Positions 1 through 64,000 of a stretch of 64,000 nucleotides of DNA are shown here, piece after piece; within the stretch, counting starts at the first letter, position 1, and each line of letters starts with the position of its first letter. Origin of the DNA: Bacillales bacterium. GTDB taxonomy: Bacteria > Bacillota_I > Bacilli_A > RF39 > UBA660. The DNA lies in the NCBI GenBank assembly GCA_016282375.1, contig JAEEKI010000011.1, forward strand, positions 1,691 through 65,690, read 5' to 3'. The translations under genes were made by a program, and so were the position numbers. Below the pieces are notes generated by a model. It was not told the origin of the DNA and did no database searches. It saw nothing but the letters and a program-made list of their open reading frames with translations.

Positions 1-84
1 AAATTGATTGATATAGATAATAATGACAGTGAAATTACGCAGAAAGATGCAGTAAGCAATTTAAAACCATTTAATAAAAAGTAA
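1..84 (+). CDS. 3' end of a CDS entering from the left (KLIDIDNNDSEITQKDAVSNLKPFNKK*)
   Basis: Frame 1 is open from base 1 to TAA at 82-84; product unknown. Confidence 0.5.
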   Translation, partial: KLIDIDNNDSEITQKDAVSNLKPFNKK

Positions 85-230
85 AAAAATAATCGGAAGA
101 ATAAGCTATTCGGATTAATAAATATTTAGTCATTTTAGTCAAAAACAATACGGAAACTCGTAGGATTTGGAGCTTTTAGTTGGGTGTAATCACAAGCCGC
201 AATTAATGCAAATAAAAATAAGTAATAATT

Positions 231-255
231 AAGACTAGGGAAATCTAGTCTTTTT
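231..255 (+). terminator. CTAG-family hairpin terminator copy 1
   Basis: aagactagg-gaaa-tctagtctt followed by a T tract. Confidence 0.8.
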
Positions 256-351
256 AAATTATAATTATAAAAATGTAAAGAGGAATTAATATAAAATCTA
301 TTTATCTTTATATTTTGAAATGCTATAATTATTTTCGCTAGAGGTAGGAAA

Positions 352-1230
352 ATGAATATATTTAAAAAGATTTTTAATTGGAGTCTAATGGATTTCTGTA
401 AAACAATATTTGGGTCATTACTATTTTGTTGTGCAATTAATTTTTTTGTTGTTCCCAATGGCTTATATACAGGAGGTGTTTTGGGTTTATCTCAAATAAT
501 AAGAAGTATATTGATTGATATATTTAATATAAAAAGTAGTTTTGATTTTTCCGGGATACTATACTACTTAATTAATATACCTCTTTTTATTGTTGCATAT
601 AAGTCAGTAGGTAAGACATTCTTTTATAGAACATTATTTGCAGTATCAATTCAAACAGTAATGTTATCTGTAATACCCCATAATCAAGTAGTTAGTGATT
701 TACTAACAAATGTAATATTAGGTGGTTTATTAGCTGGATTTGGTGTTGGAATGATTCTATCCAGTGGAGCCTCAACAGGTGGAATTGATATTGTAGGTTT
801 AGCGATTGCCAAAAAGAATAATCATTTTTCTGTTGGTAAACTTGGTATGATAATAAATACTATAATTTATTCAGTTGCGGGAATAAGATATGGTTTAGAA
901 ATAATGATATATTCAATAATATATTCTGCAGTAGATAATCTAATGCTTGATAAGATGCATGAACAAAATATTTGTTCAACTGCATTTATTTTTTGTAAAG
1001 AAAATCCTAAAGTAATCAATGATTTTATAAAAAATGAATTACAAAGAGACTTTACATATTGGCATGCCTATGGAGGCTATGATGATTCAAGAACATATAT
1101 AATATATACTGTTTTAACAAAATATGAATTGATTAAATTAGAAAGAAATATGAAGAAATTCAACATTCAAACTTTTATGGTAAAAAGTGAAGGTATAAGT
1201 GTAAAAGGAGAATTTAAAAAGCAATTTTAA
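352..1230 (+). CDS. YitT family membrane protein (DUF161/DUF2179)
   Basis: GLYTGGVLGLSQ and GASTGGIDI motifs, multiple TM helices, C-terminal soluble domain. Confidence 0.85.
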   Translation: MNIFKKIFNWSLMDFCKTIFGSLLFCCAINFFVVPNGLYTGGVLGLSQIIRSILIDIFNIKSSFDFSGILYYLINIPLFIVAYKSVGKTFFYRTLFAVSIQTVMLSVIPHNQVVSDLLTNVILGGLLAGFGVGMILSSGASTGGIDIVGLAIAKKNNHFSVGKLGMIINTIIYSVAGIRYGLEIMIYSIIYSAVDNLMLDKMHEQNICSTAFIFCKENPKVINDFIKNELQRDFTYWHAYGGYDDSRTYIIYTVLTKYELIKLERNMKKFNIQTFMVKSEGISVKGEFKKQF

Positions 1231-1345
1231 AATATGTTTATAATGCTATCTTTATATGTGTTTTATTGTAATACAATCTGCCATTAATTCAAAAAAGAAT
1301 AAATAGTGTATTAGCTTTTTTATTAATTGATGTATAATGAAAAAA

Positions 1346-1400
1346 GGAGTTTAACTCCATATACTAGTTAACCTACACATCCTAGTATAAAAAAGGGAAG
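1346..1400 (+). ncRNA. preQ1-I riboswitch (probably translational)
   Basis: ACUAG-loop(UUAACCUACACAUC)-CUAGU then AUAAAAAAGGG next to the SD; small upstream hairpin GGAGU/ACUCC; TATAAT at 1333; lies upstream of a queuosine precursor transporter. Confidence 0.8.
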
Positions 1401-1410
1401 GAGGATAATA

Positions 1411-2076
1411 ATGCAAAATGTTTTGCTAATATTCATTAATATATTGGTAACTTTTAGTTTAGTAATATTAATAGAAAAAATCTTTAAAAAAGAAGGCCTA
1501 TATGTTTGGTCAGCTATTGCTCTTATAATGGCTAACATCTTAGAATGTCAAACAGTTGGATTGTTCCATGGCTTTACTGCTACATGTGGAAATGTATTGT
1601 TTGCATCAGTATTCTTAGCAACTGATATTATGAATGAAAAATACGGAGCAGAGTATAGTAAAAAAGCCATTAGATTAGCAGTCTTTGCTATGGTAGCATT
1701 TACAATTATAATGCAAATAGGTTTATTATTTAAACCAGATGTAACAGACATGGCTCATGATTCTATGAAGACCTTATTTAGTCTTAATTTAAGAATAACA
1801 ATATCTAGTATCATTATGTTCTATATAAGTAATAACTTAGATATATTCTTATTTGAAAAAATTAAAAAGAAATTACCTAACAAATTATGGGTAAGAAACA
1901 ATGTCGCAACTATCGTATCTAATGTTTTAGAAAACTATTTCTTTATTTTCTTTGCATTCGTAGGTATTTACGATATACAAACAATGTTAAATATTGCAAC
2001 CACTATTTCTATAGTGGAAATAATAATAGCAATTTGTGATACACCATTTATTTATATTGCAAGAAAACTAAGATAA
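1411..2076 (+). CDS. Queuosine precursor transporter (YhhQ/VUT family)
   Basis: GNVLFASVFLATDIMNEKYG, WVRNNVATIVS and DTPFIY motifs; preQ1 riboswitch upstream. Confidence 0.9.
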   Translation: MQNVLLIFINILVTFSLVILIEKIFKKEGLYVWSAIALIMANILECQTVGLFHGFTATCGNVLFASVFLATDIMNEKYGAEYSKKAIRLAVFAMVAFTIIMQIGLLFKPDVTDMAHDSMKTLFSLNLRITISSIIMFYISNNLDIFLFEKIKKKLPNKLWVRNNVATIVSNVLENYFFIFFAFVGIYDIQTMLNIATTISIVEIIIAICDTPFIYIARKLR

Positions 2077-2129
2077 TTGTAGATTTTTATAAAAAGTATG
2101 TTATAATATTGAAAATTAAGGGAGATATT

Positions 2130-2414
2130 ATGAGAGTAAAGAAAATCTCTTTGAGATTGTTGATACTGAGATTATTATCGATAATACAATACCTCATAAG
2201 GGATATTTTGCTCCCATTTATGTCCTTAAAATCGGAAAAGGATTGTGCTATTAAAGAAAATTTGTCAATTGAGCAAGAGGTAATTTCGCTTGATAAACAA
2301 ATAAGTATGCTTTCACTTCCACTATTAATGATTAATAAACAAATAAAACTAAGATGTTTCGGCATCTTAGTTTTATTATGTCAAAATATATTTTTAAGGT
2401 TCTTTACATCATGA
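2130..2414 (+). pseudogene. Degraded, frameshifted gene remnant
   Basis: TGTTATAAT promoter and GGGAG RBS precede ATG 2130, but the protein-like sequence (KENLFEIVDTEIIIDNTIPHKGYFAPIYVLKIGKG) is in another frame and stops early. Confidence 0.45.
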
Positions 2415-2550
2415 AATGAAAAGGAGGTTCCATGTAAGATATAATTTACATTTATAGTGATTATAAATAATTAGTATTGGTTTATTTTCTGGCTATATGT
2501 TTTAATGAAGACGTGAAAAGCAAAAGCGCTATTGTTTTTTGAGAGGAGAT

Positions 2551-3465
2551 ATGAAGATTATAAAAAACAATTGTAAGAACCATGCATCTAGTGAAAAAAC
2601 TGATAATAAACAAATGAAAGATGTAATTAATCAAATTAATGATTATATTTTAAACAAACATCATACGTGTATTGAAGTACCCATTTTAATGGAACATAAT
2701 GTTCAAGATGGTGTATTTATCGAAGATAGTAAAATATTTAAGACAGATACAAAATCTATTCGTTATGATTTAACTTTGCCTTTATTTGTCTATTATGGCA
2801 ATAATAAAATTAAAGAAAAGTCATTATCTTATACTGTTGGACCTGTATTTAGAGTTGAAAAAGAAGATGCTACACATTTAAGTGAGTTTAATCAATATGA
2901 AATAGATATCTTTAATCCCGATTCAATTCGTGATGATGTCGATATCGGAAAATATATGAAAGAAATCGCAAGTATGTTTTTTGATGAAAAATCAATAACT
3001 TTAAGAATTAATTATCGTCCTTTAACTGAATGGTTAATGAGTTTATCAAATATTTCAGATCGTCAAGAATTCTACAATGAGTTAGATGCTATGGATAAAG
3101 AGTTTTCTGATGAAAAGTGTAAAGAAATGTTCAAAGAAAATTATGATATTGCTAAAAAGGTATTGCAAAGTTCATCAGTTGAGGAATTAGAAAAAATAAA
3201 GGAAGTTCCAAGAGAAATTGTTGATTATTTTCGAAATTATAAGGCTTTAGACGATAAATGTGTTATTCGTCCCTTACTTGCAAGAGGAGCTTTATATTAT
3301 GATGGTGTTGTTTATGAAATGTTTCATTCTAAATTAGGTTCCGCAATTATGGGTGGTGGACATGGTACAATGTTTGGAGCTACAAGAGTAGGTGCTTCAT
3401 TTGGATTAGAAAGACTTCTAATGTGTATTAACAAAACTAAACGTAGAAAAAAAGTTTTAGATTAG
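2551..3465 (+). CDS. HisRS/HisZ-like class II aaRS catalytic-domain paralogue lacking the anticodon-binding domain
   Basis: RYDLT, motif 2 (GPVFRVE..EFNQYEIDIF), RGALYYDGVVYE, GGG, motif 3 (GASFGLERL); about 304 aa. Confidence 0.8.
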   Translation: MKIIKNNCKNHASSEKTDNKQMKDVINQINDYILNKHHTCIEVPILMEHNVQDGVFIEDSKIFKTDTKSIRYDLTLPLFVYYGNNKIKEKSLSYTVGPVFRVEKEDATHLSEFNQYEIDIFNPDSIRDDVDIGKYMKEIASMFFDEKSITLRINYRPLTEWLMSLSNISDRQEFYNELDAMDKEFSDEKCKEMFKENYDIAKKVLQSSSVEELEKIKEVPREIVDYFRNYKALDDKCVIRPLLARGALYYDGVVYEMFHSKLGSAIMGGGHGTMFGATRVGASFGLERLLMCINKTKRRKKVLD

Positions 3466-3469
3466 TAGT

Positions 3470-4270
3470 ATGAATAAAAAAATTGTAGCTATCGGAGGTA
3501 CAAGAACTGGTAGAGTAAATCTTGAAGATAATAATTATGAGATTACAAATATTGATGAGGAAATTATTAATTTAACCGCTAAAGATAAACCGCATTTTTT
3601 GTTTCTTGCTCATGCCCAAATAGCATTTAATCCTGAAAATGAAAAAAGATATTTTGAGATAATGCAAAAAGCATATGGAGATTTATTAGGCTGCGAGTGT
3701 CGATGCATACTAATCTCAGATTTGTATGATAACCCCACTAAAGTTAAAGATTTTATTCAATGGGCCGATATTGTTTATGAAGGTTGGGGTTCAACTTTTG
3801 ATATGATATCCTTATGGAAAAAAACTGGTTTTGACAATTTATTAGAATCAGCTTGGAAGCAAGGAAAAGTTATGTGTGGCATTTCTGCTGGAGCTATGGC
3901 TTGGTTTACTTATGGAAATACTCTAGATAAAAGATTTGCTAATAGCGAATGTAACAAGGTCGAAGGATTAGGACTTATTGATGCTTACTTATCACCACAT
4001 TGTCAAAAACATGGTAAAGAAGAAAGTGAAATAAGAAGTTTAAAAAATCTTAACCAAGTTGGCATATCTCTAAGCGATTGCTCTGCCATTGAGATTGTTG
4101 ATAATCAATTTAAAGTATTAAAATCTGATGCTAGAGACTTATCATTTACTCCATATGCTTTAAAAAGATATTGGGAAAATGATGAATTATATGAAGAACA
4201 ACTAAATAATTTTACTGAATATGAATCATTAGATAGCCTATTAAGTAAAAGTAGAGTATTAAAAAAATAA
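3470..4270 (+). CDS. Peptidase E (S51 family, class I glutamine amidotransferase-like fold)
   Basis: IVAIGG, GISAGA nucleophile, GLGLI..PH motifs. Confidence 0.85.
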   Translation: MNKKIVAIGGTRTGRVNLEDNNYEITNIDEEIINLTAKDKPHFLFLAHAQIAFNPENEKRYFEIMQKAYGDLLGCECRCILISDLYDNPTKVKDFIQWADIVYEGWGSTFDMISLWKKTGFDNLLESAWKQGKVMCGISAGAMAWFTYGNTLDKRFANSECNKVEGLGLIDAYLSPHCQKHGKEESEIRSLKNLNQVGISLSDCSAIEIVDNQFKVLKSDARDLSFTPYALKRYWENDELYEEQLNNFTEYESLDSLLSKSRVLKK

Positions 4271-4280
4271 TACTTTGAAG

Positions 4281-4314
4281 AAGACTAGTTTAATCTAGTC
4301 TTTTTTTGTATAAT
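4281..4314 (+). terminator. CTAG-family terminator copy 2 fused to a -10 (TATAAT 4309)
   Basis: aagactag-tttaat-ctagtctt, T tract, tataat. Confidence 0.75.
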
Positions 4315-4331
4315 ATATAAGAGGTGTAGAA

Positions 4332-5444
4332 ATGAAAGATAACCGTGAAAAAGTAGTTGTTAGAACTAGTATTATTAGCATAATCTCTAATATAACTTTA
4401 GCGGGATTTAAGGCATTCGTTGGACTTCTTGCTAATTCAATAGCAATCATATCTGATGCCGTAAATAATTTGAGTGATGCCTTATCTAGTATTATTACCA
4501 TTGTAGGAACTAAACTTGCTGGGAAAGCTCCAGATAAAAAACATCCATATGGTTATGGAAGAATAGAGTATATGACTTCGATGATTGTATCGGTAATCGT
4601 TTTGTATGCTGGTGTTACAGCCTTTGTAGAATCAGTTAAGAAGATTATTCATCCTGAAATAGCAGATTATAGTACCATAACATTAATTATCTTAATTGCT
4701 GGTATTATTGTTAAGTTTGCTTTGGGATTGTATGTTAAGAAAAAAGGTAAAGATGTTAATTCTGATTCATTAGTCGCTAGTGGGTCTGATGCCTTTAATG
4801 ATGCTTTACTATCACTATCGGTTTTAGCATCGGCGATTATCTATATGATATTTAAAATAAGTTTAGAAGCATATGTTGGTGTGCTATTATCTTTATTTAT
4901 TATTAAAGCTGGTTTAGAACTAATTAAAGAGTCAATTGATAATATATTAGGCCTAAGAGTGGAAAGTAGTCTTGCAAAGTCAATTAAAAAAGAAATCTCG
5001 AAAGAAAAGAATGTTCAAGGTGCATACGATTTAGTATTGCATGATTATGGACCTGATAAGTATTTAGGATCAGTTCATATTGAAGTTGCTGATACTTTGT
5101 CAGTTGCTGAGATTGACAAAATATCAAGAAGAATAACTAGAATTATCAAAGAAAAATATGGAGTAATATTACATACTGTCGGAGTTTATTCTGTAAATAC
5201 TAAAGATAAAAAGATTACGGAAGCTAGAAAAGAAGTAAGTAGTATTGTCTTTGCTCATGAAGGAATACTTCAAATGCATGGCTTTTATTATGATGATGTC
5301 GAGAAAATAATAAGTTTTGATATAATTATTGATTTTAAAGTTAAAGATCGTGAAGAATTATATAAAGAGATTTGTGATGAACTTCGCAAGAAATACAAAG
5401 GTTATACTTTTGATATAACATTAGATATAGATGTAAGTGATTAA
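4332..5444 (+). CDS. Cation diffusion facilitator (CDF) transporter
   Basis: SDAVNNLSD, HPYGYGRIE, ASGSDAFND motifs; extended C-terminal domain. Confidence 0.9.
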   Translation: MKDNREKVVVRTSIISIISNITLAGFKAFVGLLANSIAIISDAVNNLSDALSSIITIVGTKLAGKAPDKKHPYGYGRIEYMTSMIVSVIVLYAGVTAFVESVKKIIHPEIADYSTITLIILIAGIIVKFALGLYVKKKGKDVNSDSLVASGSDAFNDALLSLSVLASAIIYMIFKISLEAYVGVLLSLFIIKAGLELIKESIDNILGLRVESSLAKSIKKEISKEKNVQGAYDLVLHDYGPDKYLGSVHIEVADTLSVAEIDKISRRITRIIKEKYGVILHTVGVYSVNTKDKKITEARKEVSSIVFAHEGILQMHGFYYDDVEKIISFDIIIDFKVKDREELYKEICDELRKKYKGYTFDITLDIDVSD

Positions 5445-5489
5445 GAAATAACTTTTCTTTTTATGCAATAAAGAGTATTGGTAATAAAA

Positions 5490-6060
5490 ATGAAGAATAA
5501 AAGGTTGCGGACAAAAGCGATATTTGATTTTTTAGGGACAGTTATAGTAATTTTAATTATCCTTTTTACAATTTTAATCTTATTTTTCGTAATAAATAAG
5601 GTAATAATTAGTAGACTAAGTTCGAATGAAGAAAATGGTTTTGATAGAAAAACATTTGACAAGGTACACGAGATAGATTATAGTGTATCTTCTGATTTTA
5701 CATCTTTTTATAATGATAAACAGTCAAGTCATACATATTACAATGATGAAAAAGGCGGAATTTTTTGTTGGTTTAGGTTTGAAAAATATGATAAAAAATA
5801 ATATTTCTTTTGAAGAATGGTTTAATGAAAAGAGCACACCTAGTATTGTTAATATCGACTATGTTAGTAGTAAAATATCTAAAATTGTAAATAATGATAT
5901 TGATGTTTATTATAGAGATGGTGTAGATGAATTTAGTACCAATTATTATTATGGTTTTGAAACAACACATTACTATTATCTTTTAATTTATTATGTAAGA
6001 GATGAACTACATGGAGACAGAAATAATCATATATATTATACGACAAGGGAACAACTATAA
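5490..6060 (+). pseudogene. Single-TM surface protein gene split by a frameshift in an A tract (~5790-5800), apparently also 3'-truncated
   Basis: ORF ...FEKYDKK* continues in another frame as NNISFEEWFNEK... Confidence 0.55.
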
Positions 6061-6359
6061 CAGCAATCTTTCCCCAAAAAGTAATAAATACCGCTTCAGG
6101 TAAAACGATAGTGGATGATTTAACAAGTGAAACTCCAGTTATGGAGATAATGCTAAATATGCAAGATTATGAAATTGAATCAGGTAGTGTCCATCAACAT
6201 AAAATATATAATTATGGTAAAGATTCTAATAATAATCTTTCAAAGGGCGCAGATTACATTGTATATGCAATGACAATTGTTCCTAAAAAAGAACTCATTG
6301 AAAGACATAACAGAATGCAGCAATCAAGCTTTCAAGAAAAAGGAATTAGTTTAAATTGA
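6025..6359 (+). pseudogene. 5'-truncated hypothetical gene remnant
   Basis: The frame of ORF 6111-6359 is open upstream (SYILYDKGTTITAIFPQKV...) with no RBS or ATG, and overlaps the previous gene end. Confidence 0.4.
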
Positions 6360-6441
6360 TTGGTAATATCATAGTTTATGTAAAAGTAATTTAGACTTAA
6401 AATTTGACTATTTTGGCTTTTTGTGGTATAATGTCTAGCGT

Positions 6442-6560
6442 TGAAAGGGAGTAGTTCCCATAATGGTTTTTGGTTCGTCAATACGATATGATAAATATCC
6501 GGATCAAAAGAAGTAAAATGAACGAGACTTTCACACATTAGTGTGTGAGTCTCTTTTTTT
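6442..6560 (+). ncRNA. yybP-ykoY Mn2+ riboswitch with intrinsic terminator
   Basis: GAAAGGGAGUAG...CGUCAAUAC...UCCGG...CGAGACUUUC signature; terminator gagactttcacac/gtgtgtgagtctc plus T7; TGGTATAAT promoter just upstream. Confidence 0.85.
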
Positions 6561-6591
6561 TGATTTACACACATGAAAGGGGGAATATTTT

Positions 6592-6894
6592 ATGAAAAAC
6601 AAAAAAGATTATAGTGAAGGATTAGCTTTTTTTCAGGAGTTAATCGTATGTTATGGACTTGCCGCAGTATCCTTTGCAGTAATGTTTCTTTTAGGAGAAT
6701 CAATAAATCCACATGGCATTGAAGAGATTATAGAGAATCCAAAACTCAAGGAATTAATTTATACAATTGCTAACTATCTAAAGGCATGTCCAGAAGCAAT
6801 TAGATATATCGGCTTTTTTCTTAGCGCTGCTTTTACATGTAGTTTTGCAATTACTCCGGTAGTTAATGCATCTGAATTGCTTCGTAAAAAATAA
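6592..6894 (+). CDS. Hypothetical 100-aa protein with two hydrophobic segments, downstream of the Mn riboswitch
   Basis: AAGGGGG RBS, ORF, hydrophobic stretches; no family recognised. Confidence 0.7.
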   Translation: MKNKKDYSEGLAFFQELIVCYGLAAVSFAVMFLLGESINPHGIEEIIENPKLKELIYTIANYLKACPEAIRYIGFFLSAAFTCSFAITPVVNASELLRKK

Positions 6895-6942
6895 TTACAT
6901 CGCATGCACATTTAATTTATACCGATTCTGATAATTTTGGGG

Positions 6943-6978
6943 AAGGCTAGAGAAATCTAGTCTTTTTTATGTTATAAT
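6943..6978 (+). terminator. CTAG-family terminator copy 3 fused to extended -10 TGTTATAAT
   Basis: aaggctaga-gaaa-tctagtctt, T tract, tgttataat. Confidence 0.8.
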
Positions 6979-6996
6979 TTAAATAGGATGTTGGTT

Positions 6997-7611
6997 ATGA
7001 AAGAAGTAGAAAAGAAAATTCAAGTTGATGATAATAGATTTTTGATATACAGAATAACTAATGGATATGTTAAACCAACATATACTATAACAGAAGGCTT
7101 TTTAGAAGATGGCATTTTATTAAGTACCTATAGTTTATCTCAATGGGATGATTATGGTTTGGGCGGATGGATTAATAATGATGAAGGCATTGATAAGATA
7201 TCTTTTGAATTTGATAAAAATCATCCTTTATTCTTACCATTATTTCATTTATTAAATTATGATAATGAATTATTAATTGATGACGATGATACAAAAGAGA
7301 AAAATCAAAAGTATATGTTGGTACGTAGAGAAAAGGATAAGATATATCTCGATTTTGTCGATCATTTAGAAGATAGTGATTCTTTTGAAGAAAGATTTAA
7401 TGTTTTTATAAAAAATATATTGTTTGATGGTAGAAGTAAAATAGATCAAGAACAAAAAGATACAAAAAAAAGATTGCTTACTTTTTTTGCGGAAGCAAAT
7501 AATGCATTAATTAATGATTATAACCAAATAACAATGGAAGAGTCTCTTTTAGAAAATGCTACAAATGATGATTATGAACAAATGAAAAGGGTTTTTAAAA
7601 GAAAAATATAA
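6997..7611 (+). CDS. Hypothetical acidic protein with basic C-tail (KRVFKRKI)
   Basis: ORF with promoter and RBS; no family recognised. Confidence 0.75.
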   Translation: MKEVEKKIQVDDNRFLIYRITNGYVKPTYTITEGFLEDGILLSTYSLSQWDDYGLGGWINNDEGIDKISFEFDKNHPLFLPLFHLLNYDNELLIDDDDTKEKNQKYMLVRREKDKIYLDFVDHLEDSDSFEERFNVFIKNILFDGRSKIDQEQKDTKKRLLTFFAEANNALINDYNQITMEESLLENATNDDYEQMKRVFKRKI

Positions 7612-7620
7612 GCCATTTTT

Positions 7621-7656
7621 AGACTAGATTGTTCTAGTCTTTTTTTATGTTATAAT
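7621..7656 (+). terminator. CTAG-family terminator copy 4 fused to extended -10
   Basis: agactaga-ttgt-tctagtct, T tract, tgttataat. Confidence 0.8.
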
Positions 7657-7676
7657 AATACTAGGATGGTATAGTT

Positions 7677-8831
7677 ATGATAGATAGTATTATGCATAGA
7701 CTAGATAAAACTATAAGTAATCTCAGCAGTGGAAGTTTTGTAGAAATTTTTCCATTGATATTGGAAGATTTAGAATACATTCTTATAAATTATAAAAATG
7801 ATAAAAAAAAATTACCACCAGATGTAGAATTTGAATTTGGAATTGCTTTGACAGAAAAAATTCACGAGTATTATGCTAAACTTGCTAAAGTTTATGTAAA
7901 AGAAATCTATGGTATGGATATGAATATTATTTTAGAAAACAAGTATAGTCTTTCTGGTGCAGGCGGTGGATATAATTCTCAAGATGGAAATATGTATTAT
8001 TCTACGATGGGGGCTCTTTTAGCTACAAAAAGTGATTTAAGTTTTTTACATACTTGTTTGCATGAGGCTTGTCATAAATTACAGCATAGAGTTTATATGG
8101 CTGATAAACCAGTTTTATTTCCTCCCCATATGTTAAAAATACTAAGAGAATCATTATTAGAAGAAAGTTTAACGGAGAATAATAGAGAGTTTTATACTAG
8201 TAATTATACAATGCTTTTTGCTGAAAATGATGCTGAAAATTTTGCGAGAAAAAATATTTATAATTTTATCGATAATTTATTTTCTTTGTATAAAAGACGA
8301 AGTAATAAATCATCAATTGACATGATGAAATTCTTGCCAAAGGTTATGAAAATTAAAGATGCTTTTGTTAAAGTCTTAAGAGATGAAGAATTTAGGCTTG
8401 ATCCAGAGATTATACAACAGCTTTATGGTGAAAACATGTTAAATGGTGATTATACTTTTCATAATCATCAAGTTGATAAACTAATACTCATTGATAAATA
8501 TATTAAATTTCATCCAGAACTTCAAAATCAATATCCTATTTTAAGATTATTATTTGTGGAAAATAGAGTGAAGAATTATGAAGAAATATTACAAGATTGG
8601 GATAATCAAAAAAGAAATTTAAATCAACAAGGTCAGCAAAAAATAGATGCACTATATGAAGAAATAATTAGATTAGATCCTATATTAATGATTACTAGTT
8701 TGTTAGAAAAAAATGATAATCAATCGGTTAGAGATTTTATTGATTTACATCCAACAATTTTCGAAGAGTATCCTGTTGAGATGGCGGAATTAACTGAAAA
8801 ATATGGTAATTTTTATGGCTTAAATAAATGA
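7677..8831 (+). CDS. Hypothetical protein with HExxH zincin-like motif
   Basis: LHEACHKLQH plus a downstream E (AENDAE) as in gluzincins. Confidence 0.6.
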   Translation: MIDSIMHRLDKTISNLSSGSFVEIFPLILEDLEYILINYKNDKKKLPPDVEFEFGIALTEKIHEYYAKLAKVYVKEIYGMDMNIILENKYSLSGAGGGYNSQDGNMYYSTMGALLATKSDLSFLHTCLHEACHKLQHRVYMADKPVLFPPHMLKILRESLLEESLTENNREFYTSNYTMLFAENDAENFARKNIYNFIDNLFSLYKRRSNKSSIDMMKFLPKVMKIKDAFVKVLRDEEFRLDPEIIQQLYGENMLNGDYTFHNHQVDKLILIDKYIKFHPELQNQYPILRLLFVENRVKNYEEILQDWDNQKRNLNQQGQQKIDALYEEIIRLDPILMITSLLEKNDNQSVRDFIDLHPTIFEEYPVEMAELTEKYGNFYGLNK

Positions 8832-8901
8832 TGATAATTCATAGATGAAAAAGATGAAATAATTCATCTTTTTTTGTTATAATTAATGGGGATGTGTTAG
8901 A

Positions 8902-9624
8902 ATGTTTCAGACCGAAAAGGGTACAATAATTGGTGAATTTGATTTATATGATTATGGTCTTCCTACTACTAAGGGATATTTATTACATCAAGTTTCTAAT
9001 GGTGGAAATAATGGTGACAAATATCCAGAGAATAGAGAGTATTTAAGAATTATTGGATTCACTAAAGATAATCAAATAATAGAGTATGGTTATGTCTATT
9101 TTATGTTATATACAACAAAAGAAGGTATACCAATTTCCGAGTATATAGGATTAAAAGTATTTGAAGATTACCGAAATAAGGGTTTAGGAGATTTACTTAT
9201 GTCAGTATATCTTTATTATAGTTATGATAATGGATTTACTTTTGCACAATCAACTACAAAGCAAAGAAAACTAGATTTATTATCACTGATGAATAAATAT
9301 GGCTTCACTGTTAAGAAACCAGAGAAATACGATAATGGTGAAAGAACAACATTATTAGGCAATCAAATGGTTGTTGATATTTTTAAATACAATGAAGGTG
9401 GAATCTATTATCAATTTAAAACTACTAAAGCAGAACAATTATATAGACGAAATAATTACAAAGTTGCTGATAATTATAAATATTTAAGTTCACAGGAAAT
9501 AGCCCCCAATCCAATTGATTATAAAAAGGTTGGTTGGACGGTTCCTCTTGAGGAATATGAACGAACTAATAATGATGATACTTTGGTAGAAGATAATTTA
9601 GCAAAATCAGGCTTTTCTAAATAG
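8902..9624 (+). CDS. GNAT-like acetyltransferase domain protein
   Basis: Acetyl-CoA motif A-like VFEDYRNKGLGDLLM and KYGF. Confidence 0.6.
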   Translation: MFQTEKGTIIGEFDLYDYGLPTTKGYLLHQVSNGGNNGDKYPENREYLRIIGFTKDNQIIEYGYVYFMLYTTKEGIPISEYIGLKVFEDYRNKGLGDLLMSVYLYYSYDNGFTFAQSTTKQRKLDLLSLMNKYGFTVKKPEKYDNGERTTLLGNQMVVDIFKYNEGGIYYQFKTTKAEQLYRRNNYKVADNYKYLSSQEIAPNPIDYKKVGWTVPLEEYERTNNDDTLVEDNLAKSGFSK

Positions 9625-9642
9625 GAAAAATTATAAAAAAAG

Positions 9643-9667
9643 AAAGACTAGAGAAATCTAGTCTTTT
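9643..9667 (+). terminator. CTAG-family terminator copy 5
   Basis: aaagactaga-gaaa-tctagtcttt. Confidence 0.8.
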
Positions 9668-9682
9668 GAAATTACTTCATAA

Positions 9683-11389
<1,707 letters not shown>

Positions 11390-11434
11390 ATTGAATAGTA
11401 TTAAATAGTTTGGTATCATAATTGTTAGATAAGT

Positions 11435-11995
11435 ATGAAAAAAGTAATTATTTTGGGTAATGATACTACGATATTTTATAAAAAGATTAGATTCTATCGC
11501 TTTTTAAAGTTTTTAGGATATCATTTTGAATTAAAATATAAAGATGATTCCGTTAAAAAAAGTGAAGAGATAAATAATATTATTAAAATCTTAAATACCA
11601 AAGGAAGAAAAAATACTTATAGTTTAATATACGATTATGCTTGTGATGTTTTAGATCAAGAGTTTGTTTGTCATAATCTTTGTGATTTTAAAAATGATCG
11701 TTGTGCCTCAAAAAGAAATAAGAACTCAAAACATCACAGCTGTTGTGAAGGAACAAAACGAGGATTATGTAAACATTTTGATAAAAAAACCAAAAGGTGT
11801 GGTATTAAATCTATTGCTTGTAAACTGTTCGTGTGTCCATACTTAATGAAAAAGGGCGTTAAATATCGAGTTAATAAAGTAGTATATCTTAAATATTTTT
11901 TGAGTTTTAGACAAAAAACTATTTGTTATGCATCTTTTTTTGAAGACAAAGACCAAGTAATTAAAAAATTTATGAATATCTTTAGATGGTATTAG
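11435..11995 (+). CDS. Cys-rich hypothetical protein (possible Fe-S/Zn binding)
   Basis: Cluster of Cys including CC and CKLFVC. Confidence 0.6.
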   Translation: MKKVIILGNDTTIFYKKIRFYRFLKFLGYHFELKYKDDSVKKSEEINNIIKILNTKGRKNTYSLIYDYACDVLDQEFVCHNLCDFKNDRCASKRNKNSKHHSCCEGTKRGLCKHFDKKTKRCGIKSIACKLFVCPYLMKKGVKYRVNKVVYLKYFLSFRQKTICYASFFEDKDQVIKKFMNIFRWY

Positions 11996-12012
11996 ATATT
12001 GAACAATAAAAG

Positions 12013-12044
12013 GACTAGAGTAATCTAGTCTTTTATGTTAGAAT
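12013..12044 (+). terminator. CTAG-family terminator copy 6 fused to extended -10 TGTTAGAAT
   Basis: gactaga-gtaa-tctagtc, T tract, tgttagaat. Confidence 0.8.
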
Positions 12045-12065
12045 ACTTTTCAAGAGGTGTTTTGG

Positions 12066-12434
12066 ATGAAATACAACGTTAATGATTTATATTTTGCTAA
12101 ATGTCGGCTTTGTATCATGGATATTATTAATTCATATATGGAAGATGGTCAAGTAATAGAGCCACGTCCTGATTATGTTGATTATTATACTATTTTATAT
12201 TATCACAGAGGAAAGTTTGTTAATTTGTATGATTTTAAACGAAAATATAAAGATATATCCCAAGTAACTAATCCTAAGGCCAATTATGACGAGGATATTA
12301 TTTTAGAAATAAGTAGCTTAGCCGATTATATTCGTGAGGGACAAAAAAGAATATCTCGGAAAGAATGTGAATTTGTAGAAAACATTATTACTAAAACTTT
12401 GTCCTTAGACGATTATTGTCATCATAATAGATAA
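12066..12434 (+). CDS. Hypothetical protein flanked on both sides by the CTAG repeat
   Basis: GAGGTG RBS, ORF. Confidence 0.7.
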   Translation: MKYNVNDLYFAKCRLCIMDIINSYMEDGQVIEPRPDYVDYYTILYYHRGKFVNLYDFKRKYKDISQVTNPKANYDEDIILEISSLADYIREGQKRISRKECEFVENIITKTLSLDDYCHHNR

Positions 12435-12465
12435 CTAGAGTAATCTAGTTTTTTTATGGTATACT
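12433..12465 (+). terminator. CTAG-family terminator copy 7 fused to extended -10 TGGTATACT
   Basis: aactaga-gtaa-tctagtt, T tract, tggtatact. Confidence 0.8.
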
Positions 12466-12482
12466 GTATATGTGATGTTATA

Positions 12483-12797
12483 ATGATGTTAGAAAGAATT
12501 CAAAAAAATGAAGAAAGATTAGATAGTTTGTTATGTTCGATTAGTAATTTAAAAGATGTATTACAAGACTTTAAATTAAATATTAAGAATATACGTTTAG
12601 TTAATAATTATTATGGTAGTTCTAATTGGTTTAAAGATAAAAAGGCATATGAAAGTAATAATATTTCTAAAATAAAAGCGGGTGTTTTAAGTGAAGATGC
12701 TGTTTGGAATATGCTTGAAGATGTTGATGATATTATTTTAGAAATGAAAGATATTATAAATGATTATGAACAAATGAAGGGAAGGAAAAGAAAATGA
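12483..12797 (+). CDS. DUF4298-like protein
   Basis: YYGSSNWFKD and AGVLSEDAVWN motifs. Confidence 0.75.
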   Translation: MMLERIQKNEERLDSLLCSISNLKDVLQDFKLNIKNIRLVNNYYGSSNWFKDKKAYESNNISKIKAGVLSEDAVWNMLEDVDDIILEMKDIINDYEQMKGRKRK

Positions 12798-13651
12798 AAA
12801 AATTATTTGGAGGTATTAATTTAACTTGGAAAAAACTAATATTATTAGCCGTTGTTGCGGGTGTTTATACGGCGGTGATGGCGATAATACCTGATTTAAA
12901 ATATACATCATTTTCGACAATTGTAGCGACATTTGAAGTTTGGATTTTCTTTGGGATATTTATTATTATGAATAGTAAATCGGCGAAGGATTCTGCTTTA
13001 AAATGCTTTGTTTTCTTTTTAATTAGTCAACCTTTAATATACTTATTACAAGTACCTTTTAGTTGGCAACATTGGGGACTATTTAGTTACTATAAATATT
13101 GGTTTATTTGGACAATATTATGTTTACCAATGGGATATATTGGTTATTATATGAAAAAAGATAAATGGTGGGGATATTTAATCTTATTTCCGATGATTAT
13201 ATTGACAGCATATTGTTATATAACATATTTAGCTTATTTTACTTTTTCTTACCCTAAATATGCATTAATATGTCTATTTTGTATTGGGGCTATGATTATT
13301 TATCCACTTTATATTTTTAACAATAAGAAAATTAGAATATTTGGTTTAATAATTAGTCTAGCATTAATTATTTTTGTAACAGTAAATGGTTTGATGAATC
13401 CTTATCGTTATGAAACTTATATTATGGGTAATGGAAAGACATATTCTTTTGATGATACTTATAAAGTATATTTAGAAGATAAAAAATACGGTGATGTTAA
13501 CATTGAATATTTAGATAGTGTTGAAGATTATATGATTAAAGTTTCTTTTAAAAAAGAGGGTAAAACTAAGATTATTTTGGAAGATCAAGAAGGTAATAAA
13601 AAAACTTATAATATAACTATTAAACGTGATACATATGAGATAAGTGATTAA
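12794..13651 (+). CDS. Hypothetical multi-TM membrane protein with C-terminal extracellular beta domain
   Basis: About 7 hydrophobic helices; FFLISQPLIYLLQVPF. Confidence 0.75.
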   Translation: MKKLFGGINLTWKKLILLAVVAGVYTAVMAIIPDLKYTSFSTIVATFEVWIFFGIFIIMNSKSAKDSALKCFVFFLISQPLIYLLQVPFSWQHWGLFSYYKYWFIWTILCLPMGYIGYYMKKDKWWGYLILFPMIILTAYCYITYLAYFTFSYPKYALICLFCIGAMIIYPLYIFNNKKIRIFGLIISLALIIFVTVNGLMNPYRYETYIMGNGKTYSFDDTYKVYLEDKKYGDVNIEYLDSVEDYMIKVSFKKEGKTKIILEDQEGNKKTYNITIKRDTYEISD

Positions 13652-13719
13652 CTATTAATAACATAATCATCTTGATAAATAATGGATTACATTATATACT
13701 CATTATAGTAGGTGAGAAT

Positions 13720-15582
13720 ATGAAAAAGCAGAACACTATTATGATGATCATAACTGTGATAATCTTTTTATCTTTTGTGGCTTTTGCTACCTATGCGTAC
13801 TTTGCAACCGGTAATTTAAATGTAATTAATGTAGCAAATGCTAATACAATAACGGAAACAAATAATATGGTATTTGATGTAATTGGGGGAGGTATGTCCC
13901 TTAATATAACATTAGCTAAGATGGCGGATGGAGCTGCTAATAATAATTTAGTAGCTATTTCTAATAATACGACCTTAACGGTTAATTTTACACCCAATAC
14001 GGATTATAGTATGATATGTACCTATGATATTGTATATGAATGGACAAGCAGTGATAAATATACTACGCATAGTTCAGGAGTTACAGATAAAGAGTTTACC
14101 ATTCAAGCCTTTCAAACATATGTAGAAAATACAATTAATGGCGATGGTATGGTTACTCAGGAAACAGATTTATCAGCTTTAACATATAACAATAATAGTG
14201 TAACAATTGTAAGTGGAGCCCAAATATCAGGAACAGGGAACACAACTACTACCGCCGTATGGAATTTAATAAGTAGAGTTTATAATGTAAATGCGAGTCA
14301 AACAGCTTTAGAGGGAAAAAATTTTGTTGGTAAATTTAAGATAGCCAATGTCTCATGTGTAGCAGGTGAGGTTGAAACAACCGTTATAGCAAGTGGAAAT
14401 GTTAATGAAAATATCACCTGGACATTAGATGATAATGGCACTCTTAAAATAATGGGATCAGGAGAGATGCCAAGTTATAGTTTTAATGGTGCACCATGGT
14501 ATGCAAATAGAAGCTCTATAGAAAGCGTTGAAATTGGAAATGGAATTACTTCGATTAGTAGTTATGCTTTTAATTATTGTAGTAGTTTAACATCCATAAC
14601 CATTCCAAGCAGTGTAACAAGTATTGGTGCTTATGCTTTTCAAGGAGCAGGCCTAACTTCAATAACCATTCCAAACTTGGTAACATCATTGGAAGCAGGT
14701 GTGTTTTATAATTGTAAACACTTAACAAGTGTCACGCTGCCAAGTAATATAACTACCATTAGACCAATGGCATTTTCTGGTTGTAGTAGTCTAACCTCAA
14801 TAACCATTCCAAGTAGTGTAACAAGTATTGGTGATCTTGCTTTTCAATATGCAGGCCTAACTTCAATAACCATTCCAAACTCGGTAACATCAATTGGTGA
14901 ACAAGTGTTTCAATACTGCAGAAATTTAACCACCGTAACGTTATCAAGCAATATGACGACAATCACTCGTAATGCATTTTATGGATGTAGTAGTTTAGAG
15001 TCAATAACCATTCCAAGTAGTGTAACTACAATAGGCAATATGGCATTTTCTGGTTGTAGTAGTCTAACCTCAATAACCATTCCAAATACAGTGACCTCCA
15101 TTGATGCTGGTGCCTTTTCAAATAGCAGTCTAACGTCTATAACCATTCCTGATACAGTAACATCATTGGGATCAAGTGTGGTATCAAGCTGCAAAAAATT
15201 AACAAGTGCCACCTTGCCAAATACCATAACGACAGTCCCTGATAGCACATTTGATGGATGTAGTAGTTTAACATCGATAACCATTCCAAGCAGTGTAACA
15301 AGTATTGGCAGTTTTGCTTTTCAAGGAGTAGGCCTAACATCAATAACCATTCCAAGTGGTGTAACAAGTATTGGTAATTATGCTTTTCGAAATTCAGGTC
15401 TAACATCGATAACCATTCCAAGTAGTGTAACAAGTATTGGCGGTAATGCATTCAGAAATTGTGCTTCTTTATCATCTGTTATATATAATGGTAATACATA
15501 TACAACACAGTCTGGATTTACATCAGCATATGGAGGAACTTTAGGTTCAAATGTATTTACTGGTACTTCATTAGGAGAATAA
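13720..15582 (+). CDS. Surface protein: SipW-type signal (ATYAYF), conserved N-domain, BspA-type LRR_5 array
   Basis: Repeats of LTSITIPSSVTSIGxxAFxxC; WTLDDNGTLKIMGSGEM cap; N-domain shared with three paralogues. Confidence 0.9.
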   Translation: MKKQNTIMMIITVIIFLSFVAFATYAYFATGNLNVINVANANTITETNNMVFDVIGGGMSLNITLAKMADGAANNNLVAISNNTTLTVNFTPNTDYSMICTYDIVYEWTSSDKYTTHSSGVTDKEFTIQAFQTYVENTINGDGMVTQETDLSALTYNNNSVTIVSGAQISGTGNTTTTAVWNLISRVYNVNASQTALEGKNFVGKFKIANVSCVAGEVETTVIASGNVNENITWTLDDNGTLKIMGSGEMPSYSFNGAPWYANRSSIESVEIGNGITSISSYAFNYCSSLTSITIPSSVTSIGAYAFQGAGLTSITIPNLVTSLEAGVFYNCKHLTSVTLPSNITTIRPMAFSGCSSLTSITIPSSVTSIGDLAFQYAGLTSITIPNSVTSIGEQVFQYCRNLTTVTLSSNMTTITRNAFYGCSSLESITIPSSVTTIGNMAFSGCSSLTSITIPNTVTSIDAGAFSNSSLTSITIPDTVTSLGSSVVSSCKKLTSATLPNTITTVPDSTFDGCSSLTSITIPSSVTSIGSFAFQGVGLTSITIPSGVTSIGNYAFRNSGLTSITIPSSVTSIGGNAFRNCASLSSVIYNGNTYTTQSGFTSAYGGTLGSNVFTGTSLGE

Positions 15583-15603
15583 AATTCTTTATAATAATAA
15601 ATA

Positions 15604-15626
15604 AGACGGATGAAAATCCGTTTTTT
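15604..15626 (+). terminator. Intrinsic terminator (duplicated at ~18153-18175)
   Basis: acggat-gaaa-atccgt plus T tract. Confidence 0.75.
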
Positions 15627-15731
15627 AATTTGAATTTGAGAAACATCACAAGATTGCATTTCAATTATGGAAACATAATCATCTTGATAAATAATGGATT
15701 ATATTATATACTAATTATAATTGGTGAGAAT

Positions 15732-18131
15732 ATGAAAAAGCAGAACACTATTATGATGATCATAACTGTGATAGTCTTTTTATCTTTTGTAGTTTTTGCT
15801 ACCTATGCGTACTTTGCAACCGGTAATTTAAATGTCATTAATGTCGCAGCCTCTAATGTAATAACTGAGCAAAATAATATGGTATTTGATGTAATTGGGG
15901 GAGGTATATCCATTAATATGTCGTTAGCTAAGATGGCGGATGGCGCTGCTAATAATAATTTAGTAGCTATTTCTAATAATACGACCTTAACAGTTAATTT
16001 TACACCCAATACGGATTATAGTATGATATGTACGTATGATATCATTTATGAATGGACGAGCAGTGATAAATATACTGCTCATAGTCCAGGCGTAACAAAT
16101 AAAGAGTTTACGATTCAAGCCTTTCAAACATATGCGGAAAATACGGTTAATGGCGATGGCGTTGTTACTGAGGAAACAGATTTATCAACATTAACATATA
16201 CCAATAATAGTGTAACAATTGTTAGTGGAGCCCAAATATCGGGAAGTGGTAGCACAACTAGTACAGCCGTATGGAACTTAATAAGTAGAGTTTATAATGT
16301 ATATGCGAGTCAAACAGCTTTAGAGGGAAAAAACTTTGCAGGTAAATTTAAGATAGCCAATGTCTCATGTGTAGCAGGCGAGGTTGAAACAACCGTTATA
16401 GCAAGTGGAAATGTTAATGAAAATATCACCTGGACATTAGATGATAACGGCACCCTTAAAATAATGGGATCAGGAGCTATGCCAAATTATAGTTCTAGTG
16501 GTTCACCATGGTATGCAAATAGAAACTCTATAGAAAGTGTTGAAATTGGAAATGGTATTACTTCGATTGGCAAATACAGTTTTAACGGTGAGTCAAATTT
16601 GACATCTGTAACAATTCCAAGTAGTGTAACAGGTATTGGTGATTATGCTTTTCAAAATACAGGCCTAACATCGATAACCATTCCAGATACCGTAACTACA
16701 ATTGGAAACGCTGTTTTATCTAGTTGCAAAAATTTAACTTCTGCAACGTTACCAAGTAATATAACAACAATACCGACTTCTTTATTTTGGGGTAGTAGTA
16801 GTTTAACAAACTTTACTATTCCAAGTAGTGTAACAAGTATTGGTACAAATGCTTTTCTAAATACAAAACTAACATCGATAACCATTCCAAGTAGTGTAAC
16901 AAGTATTGGCAATTATGCTTTTGCAAATACAGACCTAACATCGATAACCATTCCAAGTAGTGTAACAAGTATTGGTAATTATGCTTTTCAAGATACAGGC
17001 CTAACATCGATAACCATTCCAGATACAGTAACTTCACTAGGAACCAATGTTTTATATTATTGCAATAATTTAACTTCTGCAACGTTACCAAGTAATATAA
17101 CAACAATACCTAAATCAACATTTGAAGGTTGTCGTAGTTTAACAAACTATACTATTCCAAGTAGTGTAACAAGTATTGGTAATAATGCTTTTCGTTCCTC
17201 AGGTTTAACGTCAATAACCATTCCAAGTAGTGTAACAAGTATTGGTGATTATGCTTTTTTTACTACAGGCCTAACATCAATAACCATTCCAAGTAGTGTA
17301 ACAAGTATTGGCAATTCTGCTTTTGCTTATACAGGCCTAACATCGATAACCATTCCAGATACCGTAACTTCACTTGGAACCGGTGTTTTGGGTGGCTGCG
17401 AAAATTTAACTTCTGCAACGTTACCAAGTAATATAACAACAATACCTAAACAAACATTTAATGGTTGTCGTAGTTTAACAAACTATACTATTCCAAGTAG
17501 TGTAACAAGTATTGGTGATTATGCTTTTCGAGAGACAGGCCTAACTTCGGTAACCATTCCAAGTAGTGTAACCACAATAGGTACGTATGCTTTTTCTGGA
17601 AGTAGTCTAACTTCGATAACTATTCCTGATACAGTGACAATTCTTGGAACCTATGCTTTTCAAAACTGTAAGAGTTTAACAAACGCAACGTTGTCAAGCA
17701 ATGTGACAACAATCCCTAATTATGCATTTGATGGTTGTAGTAGTTTAACAAACTGTACTATTCCAAGTAGTGTAACTAAGATTGGTGATTATGCTTTTCG
17801 AAATACAGGCCTAACATCGATAACCATTCCAGATACCGTAACTTCACTTGGAACCGGTGTTTTAAGTGGCTGCAAAAATTTAACTTCTGCAACGTTACCA
17901 AGTAATATAACAACAATCCCTAATTATGCATTTGATGGTTGCAGTAGTTTAACAAACTGTACTATTCCAAGCAGTGTAACAAGTATTGGTAATGTTGCAT
18001 TCAGAAATTGCTCTTCTTTATCATCTGTTATATATAATGGTAATACATATACAACACAGTCAGGGTTTACATCAGCCTATGGTGGAACTTTAGGTTCAAA
18101 TGTATTTACTGGTACTTCTTTAGGAACATAA
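15732..18131 (+). CDS. Tandem paralogue of 13720: SipW-type signal, N-domain, longer BspA LRR array
   Basis: Near-identical 5' region, 3' cap and flanks to the upstream copy; more LRRs. Confidence 0.9.
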   Translation: MKKQNTIMMIITVIVFLSFVVFATYAYFATGNLNVINVAASNVITEQNNMVFDVIGGGISINMSLAKMADGAANNNLVAISNNTTLTVNFTPNTDYSMICTYDIIYEWTSSDKYTAHSPGVTNKEFTIQAFQTYAENTVNGDGVVTEETDLSTLTYTNNSVTIVSGAQISGSGSTTSTAVWNLISRVYNVYASQTALEGKNFAGKFKIANVSCVAGEVETTVIASGNVNENITWTLDDNGTLKIMGSGAMPNYSSSGSPWYANRNSIESVEIGNGITSIGKYSFNGESNLTSVTIPSSVTGIGDYAFQNTGLTSITIPDTVTTIGNAVLSSCKNLTSATLPSNITTIPTSLFWGSSSLTNFTIPSSVTSIGTNAFLNTKLTSITIPSSVTSIGNYAFANTDLTSITIPSSVTSIGNYAFQDTGLTSITIPDTVTSLGTNVLYYCNNLTSATLPSNITTIPKSTFEGCRSLTNYTIPSSVTSIGNNAFRSSGLTSITIPSSVTSIGDYAFFTTGLTSITIPSSVTSIGNSAFAYTGLTSITIPDTVTSLGTGVLGGCENLTSATLPSNITTIPKQTFNGCRSLTNYTIPSSVTSIGDYAFRETGLTSVTIPSSVTTIGTYAFSGSSLTSITIPDTVTILGTYAFQNCKSLTNATLSSNVTTIPNYAFDGCSSLTNCTIPSSVTKIGDYAFRNTGLTSITIPDTVTSLGTGVLSGCKNLTSATLPSNITTIPNYAFDGCSSLTNCTIPSSVTSIGNVAFRNCSSLSSVIYNGNTYTTQSGFTSAYGGTLGSNVFTGTSLGT

Positions 18132-18210
18132 AATTCTTTATAATAAGTAATAAGACGGATGAAAATCCGTTTTTTGTATGTTATAATCTTTATAAGAGGA
18201 TGGAAGTAAT

Positions 18211-19407
18211 ATGAAAAAATTAAAAGTTGGTATGTTTATGGATTCTTGGTATCCAGATATAAATGGTGTTATCTTAGTTATGGATAATTTAATTAAGAAT
18301 ATGCAAGATTATGCAGATATCACCCTTGTTGTTCCAACAACAGGAAGTGAAGAGGATGACGGTAACTATCCATTTAAGGTTATTAGAGTAGATAGTATTC
18401 CTTTATTAAAGACGGGATATAAACTAGGCATGGTTGATGTAAAATATCTAAAATATAAACGCTTATTTAAAAAATTAGATTTTGATATTATTCATATTCA
18501 TTCGCCATTTGCTTTAGGAAGATTAGGTATTAGGGTAGCAAGAGAAAAAAATATTCCTGTTATTGCCACGATGCATACAAGATGGGAATTTGAATTAAAA
18601 AAATATTTGAAATCAAATTTAGTAACCAAAGTGGGTATTAAGCATTTAATTAAATCTTACAATAAATGTTATAGTTGTATTGCTCTTAATAATGCCTTAG
18701 TTAAGGTTTATAAAGATTATGGCTATAAAGGTAAAATGGATATTATTAGAAATGGCACCGACCTAGAAATTGTAGCAAATCCAAAAGAATCACGTGGTAA
18801 GATTAATAAAATGTTTAACTTAGATGATAAAGAAAGAGTTTTGTTATTTGTAGGAAGAATAACAAGTGTTAAAAATATTTTCTTTATTTTAGATGTTTTA
18901 AAAAGATTAAAAGAAATAAATTTTAAATATAAGATGATCTATGTTGGCAACGGACCAGATTATGAAAAATTAGGTAAGAAAATTAAAGAATATGCCATGC
19001 AAGATGAAGTCATTCTTGCTGGGAAGATTATGGATAGACAATTACTTAAAGAGATTTATAATCGGGCAGATTTATTTATTTTTCCATCCCTTTTTGATGC
19101 ATCTTCCTTAGTTCAAATTGAGGCAGCTTCCCAAGAAACTCCAACAATATTTGTCGAAGGATCTGTTACCTCGGATACAGTAGAAAATAATGTTAATGGG
19201 TTTAAAGAAAAAGAAGACATTGAATTATTTGCTAAACGCATCATTAGTATTTTTAATGATCAAAAATTATATAATAGTGTGAAGAAAGCTGCGAAAAATG
19301 ATTTAGCAATGTCGTGGAAAGATATTGCTAAAGATACTTATGATTACTATTTAAAAACGATTAAGAGTTATCAAGAAGAAAATCATTCTGAAGATAATAT
19401 AAATTAG
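18211..19407 (+). CDS. GT4 glycosyltransferase (glycolipid synthase-like)
   Basis: DSWYPDINGV, HIHSPF, LFVGRI, FIFPS..DASSLVQIEAA. Confidence 0.85.
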   Translation: MKKLKVGMFMDSWYPDINGVILVMDNLIKNMQDYADITLVVPTTGSEEDDGNYPFKVIRVDSIPLLKTGYKLGMVDVKYLKYKRLFKKLDFDIIHIHSPFALGRLGIRVAREKNIPVIATMHTRWEFELKKYLKSNLVTKVGIKHLIKSYNKCYSCIALNNALVKVYKDYGYKGKMDIIRNGTDLEIVANPKESRGKINKMFNLDDKERVLLFVGRITSVKNIFFILDVLKRLKEINFKYKMIYVGNGPDYEKLGKKIKEYAMQDEVILAGKIMDRQLLKEIYNRADLFIFPSLFDASSLVQIEAASQETPTIFVEGSVTSDTVENNVNGFKEKEDIELFAKRIISIFNDQKLYNSVKKAAKNDLAMSWKDIAKDTYDYYLKTIKSYQEENHSEDNIN

Positions 19408-19453
19408 TATCGTAAAACTAATTTTATGTTATAATTAGGAATAGAGGTAATTT

Positions 19454-21073
19454 ATGAATAAGAGTGGGAAAAAGGGCATAGGTTCTTTTATAAAATTATT
19501 AGTCTTTTTATGGATAGCAAGTTTTGTTATTTCGACAGTAACATCTTTCTTTAATGGGGAAGATAATCCTAAAAATGGCGATTATGATGCAAAGGCTTTG
19601 AATATTATTTCTAGTTCTGAAAATGAGCCATTAGATAGTTATATTAAAGATTTTGCTAAAAAGAATAAAATAAAGGTTAAAATAACTTATGAAGATACAT
19701 TAGATATTGTATCTAAATTAAATAGTGGTGAAGAGTATGATGCTGTATGGAGTGCTAATTCCATTTGGAATTATAAACTAAATAAGTCAGTATCCTTATC
19801 AGAGTCAAAGTCAATGAGTATTAATCCTGTTATTTTTGGTATCAAAAAGAGCAAAGCTCAAGAATTAGGCTTTGTTGGTAAAGATATTAGAACACAAGAT
19901 ATTTTAGATGCCATTAAGGATGGTAAATTAAAATTTAGTATGTCTAATCCTAACAGTACCAATAGTGGGGCGGTTGCTTATCTAGGAATTCTTTCTACTT
20001 TAGCTGGTAATCCCGATGTTTTAACTCTTGACATGCTTGAACAAGAGTATTTAAAAAATAATATTGTTTCTTTCTTTTCTGGTTTAGAAAGAACAAGTGG
20101 TGATGAAGATTACTTAGAGGAATTATTCTTAAATGGTGATTATGACGCCGTTGTTTCTTATGAATCTTCGATTATTAATATTAATAAAAAACTTGTTAAT
20201 AATAAAAAGGAACCTTTATATGCTATTTATCCAGTAGATGGTGTCAGTATATCAGATAGTATTTTTGCACTTGTAAATAATAAAGATGAGAATAAAAAAG
20301 AAGATTTTTTAAAGATTCAAGATTATTTTCTTTCGGGAGATGGTCAAGAAGTATTAGCTAATCTAGGACGTAGAACTTGGTATGGTGGAACAACAGATAG
20401 TGCTGATAAGAATGTTTTTAATCCTAACTGGGGTATTGATACCACTAAATTAATTTCACCACTTAAGTATCCGAGTGATGCGGTTATTAATCGTGCTTTA
20501 GCTATGTATCAAGAAGAACTTCGTAAACCCATTCATGTTGTTTTTTGTTTAGATTATTCTGGTAGTATGTGGGGTGATGGTTATGATGAATTGGTTAATG
20601 CGATGGAATTTATTTTAGATTATGAGGCAGCAAGTCAAGAAAGTATTCAATTTACATCTAAAGATAAGATTGATGTTATTCCGTTTGATAGTGACTATGA
20701 TGAAGTTTGGAGTACGGATAAAGGCGATGATACAGATTATTTAATTGATAGGATAAAAAAACGTAATCCAGGTGGAGCAACTTATTTATATTCGGCAACT
20801 ATCGAAGCGTTAAAACTACTTAATGATGGTGAGACTACTTATAATAAGTCAATAATTTTGATGACAGATGGTGATCCAAACGATAGTAAGACTTTTAAAG
20901 ATTTACAAAATTATTATAATAAACTTGGTTTAAAAATTCCTATTTTTGCCATTACTTTTGGTAGCGCAACTGAAAGATATCTAGATCAAATAGCTGATTT
21001 ATCGAATGCAAAGGTATTTGATGGTAAAACTGATTTAGTAGCAGCATTTAAAGAAGTACGTGCTTATAATTAG
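19454..21073 (+). CDS. Membrane-anchored solute-binding-protein-like plus vWA domain protein
   Basis: N-terminal TM; MSNPNSTNSG; MIDAS DYSGSM, GGATYLY, MTDG. Confidence 0.85.
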   Translation: MNKSGKKGIGSFIKLLVFLWIASFVISTVTSFFNGEDNPKNGDYDAKALNIISSSENEPLDSYIKDFAKKNKIKVKITYEDTLDIVSKLNSGEEYDAVWSANSIWNYKLNKSVSLSESKSMSINPVIFGIKKSKAQELGFVGKDIRTQDILDAIKDGKLKFSMSNPNSTNSGAVAYLGILSTLAGNPDVLTLDMLEQEYLKNNIVSFFSGLERTSGDEDYLEELFLNGDYDAVVSYESSIININKKLVNNKKEPLYAIYPVDGVSISDSIFALVNNKDENKKEDFLKIQDYFLSGDGQEVLANLGRRTWYGGTTDSADKNVFNPNWGIDTTKLISPLKYPSDAVINRALAMYQEELRKPIHVVFCLDYSGSMWGDGYDELVNAMEFILDYEAASQESIQFTSKDKIDVIPFDSDYDEVWSTDKGDDTDYLIDRIKKRNPGGATYLYSATIEALKLLNDGETTYNKSIILMTDGDPNDSKTFKDLQNYYNKLGLKIPIFAITFGSATERYLDQIADLSNAKVFDGKTDLVAAFKEVRAYN

Positions 21074-21082
21074 GGAGTTATT

Positions 21083-21718
21083 ATGAAAAATCAAGGAGTA
21101 ATATCGGCAGTTGTCGGAGGAACGTTTTTTGCTGTACCATATCTTGGCTTGGCCGTTCCTTTTGTACCAGCTCTAGTTATTGGGGCAGCGGCTTTTGGGG
21201 CCAGTGAATTGGTTTTTGCTGGTACTAAGAAAAAAAATGCTTTGGAGGATTTGGAAAACTCTAATAAAAGATTATATAATCAAATAGTAAAGGCCAATAA
21301 GAGTAATGCTTTTATACTTTCTATGATACCTAAGATTGATGATGAAGCAGTAAAAGCCAATTTGAAAGAGATATATAGTACAAATACTAAAATAATTAAT
21401 GTTGTAACGAAGAATAATGCTAAAGTGAAAAGCATCAATAATTATTTTGATTATTATTTGCCAGTACTTGTTAAAATCGTTTCTCGCTATGATGAGATTG
21501 AGAATCAGAATTTAACTTCAAGCGAGATAAAAAAATTTATGAAAAGTACAGCCGAGATGATTGAGGAGGTAAATGATTCTTTCAAAAAAATTTTATCAAG
21601 TTTATATCAAGAGGAAATTGTCGATACAGATGTGGAAATGAAAGTATTTAATCAAATGTTAAAAGCAGATGGCTTTAATGATAAAGGACTCTTAAAAAAG
21701 GAGGATAAAGATGAATAA
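21083..21718 (+). CDS. XpaC-like (5-bromo-4-chloroindolyl phosphate hydrolysis family) protein
   Basis: N-terminal TM hairpin, FDYYLP, C-terminal D.DVEMKV...L..DG; close to telA. Confidence 0.75.
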   Translation: MKNQGVISAVVGGTFFAVPYLGLAVPFVPALVIGAAAFGASELVFAGTKKKNALEDLENSNKRLYNQIVKANKSNAFILSMIPKIDDEAVKANLKEIYSTNTKIINVVTKNNAKVKSINNYFDYYLPVLVKIVSRYDEIENQNLTSSEIKKFMKSTAEMIEEVNDSFKKILSSLYQEEIVDTDVEMKVFNQMLKADGFNDKGLLKKEDKDE

Positions 21719-22901
21719 GAAAACAATAATAGGTATAGTAATATTTGCAGTTTTGATAGGACTTATTGTTTTATATAAAGTTGCCGGTAATGCTATTAAT
21801 CACATTATGGGTGGTGATTTAACAACCATTTATGTGGCTACAGGTGGAGGAAAGGAAGATTTTCTTAAAGATAAAGAAGTATTAGAGATATTAAGAAAAG
21901 AATATAAACTTGATGTAGTCTTTGATACGTGGAGTAATAGTAAGACAGTATCTAGTCCGTTAATTAGAGAAACAATTGGTCTTGGTAATCAAGATATCAT
22001 TAACCGGATGGAAAATGGGGAAACATTCACGATTAATTCCGAGGGAGTAACGAAGTATGATGCTTTATTTACTTCGGATATCCGTTATTATGAATACTAT
22101 AAACAAAAACCTATAGAAAATGAAGCTGAAAGATATACGGTATTAGGCGGAGGTTTAACGCTTAATACACCAATTGTTTTCTATAGTTGGGATAAGATAG
22201 TAGATGCCTTAATTGCTAATGGTATTGCACAAGAGCAAGATGGCATTTATTATGTTACCGACATGGATCGATTAGTAGATATCATCTTAAATGGTAAGAA
22301 ATGGTCTGAACTAGGTGTAACAGATGATATTTATGGTAATGTATCTATTTCATCAATTGACCCAGTTAAATCTAGTCCAGGTGCTACATATTATGGTTTA
22401 TTACTTGCTATTCTTTCTCACGGTGAAGTTACGGAAGAAAATGTCATAGCTAATATGCCTAAACTAAAAGATTTATATATTAAATCTGGAAATATGAAGT
22501 TTACGCCAGCTGATTTATTCCAAGAATACTTAAGAGCAGGCATGGGTACGCAAAAGATTATCGTTGATTATGAAAAAAGTATTATTGATTTTTCTAATTC
22601 TAATGAAAAGGGCTTTGAACAAGTTAAAGACCGGATAAGAATACTATATCCAAAACCAACATCTTGGAATAACCACTGTTATATGTATTTTACGGAAGCT
22701 GGTGAGATACTTTATAAAGCTTTTGAAGAGAATGAAAAAATACAACAAATTGCTTGGGAAAAATATGGCTTTAGAACTGGTATAACAGGTGGAAAATATG
22801 ATGTGTCAAAGATAGGGGTTGCTGTACCACAAGAAATAACTAGTACTGTTCCAGGTTTAAAAATGGCAGAATATAATGCATTAATTGATGGTCTTAAATA
22901 G
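21711..22901 (+). CDS. Membrane-anchored solute-binding-protein-like protein
   Basis: N-terminal TM; GGKEDFL, LNTPIVFYSW, DPVKSSPG, YGFR; resembles the SBP domain of 19454. Confidence 0.65.
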   Translation: MNKKTIIGIVIFAVLIGLIVLYKVAGNAINHIMGGDLTTIYVATGGGKEDFLKDKEVLEILRKEYKLDVVFDTWSNSKTVSSPLIRETIGLGNQDIINRMENGETFTINSEGVTKYDALFTSDIRYYEYYKQKPIENEAERYTVLGGGLTLNTPIVFYSWDKIVDALIANGIAQEQDGIYYVTDMDRLVDIILNGKKWSELGVTDDIYGNVSISSIDPVKSSPGATYYGLLLAILSHGEVTEENVIANMPKLKDLYIKSGNMKFTPADLFQEYLRAGMGTQKIIVDYEKSIIDFSNSNEKGFEQVKDRIRILYPKPTSWNNHCYMYFTEAGEILYKAFEENEKIQQIAWEKYGFRTGITGGKYDVSKIGVAVPQEITSTVPGLKMAEYNALIDGLK

Positions 22902-22912
22902 GAGGTTAAAGA

Positions 22913-24067
22913 ATGGACATGAATATTAATTTAGAAGATTTTGAAAAGAAAGACGTTGAACTATTAGTAGCAGGTAATGAAAAAGTATCTGAAGAAAAGG
23001 TAGAAAGTACTCTTAACTATGACAATTTGACAGATGAAGAAAAGAAGGCAATTGATGAGTTTGTTGCTAAAATTGATGTTAATGATGCAACACAAATATT
23101 ACAATTTGGTGCTGCTGCCCAAGATAAAGTAGCAGAATTTTCTGACTCTATTTTACAAAATGTTAAAACTAAGGATTTAGGAGATGTTGGCGACTTATTA
23201 TCTAAGTTGGTTTCAGAGATTAAAACCTTTGATAAAGAAGTTGCTGGTCAAAAGGTTGGCTTCTTAGAAAAAATGTTTACAAGTGCCAAAAAAGAAGTGG
23301 ATCGTATTAAGGCTCGTTATTCGAAGATTGAAACTAATATTGGCGCTATTGAACAAGGCTTAGAAAAAGATAAGATTCAAATGCTAAAAGACATTAGCAT
23401 TTTTGATGTTATGTATCAAAAGAATTTGGATTATTTTAAGGAAGTATCATTATATATCATTGCTGGTGAACGTAAAATTAAAGAACTTCGTGAGGTAGTT
23501 TTACCAGAACTTAAAGCTAAAGCTGAAAAAACTGGTGAACAACTTGATATTCAAAAAGTTAATGATATGGAGCAATTAATTAATCGTTTTGAAAAGAAAA
23601 TTTATGATCTTAAAACAACAAGAATTATATCTATTCAAATGGCTCCACAAATTAGATTGTTACAAAATAATGAATCAGAGTTAGTAGAAAAGATTCAAAG
23701 TTCTATTACAAATACTATTCCTCTTTGGAAGAATCAAATGGTTCTTGCGCTTGGTATTAGCAACGCTAAACATGCTTTACAATCACAACAAGAAGTGTCT
23801 AAACTTACTAATGAGATGTTAGTTAAGAACAGTGAAACTTTAAAACAAGGTTCTATTGAGATTGCTAAAGAAAGTGAAAAAGCTATCGTTGATATTGAAA
23901 CAATTAAGAAAACTAACCAAAATCTTATTGATACTATTGATACAGTTATTAAAGTTCATGAAGATGGTCGGATTAAAAGACAAGCTGCTGAAAAAGAACT
24001 TGAAAATATGGAAAAAGAACTTAAGTCTAAATTACTTGAGATTAATGTTAAATCAAAGAAGGATTAA
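22913..24067 (+). CDS. telA: Toxic anion resistance protein TelA (YaaN/KlaA family)
   Basis: ILQFGAAAQ, QMAPQIRLLQ, TIPLWKNQMVLALG. Confidence 0.9.
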   Translation: MDMNINLEDFEKKDVELLVAGNEKVSEEKVESTLNYDNLTDEEKKAIDEFVAKIDVNDATQILQFGAAAQDKVAEFSDSILQNVKTKDLGDVGDLLSKLVSEIKTFDKEVAGQKVGFLEKMFTSAKKEVDRIKARYSKIETNIGAIEQGLEKDKIQMLKDISIFDVMYQKNLDYFKEVSLYIIAGERKIKELREVVLPELKAKAEKTGEQLDIQKVNDMEQLINRFEKKIYDLKTTRIISIQMAPQIRLLQNNESELVEKIQSSITNTIPLWKNQMVLALGISNAKHALQSQQEVSKLTNEMLVKNSETLKQGSIEIAKESEKAIVDIETIKKTNQNLIDTIDTVIKVHEDGRIKRQAAEKELENMEKELKSKLLEINVKSKKD

Positions 24068-24125
24068 AAATTATATCTAAAAAAAGACTTTATGTCTTTT
24101 TTTTCTATATAGCAAGGAGAGTATA

Positions 24126-25682
24126 ATGGAAAATAAATATTTTAGTGAGATTTATGATGACTTTTTTGGAGTAAATAAGATTATTGTTCCAGAAGAAAAA
24201 ACTAATGATATGGATATTTACACCGAAATAGATAATTTGTATTTAGATGACGAATCAAAAAGTCTTTTAAAAAAGATAGTAGATTATATGCAAAAGTATA
24301 ATGAAGGAAAAGAGACTAACTATATCAATTTTAATATTATTTTTGAATGTAAAACGAAAGAATGTCGTAATAAAATAATTGATATTCTTAGAAATAGTGT
24401 TAGTAAAACTCAATATACTGTTAATGATAATATATATAATTTGTCTTTATATGAATTAAATAATAAGATTGATACAGTTGCGTTATATGATAAAAATGGT
24501 CTTATTAGTATTAGTGATTTAAGTAGTATATCGATGCAAAGTGATAATAATATTAAGATATTCTTTTATAATATGGGACTAACATTAAATAAAAAGAATA
24601 TAACACTTTTATGTGGTTCCAAAGAAGAAATAGCTAATTTTAAGAGTTTTAATTCCGAAGTAATTGATAAGTATTTTAATTTTCGTTTAGTGGAGGTAAT
24701 TCCTACAAGTCAAGATATTTATAATGAGGTATTAGCTAGTGTTGAAGTAACTGATGATCAAAAGATTAATCTACTTGATTATATTACATCATCACATAAA
24801 GAAATTAGTGATTATACAGAATATCGTGATAAGTTAATTGATTATATATCTTTTCATAAAGAAATACCTAAAATTAAAGAAGAAAAGACTATCGAAGAAA
24901 TATTTAGTGAGCTTGACGAACTAGTAGGTCTAAGTGATGTAAAGAAAATATTACATGATTTAGTTAATCTAATTGAGTTAAAGAAGAAAAGTGATTTAAA
25001 AATTAATGATGTTAATCTACATATGTTATTCTTAGGTAATCCAGGAACTGGTAAAACTACTGTAGCCAGATTATTGTCAGGAATTTTATATAATTTAGGT
25101 TATATTAAAGAAAATAAACTGATGGAAGTAACAAGTAAAGATTTAGTAGCGGAATATGTTGGTCAAACCTCTATTAAAACAAATAATGTCTTAGAAAGAG
25201 CTTTAGGAGGAGTTTTATTTATTGATGAAGCTTATTCTTTATCAAGTAAGTTAAGTACATATAATGATGAAGCAATTGCTACTTTAATTAAGGGTATGGA
25301 AGATAACCGTGATAATTTAGTCGTTATTTTTGTGGGTTACACTAAAGAAATGCAAGATTTTATTAATTCTAATTCTGGTATTGCATCAAGAATTGGCTAT
25401 ACACTAGATTTTAAGGATTATACCGAAGATGAATTAGTTAAGATTCTAGAAGGTATGGTTCGTAAATCAGGCTTTGAAATAACTCCTGAAGCCATTAATA
25501 AAGTACGTTTAATTATTAAAGATAATAAAGATAAGCCTAATTTTGGTAATGCAAGATTTATGCGTAATCTATTTGAAAAAAGTATTATTTTACATGCTAC
25601 GAATACAAAAGATAAGAAGAGTAAAAAAATCCTTCGTACGTTAACTGACAAAGATATTAATATTGATAATATATTAGTTTAA
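24126..25682 (+). CDS. SpoVK/CbbX-family AAA+ ATPase with a degenerate N-terminal region
   Basis: LVGLSDVK, GNPGTGKTTVAR, LFIDEAYSL, FGNARFMRN. Confidence 0.85.
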   Translation: MENKYFSEIYDDFFGVNKIIVPEEKTNDMDIYTEIDNLYLDDESKSLLKKIVDYMQKYNEGKETNYINFNIIFECKTKECRNKIIDILRNSVSKTQYTVNDNIYNLSLYELNNKIDTVALYDKNGLISISDLSSISMQSDNNIKIFFYNMGLTLNKKNITLLCGSKEEIANFKSFNSEVIDKYFNFRLVEVIPTSQDIYNEVLASVEVTDDQKINLLDYITSSHKEISDYTEYRDKLIDYISFHKEIPKIKEEKTIEEIFSELDELVGLSDVKKILHDLVNLIELKKKSDLKINDVNLHMLFLGNPGTGKTTVARLLSGILYNLGYIKENKLMEVTSKDLVAEYVGQTSIKTNNVLERALGGVLFIDEAYSLSSKLSTYNDEAIATLIKGMEDNRDNLVVIFVGYTKEMQDFINSNSGIASRIGYTLDFKDYTEDELVKILEGMVRKSGFEITPEAINKVRLIIKDNKDKPNFGNARFMRNLFEKSIILHATNTKDKKSKKILRTLTDKDINIDNILV

Positions 25683-25718
25683 ATATATAATATATGTTAT
25701 TAATTATTTGGAGGGTTT

Positions 25719-26123
25719 ATGGGACAAACTTACAGTATTGGAAAAAAAGAAATAGCATTAAGTAATAATGCTGTCTTGATTCTTGAAAAAAAGAGCGAAG
25801 ATTATGAATGGGTTGAGGTAACATATCAATCATCAGATAAAGAAATTTTACTTGGATCATATTTTGAATATAGTTTTGGCAGTGGTAAAGAGTGGTTGGA
25901 ATATAATGATGATTTTGTTGTCTTAATGAAAGATAAATATGGTTACTATGATAGTGCTAACGACGATGATTTATATTACTATGATGACGATAATTTTGGT
26001 TATATTGGTCCAAATGTAAAAATAATGTTTGATATTAATAATGAAAAGTTTGTTCAAGGTACCGAAGAAGAACTTTTAGAATTATATTTAAGTTCATTTA
26101 AAAATCAAGGAAGATCATTATAA
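25719..26123 (+). CDS. Hypothetical acidic protein
   Basis: GGAGGG RBS, ORF. Confidence 0.7.
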   Translation: MGQTYSIGKKEIALSNNAVLILEKKSEDYEWVEVTYQSSDKEILLGSYFEYSFGSGKEWLEYNDDFVVLMKDKYGYYDSANDDDLYYYDDDNFGYIGPNVKIMFDINNEKFVQGTEEELLELYLSSFKNQGRSL

Positions 26124-26482
26124 TGTATACTAAAGTTGTTTTTATTAATTATAGTGCAAGTGAACATTTATATCGAATAAGTATATTTTTAAAAAATGCC
26201 AAAGGTATTGTTCATATCAGCAGTAGTCCATTCGATATTGATAATTATCCATACTTGTCTCAAAAACTTAAAGAAGGTAATATGGTTTATATTAATGCTT
26301 ATGATGGTTATGTAGGTCTTGAAGAAAAAGAAGGACCATATAATGAAAAAGAAGTATTTAATTCATTATATGAGAGTCATAATGATATAATGTCAGAATT
26401 ACTTATTAATTTAGATAAGAACATTAGAGATGATAATCAAGTTCAAAGAAAACTTGTTAAGATAGGTAATTTTTATAAATAA
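26123..26482 (+). CDS. Hypothetical protein
   Basis: TAATG-coupled to the previous ORF. Confidence 0.7.
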   Translation: MYTKVVFINYSASEHLYRISIFLKNAKGIVHISSSPFDIDNYPYLSQKLKEGNMVYINAYDGYVGLEEKEGPYNEKEVFNSLYESHNDIMSELLINLDKNIRDDNQVQRKLVKIGNFYK

Positions 26483-26513
26483 CTAGAGCAATCTAGTTTT
26501 TTTATGCTACAAT
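26481..26513 (+). terminator. CTAG-family terminator copy 8 fused to extended -10 TGCTACAAT
   Basis: aactaga-gcaa-tctagtt, T tract, tgctacaat. Confidence 0.8.
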
Positions 26514-26530
26514 TATTTTGGGTGGTAATT

Positions 26531-27463
26531 ATGGCTTTTGTTATAATAGCGGTAATTATAATTATTATATATATCTTGATAACTTATATTATGTTTTTAA
26601 TGGTTTGTAAGAATAATAAAAACAAAATGCCAATGGAAAAAGAAGTTGCTAAGACATTAGAACCTTACAAAGATATGATTGATATTGGTCAAAAATGGAT
26701 GGAAGATAAATTAAAAAGAAAGCAAATTAACGATATTTATATAAAGTCTAATGATGGCTTAAAATTACATGCCATATTTATTATGCATCCACACAGTAAG
26801 GGTATTTTTCTTGAGTGCCATGGTTATAAGAGTACTGCTCAAAGAGATTTATATCCATCATGTCATGAATATTATAAAATGGGATATAGTTTGCTAATAC
26901 CTGATAATCGAGCTTGTGGTTTAAGTGAAGGTAAATATGTGACTTTTGGAATGAAAGAAAGTGATGACGTTATTTGCTGGGTTAAATATATAAACAAATC
27001 ATATCATAAGCAGGCTATTATTCTTGCTGGGGTGTCCATGGGAGCAACATCGATTCTGCTTGCCTTAAAGCATATTAAAAGAAAAATGAATATAAAGTGT
27101 GCTTTAGTGGATTGTGGATTTGTATCAGCATATGATGAGGTTTTATACTGCATTAAACATTATTTTCATTTACATGGTAAATTGTTTATTGGGATGATTA
27201 ATTTTTGGTGTAAAAGAATTGCTAAATTTAGTTTAAAGAAAACTAATACAACTTTATTACCAAATAAAGTAAAAATACCAATTCTTTTTATTCATGGGGT
27301 GGATGATGATTTCGTTCCTTGTGAAAATACAAAGGTTAATTATGAAAAATATGATGGCCCTAAAGAAATAGTTTTATTTGAAAAAACTAGCCATGGAATT
27401 AGTTATTTAGTGGATTCTAAAAGATATCTTGATGCCATTCAAAGAACAATTGACAATTCCTAA
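26531..27463 (+). CDS. Alpha/beta hydrolase with N-terminal TM (YqkD-like)
   Basis: HGY, GVSMG, IHGVDDDFVP, terminal His. Confidence 0.85.
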   Translation: MAFVIIAVIIIIIYILITYIMFLMVCKNNKNKMPMEKEVAKTLEPYKDMIDIGQKWMEDKLKRKQINDIYIKSNDGLKLHAIFIMHPHSKGIFLECHGYKSTAQRDLYPSCHEYYKMGYSLLIPDNRACGLSEGKYVTFGMKESDDVICWVKYINKSYHKQAIILAGVSMGATSILLALKHIKRKMNIKCALVDCGFVSAYDEVLYCIKHYFHLHGKLFIGMINFWCKRIAKFSLKKTNTTLLPNKVKIPILFIHGVDDDFVPCENTKVNYEKYDGPKEIVLFEKTSHGISYLVDSKRYLDAIQRTIDNS

Positions 27464-27495
27464 AAGTATTGATTAAATAATTGTGAGAGGTGTTT

Positions 27496-28071
27496 ATGGA
27501 AGAAGAAACAATTTTTCAAGAACGTTGTGGTGCGGTAGGTGAACGTAATCCTGATGATCGTCAACTGTCTTTTACAATGCAATTAGATGAATTAGATAAT
27601 TCGTTAAGCGTTATTTTTTCGCTATTAGGATTAAAATCAAGAGATATTAAGAAAGTTATTTTAAAAAATGGGAAAAATCAATCAAATGTCGATATATTAA
27701 CATATGAAGGATACCTAGATCTTTTAGAAAAAGCTGTTGAGATTTTACCTAATTGTCCGATTGCTCCGCTTGATGAGGATTCCAAAGCATTAAGGTGCCG
27801 TCCAGATGCTCTAATAGCCAGTGATATATTAGGTGTTACCTTTTTTTGCTTTGCTGCTAAAGCAAGAGGGGAGAAAATTGTTTATAACTACAATGGGCAT
27901 GAAATAAAATCTGAGGAAATGCCTAATAATTTTGCTGATGCATTAGATTATGTCGCTTTAAAAGTATGTCAGGTTGAAGATTATGACACACGTTGTCAAC
28001 AATTATATCAAGAGATGGGTTTGCCTAAAGATTTTGACATAGAATTACCTGTTGCTAGTCGAAAAAGATAA
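27496..28071 (+). CDS. Hypothetical protein (ends SRKR)
   Basis: GAGGTG RBS, ORF. Confidence 0.7.
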   Translation: MEEETIFQERCGAVGERNPDDRQLSFTMQLDELDNSLSVIFSLLGLKSRDIKKVILKNGKNQSNVDILTYEGYLDLLEKAVEILPNCPIAPLDEDSKALRCRPDALIASDILGVTFFCFAAKARGEKIVYNYNGHEIKSEEMPNNFADALDYVALKVCQVEDYDTRCQQLYQEMGLPKDFDIELPVASRKR

Positions 28072-28072
28072 C

Positions 28073-28099
28073 AAAAAAACTGGAATAATCCAGTTTTTT
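28073..28099. terminator. Bidirectional terminator
   Basis: aaaaaactgga-ataa-tccagtttttt between convergent genes. Confidence 0.75.
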
Positions 28100-29003
28100 A
28101 TTTTGCATGGTTTTTTTCAATATTGTATTTTAATAATTCTAAGAATTTTTTTAATTTAGGATTTTTAATATTTTTATAAACACCATTAATATGTCTTTTT
28201 TCAATATTGAAATTTACTTTTATTTCTACTAGTTCACCTTTTTCTAAAGAATCTTCGATATATTGTTTAGTGGCAAAACCAATACCTAGACCAGATTTAA
28301 CAAATTCCACAAGTAAACCATGACGATCCATTTCTAGGGTTGGTTTTAATTGAATATTATTTTTAATACAAATATTATTTAAAAATGTTCTTGTATCATA
28401 TTTTTCATTTTGGACAATTAATGATTGCGATAAAATTGATTTTAAGTTCGTAACATTTTCTATCTTTTTATAAAACTCAGGAGTAGTAAAGAAACAATCT
28501 TCGATATCAATTAGTTTAAATTTTTTATATTTATTTTCATTAATAACAATCGTAGAATTAATAAAGACTAAGTCTAATCTTCCGTATCTTAAATCATCAT
28601 ATAATTGATCAGAACTTTGATTAACTAGTTCAATAACAATACCAGGATGCAATTTTTTAAATTCAATGATGGTATCTTTTAAAAGATGTCTGGTTACAGA
28701 CTCGCCAGCTCCAATCCGTATTTTACCGACATCATTAATATTAATGTTTTTAGCAATTAATTCGACATTATCTAAAGTATTAATTGAATCAACAATATAA
28801 CGATAAAGAGTTTTACCATCATCTGTTAGGATCATACCTTTTTTATCCCGGACAAATAATACAATATTTAAATCACTTTCTAACTTTTTAATTGCTTTTG
28901 TTACTGATGGTTGAGTTACGCATAAAACTTTGGCAGCTTTACTGACATTTCCATAGTATGCAACGGTTTTAAAAATTCTTAATAAATCAAAACTTATATT
29001 CAT
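28098..29003 (-). CDS. LysR family transcriptional regulator
   Basis: SKAAKVLCVTQPSVTKAIKKLE HTH plus substrate-binding domain. Confidence 0.92.
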   Translation of the reverse strand: MNISFDLLRIFKTVAYYGNVSKAAKVLCVTQPSVTKAIKKLESDLNIVLFVRDKKGMILTDDGKTLYRYIVDSINTLDNVELIAKNININDVGKIRIGAGESVTRHLLKDTIIEFKKLHPGIVIELVNQSSDQLYDDLRYGRLDLVFINSTIVINENKYKKFKLIDIEDCFFTTPEFYKKIENVTNLKSILSQSLIVQNEKYDTRTFLNNICIKNNIQLKPTLEMDRHGLLVEFVKSGLGIGFATKQYIEDSLEKGELVEIKVNFNIEKRHINGVYKNIKNPKLKKFLELLKYNIEKNHAK

Positions 29004-29125
29004 ATATTCCTCACAAGAATAGTTAATATGAAAACTATTCATCACGAATATACCATTTTTTGGCCTTTTTGTCTAGATTTGCTCGCTATGAAAATGATAT
29101 TATGCAACTGAAAGGAGGGATACAT

Positions 29126-30070
29126 ATGAAAATATTGTGTATCGGAAATATTGCTTACGATTGTACCGTAAGTGGTAAAGAATTCATTAAGGAAGGGGTA
29201 CGTAATAGTTATGACAATGTTAAGTTTAATACGGGAGGGCCTACTTCCAATGCGGCAAGCGTTCTAGCTAAGTATGGCGATGAAGTTGATTTTTATGGTC
29301 AAGTAGGTAATGATGCTAATGGTAAAAGAGCCCTTGAGGAGATGGCAAGCGAAGGTATTAATATTGAGAATGTTAATGTTTCAGATAATGTTATGACACC
29401 TTTTAGTTATGTAATTATTAATGAAACAAATGCTACTCGGACGATTTGTTCAATGCGTAGTAAATCCGATTATAATTGTCCTCAGATAGAGAAAATTAAT
29501 TATCAAAAAGGTTATGATTATATTTTAACTGATGGTAAATATCCTAAAGATGCGTTGAAATTAATGATTAATAATCCTCATGCTATTTCAATTATTGATG
29601 CAGGCAGAGTAAACGAAGGTATAAAATTACTTTGTCATTATGTTGATTACTTAATCTGTTCAGAGGATTTTGCCAATGATATGACCGGTTTAACTATTAA
29701 TGGTGATTATCAAAATGATTGTAATGTTTATAAACAATTACAAAATATCTTTTCTCAAGCTAAAATTACTATTACCGTAGGAGCTAAAGGTTATATTTAT
29801 GCTGAAAATGGTCAAATAATTACTAAACCCGCTTATGAACCAGAAGAACCCACGGTGGATACTAATGCGGCTGGGGATATTTTCCATGGTGCTTTTACTC
29901 ATGCTATAGCTAACGGTTATACATATGAAGAAAGTTTAGAGTTTGCTAATGTAACCGCTTCATTATCGACAACCAGAAGAGGTGGAAGAGCAAGTATTCC
30001 TGATTTAAATGAAGTCGAAGAGTCTTTACTAAATAATAACCATTCTTTTACGCGCTCTTTAAAAAAGTAA
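29126..30070 (+). CDS. PfkB family carbohydrate kinase
   Basis: GGPTSNAA, GQVGND, VDTNAAGDIFHGAF. Confidence 0.9.
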   Translation: MKILCIGNIAYDCTVSGKEFIKEGVRNSYDNVKFNTGGPTSNAASVLAKYGDEVDFYGQVGNDANGKRALEEMASEGINIENVNVSDNVMTPFSYVIINETNATRTICSMRSKSDYNCPQIEKINYQKGYDYILTDGKYPKDALKLMINNPHAISIIDAGRVNEGIKLLCHYVDYLICSEDFANDMTGLTINGDYQNDCNVYKQLQNIFSQAKITITVGAKGYIYAENGQIITKPAYEPEEPTVDTNAAGDIFHGAFTHAIANGYTYEESLEFANVTASLSTTRRGGRASIPDLNEVEESLLNNNHSFTRSLKK

Positions 30071-30080
30071 TCGATGTTAA

Positions 30081-30773
30081 ATGATTGATACAGCAATAAT
30101 TATTGCAGGGGGCGAAGGTAAAAGAATGCAAGAATCAGGTATTGCTACTCTTAAACCATTAGTTATTGTTAACGGAAAACCATTAATATGTTATATTATT
30201 GACAGTTTAATAGCATGTAATATAAAAAATATAATTATTATTGAACCTTGGAACCGATCAATTAGGCAAAAAATTAAAAACATTTATGCTGATAAGAAAC
30301 TTATTTTTATTAATGCTCTTAAAGAAAAAAAGATGTTTTACAATTTAATGCTAGTACGTAAATATATTCAAAACCGTTTTATTCTAGCCGATGCCGACAT
30401 TATTGTAACTCCCCAAGTAATGCAAGAGTTTATTAATAATGATCAGGATTGCTTTGGAACAATTGCTATTGTTAAAAAGCCCACCATTCAAAATAATCAT
30501 TATCTTCAGATTGAAAATGATAAGATTAAGGCTTTTGATAAACAGGCTAAAAAGGGTTTTCATGGTGGCTTTTTATATACTTTTGATCCGGAATTTATTA
30601 GTTATGTCGAAGAAAGCATTGTTCAAGATGATTTATCATTTACAAGCTTAGTAACTAATTTAGCTAAACAAGTTGATATATTACCAAACTATGTTGATAA
30701 TATTTGGGATGTTGATTGTTATGAAGATATTGTAAAAACAGAACAATTATTACAAAAAACTAGAGCAATCTAG
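30081..30773 (+). CDS. Sugar-phosphate nucleotidyltransferase (NTP_transferase family)
   Basis: IIAGGEGKRM..KPL, DAD, WDVD. Confidence 0.8.
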   Translation: MIDTAIIIAGGEGKRMQESGIATLKPLVIVNGKPLICYIIDSLIACNIKNIIIIEPWNRSIRQKIKNIYADKKLIFINALKEKKMFYNLMLVRKYIQNRFILADADIIVTPQVMQEFINNDQDCFGTIAIVKKPTIQNNHYLQIENDKIKAFDKQAKKGFHGGFLYTFDPEFISYVEESIVQDDLSFTSLVTNLAKQVDILPNYVDNIWDVDCYEDIVKTEQLLQKTRAI

Positions 30774-30780
30774 TTTTTTT
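30753..30780 (+). terminator. CTAG-family terminator copy 9 (encodes the last codons KTRAI* of the upstream gene)
   Basis: aaaaaactaga-gcaa-tctagttttttt. Confidence 0.8.
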
Positions 30781-30833
30781 GTGTGACAATTTTTATTTAT
30801 ATGATATACTTAACATATAAGGTAGGTGTGCGT

Positions 30834-31958
30834 ATGAAAAGAAGTAACATAGTTTTATTAACAATTACTACAATTACATTACTAGCCTTAGTAATTGGTG
30901 CAACATATGCATACTTTGCTACCGGTAACCTAAATATCACAAATGTTGTCAATGCTAATACTGTGACAGAACGTAATAATATGGTCTTTGATACTCTAGG
31001 TGGGGGAATGAGTCTTAATATCACTGCATCTAATATGGTAGAAGCTAGACAAGGTAATGTGGCCGCGGAAAATAATACAACATTAACTGTTAACTTTACG
31101 GCCAATACTGATTATAGTATGGTATGTACGTATGACATCATCTATGAATGGACAAGTAGTGATAAATATACGGCCCATACAAGTGGGGTATCGTCAAATG
31201 AATTTACCATTCAAGGAACACTAGCTTCAAATGCACATGTTAGTGAAGGGACCAATAGTATTAAAAATGAAACAGATTTATCAACTTTATCATATACAAA
31301 TTACAGTGCCACGGTCGTAAGTGGTGCTAAAATAGATGGAACGGGCGATACGACGAATACCGCTGTATGGACCTTATCAAGTAAGTTTTATAATGTAGAT
31401 GCTAATCAAAGTGCTTTATCAGGAAAAACATATGCTGGTAAATTTATGGTAGCCAATGTGTCTTGCGTACTTGGATCTACCTTTCCAGGTCCAACAAGTT
31501 ATTGGTTTGATAGAAATACTTGTAAGCCTGGAAATCCGTGTGCTCATCCAAATTATGGAGGAACATTACAAAGTAATGGACTTGCAACAGGAAGTAATGT
31601 TTATATAGGTCAAGATACTAGCCAGTATTACGTATGTGCAACCATAAGTGGCCATGAAGTATGCTTATCACAACCGTATACGCAATATGGTTTAACTGGT
31701 CATACAGTAGATTCCGACTTCACAAGTGCGCAACAAGAAAGTGCAAAGCAAGCTTTATATCAAGTCTTTATCGATGCGGGAATTAATATTGATATCTCAG
31801 GTTGTCATTCTTATACTTGGATGCAAGCTGACTGTTCTGTTGACGACATTTACTGCGCGGTGCAAAGTAGCGGCTATGTTAAATGTTACGATATAAATGG
31901 TAACAAAGAGTGTCAGATTAATTCGCTTGGTCGTGCCAACTGTGATACTTATTTTTAA
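30834..31958 (+). CDS. Surface protein: SipW-type signal (ATYAYF), conserved N-domain, Cys-rich C-terminal domain
   Basis: N-domain aligns by eye with 13720/15732 up to NVSCV; unrelated Cys-rich passenger. Confidence 0.85.
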   Translation: MKRSNIVLLTITTITLLALVIGATYAYFATGNLNITNVVNANTVTERNNMVFDTLGGGMSLNITASNMVEARQGNVAAENNTTLTVNFTANTDYSMVCTYDIIYEWTSSDKYTAHTSGVSSNEFTIQGTLASNAHVSEGTNSIKNETDLSTLSYTNYSATVVSGAKIDGTGDTTNTAVWTLSSKFYNVDANQSALSGKTYAGKFMVANVSCVLGSTFPGPTSYWFDRNTCKPGNPCAHPNYGGTLQSNGLATGSNVYIGQDTSQYYVCATISGHEVCLSQPYTQYGLTGHTVDSDFTSAQQESAKQALYQVFIDAGINIDISGCHSYTWMQADCSVDDIYCAVQSSGYVKCYDINGNKECQINSLGRANCDTYF

Positions 31959-31981
31959 TAGTATTAGAAATAGGATGTGAT

Positions 31982-32365
31982 ATGATGGAAAAAAGGATTG
32001 TTGTTACGGGTATTTTAAAAAGTAATGATGAGTATTTAATTGTTCAGAGAAGTGCAAATGATGATTTGTATCCTGGTGCTTGGGAATTTCCTGGTGGCCA
32101 TCTTGAAGAAGGGGAGGCCATTAAAGACGGTTTAAAAAGAGAATTATTCGAGGAAATAGGTTTTAATGAAGAATTTGAACCGATAATAATGCATTATAGT
32201 GATGAAGTAACTGGCAATTATAATTTAGAACTGGATTTTCTCATTAATGTTGATAAGGATAAAATAAATATTAAACTAAGTAGTGAACATTTGAGTTATA
32301 AATGGGTTTCTAAAGATTCAGAACTTTTAGATGATTATATCAAAGATAAATTAACAAACATATAA
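31982..32365 (+). CDS. NUDIX hydrolase
   Basis: WEFPGGHLEEGE...RELFEEIG Nudix box. Confidence 0.9.
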   Translation: MMEKRIVVTGILKSNDEYLIVQRSANDDLYPGAWEFPGGHLEEGEAIKDGLKRELFEEIGFNEEFEPIIMHYSDEVTGNYNLELDFLINVDKDKINIKLSSEHLSYKWVSKDSELLDDYIKDKLTNI

Positions 32366-32391
32366 AAAACCAAGTATTGATACTTGGCTTT

Positions 32392-32673
32392 TTATTTTCC
32401 TAACAAATTAGTTATTGTTTTAATCGTGTTGGTTACGTCACTTGACGAAGACTTTTTAGTTGTCTTTTTAGTACTTTTGGTATTGCTTTTCTTAGTTGTA
32501 GATGATTTCATACTATTATTAATAATGATTTCTCCAAGGCCTTCGGTAATTTTACGAACAGCATTGGGATTATTACTAATAGCTTCTTTGATCTTACCTA
32601 AATCAAGTCCATTAGAACTACTTTTTTTCTTTGTTTCTTTTGTGTCTTCGACTTTAATTATCTTTTTTGTCAT
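32392..32673 (-). CDS. Hypothetical K/S/T-rich small protein
   Basis: GAGG RBS inside the upstream gene end; terminator at 32365-32392. Confidence 0.55.
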   Translation of the reverse strand: MTKKIIKVEDTKETKKKSSSNGLDLGKIKEAISNNPNAVRKITEGLGEIIINNSMKSSTTKKSNTKSTKKTTKKSSSSDVTNTIKTITNLLGK

Positions 32674-33427
32674 TTTCTTCCTCATGATCTTCATGTAGTT
32701 CTGGAATACATCTTCTACATGGTTCAGTTAAATTGTGTTCGTAAGCTTGAGCAACTGTTCCTTCATAAATCTCTTCACTTTGTGAGAAAGCAGGGCAATC
32801 TGGATCAACGTGATACTTTTTACTATGCTTAGCCCAATATACAGTATCGGTTCCATTAACGGCCATAACTTCTTTTTGTGCTTGTTCTAAAGCTTCGGAA
32901 GAAACAGGATTGAAATCATAACTTGAAACACCAGCGATAATTAATGCTACAGAAGCAACTGCTGTTACAATTGTTTTTGACTTTTTGTCTAAGTCTTTGT
33001 TTAATAATACAAAAACGATAATTGGTAAGAAAGCTAAGACAGATAAAATAGTACCTAAATTGTTCCAAATCCAGAATTTTGCTTTATCCTTTTCAGAGAT
33101 TGGATCGATATGATTAGCTTTTTTCCATAAAAGTGAACCCGGAACAAAGAACAATAAATCTAGGATAATAAAGATAATTAAGAATGTTGTTTTATCCATT
33201 TGAGCAAATAAACTAATTTTATCTGTTAATCTTAAGATAGCAATAATTTCACAGGCAATAGCAATTACCCATAGAATAACGGCAAATATTCTTTTGGTTT
33301 TAGCTCTTTGTTCATTATTACCTTGATCTTCTAGTTTAATAATATTGCCCTTAGCATCTTTGCCAAACTTTTCTTTGCTTTTTTCACTTTCTTCTGTAAT
33401 ATTAACAATTTTCTTTTCTTTTGCCAC
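32654..33427 (-). CDS. Hypothetical membrane protein with C-terminal Cys/His metal-binding-like motif
   Basis: Four TM segments; KKYH..DCP...PCRRC. Confidence 0.7.
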   Translation of the reverse strand: MAKEKKIVNITEESEKSKEKFGKDAKGNIIKLEDQGNNEQRAKTKRIFAVILWVIAIACEIIAILRLTDKISLFAQMDKTTFLIIFIILDLLFFVPGSLLWKKANHIDPISEKDKAKFWIWNNLGTILSVLAFLPIIVFVLLNKDLDKKSKTIVTAVASVALIIAGVSSYDFNPVSSEALEQAQKEVMAVNGTDTVYWAKHSKKYHVDPDCPAFSQSEEIYEGTVAQAYEHNLTEPCRRCIPELHEDHEEENDKKDN

Positions 33428-33733
33428 GATAAACTCCTTTCTCCACTAATATAGCATACTTTAGAAAAAAAAACTATTTTTTTTAGACAATAATGATAAA
33501 AAAATGACATTATATCACATTATTTTTATAAGTCAATCCATTAAATAAAAAAATACATAATTCGACATTTTTGGTTTACTATTGTCATCAATAGTGGTAA
33601 TATTGTTATAGTAGAGTTGTAGGGTAGAAAATATCTGACTTTACTAAAGTTTTAGGACTACCTAATACTGTGGGAACGGGTATCTAGGTTGTTTTTCGTT
33701 CCCAAGTTTAATAAAGATGGGAGGTGGAAACGA

Positions 33734-34279
33734 ATGAGTAGCAAAAAAAGAACTTACATTGTAGTAGCTGTATTATTAGCAGTAGTAGCATTAGGTATAG
33801 GTTATGCCTCAACAACTGCTTTATTGAACATTACTGGTAATGCAACTGCTGTACAAAGCTCAGGGGCACAAGTAGAGTTTACTGGTACTCCAACTGCTTC
33901 CGGTGGTGAGACTTCAGGTACTAGTGCTTCAATCGATGGCACTGATAGTACTATTGGTATATGTAACGTTGCTCTAAAGACTAAGAATCAAGAAGCAACT
34001 TGTACATTTACGATATCAAGAAAGTCAACTATGGATGCAGGTGTTAATGTTACTAGTTTAACTGCTAGTGTTTATTCTGATTCTTCAATGCAAACAGCAT
34101 GGAGTTCAAGTAATGAATGGTTTACTATTACTCCATCATTTGCTGCAACATCACTTGCTAGTGGTGAAACTACAACACTTACAGTTACTGTACAATTAAA
34201 GAAAGCTAATTTAACAGGTGCAGATGTTAGCCAAAACTTCTATATTAAAGTTTCTGGCGATGCAGCTGTTGCTAGTTAA
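33734..34279 (+). CDS. Secreted beta-rich protein with SipW-type signal (IGYA), candidate major fibre subunit
   Basis: Signal-like N-terminus ending GIGYAS; S/T-rich; first gene before sipW. Confidence 0.7.
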   Translation: MSSKKRTYIVVAVLLAVVALGIGYASTTALLNITGNATAVQSSGAQVEFTGTPTASGGETSGTSASIDGTDSTIGICNVALKTKNQEATCTFTISRKSTMDAGVNVTSLTASVYSDSSMQTAWSSSNEWFTITPSFAATSLASGETTTLTVTVQLKKANLTGADVSQNFYIKVSGDAAVAS

Positions 34280-34316
34280 TAGAACGTAAGCAATAAATAA
34301 TCATAGGAAGGTAGCA

Positions 34317-35465
34317 ATGAAAAAAGATAAAATTAAATTATACTTTTTGGAAATAATACTTTTTGCGGTATTATTTATTGCTCTCTTTGTATCAACTAGT
34401 ACGTCACGGATTGTTTTATCAATAATATTGCTTATTTTTGCTGTTTTAGTTAAGACTTTTCTTAAAAAAGACAAAATTATAAATTATTTATCTAAAGAAG
34501 TTACTTTCTTAATGGCAGGTATGGGGCTTCTATATGTCGGTATCTTTTATCTTTTTGGATATATAGCATATAGTTTTACTCAACAAATTATTACCTTTAG
34601 TTTAGGAACTTTCGTAAGATATATAATGCCACTATCAATCATTATTGTTTCTTCAGAAATAATAAGATTTGGCTTTTTATCACAGGATGGTAAAATTAGA
34701 ATTCATAATTCTAATCGTGATTATGCTAAAGCACTGACCATTATTAATATGATACTCATTGATTTAATTGTATATATCAATGTTTATGATATTCATCGTT
34801 TAGATGGATTTCTTGCATTAATTGGTTTTGTTGCTTTTGCATCGGTATCGAGTAATTTGTTTTATAACTATTACTCTAAAAGGTTTGGAATAATAGGTAT
34901 TATTGTATATCGACTAATTACGGTTTTATACGTATATATTATTCCGTTTGTTCCTAACATGTATATTTATTTCCGATCTTTTTTAAGAATGGTTTATCCT
35001 TATGTTATGTATCTAGTCATGGAAAGTTCTTATAGTAAAACGACTTTTGTTAAATCATACAGTGCTAGAAGAAAAGATGCTTTTGTTATCTCTGGTTTGG
35101 TAGCCTTCATGGTATTATTTACAATGTTAATATCTTGTAATTTTAGATATGGAATCATTGTAGTAGGTTCAGGAAGTATGACCGGAGCAATTGATAAAGG
35201 TGATGCTACGATATATGAAGCATATAGTGGTCAAAAGATTAAAACAGGCGATATTATTATTTTTGAGCACAATGGTGCAAGAAAAATACACCGTGTTGTT
35301 GAGACAAAAAACGTTAATGGAGAAGTGCGATACTACACCAAGGGTGATGCCAACTCCATGAACGATTCGGAATATCGTACAAGAGGCGATATTATTGGTA
35401 TAAGTAGGTTAAATATTAAATATATAGGGATTCCTACTTTATGGTTAAATGAGTTATTTAATTAA
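34317..35465 (+). CDS. sipW: SipW-like (S26B) signal peptidase fused to an N-terminal multi-TM domain
   Basis: VGSGSMTGAI..GD, IHRV, TKGDAN (Ser-His, ER-type). Confidence 0.85.
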   Translation: MKKDKIKLYFLEIILFAVLFIALFVSTSTSRIVLSIILLIFAVLVKTFLKKDKIINYLSKEVTFLMAGMGLLYVGIFYLFGYIAYSFTQQIITFSLGTFVRYIMPLSIIIVSSEIIRFGFLSQDGKIRIHNSNRDYAKALTIINMILIDLIVYINVYDIHRLDGFLALIGFVAFASVSSNLFYNYYSKRFGIIGIIVYRLITVLYVYIIPFVPNMYIYFRSFLRMVYPYVMYLVMESSYSKTTFVKSYSARRKDAFVISGLVAFMVLFTMLISCNFRYGIIVVGSGSMTGAIDKGDATIYEAYSGQKIKTGDIIIFEHNGARKIHRVVETKNVNGEVRYYTKGDANSMNDSEYRTRGDIIGISRLNIKYIGIPTLWLNELFN

Positions 35466-35493
35466 GTTATAAAAAAGGGAAAGGAGATACGAG

Positions 35494-36588
35494 ATGAAAA
35501 AAAATCAAGTTGATGATTTTTTTAGTAATGATGCGAAACGCAGAAATACAATCATTATATATGTTTGTGTAATTTCATTTATTTTTATCGTATCTTTATT
35601 CTTCCTTTTGTTATATATAAATAAAAGTCATGTTCAATATGTTAAGTATAGTGAATCAAGCACCGTTGATTATGATGTATATTTAAAAGAAAATGATTTT
35701 TTTGACAATAAAGTAATGCCTAAGAATAATCAATATATTAGTGAGTTAATTGATTATATTAGAGCTAATTTTAAATATGATTTATCGTTAAAGAATCTTA
35801 ATGTTGATTATCAATATTCTTATCGTATTGAGGCCAATGTTATTGTATCTGATCAAGTTACCAAAAAGACTTTATATGAATATGACGAAACACTATTAGA
35901 CACTCAAACCTTTAATACTAATGATGTTAATGTATCAATTAATGAATTAGTTAATATTGATTATAATAAATACAATGATTTGATTTTAGACTTTGTTTCA
36001 TTATATGATCTTAGTGAAGTAGATAGCATGTTATATGTTAAATTATATGTTGATGTTAAAGGGTCTTGTGATTCAGAAAGCGAAAATACAAGTAATGAAT
36101 CTGTCACGACATTAGAAATACCTTTAACATATAAAACAATGTCTATTGATATCGTTGATAATTTGGTTAACAATGATGACAATGTCATGATTTGTAGCAA
36201 ACCATTACCAATTAATTTTATGTTTGCTGTTATTAGTGGTTTAGCTTTCTTACTCGACATAATATTATTAATTGATATGTTATGTTACATTAGAAAGACA
36301 CGCAGTGCTAAGACCCTTTATGAAAAAGAATTAAAGAGAATCTTAAATAATTATCGTTCTTATATTCAAAAGGTAAATAATAAATTTACATTAACAGGTT
36401 ATCAAGTTTTAAAAGTTGATAATTTTACAGATATGCTTGAGATACGTGATACAACTAATCAACCGATATTAATGGTTGAAAACGGTACCAAGAATAGCGC
36501 ATATTTTGTTATACCAACGAGTACTAAATTACTTTATACATATTGTATAAAAGTAAGCGATATGAAAAAAGATATAAACGAAAAATAA
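35494..36588 (+). CDS. DUF5305-like membrane protein
   Basis: Two TM segments flanking a large extracellular domain (YDVYLKENDFF); adjacent to sipW. Confidence 0.6.
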   Translation: MKKNQVDDFFSNDAKRRNTIIIYVCVISFIFIVSLFFLLLYINKSHVQYVKYSESSTVDYDVYLKENDFFDNKVMPKNNQYISELIDYIRANFKYDLSLKNLNVDYQYSYRIEANVIVSDQVTKKTLYEYDETLLDTQTFNTNDVNVSINELVNIDYNKYNDLILDFVSLYDLSEVDSMLYVKLYVDVKGSCDSESENTSNESVTTLEIPLTYKTMSIDIVDNLVNNDDNVMICSKPLPINFMFAVISGLAFLLDIILLIDMLCYIRKTRSAKTLYEKELKRILNNYRSYIQKVNNKFTLTGYQVLKVDNFTDMLEIRDTTNQPILMVENGTKNSAYFVIPTSTKLLYTYCIKVSDMKKDINEK

Positions 36589-36639
36589 TATAAGAATGAC
36601 TTATATTATTTTTATGTTTAGGAATTTAATGGAGTTCTT

Positions 36640-38178
36640 ATGAAACGTAAACAAAAACATGATAATAGAAATAAGATTCTTATTTTGCTAATAATGTTAT
36701 TAGCCACTTTTTTCATGGGAATAGGTTATGCAACAGTAAATATGTTAATGGAAGTAGATGGTAGTGCTCTTGCCATAGTTACGCATACAATGGAAATTAC
36801 TAGTGTTACGATGTCTAATAGTAATAATGCAGTTACCTCTAATTGTGTAATTAATAGTTATTTTAATACTAATTTAAATACCACTATTGAATTAGGTAAT
36901 AATAGTGCAGCTTCGGTTACATATACTATAACGGTATTTAATAATACAGGATCTACGAAAGCTTTTAAGGGTCCGGTACCTTCATATGAAACCCAGAGTA
37001 ATTTCTATTCAAATTCGGGTATTAAATATGAGGTATCAGGTATTACAGTTGGTGAGACTATAGCTAATCAAGCTAGTAAAACCTTTTCGGTAACTTTTTC
37101 TTATGCTAATGGTATTAGTCAAAATAAAGTATTAAATTCTATCTTAGGATTTAATTTTGATGATTATTATACTGTAACGTATGTCGATTTTAATGGTAAT
37201 AATTTACCAAGTATCGTATTTGTAAGCAGTAATAGTATTGTTATAACTACAACTGATACTTTGACTGATGTCACTGTTACAGGAACAGTCGGTAGTTCTA
37301 GTTTTAATCCAACGACGGGACAATTAACCATCAATAATATAACTTCAAATATTACCATAACTGGTATATCTAGTGGCGGAGGAAATGGTGGTACATGGAG
37401 TGAACCAGTTGAAGATGATACTACTTCTTCATATGATCCTTCAAATGTAACTGCAGGAACAACGCAATATAATAATGTTGAAGGTAAACCAAAAGTTACG
37501 GCGGATTCTAATGGTAATATTACTCATTTTGCATTCACTGATACTGGTTCAAATGGTGTTACAATTAATAGTAATTACAATACTGGTGTTATTGCTTTTG
37601 ATGGAAATGGTTTTGAAGTAACATTAAAAGGAAAATTTACTTTTGCAAACTGTACCAAAACAATCTGTCCAATTATTAATGCTTCACAAAAAGTAAATAA
37701 TAAAGTTAATGGGGTGTTAATATATGAGGCACGGTCTACTGGTAATGCATATAATAAGAGCGGTACAAAAGTTGGTACACCATATAACAAATTTAGGTTT
37801 AATAAATACTTGGATAGTAGTGCCACAGGTAGCGATGATTTTAATGTTTTGAGTTTAGTTAATAAATCAGTTGGTAGTGGACGATTTGGGTATAATGCAA
37901 CTACAAATAGCGTTAATCCATATACATTAGTATTTCATCTAATATGTACAAGAAGTGGAACAAGTACAACTTGTGATTCAACAATATATGACTCTGACGG
38001 TACGACAATAATTGCAGTTCCTCATGCTTATATGAAAATTACATTTAGCGATTCAGAACTTGGTTCTGGATTTAACGGATTATCTGTTAAACTAGGTTAT
38101 TTCGAGGCTTCTACCAGTGGTGTTTCTTATACTCATAACTTCCAAGTATTGGAATTTGATGTTCATAAATTAACTTAG
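36640..38178 (+). CDS. Secreted beta-rich surface protein with GIGYA signal
   Basis: MGIGYAT signal, S/T/N-rich multidomain. Confidence 0.75.
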   Translation: MKRKQKHDNRNKILILLIMLLATFFMGIGYATVNMLMEVDGSALAIVTHTMEITSVTMSNSNNAVTSNCVINSYFNTNLNTTIELGNNSAASVTYTITVFNNTGSTKAFKGPVPSYETQSNFYSNSGIKYEVSGITVGETIANQASKTFSVTFSYANGISQNKVLNSILGFNFDDYYTVTYVDFNGNNLPSIVFVSSNSIVITTTDTLTDVTVTGTVGSSSFNPTTGQLTINNITSNITITGISSGGGNGGTWSEPVEDDTTSSYDPSNVTAGTTQYNNVEGKPKVTADSNGNITHFAFTDTGSNGVTINSNYNTGVIAFDGNGFEVTLKGKFTFANCTKTICPIINASQKVNNKVNGVLIYEARSTGNAYNKSGTKVGTPYNKFRFNKYLDSSATGSDDFNVLSLVNKSVGSGRFGYNATTNSVNPYTLVFHLICTRSGTSTTCDSTIYDSDGTTIIAVPHAYMKITFSDSELGSGFNGLSVKLGYFEASTSGVSYTHNFQVLEFDVHKLT

Positions 38179-38282
38179 AAAATAGTAATAAAACCCAGCA
38201 TAACTGGGTTTTTATTTTACACAAAATTGACATTTTTGCGCTTTTGTGGTATATTATTATTCGTAAAAAAGAAGGGGTTTTG

Positions 38283-39329
38283 ATGGAAAAGATTATATCT
38301 TATGGTGAGTTACCATTTACAGATGGACAATCAGTTTATATGCGCATGGAAACTGATCCTAAATTATATATAAACTTAATTTCTAAAGGTTATAAGGTTG
38401 TTAATAACATATATGATGCCGATGCTTCGACTATTTTTATTACCGGTAGAAGACAATTATTAGGTTGTAAAAATGCTGAAGAATATAAAGAAATCGTTGA
38501 TAAAACGATTCAAAGTTTTTTATTAAAAAAGGGTATTGCTAAACCAAGTACGATGAAATTTTCCTTAGATGATTTACTTAATTATAGATATCAATTACCA
38601 TTTGTTTTAAAAAATGAACATCGTAATGGTGGTAAAGAAAAATTCTTAATAGCTAATGAACAAGATTATGAAAACTTAATAAATGCTTGTAATTGTTTAT
38701 TAGATAAGAATTTAATGTATTTAACATCATTAGGTAGCAATAATGCTGCGTGTCAAGTTAACTATGGTGAGTATTTAGAGGATAACTTCTTTGTTCAGGA
38801 GTATATTCCAACACCATCTGATTACAATACAACTGTTCGTCTTTTAACTTCCTCTTCGAATGATTTATTATATGGTGCTTTAAAGTATAATGAACCTGGT
38901 ACTTGTATGGATAATTCAACCTTACTAGAGTACTTACTACGTGATGTATATCCTTTGACCAATAAATCAATTGTTTCCAATACTTTATCGGGTGGGGAAA
39001 ACATCTTAATTGGTGAAGCAAATTATTCTGAATTTGAAAAAGGTTTATTAGCTAGTCATGGTATTCGCAATGAGCAATTTGATGAATTAGTTTCATCAAC
39101 ACAAGCTGTTCACGAAATGTGTCATTCTGAATTAGGATTATTATGTGGTTTTGATTTTATCTATGATATCAATCGTCAAAAGTGGTTTTTACTTGAATAT
39201 CATAGTAAACCAATGGTTGGTGATTATTCTAAAAGACAAGGCCTTGCTTACAATAACAAGGAAGATCGTTTAACGGCTGATGGACGAGTTAGAGCAACGG
39301 CTTTATCTTTAACATTAAAAAAACGATAG
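38283..39329 (+). CDS. ATP-grasp (RimK-like) ligase domain protein
   Basis: PFVLK...GGKEKFL, FVQEYI, GFDFI..WFLLEYH.KP. Confidence 0.65.
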   Translation: MEKIISYGELPFTDGQSVYMRMETDPKLYINLISKGYKVVNNIYDADASTIFITGRRQLLGCKNAEEYKEIVDKTIQSFLLKKGIAKPSTMKFSLDDLLNYRYQLPFVLKNEHRNGGKEKFLIANEQDYENLINACNCLLDKNLMYLTSLGSNNAACQVNYGEYLEDNFFVQEYIPTPSDYNTTVRLLTSSSNDLLYGALKYNEPGTCMDNSTLLEYLLRDVYPLTNKSIVSNTLSGGENILIGEANYSEFEKGLLASHGIRNEQFDELVSSTQAVHEMCHSELGLLCGFDFIYDINRQKWFLLEYHSKPMVGDYSKRQGLAYNNKEDRLTADGRVRATALSLTLKKR

Positions 39330-39371
39330 AAAAAAGGTTAATCCAAAATATAGAATGGATTAACCTTTTTT
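39330..39371. terminator. Bidirectional terminator, 16-bp perfect stem overlapping the end of the minus-strand gene
   Basis: aaaaaaggttaatcca / tggattaacctttttt. Confidence 0.8.
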
Positions 39372-40324
39372 AATACTCTTTGTCTTTTTTCTTTAAAAGT
39401 TCTTTCACGATTACTTCTTCTTCGTTCAGGGTCATCTTGTAACATAATAAATGTTTTTAACATTCGATTACGAACAATTGGGTCTTGAGGTACTACTGAA
39501 CGTCCAAATATGGTTGATGCGGTTGGAAATAATTGTGCAAATACATCAGCGTAATCAGTTAATTCAATTGGAGACATATTCGCTGTATTTTCATATAAGT
39601 CACCATATATTAAACCTAATGCATACTTTTTATAGTAAGCTATTTGGTAGTCATCATCGCAAATATCATCAAGTTCATTAAGAGGATCTATACCGTGACT
39701 AAAATAACGCCAAGTCATGCTTAGAGCATCATCATCACTATAACCATTACTGATATAATGATTATATATATTACAAATGATACGACGTAGTTTTTGATTG
39801 ATGGTATAAATATCATATTGATCACTAGGGTAAACCAAATTGATGAAACGATCAACAGCGTAATAATTACCATCTTCTTTGATTAGTTCTTTATTGTCAT
39901 TATATTTTTTATTATGGGCAGTATTGCTGTAAAAAGAACTTAAGATACTCTTACCAAATTTGCCATTTTCATAGAATAACTTAACTAATTCTTCGATAGA
40001 ACAATTAGCTAATGCCTTTAAAATAGGTTTATCTTTTTCATTATCGTAGTGGTTAATATAGTAATGTGAAGATAAAAAAGCAACTAAACGATTAATGTCT
40101 AATCCTTCATCAATTTGAATTAGGAAGTCGTAAATATAATTCATTAATTCATCAGTAAAGATCTGTTGCTCATATTTGCGAAGAAAAATATCATCTTTAA
40201 ACATATTGCCTTTTTCATCAGCATCAATATTTACTACTTCATTTTCACTAACATTATAGTTGTCTATTAATAAATATCGAAATTGTTCTTTTAATATTTC
40301 CATTAAATAATTTTCATATTCCAT
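39338..40324 (-). CDS. Hypothetical acidic protein with basic C-tail (RVLKK)
   Basis: Long ORF with AGGTG RBS; no family recognised. Confidence 0.75.
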   Translation of the reverse strand: MEYENYLMEILKEQFRYLLIDNYNVSENEVVNIDADEKGNMFKDDIFLRKYEQQIFTDELMNYIYDFLIQIDEGLDINRLVAFLSSHYYINHYDNEKDKPILKALANCSIEELVKLFYENGKFGKSILSSFYSNTAHNKKYNDNKELIKEDGNYYAVDRFINLVYPSDQYDIYTINQKLRRIICNIYNHYISNGYSDDDALSMTWRYFSHGIDPLNELDDICDDDYQIAYYKKYALGLIYGDLYENTANMSPIELTDYADVFAQLFPTASTIFGRSVVPQDPIVRNRMLKTFIMLQDDPERRRSNRERTFKEKRQRVLKKVNPFYILD

Positions 40325-40452
40325 ATAATTCACCTGTTTGCGACATATTATAATGAATTATTTCTAAAAAATAAAGTAGAAATTATCAATAAGGGAAATT
40401 TAATAATTTATGATATAATATAAATATAATAACAAGAGTAATGGAGGATAAT

Positions 40453-43053
40453 ATGTTTTATAATGAAGATATTAAAAAGATATATGAAAAGTTGAATTCA
40501 ACCTCTAAAGGATTAAGTAATAGCGAAGCCCTTAAACGGTTAGAAATAGATGGTAAAAATATTCTTCCTAAAGAAAAACGTCCAAGCATTTGGATGCTTT
40601 ATTTAAAAGAGATTATATCTCCGATTGAAATTATTCTGATAATTACAGTTATTGTGTCTTTTTTTGCAGGTGAAACACTTGATGCTCTAGTTATTCTCTT
40701 TATTATTCTAGTTGATACAATTATGGGAACATATCAAGAGAATAAAGCCCTAAAATCGGCTGAAAGTTTAAATAGTTTATTAAAAAATAAGAGTTTGGTT
40801 TTGCGGGACGAAAAAAAGAAAACCATCGACTCTGAAAATGTTGTTCTAGGCGATATTATTTTCCTAGAAAGTGGAGATAAGATTCCCGCAGATGCTAGAT
40901 TAATTGAAGTAAATAACTTACAAGTTGATGAATCGGTTTTAACAGGGGAAAGTTTGCCGGTCAATAAGACTATCGAGATTATTAATAGTGAAGTGTCAAT
41001 ATCAGAACGTAAAAATATGGTATATGCTGGTTGTAATGTTACATTTGGTCGGGCAAAAGCTATTGTCGTAGCAACGGGAATTAATACTGAGATTGGTAAA
41101 ATTTTTAAGCAAGTTACGAATACTAAGCAAGAAAAAACTCCTTTGACTAAGAAGATAGATAAGTTTACAAAACAAATAAGTGTTATTATTCTAATTATTG
41201 CTTTTATATCCACTATTATCCTTTATGTTAGTGGTTATCCATTTAATAGCATTTTCTTAGCGGTGGTAGCTTTGGCCATTTCCGCGATGCCGGAAGGATT
41301 ACCACTTGCTTTAACTTTGGCATTGACAATTGCAGCAAATAAAATGAGTAAAAAGCATGTTATTGTCAAAAAACTTAATTCTGTCGAAGCCTTGGGAAGT
41401 TGTACGGTAATTGCTAGTGATAAGACAGGTACTTTAACACTTAATGAACAAACGGCTCGTAAGATTGTTTTAAAAAATCAGAATATTGTCGAAGTAACAG
41501 GAACTGGTTATAACGATGATGGTGAGTTAATCATTAATGATGAAAAAGATGTTCCATTAGTTACTAAAATAATTAATTTATGTGCCCTAAATAACGAAGC
41601 TTATTTTGCTCGTAAGGAAGACGAATTTGTTTATCATGGTGATTCGATTGATGTGGCATTCTTAGCCTTAAAATCTAAATTTAATACAAATATTAATTAT
41701 AAAACAGTTAAAATGATTTCCTATGAGTCTGAAAAACAATTTTCAGCGGTCTTTTATAAAACAGAAAAAGGTTTAAAATGCACAGTTAAAGGCTCAATTG
41801 AAAAAGTTATGAGTTTTTCAAAGAAAGATCATTATTTATTTGAAATGAATGAAGATTTATCTAAAGAAGGTTATCGGGTCATTGCTGTTTGTGATGGATA
41901 TGTAGATAGCACGAAAGAAAGTGATATTCATGATTTGGATTTTTTAGGCTTAGTAGCTTTTATAGACCCTGTACGGGAAGAAGTAAAAGATTCAATTAAA
42001 GAATGTCAAAAAGCTGGTATTAAAGTTATGATGATAACCGGTGATCATCCAAGTACGGCTTTAGCAATTGCTAAAGAATTGGATATAGCTTCCTCTGCAA
42101 AAGATGTTATAACAGGTATGGAATTAGAGAATGCCTTTGAAAAAGGGGAAGAATATTTTGATAAGTGCATTAAAGATAAAAAGGTCTTTTCTAGAGTTTC
42201 TCCGACTGATAAGTTAAATATTGTCGAGTCTTTGAAAAGAAACGGGGAATTTGTTGCCGTAACAGGTGATGGTGTTAATGATGCTCCAGCTATCAAGGCA
42301 GCAAATATTGGTGTTGCTATGGGAAGTGGAACCGATATTGCTATTGATACGGCTGATATGATTATTACAGATGATAATTTTGCATCCATTGTATCTGGTG
42401 TCAAAGAAGGAAGAATTGCTTATGCTAATATCCGTAAAATTATTTTGTTCTTGCTTTCATGTGGACTTGCGGAAATCCTGTTCTATCTTTTAGCTGTGGC
42501 TCTTGGTTATGAATTACCTTTAGTAGCTATTCAGCTTTTATGGCTAAATGTTGTTACGGATGGACTTCAAGATATTGCTTTATCTTTTGAACGGGGTAGT
42601 AAGGGAATTATGCGTCATTCTCCTCGTAAGACTAGCGAATCTATTTTTGATAAAGAATTAGCCTTTGAAATAGCTTTGTATGGTATTACAATTGCTTTCA
42701 TGGTATTTGCGGTATGGAAATATCTAATGGATAAGAACGTCGAGTTGTTATTAGCTCGAAGTATTATTATGACTATTATGGTTTTTATTCAAAATATGCA
42801 TGTTTTGAATTGTCGCAGTGAAACAAGAAGTGTTTTTAAACAATCATTAAGAAATAATCCGTTAATTTTTATATCTGTGTTTGGATCCATTCTATTACAG
42901 ATAATTGTTATCAAAGTACCATTTTTATCCGAAATATTAAAAATAAATAATTTAGCATTGAACACTATTGCTATTTGCTTTGTTTATTCATTAGTCTTAA
43001 TAACTATTGCGGAATTATACAAGATGCTAAATAAGTATTTTAGAAAGGATTAA
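40453..43053 (+). CDS. P2A-type cation-transporting P-type ATPase
   Basis: TGES, PEGL, DKTGTLT, TGDGVNDAP, LWLNVVTD. Confidence 0.95.
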   Translation: MFYNEDIKKIYEKLNSTSKGLSNSEALKRLEIDGKNILPKEKRPSIWMLYLKEIISPIEIILIITVIVSFFAGETLDALVILFIILVDTIMGTYQENKALKSAESLNSLLKNKSLVLRDEKKKTIDSENVVLGDIIFLESGDKIPADARLIEVNNLQVDESVLTGESLPVNKTIEIINSEVSISERKNMVYAGCNVTFGRAKAIVVATGINTEIGKIFKQVTNTKQEKTPLTKKIDKFTKQISVIILIIAFISTIILYVSGYPFNSIFLAVVALAISAMPEGLPLALTLALTIAANKMSKKHVIVKKLNSVEALGSCTVIASDKTGTLTLNEQTARKIVLKNQNIVEVTGTGYNDDGELIINDEKDVPLVTKIINLCALNNEAYFARKEDEFVYHGDSIDVAFLALKSKFNTNINYKTVKMISYESEKQFSAVFYKTEKGLKCTVKGSIEKVMSFSKKDHYLFEMNEDLSKEGYRVIAVCDGYVDSTKESDIHDLDFLGLVAFIDPVREEVKDSIKECQKAGIKVMMITGDHPSTALAIAKELDIASSAKDVITGMELENAFEKGEEYFDKCIKDKKVFSRVSPTDKLNIVESLKRNGEFVAVTGDGVNDAPAIKAANIGVAMGSGTDIAIDTADMIITDDNFASIVSGVKEGRIAYANIRKIILFLLSCGLAEILFYLLAVALGYELPLVAIQLLWLNVVTDGLQDIALSFERGSKGIMRHSPRKTSESIFDKELAFEIALYGITIAFMVFAVWKYLMDKNVELLLARSIIMTIMVFIQNMHVLNCRSETRSVFKQSLRNNPLIFISVFGSILLQIIVIKVPFLSEILKINNLALNTIAICFVYSLVLITIAELYKMLNKYFRKD

Positions 43054-43055
43054 TT

Positions 43056-43931
43056 ATGAAAGAAACTGTGATTGAACTTCAACATTTAAAAAAGTATTAT
43101 GGATTAGTCCGCGGTATTGAAAATGTCTCTTTAAAGATTCAAAAAGGAGAAATATATGGCTTTATAGGTCCAAATGGAGCTGGTAAATCGACGACGATTA
43201 GAACCATCTTAGGTTTATTAAATAAAACTAGTGGGACAATAATTATTAATGATAAAAAAATAGATTGTGAAGATTTGCCTCTTAAAGAAAAAATAGGCTA
43301 TTTACCTAGTGAGATTCATTTATACGATGATATGAAAGTAAAAGATATTTTAGATTATCATGCTTTATTTTATAAAACTGATTGTTCAAAAAAACGCAAA
43401 GAATTAGTTAAATTATTAAAAATTGATGAAAAAAGAAGCATTGAAGAATTATCTTTAGGTAATCTAAAGAAAGTTGGTATTGTATTAGCCTTAATGCATA
43501 GTCCGGAAATTCTTATTTTAGACGAGCCAACTTCTGGATTAGATCCAATTATGCAAAAAGTATTTCATGATTTATTACTCGAGGAAAAAAACAAAGGAAC
43601 AACCATTCTTTATTCTTCGCATGTTTTAAGTGAAGTTGCAAGTATTTGTGATAAAGTTGGCTTTATTAAAGAAGGTAAAATAATTAAAGAAGATTTGATA
43701 GAAAATATTCGAAAATATAACTATACATATTTAAAAATTTCTTCGCCAGATATTCAAAAAATTAAAGAAGATTTAAAGTTAAAAGTTGTGAATGAAAATA
43801 ATAATGAAGTTACTTTTCTTAATGATTTAGATACTAATACCATTATTAAAAAATTATCTAAATATGATATTAGTAAATTATTAATTGAAGAAATATCTTT
43901 AGAAGATTTATTCTTAAATTATTATAAGTAG
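43056..43931 (+). CDS. ABC transporter ATP-binding protein
   Basis: GPNGAGKS, LSLGN, LDEPTSGLD. Confidence 0.92.
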   Translation: MKETVIELQHLKKYYGLVRGIENVSLKIQKGEIYGFIGPNGAGKSTTIRTILGLLNKTSGTIIINDKKIDCEDLPLKEKIGYLPSEIHLYDDMKVKDILDYHALFYKTDCSKKRKELVKLLKIDEKRSIEELSLGNLKKVGIVLALMHSPEILILDEPTSGLDPIMQKVFHDLLLEEKNKGTTILYSSHVLSEVASICDKVGFIKEGKIIKEDLIENIRKYNYTYLKISSPDIQKIKEDLKLKVVNENNNEVTFLNDLDTNTIIKKLSKYDISKLLIEEISLEDLFLNYYK

Positions 43932-43939
43932 GTGCAAAC

Positions 43940-44731
43940 ATTATCAAAAGAGAATTAAAAGTTAATTTAAAAAGTTTTATAATCTGGCTTTTAGTATTAG
44001 TTATAATGTTTTTAGTTGTTTATTTAATCTACCCTTATATTATTACTGATGAAGCGATGAAGAGTATTGATGAAATGATGGAAATCTTTCCACCTGAAGT
44101 TTTAAAAGCCTTTAATATGGATATGAGTTCTATATCTACGGCATATGGTTGGTTTAAAACAGAGGGGTTTACTTTTGTACTATTAGTTATTGGTTTTTAT
44201 GTTTCTTTACTTGGTGGTAATATTCTTTTAAAGGAAGAAAGTGATAAAACGATTGAATATTTGGGTGTTTTGCCTATTAAAAGAAGTAGAATAGTTTTAA
44301 ATAAAATTTTCGTAGGTATTTTTTATGCTTTATTAATTGTCTTATTACTTGGTTTATTTAATTATGTTGCATTATCAATAACGGGTGAGTTTAATCATAA
44401 AGAGTTTATCTTATTAAGTTTAACACCAATTTTTATTGGTTTACCATTCTTTTGTTTAAATTTGTTTATTTCAACATTTTTAAGAAAAACCAAAAAGATT
44501 ATTGGTGTATCTTTAGGAATAGTTTTTATATCTTATGTATTTAGTGTTTTATCAGAATTATCTTCGAAAGTAGAGTTTTTGAAATATTTTAGCTTATATA
44601 CTTTAGCAGATACTCGTAATGTTATATCGGCTACTGCTTTAAATCCATGGATGATTATTATTAGTTTAGGTATTTCTACTTTATTTATTATAGGATCATT
44701 GGTAAGATATAGCCAAAAGGAATTTATTTAG
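43940..44731 (+). CDS. ABC-2 type permease, probably starting at a non-canonical ATT
   Basis: AGGTG RBS then ATT-ATC-AAA-AGA-GAA (IKRELKVNLKSFIIW) in frame with ORF 44006; KEESDKTIEYL motif. Confidence 0.8.
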   Translation: MIKRELKVNLKSFIIWLLVLVIMFLVVYLIYPYIITDEAMKSIDEMMEIFPPEVLKAFNMDMSSISTAYGWFKTEGFTFVLLVIGFYVSLLGGNILLKEESDKTIEYLGVLPIKRSRIVLNKIFVGIFYALLIVLLLGLFNYVALSITGEFNHKEFILLSLTPIFIGLPFFCLNLFISTFLRKTKKIIGVSLGIVFISYVFSVLSELSSKVEFLKYFSLYTLADTRNVISATALNPWMIIISLGISTLFIIGSLVRYSQKEFI

Positions 44732-44755
44732 TCGTAATTAAATAAATATTATAAT

Positions 44756-44935
44756 ATGAAAAAAGAACAATTACATGATTTGTTAAATGTCTATCGTAAT
44801 TATTTGTTTGCCATTCAGGTCAGAAAAGAATTTGGCGATAAATATGGCGATACGAAAGAAATAATGGAATACTACGAAGAATTATTAAAAAAAGAGCGAA
44901 TCTTAAAGAACAATAAACCTTTTAAAAAGCGTTGA
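44756..44935 (+). CDS. 59-aa hypothetical protein (MKKEQLHD...ERILKNNKPFKKR)
   Basis: ORF fills the intergenic gap; no clear RBS. Confidence 0.45.
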   Translation: MKKEQLHDLLNVYRNYLFAIQVRKEFGDKYGDTKEIMEYYEELLKKERILKNNKPFKKR

Positions 44936-44994
44936 CTATCTTTTTAAAATGGTTTATTTTATTGTATGTTAAGAAACGGGGAAGTGGAGATATT

Positions 44995-45828
44995 ATGCAA
45001 GATGTTATCATTGATGGATTAATAGATACTGTAAAATTATTACCATATTTATTGATTGCTTTTTTAATTTTGGAATTTATTGAGCATAAATTAGATAAAA
45101 AGAATCAAAAATTGTTAGTTAACAATCAAAAGATTGGACCTTTGGTTGGTGGAATCCTTGGTGGACTACCACAATGTGGTTTTAGTTCAATGGCTGCTAA
45201 TCTATTTTCAGCTCGCGTAATAACTATGGGTACTTTAATTGCGGTTTTTTTATCAACAAGTGATGAAATGCTTCCGATTATGCTTAGTCAAAATGTTAGC
45301 ATTTCACTTATTTTAAAAATCATTTCTTTTAAAGTATGTGTAGGAATTGCTATCGGCTTTATTATTGACTTTTTATATCGCAAAAAAGAGAATAATACAA
45401 TCTCAGAAATATGTGAACATGACCATTGTGAATGCGACCATGATGGTATTTTACTTTCAAGTATTAAGCATACATTAAAAATTGGTTTATTTATTTTAAT
45501 TATTAATCTTTTGATTAATATTGCTATCTATTATGTTGGCGAAGATACGCTTGCTAATTTATTGGTTAAGGATAATTTACTGACATATTGTGCTTCTAGT
45601 TTAATTGGGTTAATTCCTAATTGTGCTGCTAGTATTGTCATTACCGAATTGTATTTAAAAGAATTAATATCTGTAGGTATGATGCTAGCTGGTCTTTTAA
45701 CAGGAAGTGGTTTAGGTATTTTATTATTATTTAAATCAAATAAGAACTTAAAAGAGAATCTATTAATATTAAGTATTATTTATTTTGTGGGTGTTGTTTT
45801 AGGTATTGTAGTGGATTTAGTTATTTAA
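44995..45828 (+). CDS. Putative metal (Mn/As) transporter-like membrane protein
   Basis: GGLPQCG, STSDE, His/Cys loop CEHDHCECDH, GLIPNCA. Confidence 0.7.
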   Translation: MQDVIIDGLIDTVKLLPYLLIAFLILEFIEHKLDKKNQKLLVNNQKIGPLVGGILGGLPQCGFSSMAANLFSARVITMGTLIAVFLSTSDEMLPIMLSQNVSISLILKIISFKVCVGIAIGFIIDFLYRKKENNTISEICEHDHCECDHDGILLSSIKHTLKIGLFILIINLLINIAIYYVGEDTLANLLVKDNLLTYCASSLIGLIPNCAASIVITELYLKELISVGMMLAGLLTGSGLGILLLFKSNKNLKENLLILSIIYFVGVVLGIVVDLVI

Positions 45829-46059
45829 AAATCTATTATAAATGGATACAATTGTTTTTATTACTTTTAATACGGTTTATTTATGTACAAGGCTTTTACA
45901 ATTCTATGAAGTTAAGATAGTGTCTATCTAAAATATATATTTAAAATCATATATAAGATTTGATGCTGATTTTTAAAGTAACATAATTTGACACAATTAG
46001 ACATTTGTTTACGTATTATATCTTTGACTTAATATAGTAACTAGTGTTATACTAATTGT

Positions 46060-46142
46060 AGACATAGAGTAATCTATGTTTTGAAGTAGATGTTTGTTAT
46101 AGCAAACTCCTTTCTAAAAAACACATTTTATGTGTTTTTTTT
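46060..46142 (+). ncRNA. Candidate small RNA with anti-Shine-Dalgarno motif
   Basis: TTGACT-18-TATACT promoter with extended TG (46024-46053), two hairpins, CUCCUUUCU, terminator; no ORF. Confidence 0.55.
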
Positions 46143-47445
46143 AATGCTCTAAATCTTTAAAATATTTTTTTGTATATAAATGATTTAAGTAAACAGTAAT
46201 TATTATATTGATAATTTCAGATATTAGTAATGCATAAATACCGTAGTTAAATAGGATTAAAACGATTAAACTAATTAGTTTAATTAATGAAGCAATAATC
46301 GTGATAAACATCGTAATTTTGGTCTTGTTTATAGCTTGCATAAAAGCAGAATAAATTGCCTCAAGATAAAAGATAATGAAAAAGGGTGCTAAGAACTTAA
46401 TATAATCTGATCCAAGCATTGTATTATATAAAAGTAAAAGAATCTTTTCTCTAAATAGAAAAATGACAAAAGTAAATGAAATCCCTAAAGTAAACGTTAT
46501 TCCAAATCCTTGCTTTAATCTTTTTTTGATAAGATAATAATTTTTTTGTTCTAAATTTTTAGCTATTTCCGGTATTAAAGCAAGCGCAATAGCCGTTATA
46601 AAAAAAGAGGGAATGGTTAAAGTTGAGATGGCATAAGCATTATAGGCTCCATATTCTGTTAAAATATATTCATTAGAAAATCCTTTATATAACAATAGAT
46701 TTGTTAAAATAATGGGTTCAAAAAAATAGCAAATATTGCCGATAATTTTACTAGTAACATTGGGTATTGAAAGATCTAAGATATCTTTGAAATATAGATT
46801 ATTATAATTAAATTTAAAAAGATTTATAACATCATTTTTTTTCATAAAACATAAGAATACTATAATAGATGCCAGTTCAGTTATTACCGAGGTTAAAATA
46901 AGACCTACGGCGGCATGTATATAAGATATTTTAATTAACTTGGGCATTATAATTATAACAATGGATAATCTGATTATTTGCTCGATAGTATTAGAAGCAA
47001 CATGAGGAATATTTTTTTGAATACCATAAAAGTAACCCTTTAAAATACATGCAAGAGAAGCAAAGGGAAGAGTATAACTCATAGCAATTAATAGATAATA
47101 ACTATCTGGTTCTTTTAAAAGATGATTAGCAATGATGGGTGAGGTAATATGCATAAGAATAACGATTAAAGTATTTATTATAATAATAATTATTGAAGCA
47201 CTATTTAAGATTCTTAAATCTTCTTTTTGTGCTATTAATTTAGCAATCGTTGTTGGCATAGCTAAAGTACAAAGGGTTAAAAGAAGAGAGTAAGTTGGCA
47301 TAACAATACTATATAAACCAATCGTTTTAGTGCCGACAATTCTTGTGAAAATCACTTTAATAATTAGACCTAATATTTTTGTAGTCATCCCACTTAGCAT
47401 GAGAATAAATGCCGAAGTAAAAAACTTATTTTGAAATATTTTCAT
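46141..47445 (-). CDS. SpoVB/MurJ-like polysaccharide or lipid II flippase (MOP superfamily)
   Basis: KILGLIIKVIFTRIVG, GYFYG, EQIIR; multi-TM. Confidence 0.8.
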   Translation of the reverse strand: MKIFQNKFFTSAFILMLSGMTTKILGLIIKVIFTRIVGTKTIGLYSIVMPTYSLLLTLCTLAMPTTIAKLIAQKEDLRILNSASIIIIIINTLIVILMHITSPIIANHLLKEPDSYYLLIAMSYTLPFASLACILKGYFYGIQKNIPHVASNTIEQIIRLSIVIIIMPKLIKISYIHAAVGLILTSVITELASIIVFLCFMKKNDVINLFKFNYNNLYFKDILDLSIPNVTSKIIGNICYFFEPIILTNLLLYKGFSNEYILTEYGAYNAYAISTLTIPSFFITAIALALIPEIAKNLEQKNYYLIKKRLKQGFGITFTLGISFTFVIFLFREKILLLLYNTMLGSDYIKFLAPFFIIFYLEAIYSAFMQAINKTKITMFITIIASLIKLISLIVLILFNYGIYALLISEIINIIITVYLNHLYTKKYFKDLEH

Positions 47446-47517
47446 TCTATTATATTTAATGAAAATAATAGTTAATTATGCCAATAAAAAATCCCAACTT
47501 TCATTGGGATTAAATAC

Positions 47518-48843
47518 TTATAATATATCGATAATATCTTGATGGATATCTTCTTGTTTTTCTTCTTCTTTTTCTGCTTCCTCTGTAGTAAAGGCTGTAA
47601 CATGTAAATCACTACCAATGAAGGCATTTTTAATTTCTTCATCATCAGCACCAAAGTCATCTTCCAAACTGGTTATTCTTATTACTTCATCAACGCTAGT
47701 CAAACCTTGGATAACTTTTTCAAGACCATCTTCCAAAATAGTGAAGGTATTCTTCTTATCGTATACCAGTCTTCTTAAATCGTCTTTACGCATATTATTG
47801 GTAATAGCATCTCTTACAGCTTGATTTAGAACTAATACTTCATGAACAGCAAGTCTTCCTCGATAACCACCAAAGCAATCATCACAGCCAACTGGTTCGT
47901 AAATTGATTCAACATCTTTATTTAATACTTTTTTAAATAAGTTCTTTTCATATGGATTAGTAGGTCTAGATCTACGACATTTTGGACAAATTCTTTTAAC
48001 AAGTCTTTGAGATATAACTCCATTTAAGGCCGTACCTAATAAGTATCTTTCAATGTCCATATCTAGAAGTCTTTCAATTGTATTAAGCGAGTTATTGGTG
48101 TGGATAGTAGATAATACTAAGTGTCCTGTAATAGAGGCACGAACGGCAATTCTGGCTGTTTCACCATCACGAATTTCTCCGATCATTATAATATCTGGGT
48201 CTTGCCGTAAGATAGAACGTAGTGTGGCATTAAAGTCCAAACCAATTTCACTCATAACTTGGACTTGGTTTAAGCCTTTCATTTTCATCTCGACTGGGTC
48301 TTCGACAGTAATAATATTTCTTTCAGGTGTATTTAATTTTTGCAAAATAGAGTAAGTCGTAGTTGATTTACCAGAACCAGTAGCTCCGGCTGTTAGAATA
48401 ATACCATTGGGACTAGCAATAACTCTTTTAACAAGTTGTAGGTTGTGTTCAGAAAAACCTAAAGTATCAAGGCCTGCAAGAGACATTGAATAGTCAAGTA
48501 TTCTTATAACGATTTTTTCGCCATATATAGTTGGTAGGGAAGATACACGGAGGTCTAGTTGTTTACCACTGTCTAAGTGTTTAATTGCACCATCTTGTGG
48601 TAAACGGAACTCCGTTATATTCATACCACTGATAATCTTTATTCTAGTAGTCAGATTCTTACGAACTGAATCAGGTACTTTACAATAGTCATGTAATTCA
48701 CCATCGATTCTTATACGAACATTAATACTTTTTTCATCTGGGTCGAAATGGATATCGGAAACGCCTTTTTTAATGGCATCTTCAATTATCTCATCAACTA
48801 TGTCGACGACAGGTTTATTATCATAATCAAATTCTCTAAACAT
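47518..48843 (-). CDS. PilB/GspE family assembly ATPase (no N1 domain, tetra-Cys motif)
   Basis: SDIHFDP, RLPQDG, GATGSGKS, EDPVE, LRQDPD, TGHLVLSTIH, CPKC...CDDC. Confidence 0.92.
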   Translation of the reverse strand: MFREFDYDNKPVVDIVDEIIEDAIKKGVSDIHFDPDEKSINVRIRIDGELHDYCKVPDSVRKNLTTRIKIISGMNITEFRLPQDGAIKHLDSGKQLDLRVSSLPTIYGEKIVIRILDYSMSLAGLDTLGFSEHNLQLVKRVIASPNGIILTAGATGSGKSTTTYSILQKLNTPERNIITVEDPVEMKMKGLNQVQVMSEIGLDFNATLRSILRQDPDIIMIGEIRDGETARIAVRASITGHLVLSTIHTNNSLNTIERLLDMDIERYLLGTALNGVISQRLVKRICPKCRRSRPTNPYEKNLFKKVLNKDVESIYEPVGCDDCFGGYRGRLAVHEVLVLNQAVRDAITNNMRKDDLRRLVYDKKNTFTILEDGLEKVIQGLTSVDEVIRITSLEDDFGADDEEIKNAFIGSDLHVTAFTTEEAEKEEEKQEDIHQDIIDIL

Positions 48844-48999
48844 AATATCACTTCAGCCCTTTACTCTTATCTTATATTAGTATAATATATTTTATAATTT
48901 TTAACAAGTTTTAAATTACTTTTTACATATTTTTTCCTATTCAAAATTACTTGAAATCTCGAATACACTTGTGTTATAATACCTCTAGCCCAAAAGGTA

Positions 49000-49030
49000 T
49001 GTAATCCGCCTACTATATGTAATGATTACA
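49000..49030 (+). promoter_or_regulatory. L19 leader (autoregulatory hairpin)
   Basis: UGUAAUC-CGC...AAU-GAUUACA stem upstream of rplS; promoter TTGAAA-18-TATAAT at 48951-48980. Confidence 0.55.
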
Positions 49031-49060
49031 GGTATTTATTATTTAGAAAGAGGTGAAATT

Positions 49061-49402
49061 ATGGCTAATCTTGTTGATAAGATTAATGCTAAGCATGTTC
49101 GTAATGACGTGCCAGATTTTCGCGTAGGAGACACTGTTAGAGTTGATGTTTGGGTAAAAGAAGGAAAAAAAGAAAGAATCCAAGCCTTCGAAGGACTAGT
49201 AATTGCTAAGAAGGGTGGAAGCGTTTCAGAAACATTCTCAGTTCGTAAGAAGAGTGGAACTGTTTCTGTTATCAGAATTTTTCCTGTTAATGCACCAACT
49301 ATTGATAAGATAACAGTTATTAAGAAAGGTAAAGTTAGAAGAGCTAAACTTAACTTTATCAAAGATATGCGAAAAGAATACAAAGTTAAGGAAAGAAATT
49401 AA
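49061..49402 (+). CDS. rplS: 50S ribosomal protein L19
   Basis: PDFRVGDTVRV, ERIQAFEG, GKVRRAKL. Confidence 0.97.
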   Translation: MANLVDKINAKHVRNDVPDFRVGDTVRVDVWVKEGKKERIQAFEGLVIAKKGGSVSETFSVRKKSGTVSVIRIFPVNAPTIDKITVIKKGKVRRAKLNFIKDMRKEYKVKERN

Positions 49403-49460
49403 TTCTTTCCTTTTCTTTTTGTCCTTTTTATAGTATTATTGTAATGTAGTATTAAAGAGG

Positions 49461-49958
49461 ATGGATAAAGTGAAAATTGACGTAAAAGAAATTCTTTCTT
49501 ATGTAGTAATAATTATTGTAGTTCTTTTAATCAAAACATTTATTGTAACTTTAGTTAGAGTAAACGGTAGTTCTATGGATAAAACCCTTCATGAAGGTGA
49601 TATTATGATTTTAAATCTTTTAGATAACAAACATGAAAGAGAAGAAATTGTTGTCGTTGATAAAAGTGTCGAAGGTAGTTTAATTATTAAAAGAATAATT
49701 GGTCTACCTGGTGAAAAAATATCTTGTAAAGAAGGTACTATTTATATTAATGATAAAAAATATGATGATTCATATGCTAATGGTTTAACAAGTGATTTTG
49801 ATGATATCACTTTAAAGGATGATGAATACTTTGTTCTAGGAGATAATCGTACTGTATCTCTAGATTCGAGATATTTTGGCCCAGTACCTGAAAAAGCCAT
49901 TATGGGTAGTACAAAGATAATTGTTTTTCCATTTAATAAAATAGGTAAGGTTGAGTAA
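49461..49958 (+). CDS. lepB: Signal peptidase I (S26A)
   Basis: VNGSSM, IKRIIGLPG, GDNR..SLDSR. Confidence 0.92.
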   Translation: MDKVKIDVKEILSYVVIIIVVLLIKTFIVTLVRVNGSSMDKTLHEGDIMILNLLDNKHEREEIVVVDKSVEGSLIIKRIIGLPGEKISCKEGTIYINDKKYDDSYANGLTSDFDDITLKDDEYFVLGDNRTVSLDSRYFGPVPEKAIMGSTKIIVFPFNKIGKVE

Positions 49959-50820
49959 TATGGATCGTTTTAAAGAAGTAAAAAGGGTAAGTGTTTTAGG
50001 GTTAGTTGCTAACGCTTTTTTGTTATTTATCAAAGGTTTTATTGGCTTTATAACGGGTAGTCAAGCGATGATAGCTGATGCTTTTAATAGTGCGGGAGAT
50101 ATTTTTTCTTCGGTGATGACTTTTATTGGTAATAAGATTGCCAGTAAACCAATTGATGATGATCATAACTTAGGTCATGGTAAAGCTGAATATGTATTTT
50201 CTTTATTAATAAGTGTTTCAATGATCTATGTGGCTCTTAAATTAGCTATTAATGCTTGCAAAAGTTTTTTTATTACTAATGAGTTTCATTATTCAATTGG
50301 TTTGGTTTTAATCGCTGGTTTAGCTATTTTAATTAAAAGTTTATTATTCTTATATACACGTAGTTATTATAAAAAAACAGAAAATGTTTTAATTAAAGCC
50401 AATATGCTTGATCATCGAAATGATATTATTTTAACAAGTTGTACTTTATTATCGGCAGTATTATCTAAGTATAATATTTTATGGGTTGATAGTTTTGTTG
50501 GCTTTGTAATAGCAATTTGGATTTTCTATAGTGGTTTAATGATTTTCTTAGAAAGTTACGATGTTTTAATGGATACGGCTATCAGTGAAGAAGAAAGAAA
50601 AAAAGTATTAAAAATCATTGATAAATATCCCGAAATTAAGAAGATACAACACTTTAATTCCACCCCAGTAGGATATAAATATCAGATATCGTTGACTATC
50701 TTTGTTGATGGCAATATATCTACTTTTGAAAGCCATCAGATAGCCGATAAATTAGAAAAAGAAATATGTAAAAAAGTTGATGATGTTTACTTAGCAATTA
50801 TTCATGTTAATCCTATATAA
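49951..50820 (+). CDS. CDF transporter
   Basis: ADAFNSAGD, HNLGHGKAE, DHRND. Confidence 0.88.
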   Translation: MSNMDRFKEVKRVSVLGLVANAFLLFIKGFIGFITGSQAMIADAFNSAGDIFSSVMTFIGNKIASKPIDDDHNLGHGKAEYVFSLLISVSMIYVALKLAINACKSFFITNEFHYSIGLVLIAGLAILIKSLLFLYTRSYYKKTENVLIKANMLDHRNDIILTSCTLLSAVLSKYNILWVDSFVGFVIAIWIFYSGLMIFLESYDVLMDTAISEEERKKVLKIIDKYPEIKKIQHFNSTPVGYKYQISLTIFVDGNISTFESHQIADKLEKEICKKVDDVYLAIIHVNPI

Positions 50821-50839
50821 GATTAAAAAGAGGTGTGAT

Positions 50840-52195
50840 ATGTTAAATAAAATATTTCATTTAAAAGAGAAAAAGACATCAGTATCTAAGGAATTTATTG
50901 CTGGTTTAAGTACCTTTATGGCTATGAGCTATGCTATTTTGGTTATTCCAGCTATTCTTTCTCAAACAGGAATGGATTATGATTCTGTTTATAGCGCTAC
51001 GATTATTGCTTCGATGATTGGAACTCTTATCATTGGCTTGGTAGCTAATGTGCCATATGCTCTAAGTTCAGGGATTGGCTTAGCAAGTATTTTTACTTAT
51101 ACTTTATGTAGTGGCTTGGGATATACCTATCAGCAAGCATTAACCTTTGTTCTATTATGCGGTATTATTGGTTTGATTATAACTTTATCAAGTGTGAGGA
51201 AAAAGATTATTGAGGCGATACCAAAGTTTTTTCAAGATGCCATTACCGTTGGTATAGGTTTATTCATTTCTTATATTGGTCTTATCAATAGCGGTATTAT
51301 TGTCTTCAATGCTGATAAGATTGAAAAAGGTCTTGCCATAGGGGTTACACCATCACTTGGTAATCTAACCTCAGGAAGTACTATTTTAGCTGTTATTGGT
51401 CTTATTACCTTGATATTTCTTTTAGTAAAAAAAGTAAGAGGGGCTTATTTAATTGGTATCATAGTTCCAACGATTGTTGGCTTAATAATGGGCCTTATTG
51501 ATTTGCCAGATTTTAGTAATTATAGTTTTGCTCCCCATGTTACATTAATGCAATTTGATTTTAAAGGACTTATTACTCATGATAATGGTATTTTAGTTTT
51601 CTTAATGACGTTGTTTTCTATCTCTTTATCTGATTTATTTGATACCCTTGGTGTTTTTATTGGTACAGGTAAAAAGAGTGGTATCTTTAAGATTGATAAA
51701 GATGGTCAAATGCCTAAGAATTTAGAAAAAGCGATGGTAGCAGATTCTTTAGGAACAATTACATCCGCTATTTTTGGAACAAGTAATGTTGAAACCTATT
51801 TAGAAAGTGCTGTAGGAATTGAATCGGGGGGGAGAACAGGTCTTACTTCTTTATTTGTAGCTTTCTTTTTCCTAATAGCTTTATTTTTAGCACCAGTAGT
51901 ATCTATTGTTCCAATGGTGTGTGTCGCTCCGGTCTTAATAGTCATTGGCGTATCCATGATTTCTAATGTTTTAAATATTAATTTCCATGATTTAAAGGAA
52001 GCAATTCCAGCATTCTTTATTATTGTGATGATGCCTTTAGCATATTCAATTACGACTGGTATTGAATGGGGATTTATTACATATGTTTTAGTTAATATTT
52101 TTTCTCCGAAAGAAGAAAGAAGTCATGTATCACCAATAATGTATATTTTTGCTATTTTATTCATGGTGAAGTATGTTTATCAATTTTTAGGATAG
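50840..52195 (+). CDS. NCS2/AzgA-family purine permease
   Basis: AGLSTFMAMSY, DLFDTLG, YLESAVGIESGGRTGLT. Confidence 0.9.
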   Translation: MLNKIFHLKEKKTSVSKEFIAGLSTFMAMSYAILVIPAILSQTGMDYDSVYSATIIASMIGTLIIGLVANVPYALSSGIGLASIFTYTLCSGLGYTYQQALTFVLLCGIIGLIITLSSVRKKIIEAIPKFFQDAITVGIGLFISYIGLINSGIIVFNADKIEKGLAIGVTPSLGNLTSGSTILAVIGLITLIFLLVKKVRGAYLIGIIVPTIVGLIMGLIDLPDFSNYSFAPHVTLMQFDFKGLITHDNGILVFLMTLFSISLSDLFDTLGVFIGTGKKSGIFKIDKDGQMPKNLEKAMVADSLGTITSAIFGTSNVETYLESAVGIESGGRTGLTSLFVAFFFLIALFLAPVVSIVPMVCVAPVLIVIGVSMISNVLNINFHDLKEAIPAFFIIVMMPLAYSITTGIEWGFITYVLVNIFSPKEERSHVSPIMYIFAILFMVKYVYQFLG

Positions 52196-52203
52196 GAGTT
52201 AAA

Positions 52204-52782
52204 ATGCATATTGAAAATGAATTAACAGTTGAGGTAGATACTAGTTATCAAAATTTACTTAGAATACTAAAAAAGAATAACTTTAAGGTAAAAGAAGAAT
52301 TTGATTTAAAAGATCTTTATTTAATTCATAAAAAAGATAAAAGGGGTAAGAATTATTTATCTTTGTTAAATAAATGTATTTTAATTCGAAGTATTATTTC
52401 TAAGGATAATGATGAACATTATTTAACTTATAAATATAAAGAGTATTTTAAAAATGGCGATATCAAGAAGCAAAGCAAAATTAATTGTAAGATTGATAAC
52501 CCTAAAGATATGCAATTGATATTTGAACAATTGGGTTTTGAAGCACTAATAAAAATAGATGATCACATGCTTATTATGGAAAATGATACTGATGAAATGG
52601 GTGTTCAATTTGTGAATGATAATCACTTATATATTGAAATAGAACTAAGTGATCATTATGCTTCCTTAGAAGAAATAAAAGAGGTTTTTACTAAATATAA
52701 TATTCCAATCAAAGACAATAATTATTATGCTAAAAAGGCAGAAATTGCCTTAAAAGAAAAATATGAAAATGAAGCAACATAG
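52204..52782 (+). CDS. CYTH-domain protein
   Basis: N-terminal ENE, DLY, LIR, LTYK, YIEIE pattern. Confidence 0.6.
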   Translation: MHIENELTVEVDTSYQNLLRILKKNNFKVKEEFDLKDLYLIHKKDKRGKNYLSLLNKCILIRSIISKDNDEHYLTYKYKEYFKNGDIKKQSKINCKIDNPKDMQLIFEQLGFEALIKIDDHMLIMENDTDEMGVQFVNDNHLYIEIELSDHYASLEEIKEVFTKYNIPIKDNNYYAKKAEIALKEKYENEAT

Positions 52783-52825
52783 CTTCTTTTTTTGTGGTAT
52801 ACTATAGTTACAAAGGAGACTTATT

Positions 52826-53536
52826 ATGATAGAAATTAAAAATGTAACTAAGAAGTATGGAAGTAAGAAAGCGTTAGATGATGTATCTTTTAAAATTGAA
52901 GATGGCGATATCTTTGCTTTTATAGGTCATAATGGGGCAGGTAAAACGACTTTAATTAAGGCTATCATGGGTATTCATGACTTTGATGAAGGTGATATAT
53001 TAATTAATGGAAAATCAATTAAGACTGATCCCATATCTTGTAAAAAAATCATGGCTTTTGTTCCAGATAATCCTGAAATGTATGAAAATATGAAGGCTAT
53101 CGATTATATTAATTTTATTTGTGATATGTATGATGTTGATGAAGAAACAAGAACTAATAATATTATGAAATATGCTAAATTATTTGCTATGGATGATAAA
53201 TTAAATGATCCTATTAATAGTTATTCCCATGGTATGAAACAAAAGACGGTTTTAATTGCAGCACTTGCTCATAATCCTGAGATTTTAATTATGGATGAAC
53301 CATTTGTGGGCTTAGATCCTAAAGCAGTTTTTGATATTAAAGAAGTTTTAAATGAGATGGTGAAAGCAGGCAAAACCATTTTTTATTCAACACATATTTT
53401 AGATGTAGCGGAAAAATTATGTTCAAAAGTAGGAATTATTAAGAACGGTAAACTTATTAAAGTAGGGACTATGAAAGACATCAAAGGTGATAAATCACTC
53501 GAAAAAGTCTTTATTGAACTTGAGGAAACTAAATGA
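52826..53536 (+). CDS. ABC transporter ATP-binding protein
   Basis: GHNGAGKT, YSHGMKQK, MDEPFVGLD. Confidence 0.92.
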   Translation: MIEIKNVTKKYGSKKALDDVSFKIEDGDIFAFIGHNGAGKTTLIKAIMGIHDFDEGDILINGKSIKTDPISCKKIMAFVPDNPEMYENMKAIDYINFICDMYDVDEETRTNNIMKYAKLFAMDDKLNDPINSYSHGMKQKTVLIAALAHNPEILIMDEPFVGLDPKAVFDIKEVLNEMVKAGKTIFYSTHILDVAEKLCSKVGIIKNGKLIKVGTMKDIKGDKSLEKVFIELEETK

Positions 53537-55140
53537 AAAAGATTATATCTCTTATTAAAGCGTGCATGACAAGTGAAATGTCATTATTTAAAATAAACCT
53601 AAAGCATAAGAGTAGAATATCTAAAATTATGATTATTCTTTTCTTATGTTTTGCTTTTATGAGCATGACTGCTTCATATTCGAGCATGATGTTAGAAAAA
53701 CTGGCTCCATTTGATATGCAATATGTAGTTTTGTCACTGTTTGTTTTTGTGATATCTATTTTTACTTTTATCGAAGGTATTTATAAGTCGGGTAGTTTAT
53801 TGTTTAATTGTAAAGATGATCAATTGCTTTTATCTTTGCCTATTAAAAAATCAACAGTTTTATTTATACGTATATTTAAATTTTATGTTTTTGAGTTAAT
53901 GTTCAATTCTTTATTTTTTGTGCCTTTGATGGTTTGTTATATGATTTATACTAAGGTAACGGCATCTTTTATTATTACATCAATAGTAATGCTTTTATTA
54001 CTACCTATTATTCCAATTGTGTTATCATGTATTATTGGCACGATTATAACTTGGTTATCTGGCAAGTTTAGATTTAAAAACTTTGCACAAATTTTTATTA
54101 CCGCTATTTTCTTATTAGGAGTATTTTATCTATCTTTTAATATCGATAGCTTTATCGCTAATATTGCGCAAAAGGCTGCGAGTGTAAATGAATTAATAAC
54201 AAAAATATATTACCCTGCTGGAGCATATGCTAAACTGGCGGTGGATTTTCATATTAGTGATTTATTACTATTTATAGTCATTAATCTATTGATATTTATT
54301 ATTTGTATTTTTGGATTAAGTGCGTTTTATTTTAAGATTAATAGTAACATTAAAAGAGTAACTACAGGAAGTCATAAGGCAATAAAAAAACAAAATATTA
54401 AAAAACACAGTCAAACAAGGGCCTTAGTATTTAAGGAATTTAATACTTTTTTTAAAATACCAGTTTTTATTATCAATGCTGGTTGGGGTATTATTCTATT
54501 TCTAATTGCTGCTTTTGCAATGTGCTTTAAATATGATTCATTCCTAAAAATACTAACTACTTCAGGAGTGGAACTGGGTTCTATTTACCAAAATGTTCCT
54601 TTGCTAGTGGTTTTGATTGTGGCCGTAGCATCTTTTACAACGTCAATAACTAGTTCGATGATTAGTTTAGAAGGTAGAAACTATGCAATAGTAAAGAGTT
54701 TACCTGTCAGTAGCAAAAGAGTGCTTTTATCAAAAGTCTTAGCAGCGTGTCTTTTAACAATTCCTGCTCTATTGATTGGGGTTTTTGCTTTGGCTATTAA
54801 ATTTAAGATTGATTTTATTACAGTGCTATTAATTATTGGTTTGACAATTCTAATGCCTTTGGTATCACATTTTAGTGGCTTAATTATCAATTTGAAATTT
54901 CCTAAATTACAATTTGATAGTCCAACGGAAGTCGTTAAACAAAGTATAAGCACTTTTGCAGCCTTGCTGTTTGATTTTATCGTTTTAATTGCTATGGGTT
55001 ATTTATTATTCAAATTTGCTGATAAAAGTTTAAACGTAATGTTATTGATATTGACATTCATTATGGGATTAATTGATTTTGTGTTATACTTATATTTAGT
55101 AAAAAGAGGAACTAGATTATTTGAAGATTTGACTTTATAG
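53533..55140 (+). CDS. ABC exporter permease
   Basis: Multi-TM; LLSLPI, ISLEG...SLP repeats. Confidence 0.8.
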   Translation: MKKIISLIKACMTSEMSLFKINLKHKSRISKIMIILFLCFAFMSMTASYSSMMLEKLAPFDMQYVVLSLFVFVISIFTFIEGIYKSGSLLFNCKDDQLLLSLPIKKSTVLFIRIFKFYVFELMFNSLFFVPLMVCYMIYTKVTASFIITSIVMLLLLPIIPIVLSCIIGTIITWLSGKFRFKNFAQIFITAIFLLGVFYLSFNIDSFIANIAQKAASVNELITKIYYPAGAYAKLAVDFHISDLLLFIVINLLIFIICIFGLSAFYFKINSNIKRVTTGSHKAIKKQNIKKHSQTRALVFKEFNTFFKIPVFIINAGWGIILFLIAAFAMCFKYDSFLKILTTSGVELGSIYQNVPLLVVLIVAVASFTTSITSSMISLEGRNYAIVKSLPVSSKRVLLSKVLAACLLTIPALLIGVFALAIKFKIDFITVLLIIGLTILMPLVSHFSGLIINLKFPKLQFDSPTEVVKQSISTFAALLFDFIVLIAMGYLLFKFADKSLNVMLLILTFIMGLIDFVLYLYLVKRGTRLFEDLTL

Positions 55141-55173
55141 TTGAGTTTTATTGATACTTTTATAGGAGGAACA

Positions 55174-56763
55174 ATGGTAGAAAAAGAATTTTTAAAAATG
55201 ATTGATACACAGTTAGATGCAATTATTCAAGAATCTGAATTATTAACTAAACAATTATTGTATTATCAAAGTGTTGATCGCGGTAGTAAACAAATTGGTT
55301 ATATTAATTTTCAATTAGCTATACTTCGAAAAAAACAACAAGTTTTAAAAAGTTTGACTGGTTTTCCAGCATATGCTCGTATCAAAGCTATGTCAGATGA
55401 AGAATTAGCTCAATATAAAACAACTCAAAAAGATATGTTGAATTCAGAAGTTCAAGAAACATTAGAACAAATAGGCCAAGTTCGAGAAAGAATTGCTGCT
55501 TTAAACAAAGAACAATATGAGCAATCTTTATCTTTTAGCGGATTAAGTGAAGAACAACGCACTGAAGCTATCACTAGAGGAAGACAAATAATTAGTGAAT
55601 TAGAATCTGAAGATAAAAAACTTCAGAAACTACTTGGTAGTATTTATGATCAAAAAGATCAATTGAAGAAGGTTAATCAAAAGCAACCAGGTGAAATTAG
55701 AAATGATATGCTATCTAAGGCCGAACGTAAAAAAACTATCGAAGATAGTGTAAATAGAGTTCTAAATAATCCTGTTTCGGATACAGAAAAGATGTTGGCC
55801 TCAGTGGCTGACGATCCTATTAAATGTCAACAAATGATTTATTTATTAACGTTATATGGAAGACTACTTTCTGCAGAAAAAAATATCAAAACACATTTGG
55901 AATTGCCCGAAGCATTACCTGATGAATTGCATGCATTGATAGTTAATCATTCCTCTTACGATGACAAAGGTAAATATGCTTATGATGTAGGAGCGATTGA
56001 AAAGATTTTTCAAGACTTCAGTGGACGTTTTGCTAAAGACAAAGGTGAGTTTAATTATCAATTTACAGAAGGTAAATTAATCGGTTTAGCGGGAAAAGAA
56101 AAAGATCGTTTCTACGATTCGATGGATGTTGGTTATTTAGTCCATCATCGTGATAAACTTGAATTAGGAAAAGTTGATCAAATATATGACTTAATTGATC
56201 GTCATAATCGTTTGGATTATAGAGTTATTAAAACTAAGGCTATTAAAGACCGAATTCAAAATTTAAATACCCTTATTCAGTTGGAAATAAACGAGGTTTA
56301 TCATCGCATTATTGCATGGTATTATGCTAATGTGCCTAAATCATTAGGCTTGCATAGTAAATTAGATTTCTTTTCAGAACAAACACTATGTGATTTCATT
56401 GAGAATTCTCAAGTAGATATTGATTTGTCTGAACAAGCTATGCATGATTTAAATAATCGTTTAATGAATGCCCAAAATGATTTGAATGCTCAAAAAGAGG
56501 GCTTTACTAACCAAAAGACTGAGGTAGCCGGTCGCATTCGTTCCATCGCAGGAGCCGAATTTGCTAAAACAGATATGCCTTCAGTTAAGGATGAAGTTAG
56601 TTACAATGAGAATTTGCTTTTAGAGGCAATTGGTCGTGTATATGCCGAGGAAATCATTCGTAATGTGACAAGAAGGGCTGGTCAAAAAGCGATTCAAGCC
56701 CAAGAAGCTTTAAGGCAAGGTCACGAACAAGAAAATAATGATTCATTAAATAGAAAAATATAA
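55174..56763 (+). CDS. Hypothetical coiled-coil-rich protein
   Basis: AGGAGG RBS; Q/E/K heptad-like segments. Confidence 0.75.
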   Translation: MVEKEFLKMIDTQLDAIIQESELLTKQLLYYQSVDRGSKQIGYINFQLAILRKKQQVLKSLTGFPAYARIKAMSDEELAQYKTTQKDMLNSEVQETLEQIGQVRERIAALNKEQYEQSLSFSGLSEEQRTEAITRGRQIISELESEDKKLQKLLGSIYDQKDQLKKVNQKQPGEIRNDMLSKAERKKTIEDSVNRVLNNPVSDTEKMLASVADDPIKCQQMIYLLTLYGRLLSAEKNIKTHLELPEALPDELHALIVNHSSYDDKGKYAYDVGAIEKIFQDFSGRFAKDKGEFNYQFTEGKLIGLAGKEKDRFYDSMDVGYLVHHRDKLELGKVDQIYDLIDRHNRLDYRVIKTKAIKDRIQNLNTLIQLEINEVYHRIIAWYYANVPKSLGLHSKLDFFSEQTLCDFIENSQVDIDLSEQAMHDLNNRLMNAQNDLNAQKEGFTNQKTEVAGRIRSIAGAEFAKTDMPSVKDEVSYNENLLLEAIGRVYAEEIIRNVTRRAGQKAIQAQEALRQGHEQENNDSLNRKI

Positions 56764-56853
56764 TACTAAAAACAACAAATTATATTATTTGTTGTTTTTT
56801 ATTTTCGCAGAAAGATTAGATATGTTAGAATATAATTATTAGAAAGGTTATTT

Positions 56854-57897
56854 ATGAAAGATTTACAACAAATATTGTTAGATGATGATATTGTTTCTTC
56901 GATTAACAACAATATGAATGATTTACTTACATTGATTCCTGAGTTAAAAAATATGATGGGTTTTGAACATCGTCATCCTCATCATCACTTAGATGTTTGG
57001 AATCATACTTTATTAGCTTTGAGTTTATCTAAAAAAGATTTTGATATTAGACTTAGTCTTTTGTTACATGATATTGGTAAACCATTTTCTTATCAAGAAG
57101 AAGAGGATGTAAGGCATTTTAAACATCATGCTGAGGAATCGGAAAAAATGGCTAGAACAATTCTTGAACGACTAGGTTATCCAGAAAAGTATATTGATGA
57201 GATATGTTTTTTAATAGGGAGTCATGACACTCCGATTGATGATGATTTGGTTAACTATCATTATGATCTTAGTGTTAAACTATATGAAGTACAAAGATGT
57301 GATGCATTAGCTCATAATCCGGAAAAGCTTGATAAAAGAATTGCTTATTTACATGAAACCAAAGGTAAATTACGTGCACGAAATAATATTTCTATTCCTT
57401 TGGAGGATTACAAAGACTATTTGGTAAATTTTTATCGTTATGAAAGTGATAATTCTTTAAGTCGGCGAATCAAAAGACGCAAAATGTTGTCTTTAAAATA
57501 TGATGATTTCTTCTTACAAAAGATAATAGATGATACTTATGCTTTTGTTAAAGATATTTTTAATAGTAAAGCTATTGATGTCGGATATTGCACTTTCTTA
57601 CTCAATGAAGAAAGTACACAATATATATCTTTAGGTTTAATAGATGATGGTTCTGCTGATAGTATTTTTATCGATAATCAGGGTAGAATGATTAGTACTT
57701 ATTTATTAAAAAGAATTTTCGGTGATACTTTGTGTATGGAAGTTCATCAAGAAGAAGTAGCCTTTAATACAAAGAATAAAGTAAATAACAATTATTGCTA
57801 TTCATTATACATGTCTGGTTTTCCAAAAAACATGCGTGAATTAAAAGAAATATTATTTGGAAGAACTAGAGTATTAAAAAAACATTCTATGATATAA
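56854..57897 (+). CDS. HD-domain protein (CCA-enzyme-HD-like) fused to an unknown C-terminal domain ending RVLKKHSMI
   Basis: HHHLDVWNHT, LLHDIGKP, HF..HA, CDA. Confidence 0.8.
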   Translation: MKDLQQILLDDDIVSSINNNMNDLLTLIPELKNMMGFEHRHPHHHLDVWNHTLLALSLSKKDFDIRLSLLLHDIGKPFSYQEEEDVRHFKHHAEESEKMARTILERLGYPEKYIDEICFLIGSHDTPIDDDLVNYHYDLSVKLYEVQRCDALAHNPEKLDKRIAYLHETKGKLRARNNISIPLEDYKDYLVNFYRYESDNSLSRRIKRRKMLSLKYDDFFLQKIIDDTYAFVKDIFNSKAIDVGYCTFLLNEESTQYISLGLIDDGSADSIFIDNQGRMISTYLLKRIFGDTLCMEVHQEEVAFNTKNKVNNNYCYSLYMSGFPKNMRELKEILFGRTRVLKKHSMI

Positions 57898-57908
57898 TTT
57901 AGATATAA

Positions 57909-58140
57909 ATGATAGGTAAATTTTGATAAAAGGGAATATTATAACACTTATAGTATTATTAATGGAGCACTAATGAGGCTATCTCTGGGAGGCTTTATGT
58001 TTGATAATGAGCAAGGTGTTATTGATAATGCTGCAATATGACTGAAACTATTTATGGCATAAAGATACTTGATAGTTTTGTGAGAAAGTTAAAAAAACAG
58101 GAAAAGACATTTAAGAGAAAAATATTTAGATTTACTAAGT
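57909..58140 (+). pseudogene. Degraded gene remnant
   Basis: Protein-like fragments in two frames (VNFDKREYYNTY...; ...VRKLKKQEKTFKRKI). Confidence 0.35.
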
Positions 58141-58185
58141 ATTTTTTTTATGTTAAAATATAGAACAATTTATATGGAGAATTAT

Positions 58186-58983
58186 ATGGCAATCATTAAT
58201 CCGTCAAATATTATAGTTAAGTTTATTGATAAAATGCATTATTTAGAAAATGAACATGTTCTAGGATGCTTTTTTTATGGTAGTTTCCTAACTGGTTTTA
58301 ATAATAGTAGTTCAGATATAGATTTACATGTAATATTTGATAATAGTGATACAAAACATATTATCAGAGGTAATGCTGTCATAGAGGGAGTAAGAATTGA
58401 ATATTTTGAAAAGCCTATTGATGATGTATATCTTTCGATAGATAATGATTTTAATAACCAAAGTAATGCTTTACTATCTATTATTGGTACTTCAAGAATC
58501 GTTTTAGATAAACATGGCGATTTATATAAACTTCAACAATATGCTCTTGAAAAATTTTCTCATCCGCTTCCACCACTTGATAGTGAGGATGCTAAAGAAT
58601 GTGTTTCTATTTTGAATAATCGCATGGAAAAATTAGCAAAAGCCGCTGATGAAAATAGTCCATATTTTAATCATTTATATCATTTAACAATTGAAAAGAT
58701 TCGCAAGTTTTATCATAAGTTAAATGGAATGCCGGAGTTACAAACTTCAAAAGTATACCGGGTATATACTGATGAAAGATATCGTGATTCCTTTTATAAG
58801 GACTATATACCTGAAAAAGAATTTGTTTCAATGTATATAGATGCTATATGTGATAATAGTTCTGATGTGAAAGAAAAATTAATAAAAGTACAAAAATTAT
58901 TTGATTTTGCTAAGAGAAATGTTGATTTAAATGACAAAGAATATCGCATTTTAATAAAATCAAGAAATAAAAGATACAATTAA
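58186..58983 (+). CDS. Pol-beta superfamily nucleotidyltransferase with helical C-domain
   Basis: FYGSFLTG...SDIDLHVI, RIEYF. Confidence 0.8.
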   Translation: MAIINPSNIIVKFIDKMHYLENEHVLGCFFYGSFLTGFNNSSSDIDLHVIFDNSDTKHIIRGNAVIEGVRIEYFEKPIDDVYLSIDNDFNNQSNALLSIIGTSRIVLDKHGDLYKLQQYALEKFSHPLPPLDSEDAKECVSILNNRMEKLAKAADENSPYFNHLYHLTIEKIRKFYHKLNGMPELQTSKVYRVYTDERYRDSFYKDYIPEKEFVSMYIDAICDNSSDVKEKLIKVQKLFDFAKRNVDLNDKEYRILIKSRNKRYN

Positions 58984-59007
58984 GATAAATTAATAGGAGG
59001 TAATAAT

Positions 59008-59517
59008 ATGAACAATAATGAAAGAATGTCTTCTTTTACATATGTTAATAATTTTAAAAAGAAAGATAATGATACATATATAGATGTGAACTATATTAGT
59101 TCAACACCTATTGATAAGGAAGAATACAAAAGATTGCATAGTGTTCTTGACCAATACTTTGTTAATGATAGCTGTGAAGATATCGTTGCTATTGTTATGC
59201 AAATTAAGCAATTATTTGTAGACTATGATGAAAAAAGATTAATGGTTAGTCTTAGAAATAATGATTTTTTTCAAAGAGTAGAGTATATCGATGGTTTTGT
59301 TGATAGTTGCTATTTATCTAGTACGAATTGGGATGATGCCATATCTGTTTCCTTTGATCATAAAGGTACAGATATTCGTTATAAGAAAGATCGTCAATAT
59401 GTTGAATCATTTGAAAATGTCATAAATATATACGATGAACTAAATACCTATTTTCTGAAGTTATTTCAATTACGCTTATTAGAAAAGAAAGATGAGATGA
59501 AAAGAATAAGAAGATAG
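59008..59517 (+). CDS. Hypothetical protein
   Basis: AGGAGG RBS, ORF. Confidence 0.7.
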   Translation: MNNNERMSSFTYVNNFKKKDNDTYIDVNYISSTPIDKEEYKRLHSVLDQYFVNDSCEDIVAIVMQIKQLFVDYDEKRLMVSLRNNDFFQRVEYIDGFVDSCYLSSTNWDDAISVSFDHKGTDIRYKKDRQYVESFENVINIYDELNTYFLKLFQLRLLEKKDEMKRIRR

Positions 59518-59560
59518 TTTTTTATTCTTTTTTTATGTTATAATCATAAGGTGTGAACAA

Positions 59561-59689
59561 TTGGATGATTATATTATTTGTAAAGATGAACTTATATCTG
59601 GGACTAATATTAATGGTTCTGTTGATGTTGGCATTAAAGATGGTATATCTTGTATGGCGATTAATAATAATACTTTAACTTGTGAATGA
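59561..59689 (+). CDS. 42-aa Cys-containing ORF (MDDYIICKDELISGTNINGSVDVGIKDGISCMAINNNTLTCE)
   Basis: TGTTATAAT promoter, AAGGTG RBS, TTG start. Confidence 0.4.
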   Translation: MDDYIICKDELISGTNINGSVDVGIKDGISCMAINNNTLTCE

Positions 59690-59734
59690 GTTTGATTTAC
59701 AAATATTGATAAAAATAAAAGGAGTTGATCTTTA

Positions 59735-60586
59735 ATGAATGAAAATAAAACAAATATCAATTGGTACCCAGGACATATGGCTAAGACCAAAAGACAAATC
59801 TTAGAGAAAATGGATTTAATTGATATTGTGTATGAAGTTGTTGATGCACGTATTCCTTTATCTTCGAAGATAAAAGATATTGATGAAATAATTAAGAACA
59901 AAGAGAAAATCTTAATTATGACTAAAAAAGATTTATGTAATCAAAAAGAGACTAATAAATGGATTAGTTTCTATCAAAGTAAAGGTTATAACGTTTTATG
60001 TATTGATTTAAAGGATAATAAAGATTATAAGAAAATTATTGATTTAACTAAAAAAGTCACTAAATCAATTCAAGATAAGCGTTTGAGTAAAGGATTGAAA
60101 CCTAAAGATATAAAAGCTTTAGTTATTGGAATACCTAATGTAGGTAAGTCGACACTAATTAATAAAATGGTAGGTAAAAAGGCTGCTCAAGTAGCTAATA
60201 CACCAGGAGTAACTAAAAATTTATCTTTTTTACCAACTAATTTTGGGATAGTCTTATTAGATACCCCTGGTATTTTATGGCCTAAATTAGAAAGTCAAAC
60301 GGAAGCCTTAAATATTGCATCGATTGGTTCGATAAAAAAAGAAGTATTAAATATGTATGATGTTGCATCTAATATTATTGAACTTTATTTAAAATATTAT
60401 CCTGAAGTATTATGTAATATTTATCATATTGATGGTGGTGATAGTCAAAGTATTATTGATAATTTAGCTCAAAAGTGGCATTTTATAAGTGATGGGGAAG
60501 TTAATTATCAGTTAGTCTGTGAAAGAATTTATAATGATTTAATCAGTGGAAAGGTAAAAAATATTACATTAGATATATGCAAGTAG
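59735..60586 (+). CDS. rbgA: Ribosome biogenesis GTPase RbgA/YlqF
   Basis: WYPGHMAK, DARIP, GIPNVGKS, LDTPGILWP. Confidence 0.96.
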   Translation: MNENKTNINWYPGHMAKTKRQILEKMDLIDIVYEVVDARIPLSSKIKDIDEIIKNKEKILIMTKKDLCNQKETNKWISFYQSKGYNVLCIDLKDNKDYKKIIDLTKKVTKSIQDKRLSKGLKPKDIKALVIGIPNVGKSTLINKMVGKKAAQVANTPGVTKNLSFLPTNFGIVLLDTPGILWPKLESQTEALNIASIGSIKKEVLNMYDVASNIIELYLKYYPEVLCNIYHIDGGDSQSIIDNLAQKWHFISDGEVNYQLVCERIYNDLISGKVKNITLDICK

Positions 60587-61197
60587 ATTTACTAAAATAT
60601 GAAAAAGAATTATATGCTAAAGGTTATAAGTTAATTGCTGGCTGTGATGAAGCAGGCCGCGGTCCTTTGTGTGGCCCAGTTGTAGCTGCGGCTGTTATTT
60701 TACCTGAAAATTATTTTGTCGAAGGTTTAACTGATTCAAAAAAATTAACGGAGAAAAAAAGAAAAAAATTTTATGATATTATTATGCGTGATGCCATCAG
60801 TGTAGGTATTTCCATTATTGATAATAAAAAAATAGATGAAATAAATATTTTAGAAGCTAGTCGGTTAGCGATGAATGAAGCCGTAAGTAAACTAAAAGTT
60901 CAACCGGATTTTATAATTACTGATGCAATGGACTTGCATAAAGATAATGTATTACCTATAATAAAGGGTGATGCTAAAAGCATAACTATTGGTGCCGCAT
61001 CAATTATTGCTAAAGTGACAAGAGATCGCATCATGTATGAACTGGATGAGAAGTATCCTTTATATGAACTAGGTAAACATAAAGGTTATCCTACTAAAAG
61101 ACATATTGAGTTAATGGAAAAATATGGCGTTTTAGATTTTTATCGTCAAAGTTATAAACCGGTTAAAGAGGCTTTAGCAAAAGAAAGGAATAATTAA
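60577..61197 (+). CDS. rnhB: Ribonuclease HII
   Basis: GCDEAGRGPLCGPV, DSKKL, AASIIAKVTRD, HKGYPT. Confidence 0.96.
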   Translation: MQVDLLKYEKELYAKGYKLIAGCDEAGRGPLCGPVVAAAVILPENYFVEGLTDSKKLTEKKRKKFYDIIMRDAISVGISIIDNKKIDEINILEASRLAMNEAVSKLKVQPDFIITDAMDLHKDNVLPIIKGDAKSITIGAASIIAKVTRDRIMYELDEKYPLYELGKHKGYPTKRHIELMEKYGVLDFYRQSYKPVKEALAKERNN

Positions 61198-63224
61198 TGA
61201 AAAATGTAGTTATTGTAGAGTCCCCTGCTAAATGTAAAACAATTGAAAAATATTTAGGTAGTGGTGATTATAGTGTTGTATCATCAAAAGGTCATATTCG
61301 AGACTTAGCAACATCTGGGAAATATGGATTAGGTATTGATATTGAAAATGATTTTAAACCTAATTATCAAATAATAAGTGGTAAGAAAAAAGAAGTATCA
61401 TATTTAAAGAAATTAGTTGAAAGTGCTGATCATGTCTATCTGGCAACCGATCCAGACCGTGAAGGAGAAACTATTTCTTGGCATTTATATGATGAACTGG
61501 CTATTCCTGATTCTAAATATGATCGGGTAGTTTTTAACGAAATTACCAAAGATATAGTTTTAAAAGCATTAGAAAATCCCCGTAGAATAGATATGAATCT
61601 TGTTCATAGTGGAGAAACAAGAAGATTTTTAGATCGAATTATTGGTTTTCGTTTAAGTAAATTAATGCAATCTAAGACAGGGGGAAAGTCTGCTGGTAGA
61701 GTTCAAAGTGTAGCTTTAAAACTAATTGTGGACCGCGAAAGAGAAATCCTTGCTTTTGTACCAAAAGAATATTGGACAATCGAAGCGGTATTTAAGGACT
61801 TTACAGCTGTATTAGATACTTATCACGGTAAAGAAGTAGAGATTAATAATGAAGATGAGGCAGATGTTATTTTAGGAAGACTAACTAATAGTTTTAAAAT
61901 AACTAGCATCGAAGAAAAGGAAAAGAATCGGAGCGCTAAAGAAGTATTTAAGACTTCGACTTTACAACAACTTGCATCATCTAAACTAGGTTTTCCAGCA
62001 TCTAAAACGATGAAGATTGCTCAAAAATTATACGAAGGTATTGATGTTGGAACAGAATCAGCTGGTCTTATAACATATATGCGTACTGACAGTACTCGTA
62101 TATCTGATGAATTTATTAAATCAGCTTTTGGCTTTATTAAAGAAAAACATGGCGAAGAATATATTGGCTACGTTAAGAAAAGTAAGAAGACGGAAAATGT
62201 TCAAGATGCCCATGAAGGTATTAGACCAACTTCAGTCAATCGAACTCCTGAAAGTATTAAAAAGTATTTATCAAATGATGAATATAAACTATATAAACTT
62301 ATTTATATTAGAGCTCTAGCTTCTTTGATGGCCGATGCAAAATTCTTATCTACAACGATTAATCTTGATAATAACGAATATATATTTAAGGCAACAGGTA
62401 GTGTTTTAACTTTTGATGGATATCTTAAAGTTTATAGTGAATATGAAGATCAAGAAGATGCTATTTTGCCTGATTTAAAAAATTATAAAGGTGATTTATT
62501 ATCTAAAGAGATAAACAAACTACAACATTTTACAAAGCCGCCAGCAAGATATACGGAAAGTAGTTTAATTAAGGAACTCGAATCCTTAGGGATTGGTCGA
62601 CCATCTACTTATGCTACGATCTTAGGTACTATTAAAGAAAGAGAGTATGTTACTCTTGAGGATAAAAAGTTTGTACCAACAGAGATTGGTTTTGAAACAA
62701 CTGATAAATTACAAGAATTCTTTTCAAGTATTGTAAATGTTAAATATACAGCATCGATGGAAGATGATTTAGATAAAATTGCCGAAGAAAAAGCAGATTA
62801 TCATAAGGTATTAAGTGACTTTTATGAAGAATTTTCTCCACTTGTGGATGCTGCATTTAAGAATATGGAAAAGAAACCAGCCGAAGAAACCGGAGAAACT
62901 TGTCCAGAATGTGGTAATCCTTTAGTTATTCGCAAAGGTAAATTCGGTGAGTTTGTTGCTTGTTCTAATTATCCAACTTGTAAATATATTAAAAAAGAAA
63001 AAAAGGAAACAATCGTCGTTTGTAAATGCCCTAAATGTGGTGGCGATATTGTCGAAAAGCCTACTCGCAAAGGAAAGGTTTTCTGGGGATGTGCTAATTA
63101 TCCGAAATGTAAATATGCATCTTGGTATAAGCCTACCGGAGATATTTGCGATAAATGTGGGGACTTGATTGTTAATAAAAATGGTGTTTTAATTTGCCCA
63201 ACATGTGATCAAAATGAAAAATAG
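61197..63224 (+). CDS. topA: DNA topoisomerase I
   Basis: IVESPAK, ATDPDREGE, SAGRVQS, ITYMRTDS, C-terminal Zn ribbons. Confidence 0.98.
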   Translation: MKNVVIVESPAKCKTIEKYLGSGDYSVVSSKGHIRDLATSGKYGLGIDIENDFKPNYQIISGKKKEVSYLKKLVESADHVYLATDPDREGETISWHLYDELAIPDSKYDRVVFNEITKDIVLKALENPRRIDMNLVHSGETRRFLDRIIGFRLSKLMQSKTGGKSAGRVQSVALKLIVDREREILAFVPKEYWTIEAVFKDFTAVLDTYHGKEVEINNEDEADVILGRLTNSFKITSIEEKEKNRSAKEVFKTSTLQQLASSKLGFPASKTMKIAQKLYEGIDVGTESAGLITYMRTDSTRISDEFIKSAFGFIKEKHGEEYIGYVKKSKKTENVQDAHEGIRPTSVNRTPESIKKYLSNDEYKLYKLIYIRALASLMADAKFLSTTINLDNNEYIFKATGSVLTFDGYLKVYSEYEDQEDAILPDLKNYKGDLLSKEINKLQHFTKPPARYTESSLIKELESLGIGRPSTYATILGTIKEREYVTLEDKKFVPTEIGFETTDKLQEFFSSIVNVKYTASMEDDLDKIAEEKADYHKVLSDFYEEFSPLVDAAFKNMEKKPAEETGETCPECGNPLVIRKGKFGEFVACSNYPTCKYIKKEKKETIVVCKCPKCGGDIVEKPTRKGKVFWGCANYPKCKYASWYKPTGDICDKCGDLIVNKNGVLICPTCDQNEK

Positions 63225-63355
63225 GTAATGAATAATTACTTATTTTTTTATAAAAAAGTTTTTATACTTTACATAAACTATAATTTTTAACAATAATGAT
63301 TATGTTGTTATTGAAATTATAATGTGATAAAATTGTGGTTAGAATAGAGGTTCAT

Positions 63356-64000
63356 ATGAAAAACAATAATCTTGTTTTGTCAATTATAGCGGTTACTGTT
63401 TTAATTGCTTTATTAGGTATTGCAACCTATGCCTATTTCGTAGGAAATGTTAATACCAATAATGTTGCTAATTTAAATGCTATTACTGAACAAAATAATA
63501 TGGTTTTTGATGTCACCGGTGGTAATATGGCCCTTAATGTTACGGTAGCCAATATGGTTCAGTCCAAAGCAGGTCTTATTGCGGCCCGAAATATGACAAG
63601 TTTAACGGTAAGTTTTACTCCGAATACCGAATATAGCATGGTTTGTACATATGATATAGTTTATGAATGGACAAGTGCTGATAAATATACCACGCATAGT
63701 TTAGGGGTAACCGATAATGAATTTACGATTCAAGCTAATTTAAATCGTAATGATAATAATCTAGCAGGAAATAATCTAATTGCTAATGAAACAGATTTAT
63801 CAACTCTTAGTTATACCAACAATAAAACAACCGTGGTAACAGGAGCTAAGATATCGGGAAGTGGAAGTACAACGCAAACAGCAGAATGGACAATTCGAAC
63901 TAAATTTTATAATGCTGATGCTGATCAAGTAACCTTATCAGGTAAAAATTATGCTGGTAAGTTTAGCGTCGAGATTGTCTCATGCATTGGCGGTTCATTA
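63356..64000 (+). CDS. Fourth ATYAYF-family surface protein (partial, runs off the window)
   Basis: MKNNNLVLSII...GIATYAYF...NNMVFD...CTYDIVYEWTSADKY...ETDLSTL...AGKF...VSC; open to base 64000. Confidence 0.88.
   Translation, partial: MKNNNLVLSIIAVTVLIALLGIATYAYFVGNVNTNNVANLNAITEQNNMVFDVTGGNMALNVTVANMVQSKAGLIAARNMTSLTVSFTPNTEYSMVCTYDIVYEWTSADKYTTHSLGVTDNEFTIQANLNRNDNNLAGNNLIANETDLSTLSYTNNKTTVVTGAKISGSGSTTQTAEWTIRTKFYNADADQVTLSGKNYAGKFSVEIVSCIGGSL

Follow-up and report, generated by a model that had tools for sequence, protein, structure and literature searches.

Does a pentapeptide that recurs at the ends of dissimilar proteins mark them for a common fate, or is it part of the ordinary make-up of bacterial C-termini? 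The question is raised by a 64,000-nucleotide stretch of contig JAEEKI010000011.1 from a Bacillales bacterium (the window; genome G000), in which three proteins carry RVLKK at or near the C-terminus. The original prediction took these ends, together with a number of looser basic variants, as the mark of an effector-like enzyme set tagged for export or turnover. A hidden tag of this kind, for export or for degradation, would mean that a group of gut or rumen bacteria with small genomes, so far uncultured, has a new route for sorting proteins. We found neither a portable appended tag nor an effector set, and the pattern is mostly ordinary, with a modest unexplained excess of the motif. On balance we favor an explanation without any single portable export or turnover tag, in which a universal bias, helix spacing and separate origins are layered on each other.

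Basic tails in the window

All genes were taken from our in-house ORF calling, with the C-termini defined by stop codons only, and the removal of proteins shorter than 60 aa reduced the set of G000 from 1059 to 1043 proteins. The three RVLKK pentapeptides are real: positions 4253-4270 (+) translate to RVLKK and stop, 39338-39379 (-) to RVLKKVNPFYILD and stop, and 57868-57897 (+) to RVLKKHSMI and stop. The variant tails are all present as well when the sequence is re-read (Table 1). As had been described, the bodies of the carrier proteins are acidic (pI 4.5-5.7) and their N-termini lack a hydrophobic stretch, the maximal 15-residue hydropathy being at most 1.3. The earlier observation is confirmed in part, and its interpretation is supported in part. 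The carriers were called unrelated orphan proteins, which does not hold for two of the three since they have Pfam domains (Peptidase_S51 and HD). The housekeeping proteins were said to lack the pattern, and literally they do, but PyrG ends with NNKK, RbgA with ICK, TopA with NEK and L19 with KVKERN.

Table 1. Positions of the tails, their genes and the nearby hairpins in the window.
Feature	Position	Strand	Details
RRKKVLD	protein end at 3465		
Peptidase_S51 (PepE-like) gene	3470..4270	+	266 aa, ends ...LDSLLSKSRVLKK; Pfam PF03575 at 1.1e-30
RVLKK codons of S51 peptidase	4253..4267	+	AGAGTATTAAAAAAA; exact C-terminus
RNA hairpin at S51 peptidase end	4253..4276	+	9 bp; folding z=-3.9 for 4244-4320
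Second, stronger hairpin	4277..4306	+	followed by U-run, terminator-like
KRVFKRKI tail	7585..7608	+	terminates 207-aa acidic orphan ORF (6988-7611)
QRKLVK	6 aa short of protein end at 26482		
SRKR	protein end at 28071		
TRSLKK tail	30050..30067	+	C-terminal end of PfkB kinase (29060-30070); Pfam PfkB at 1.1e-40
LTLKKR	protein end at 39329		
Hairpin between convergent ATP-grasp-like gene and orphan	39330..39371		16 bp, A- and U-run flanks; folding z=-4.06
Orphan gene	39338..40333	-	331 aa, ends ...KRQRVLKKVNPFYILD
Family-specific conserved C-terminal block of orphan	39341..39376	-	VLKKVNPFYILD; includes VLKK of RVLKK (39365-39379)
ERILK..KKR	end at 44935		terminates 59-aa ORF
SLNRKI	protein end at 56763		
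HD fusion gene	56854..57897	+	347 aa; N-terminal HD domain (Pfam HD at 4.2e-8, residues 47-131) and C-terminal domain of unknown family
C-terminal domain of HD fusion	57409..57894	+	residues 186-347; RVLKK at 57868-57882

Lysine and arginine at C-termini

Taken broadly, the basic tails reflect the enrichment of Lys and Arg that is known to be universal at bacterial C-termini. In the 1043 proteins of G000 the frequency of Lys at position -1 is 0.255 versus 0.083 in bulk (3.05-fold), with Arg at 1.93-fold, Thr at 0.19-fold and the hydrophobic residues (AVILMFWY) at 0.293 versus 0.426 in bulk, and the K/R gradient extends inward to about -10. Four congeners (G011, G003, G005 and G008) and two genomes from farther away have the bias too, with Lys at -1 between 0.23 and 0.34. 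Weber et al. (2020, Mol Syst Biol, PMC7246954) give 2.32-fold for Lys and 1.76-fold for Arg over 1,582 genomes with a gradient to -20, describe an epistasis for KK-stop and an independence of the bias from COG class, and link the identity of the C-terminal residue to protein level and degradation rate. Our tails resemble this bias in the K/R enrichment at -1 with its inward gradient, in the favored KK-stop, in the depletion of Thr and hydrophobic residues and in the independence from functional class. They differ in that the bias is compositional and predicts no specific pentapeptide, and the preference for RVLKK over RLVKK in the genus is not accounted for by it. The Lys-rich and AT-rich proteome (8.5% K, about 29% G+C) probably adds to the tail bias.

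Basic tails were also expected to be special to accessory genes, and in this respect conserved and other proteins turned out to be alike. The mean number of K/R in the last 10 residues is 1.73 for the 166 proteins conserved in a relative and 1.80 for the other 877 (p=0.65), and in the window the mean for the last 8 residues is 1.68 for proteins that have a homologue in relatives and 1.89 for those that have none (p=0.65). At least three K/R in the last 8 residues were counted in 17 of the 61 window proteins versus 184 of the 982 proteins elsewhere (Fisher p=0.093). Divided by gene context, the frequency of Lys at -1 is 0.245 for 416 operon-internal genes, 0.298 for 295 genes with a gap of 26-100 nt and 0.224 for the 312 others. 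The K/R-rich ends are not a terminator artefact, because operon-internal genes show Lys at -1 too.

The order of the residues in the tails also shows a pattern. We counted 13 tails with the order basic-hydrophobic-hydrophobic-basic-basic (BHHBB) in G000 against a column-shuffle mean of 3.9, 14 against 6.8 in the four congeners and 6 against 3.5 in the two distant genomes, i.e. this order is favored in the tails of every genome sample examined. The corresponding numbers are 12 against 3.5, 16 against 6.0 and 6 against 3.4 for BBHHB, and 2 against 3.6, 0 against 6.2 and 0 against 3.3 for BHBHB. In the BHHBB order the basic residues are spaced i, i+3, i+4 as in an amphipathic helix, which may be its cause.

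Separate origins of the three RVLKK ends

The RVLKK tails of the window have separate origins, and the alignment of homologues of the S51 peptidase, the HD fusion, the orphan and PfkB shows no common appended tag, against the suggestion of a lineage-specific addition. Among the 119 matches listed for the HD fusion the query coverage is at most 59%, and none of these homologues matches its C-terminal half. This half belongs to a family of mostly stand-alone proteins of ~165 aa (88 representatives at E<=0.001), and it has no Pfam match and no PDB fold match at E<=0.001. The tails in the family, such as ...LFGKTRVLK, ...GKIKLLKKVR, ...SKVLK and ...KKVLVKK, have the general form ...LFGK.K.L.K, and the tail of the fusion is of this type. 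In the AF2 model of the domain (pLDDT 94) the last helix spans residues 142-150 and gives way to a coil at 151-162, where pLDDT is 64-72.

The 331-aa orphan has no match in a Pfam search, and homologues are found in 3 of the 26 genomes searched (G000 counted). Its G003 orthologue is 42% identical overall, with complete identity across the 12-residue C-terminal block, and a distant homologue in G004 carries VLNKINPLWMLD at the block. The K-K-V-N-P codons of the orphan form one arm of the 16-bp hairpin in Table 1. The block is conserved at the protein level, because the DNA of the block differs in the G003 orthologue and the hairpin is absent there. The RVLKK of the orphan is part of this family block.

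The gene of the S51 peptidase was found in 2 of the 41 related genomes searched (G000 counted). In its homologues, conservation of the core stops at ...LLSK; the 0-12 aa beyond this point are hypervariable, and none of 119 homologues has RVLKK, R-phi-phi-K-K or R-x-phi-K-K. The AF2 model ends with a helix at residues 254-258 and a coil at 259-266, the latter with pLDDT about 50. The tail is one draw from the hypervariable region, with its RVL-KK-stop codons also forming a hairpin with the downstream bases. Overlap with terminators, offered earlier as a caveat, accounts for part of two of the three window cases.

Two of the looser tails differ from each other in conservation. The last 10 residues of the 207-aa protein, QMKRVFKRKI, are identical in the G003 orthologue, which is 66% identical overall. 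The PfkB homologues in the genus (29-33% identity) have P/Q/T-rich, non-basic tails, and TRSLKK is not conserved.

Exact RVLKK ends across the genus

Statistically, the genus does have too many exact RVLKK ends, and this excess is modest and unexplained. RVLKK occurs 5 times in the 1059 called proteins of G000 versus 0.41 expected, with 4 of the 5 within the last 13 residues, and of 300 column shuffles only 2 placed any 5-mer in as many as 4 tails. Across 22 genomes of the genus, RVLKK-stop ends 9 real ORFs of 6 unrelated families, with 4 more matches being spurious. The control end RLVKK, with V and L swapped, is found in one family, and KLQKK, NKRIK and LKEVK in two families each, these three having been picked because the pooled sample already held two families of each; no further family was added by the other genomes. 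From the residue frequencies at each position, 0.15 RVLKK ends are expected in 23,000 proteins, a number close to that of the 21 other genomes, and the probability of at least five families is about 1e-3 even when five-fold is allowed for coincidence excess. We examined 23 of more than 140 sibling matches to R-phi-phi-K-K-stop, and only two are real gene ends, both of one family.

Among the 5-mers of the pooled sample (2356 proteins, 1218 families) RVLKK ranks first in tails, where 5 families have it as opposed to 1 elsewhere. No 4-mer is more tail-biased than RVLK, found in the tails of 9 families and elsewhere in 12, the ratio for its class being 58 to 653. Restricted to the four relatives, the counts for RVLK are 5 tails and 4 bodies, those for the other members of its class 32 and 487, and the 5 tails come from 3 independent families. 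When the three window cases are taken out of the pooled sample, 2 tail families are left for RVLKK, and LILKK, with 3, overtakes it. The expected enrichment over shuffles is borne out for exact RVLKK, including in other genomes of the genus. The loose variants are no more frequent than chance. Worldwide, gene ends do not favor RVLKK: we looked at 120 arbitrary loci from all prokaryotes, where the gene ends among the matches number 5 of 73 for RLLKK, 3 of 20 for RLVKK, 2 of 21 for RVLKK and 2 of 6 for RVVKK.

Our favored explanation places these data in three layers: the Lys/Arg-rich ends come from the universal compositional bias, the BHHBB order probably from the helix spacing, and the three window peptides from separate events. 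The RVLKK excess would most likely have arisen incidentally, from the grammar of tails and the turnover of gene ends, and we do not take it as evidence of a sorting route. We caution that basic tails of orphan proteins in AT-rich genomes should not be taken as signals. A small and testable remainder is that one pentapeptide ends unrelated proteins of the genus far more often than matched controls, in a lineage keeping a conjugation-type secretion system in nearly every genome.

Less probably, RVLK(K/N) at or near the C-terminus could be a genuine genus-specific short linear motif. Its carriers would be unrelated cytoplasmic enzymes, accessory for the most part, that display it on flexible tails, and a single partner would recognize it in all of them, e.g. 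the genus-conserved type IV secretion system (T4SS) coupling protein for export, a Clp/Lon-type unfoldase for turnover or an anionic membrane surface. The six families versus one or two for the controls, and the RVLK tail bias seen again in relatives, would fit such a motif. All 4 copies of the DNA word AGAGTATTAAAAAA in G000 are on the coding strand and in frame 0, and therefore the signal looks protein-level; the synonymous codons also differ between families (GTA/GTG/GTT, TTA/CTT/CTA), which argues for the same. The tails are disordered in both AF2 models, as a linear motif would need, and they are conserved beyond the protein average in the orphan and in the 207-aa protein. The carriers tend to be accessory, the RmlA-like one being found in 2 of 22 genomes and the HAD one in 2 of 22 plus a 30%-identical G000 homologue, as is the S51 peptidase. 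However, a motif that mattered for location should persist in homologues, and it is not kept in those of the S51 peptidase and PfkB nor in the G020 RmlA-like homologue, which ends with ...LVKNERRIK; the carriers (AMP-binding, nucleotidyl transferase, NUDIX, HAD, S51, histidine kinase) are ordinary enzymes; five residues hold very little information; and, with the window cases set aside, LILKK is ahead of RVLKK.

Possible readers are encoded in G000. A VirD4-type coupling ATPase, for which a search had been proposed, is indeed present (PF02534 at 189 bits, 770 aa) inside a Gram-positive T4SS cluster at C1:141-159 kb with a VirB4-like ATPase, an M23/lysozyme cell-wall hydrolase and a weak PrgI-like match (20.7 bits, under the Pfam cut-off of 27). 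ClpP is also present (239 bits), but the ClpX zinc-finger PF06689 has no match in G000, whose genome is 85% complete. The T4SS cluster is on a different contig from the window, the RVLKK loci are not linked to it, they have no neighbor genes in common and the compared site flanks are unrelated DNA. The coupling protein is nearly universal, being in 19 of the 21 genus genomes tested (G000 counted). All 7 genomes with the motif have it, and so do 11 of 13 without, so no correlation with the motif is possible. Nothing ties the RVLKK motif to export or turnover, and neither the T4SS nor ClpP is linked to it.

VirB/D4 type IV substrates have positively charged, Arg-rich C-terminal 20-50 residues. 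Our tails are likewise C-terminal, basic and exposed, with a coupling protein in the genome, but they are Lys-based, five residues long and of little net charge over the last 20 residues; the S51 peptidase has 4 basic and 3 acidic residues there (net about +1, counted by eye), which is not an Arg-rich, clearly net-positive signal. The T4SS here, judged from the weak PrgI match, the VirB4-like ATPase and the M23/lysozyme hydrolase, is of the Gram-positive conjugation type, for which we know of no protein effectors. The ClpX recognition motif C-M2, e.g. ...RRKKAI of MuA, has a basic cluster and then a small or hydrophobic last residue; KRVFKRKI, SLNRKI and ERVLKKI resemble it with their hydrophobic last residue, while RVLKK itself ends with Lys. 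We speculate, with still more reserve than for the motif in general, that RVLK(K/N)-COOH is a genus-specific linear motif with one partner, most attractively the T4SS coupling protein and otherwise an AAA+ protease. It is equally doubtful that the motif was acquired repeatedly by unrelated accessory enzymes (S51, AMP-binding, nucleotidyl transferase, NUDIX, HAD, the HD fusion, orphans), as this reading has it. If true, it would be the first protein-substrate signal for a Gram-positive T4SS, in a genus of ~1.1-Mb uncultured Bacilli.

Three other known elements were considered and rejected. The MinD/FtsA C-terminal membrane-targeting amphipathic helices are about 8-15 residues long and, like our tails, alternate between basic and hydrophobic residues at the very end of a cytoplasmic protein, but the element here has five residues and is a predicted coil after the last helix in both AF2 models (pLDDT 50-72). 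A tripartite sorting signal (LPXTG and similar) does not fit, as there is no hydrophobic N-terminus and no membrane helix ahead of the tail. The encapsulin cargo-loading peptide was dropped because the shell gene PF04454 was not found in G000 (85% complete).

It is very unlikely that R-V-L-K-K-stop is imposed by nucleic acid, as a hairpin arm and loop around the stop codon or a terminator A-tract, with the gene ends converging on AGA GUA UUA AAA AAA UAA for RNA 3'-end formation or stability. The hairpin at the S51 peptidase end would suit this idea, its R-V-L codons pairing with the stop codon and 6 downstream bases and its K-K codons being the A6 loop between the arms AGAGUAUUA and UAAUACUUU. 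Two G003 paralogues ending with RVLKK have the same hairpin architecture (10- to 11-bp core stem and U-tract, z=-3.5), the orphan hairpin would count as well, and UUA...UAA is self-complementary by construction. But the downstream complement is found in only 2 of the 6 exact-end families and is absent in G020, G017, G015, G007, G012 and G021, and the HD fusion end has no fold (z=0.01). The palindrome sets Leu opposite the stop and leaves Arg-Val unfixed, the peptide persists in the G003 orphan orthologue although its DNA is different and the hairpin is missing, and operon-internal genes are equally rich in Lys ends.

The fourth RVLKK case in G000 is C19, a 591-aa hybrid histidine kinase with RVLKK at residues 586-590. 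The end of helix alpha-5 in the receiver domains of response regulators has the pattern ...R-phi-x-x-L-R-R. This likeness accounts for C19 only, and the motif is coil and not helix in the two modelled proteins. In C19 the receiver-domain match (profile positions 1-107 of 111) reaches residue 585, and RVLKK follows directly after it.

Ends of the three RVLKK proteins

The original prediction held that a basic RVLKK-like tail at the C-terminus marks effector-like enzymes for export or turnover. Our translation found the RVLKK peptide in all three window proteins where it had been reported, i.e. a peptidase, an orphan and an HD fusion, and the tail variants described for other genes of the window are likewise correct. 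The carriers do have acidic bodies (pI 4.5-5.7), and none shows a hydrophobic stretch at its N-terminus, which is the look of ordinary cytoplasmic proteins. In the two AlphaFold2 models (pLDDT 94 and 92) the chain is coil past the last helix, and the motif falls in this coil with a pLDDT of 50-72.

Features of the window, of its own genome (G000) and of related genomes, with their locations (C, contig; L, locus)
Feature	Location	Strand	Content or position of motif	Basis
Peptidase_S51 protein	window 3470-4270	+	RVLKK at the exact C-terminal end	Pfam
331-aa orphan	window 39338-40333	-	RVLKK 8 residues before the end	
VLKKVNPFYILD, candidate docking peptide	window 39341-39376	-	last 12 residues of the orphan	
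HD-domain fusion	window 56854-57897	+	RVLKK 4 residues before the end	Pfam
C-terminal domain of the HD fusion	window 57409-57894	+	residues 186-347	
Variable island	window 55141-59517		540-aa orphan, HD fusion, nucleotidyltransferase, 169-aa orphan	
Same island in congener G003	G003:C13:5919-11042 (L076/L077)		two ~750-aa paralogous orphans ending RVLKK, two small ORFs	
Large proteins with a common N-terminal module	window 13672-18131, 30783-31958, 63335-64000	+		
Gram-positive-type type IV secretion system (T4SS) cluster	G000:C1:141001-159000 (L411), outside window			Pfam
WXG100 gene and 1540-aa protein	G000:C16:44552-47657, outside window			
Piece of G035, a relative in the same class	G035:C1:1-400000 (L117-L136)		TGA is a sense codon	

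At E<=1e-10 the S51 search gave 301 homologues, of which the 120 best were compared. Their core is conserved up to ...LLSK, past which the tails vary freely (QPT, NNKKKKTKSNKI, SNITKKR, KK, or none); none of the 119 homologues among these best matches has RVLKK, R-phi-phi-K-K or R-x-phi-K-K (phi, a hydrophobic residue). The gene is accessory, being found in 2 of the 41 related genomes searched, G000 counted. The sole homologue in a congener (locus L002, G013:C74) has masked C-terminal codons (N), so its tail is unreadable.

Among the 119 matches listed for the HD fusion, query coverage is at most 59% and none matches the C-terminal half; a region search with this half against proteins of 190-608 aa returned only the query itself. 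A representatives search assigns residues 186-347 to a family (88 representatives at E<=0.001) whose members are mostly stand-alone and ~165 aa long, with endings such as ...LFGKTRVLK, ...GKIKLLKKVR, ...SKVLK and ...KKVLVKK. Since this basic-hydrophobic type of tail recurs across the family, the tail of the HD fusion is the family's own. No Pfam model covers the family, and a Foldseek comparison of the domain with the PDB gave no match at E<=0.001 despite an AlphaFold2 pLDDT of 94. The domain also occurs joined to different partners in other genomes. The island that holds the HD fusion lies directly past a conserved ABC permease, and its flanking genes are syntenic between the window and G003.

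Overall identity between the 331-aa orphan and its G003 orthologue is 42%, yet the final 12 residues of the window protein, VLKKVNPFYILD, are matched 12/12; the distant relative in G004 has VLNKINPLWMLD. This conservation between orthologues makes the RVLKK of the orphan a portion of a longer family-specific block. Conserved much more strongly than the remainder of the protein, the block could, judging from sequence conservation, be a docking peptide. The fourth RVLKK tail of G000, on contig C19, belongs to a hybrid histidine kinase whose receiver-domain match runs to residue 585, with RVLKK at 586-590. As to the variants, the QMKRVFKRKI tail of a 207-aa protein is the same in its G003 orthologue, and the PfkB homologues in the genus have non-basic tails. 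These comparisons give the three window RVLKK tails differing histories.

Basic C-termini across the genome

The G000 assembly has 1,083,921 bases in 24 contigs and is 85% complete, the window covers C15:1691-65690 of it at a G+C content of 26-31%, and the 22 genomes of the genus are each small (0.9-1.3 Mb). Genes are home-made calls from a purpose-written ORF caller using codon scores, with C-termini fixed by stop codons alone. This gave 1059 genes in G000 at a coding density of 91.9%, and 1043 proteins for the tail statistics once those shorter than 60 aa were removed. TGA is a stop in the genus (114 of the 1059 genes). In the G035 piece, translation table 11 gives 671 short genes at 68% coding density and table 4 gives 346 genes at 89%.

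At the last residue of the G000 proteins, K makes up 25.5% against 8.3% in bulk (3.05x) and R is enriched 1.93x, while Thr falls to 0.19x and hydrophobics to 0.29 against 0.43 in bulk; the K/R gradient extends inward to about -10. Weber et al. 2020 (PMC7246954) report, for 1,582 bacterial genomes, K at 2.32x, R at 1.76x, a gradient to -20, KK-stop epistasis, a bias independent of COG class, and a C-terminal residue identity tied to protein level and degradation rate. The enrichment in G000 is the same bias. Terminator A-tracts are ruled out as a general source of Lys-rich ends by the frequency of K at -1, which is 0.245 where a same-strand gene starts within 25 nt (n=416), 0.298 with a gap of 26-100 nt (n=295) and 0.224 in the others (n=312).

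Basic tails had been thought peculiar to accessory genes, and our data do not bear this out. Where conservation was judged by the presence of an orthologue in 400 kb sampled from congener G011, the last 10 residues hold on average 1.73 basic residues in the 166 proteins that have one and 1.80 in the other 877 (p=0.65). In the window the last-8 mean is 1.68 where the relatives' samples contain a homologue (25 proteins) and 1.89 where they contain none (37 proteins; p=0.65). Strongly basic tails, with at least 3 K/R in the last 8 residues, are found in 17 of 61 window proteins and 184 of 982 elsewhere (p=0.093). With a general tail bias and no significant enrichment in the window or in accessory genes, the variants once read as further copies of the signal are background.

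Excess of the exact ending in the genus

G000 has 5 copies of RVLKK itself where 0.41 would be expected, and four of these copies are in the final 13 residues; in column shuffles any 5-mer matched four tails in only 2 of 300; the exact ending is thus enriched in tails, as had been supposed. Since the motif was defined from the window, other genomes provide the independent test. The basis for replication is four partial congeners (G003, G005, G008 and G011; 1313 proteins, processed as 20-kb pieces, these kin being not independent of one another) together with pattern searches. The four congeners have RVLKK in 2 tails against 0.04 expected, both from one G003 paralogous pair, and R-x-phi-K-K in 8 against 2.6. 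A search for RVLKK followed by a stop in the 22 genomes yielded 9 genuine ORF ends, which represent 6 families unrelated to one another, i.e. S51, AMP-binding (2 genomes), nucleotidyl transferase, NUDIX, HAD (2 genomes) and the G003 orphans; 4 more matches are spurious. The control RLVKK ends 1 family. KLQKK, NKRIK and LKEVK, selected for already having 2 families in the pooled sample, end 2 families each and gained no further family elsewhere. Of the more than 140 matches to R-phi-phi-K-K siblings before a stop, 23 were checked and 2 are real gene ends, both in one family.

The position-specific expectation is 0.15 RVLKK ends per 23,000 proteins (~21 other genomes), and the controls have similar values. 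In the pooled tails of G000 and the four congeners, 13 exact end pentapeptides are each shared by two BLAST-unrelated families, where a hand estimate under position-specific independence expects about 2, so tail coincidences are generally commoner than naive models predict. We therefore allowed a five-fold inflation, under which the probability of 5 or more families is still about 1e-3.

The pooled sample comprises 2356 proteins in 1218 families. RVLKK is its top tail 5-mer (5 tail families against 1 elsewhere) and RVLK its most tail-biased 4-mer (9 against 12, the class total being 58 against 653). In the four relatives alone RVLK is found in 5 tails and 4 bodies and the rest of the class in 32 and 487; once a paralogue pair and an orthologue pair are collapsed, these tails are 3 independent families (hand binomial ~0.01). 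When the window's three cases are removed, the pooled sample retains 2 RVLKK tail families, and LILKK then exceeds it with 3. Among the 120 arbitrary prokaryotic loci listed, a small sample, RVLKK gives 2 gene ends and its siblings 3, 5 and 2, so no global preference was seen. Being no commoner than its siblings outside the genus and in excess inside it, the ending is genus-specific in its excess, which falls on sporadically distributed genes. We regard this genus-wide excess of one exact ending as a modest lead.

The order of residues in the tails is also biased. We compared the ten arrangements of three basic (B) and two hydrophobic (H) residues with column-shuffle means, and found BHHBB and BBHHB favoured and BHBHB avoided.

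Arrangements in tails, observed count / column-shuffle mean
Sample	BHHBB	BBHHB	BHBHB
G000	13 / 3.9	12 / 3.5	2 / 3.6
Four congeners	14 / 6.8	16 / 6.0	0 / 6.2
Two genomes from other families	6 / 3.5	6 / 3.4	0 / 3.3

The excess of BHHBB is weaker in internal windows (1.30x). The favoured order is generic rather than lineage-specific, and its i, i+3, i+4 spacing would be that of an amphipathic helix.

Candidate machinery and nucleic-acid explanations

A VirD4-type coupling ATPase, one possible reader of such tails, is indeed encoded in G000. Its compact T4SS cluster encodes a coupling protein of 770 aa (PF02534, 189 bits), a VirB4-like ATPase of 595 aa, an M23 peptidase/lysozyme hydrolase of 1018 aa and a weak PrgI-like match (20.7 bits, under Pfam's cut-off); a protein of 736 aa and several small ones in the cluster have no Pfam hit. 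Of the 20 other genus genomes tested (all but G019), 18 have the coupling protein, or 19 of 21 with G000, so its correlation with the motif is uninformative; such constancy across a genus of ~1.1-Mb genomes is unusual for a conjugation module. On contig C16 a WXG100 gene (30 bits) adjoins a protein of 1540 aa that matches the FtsK/SpoIIIE domain twice, and by its domains this pair resembles a type VII secretion (EssC/EsxA-like) locus. ClpP is present and a ClpX zinc-finger was not found in the 85% complete G000, where an encapsulin cargo peptide is rejected as no shell gene turned up. Among the papers listed for RVLKK, none appears to concern bacterial protein sorting.

None of the T4SS, the type VII-like pair and ClpP has a link to the RVLKK carriers. 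The proposal that effector-like enzymes are tagged for export or turnover has no direct support, and the greater part of it is contradicted. On balance we lean towards the view that the RVLKK-tailed proteins carry no common tag. That RVLKK is a real motif read by a partner would accommodate the excess within the genus, and seems to us rather unlikely.

An RNA-level cause of the recurrence, for which some of the ends offer hairpins, is considered improbable. In the S51 peptidase gene, a hairpin closed over an A6 loop joins the R-V-L codons to the stop codon and the six bases downstream of it (z=-3.9). This hairpin recurs at the two G003 paralogues ending RVLKK, where its core stem is 10-11 bp long and a U-tract is present (z=-3.5); at the orphan end the K-K-V-N-P codons are one arm of a 16-bp hairpin between A- and U-runs (z=-4.06). 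The caveat that terminator arms may produce such tails is right in part, for the S51 and orphan ends, and does not account for everything: the HD fusion end has no fold (z=0.01), and in the remaining exact-end families the downstream complement is absent. A DNA-level word (uptake or recognition site) is rejected, as AGAGTATTAAAAAA has only 4 copies in G000, all in frame 0 on the coding strand, which places the excess at the protein level, and so is a shared DNA repeat or mobile-element end, the flanks of the RVLKK sites being all unrelated with no neighbour genes in common.

Elsewhere in the window, several large proteins have in common an N-terminal module of ~230 residues that begins with a hydrophobic, pilin- or TasA-like segment, followed in two of them by long leucine-rich (ITIPSSVTSIG) repeats.
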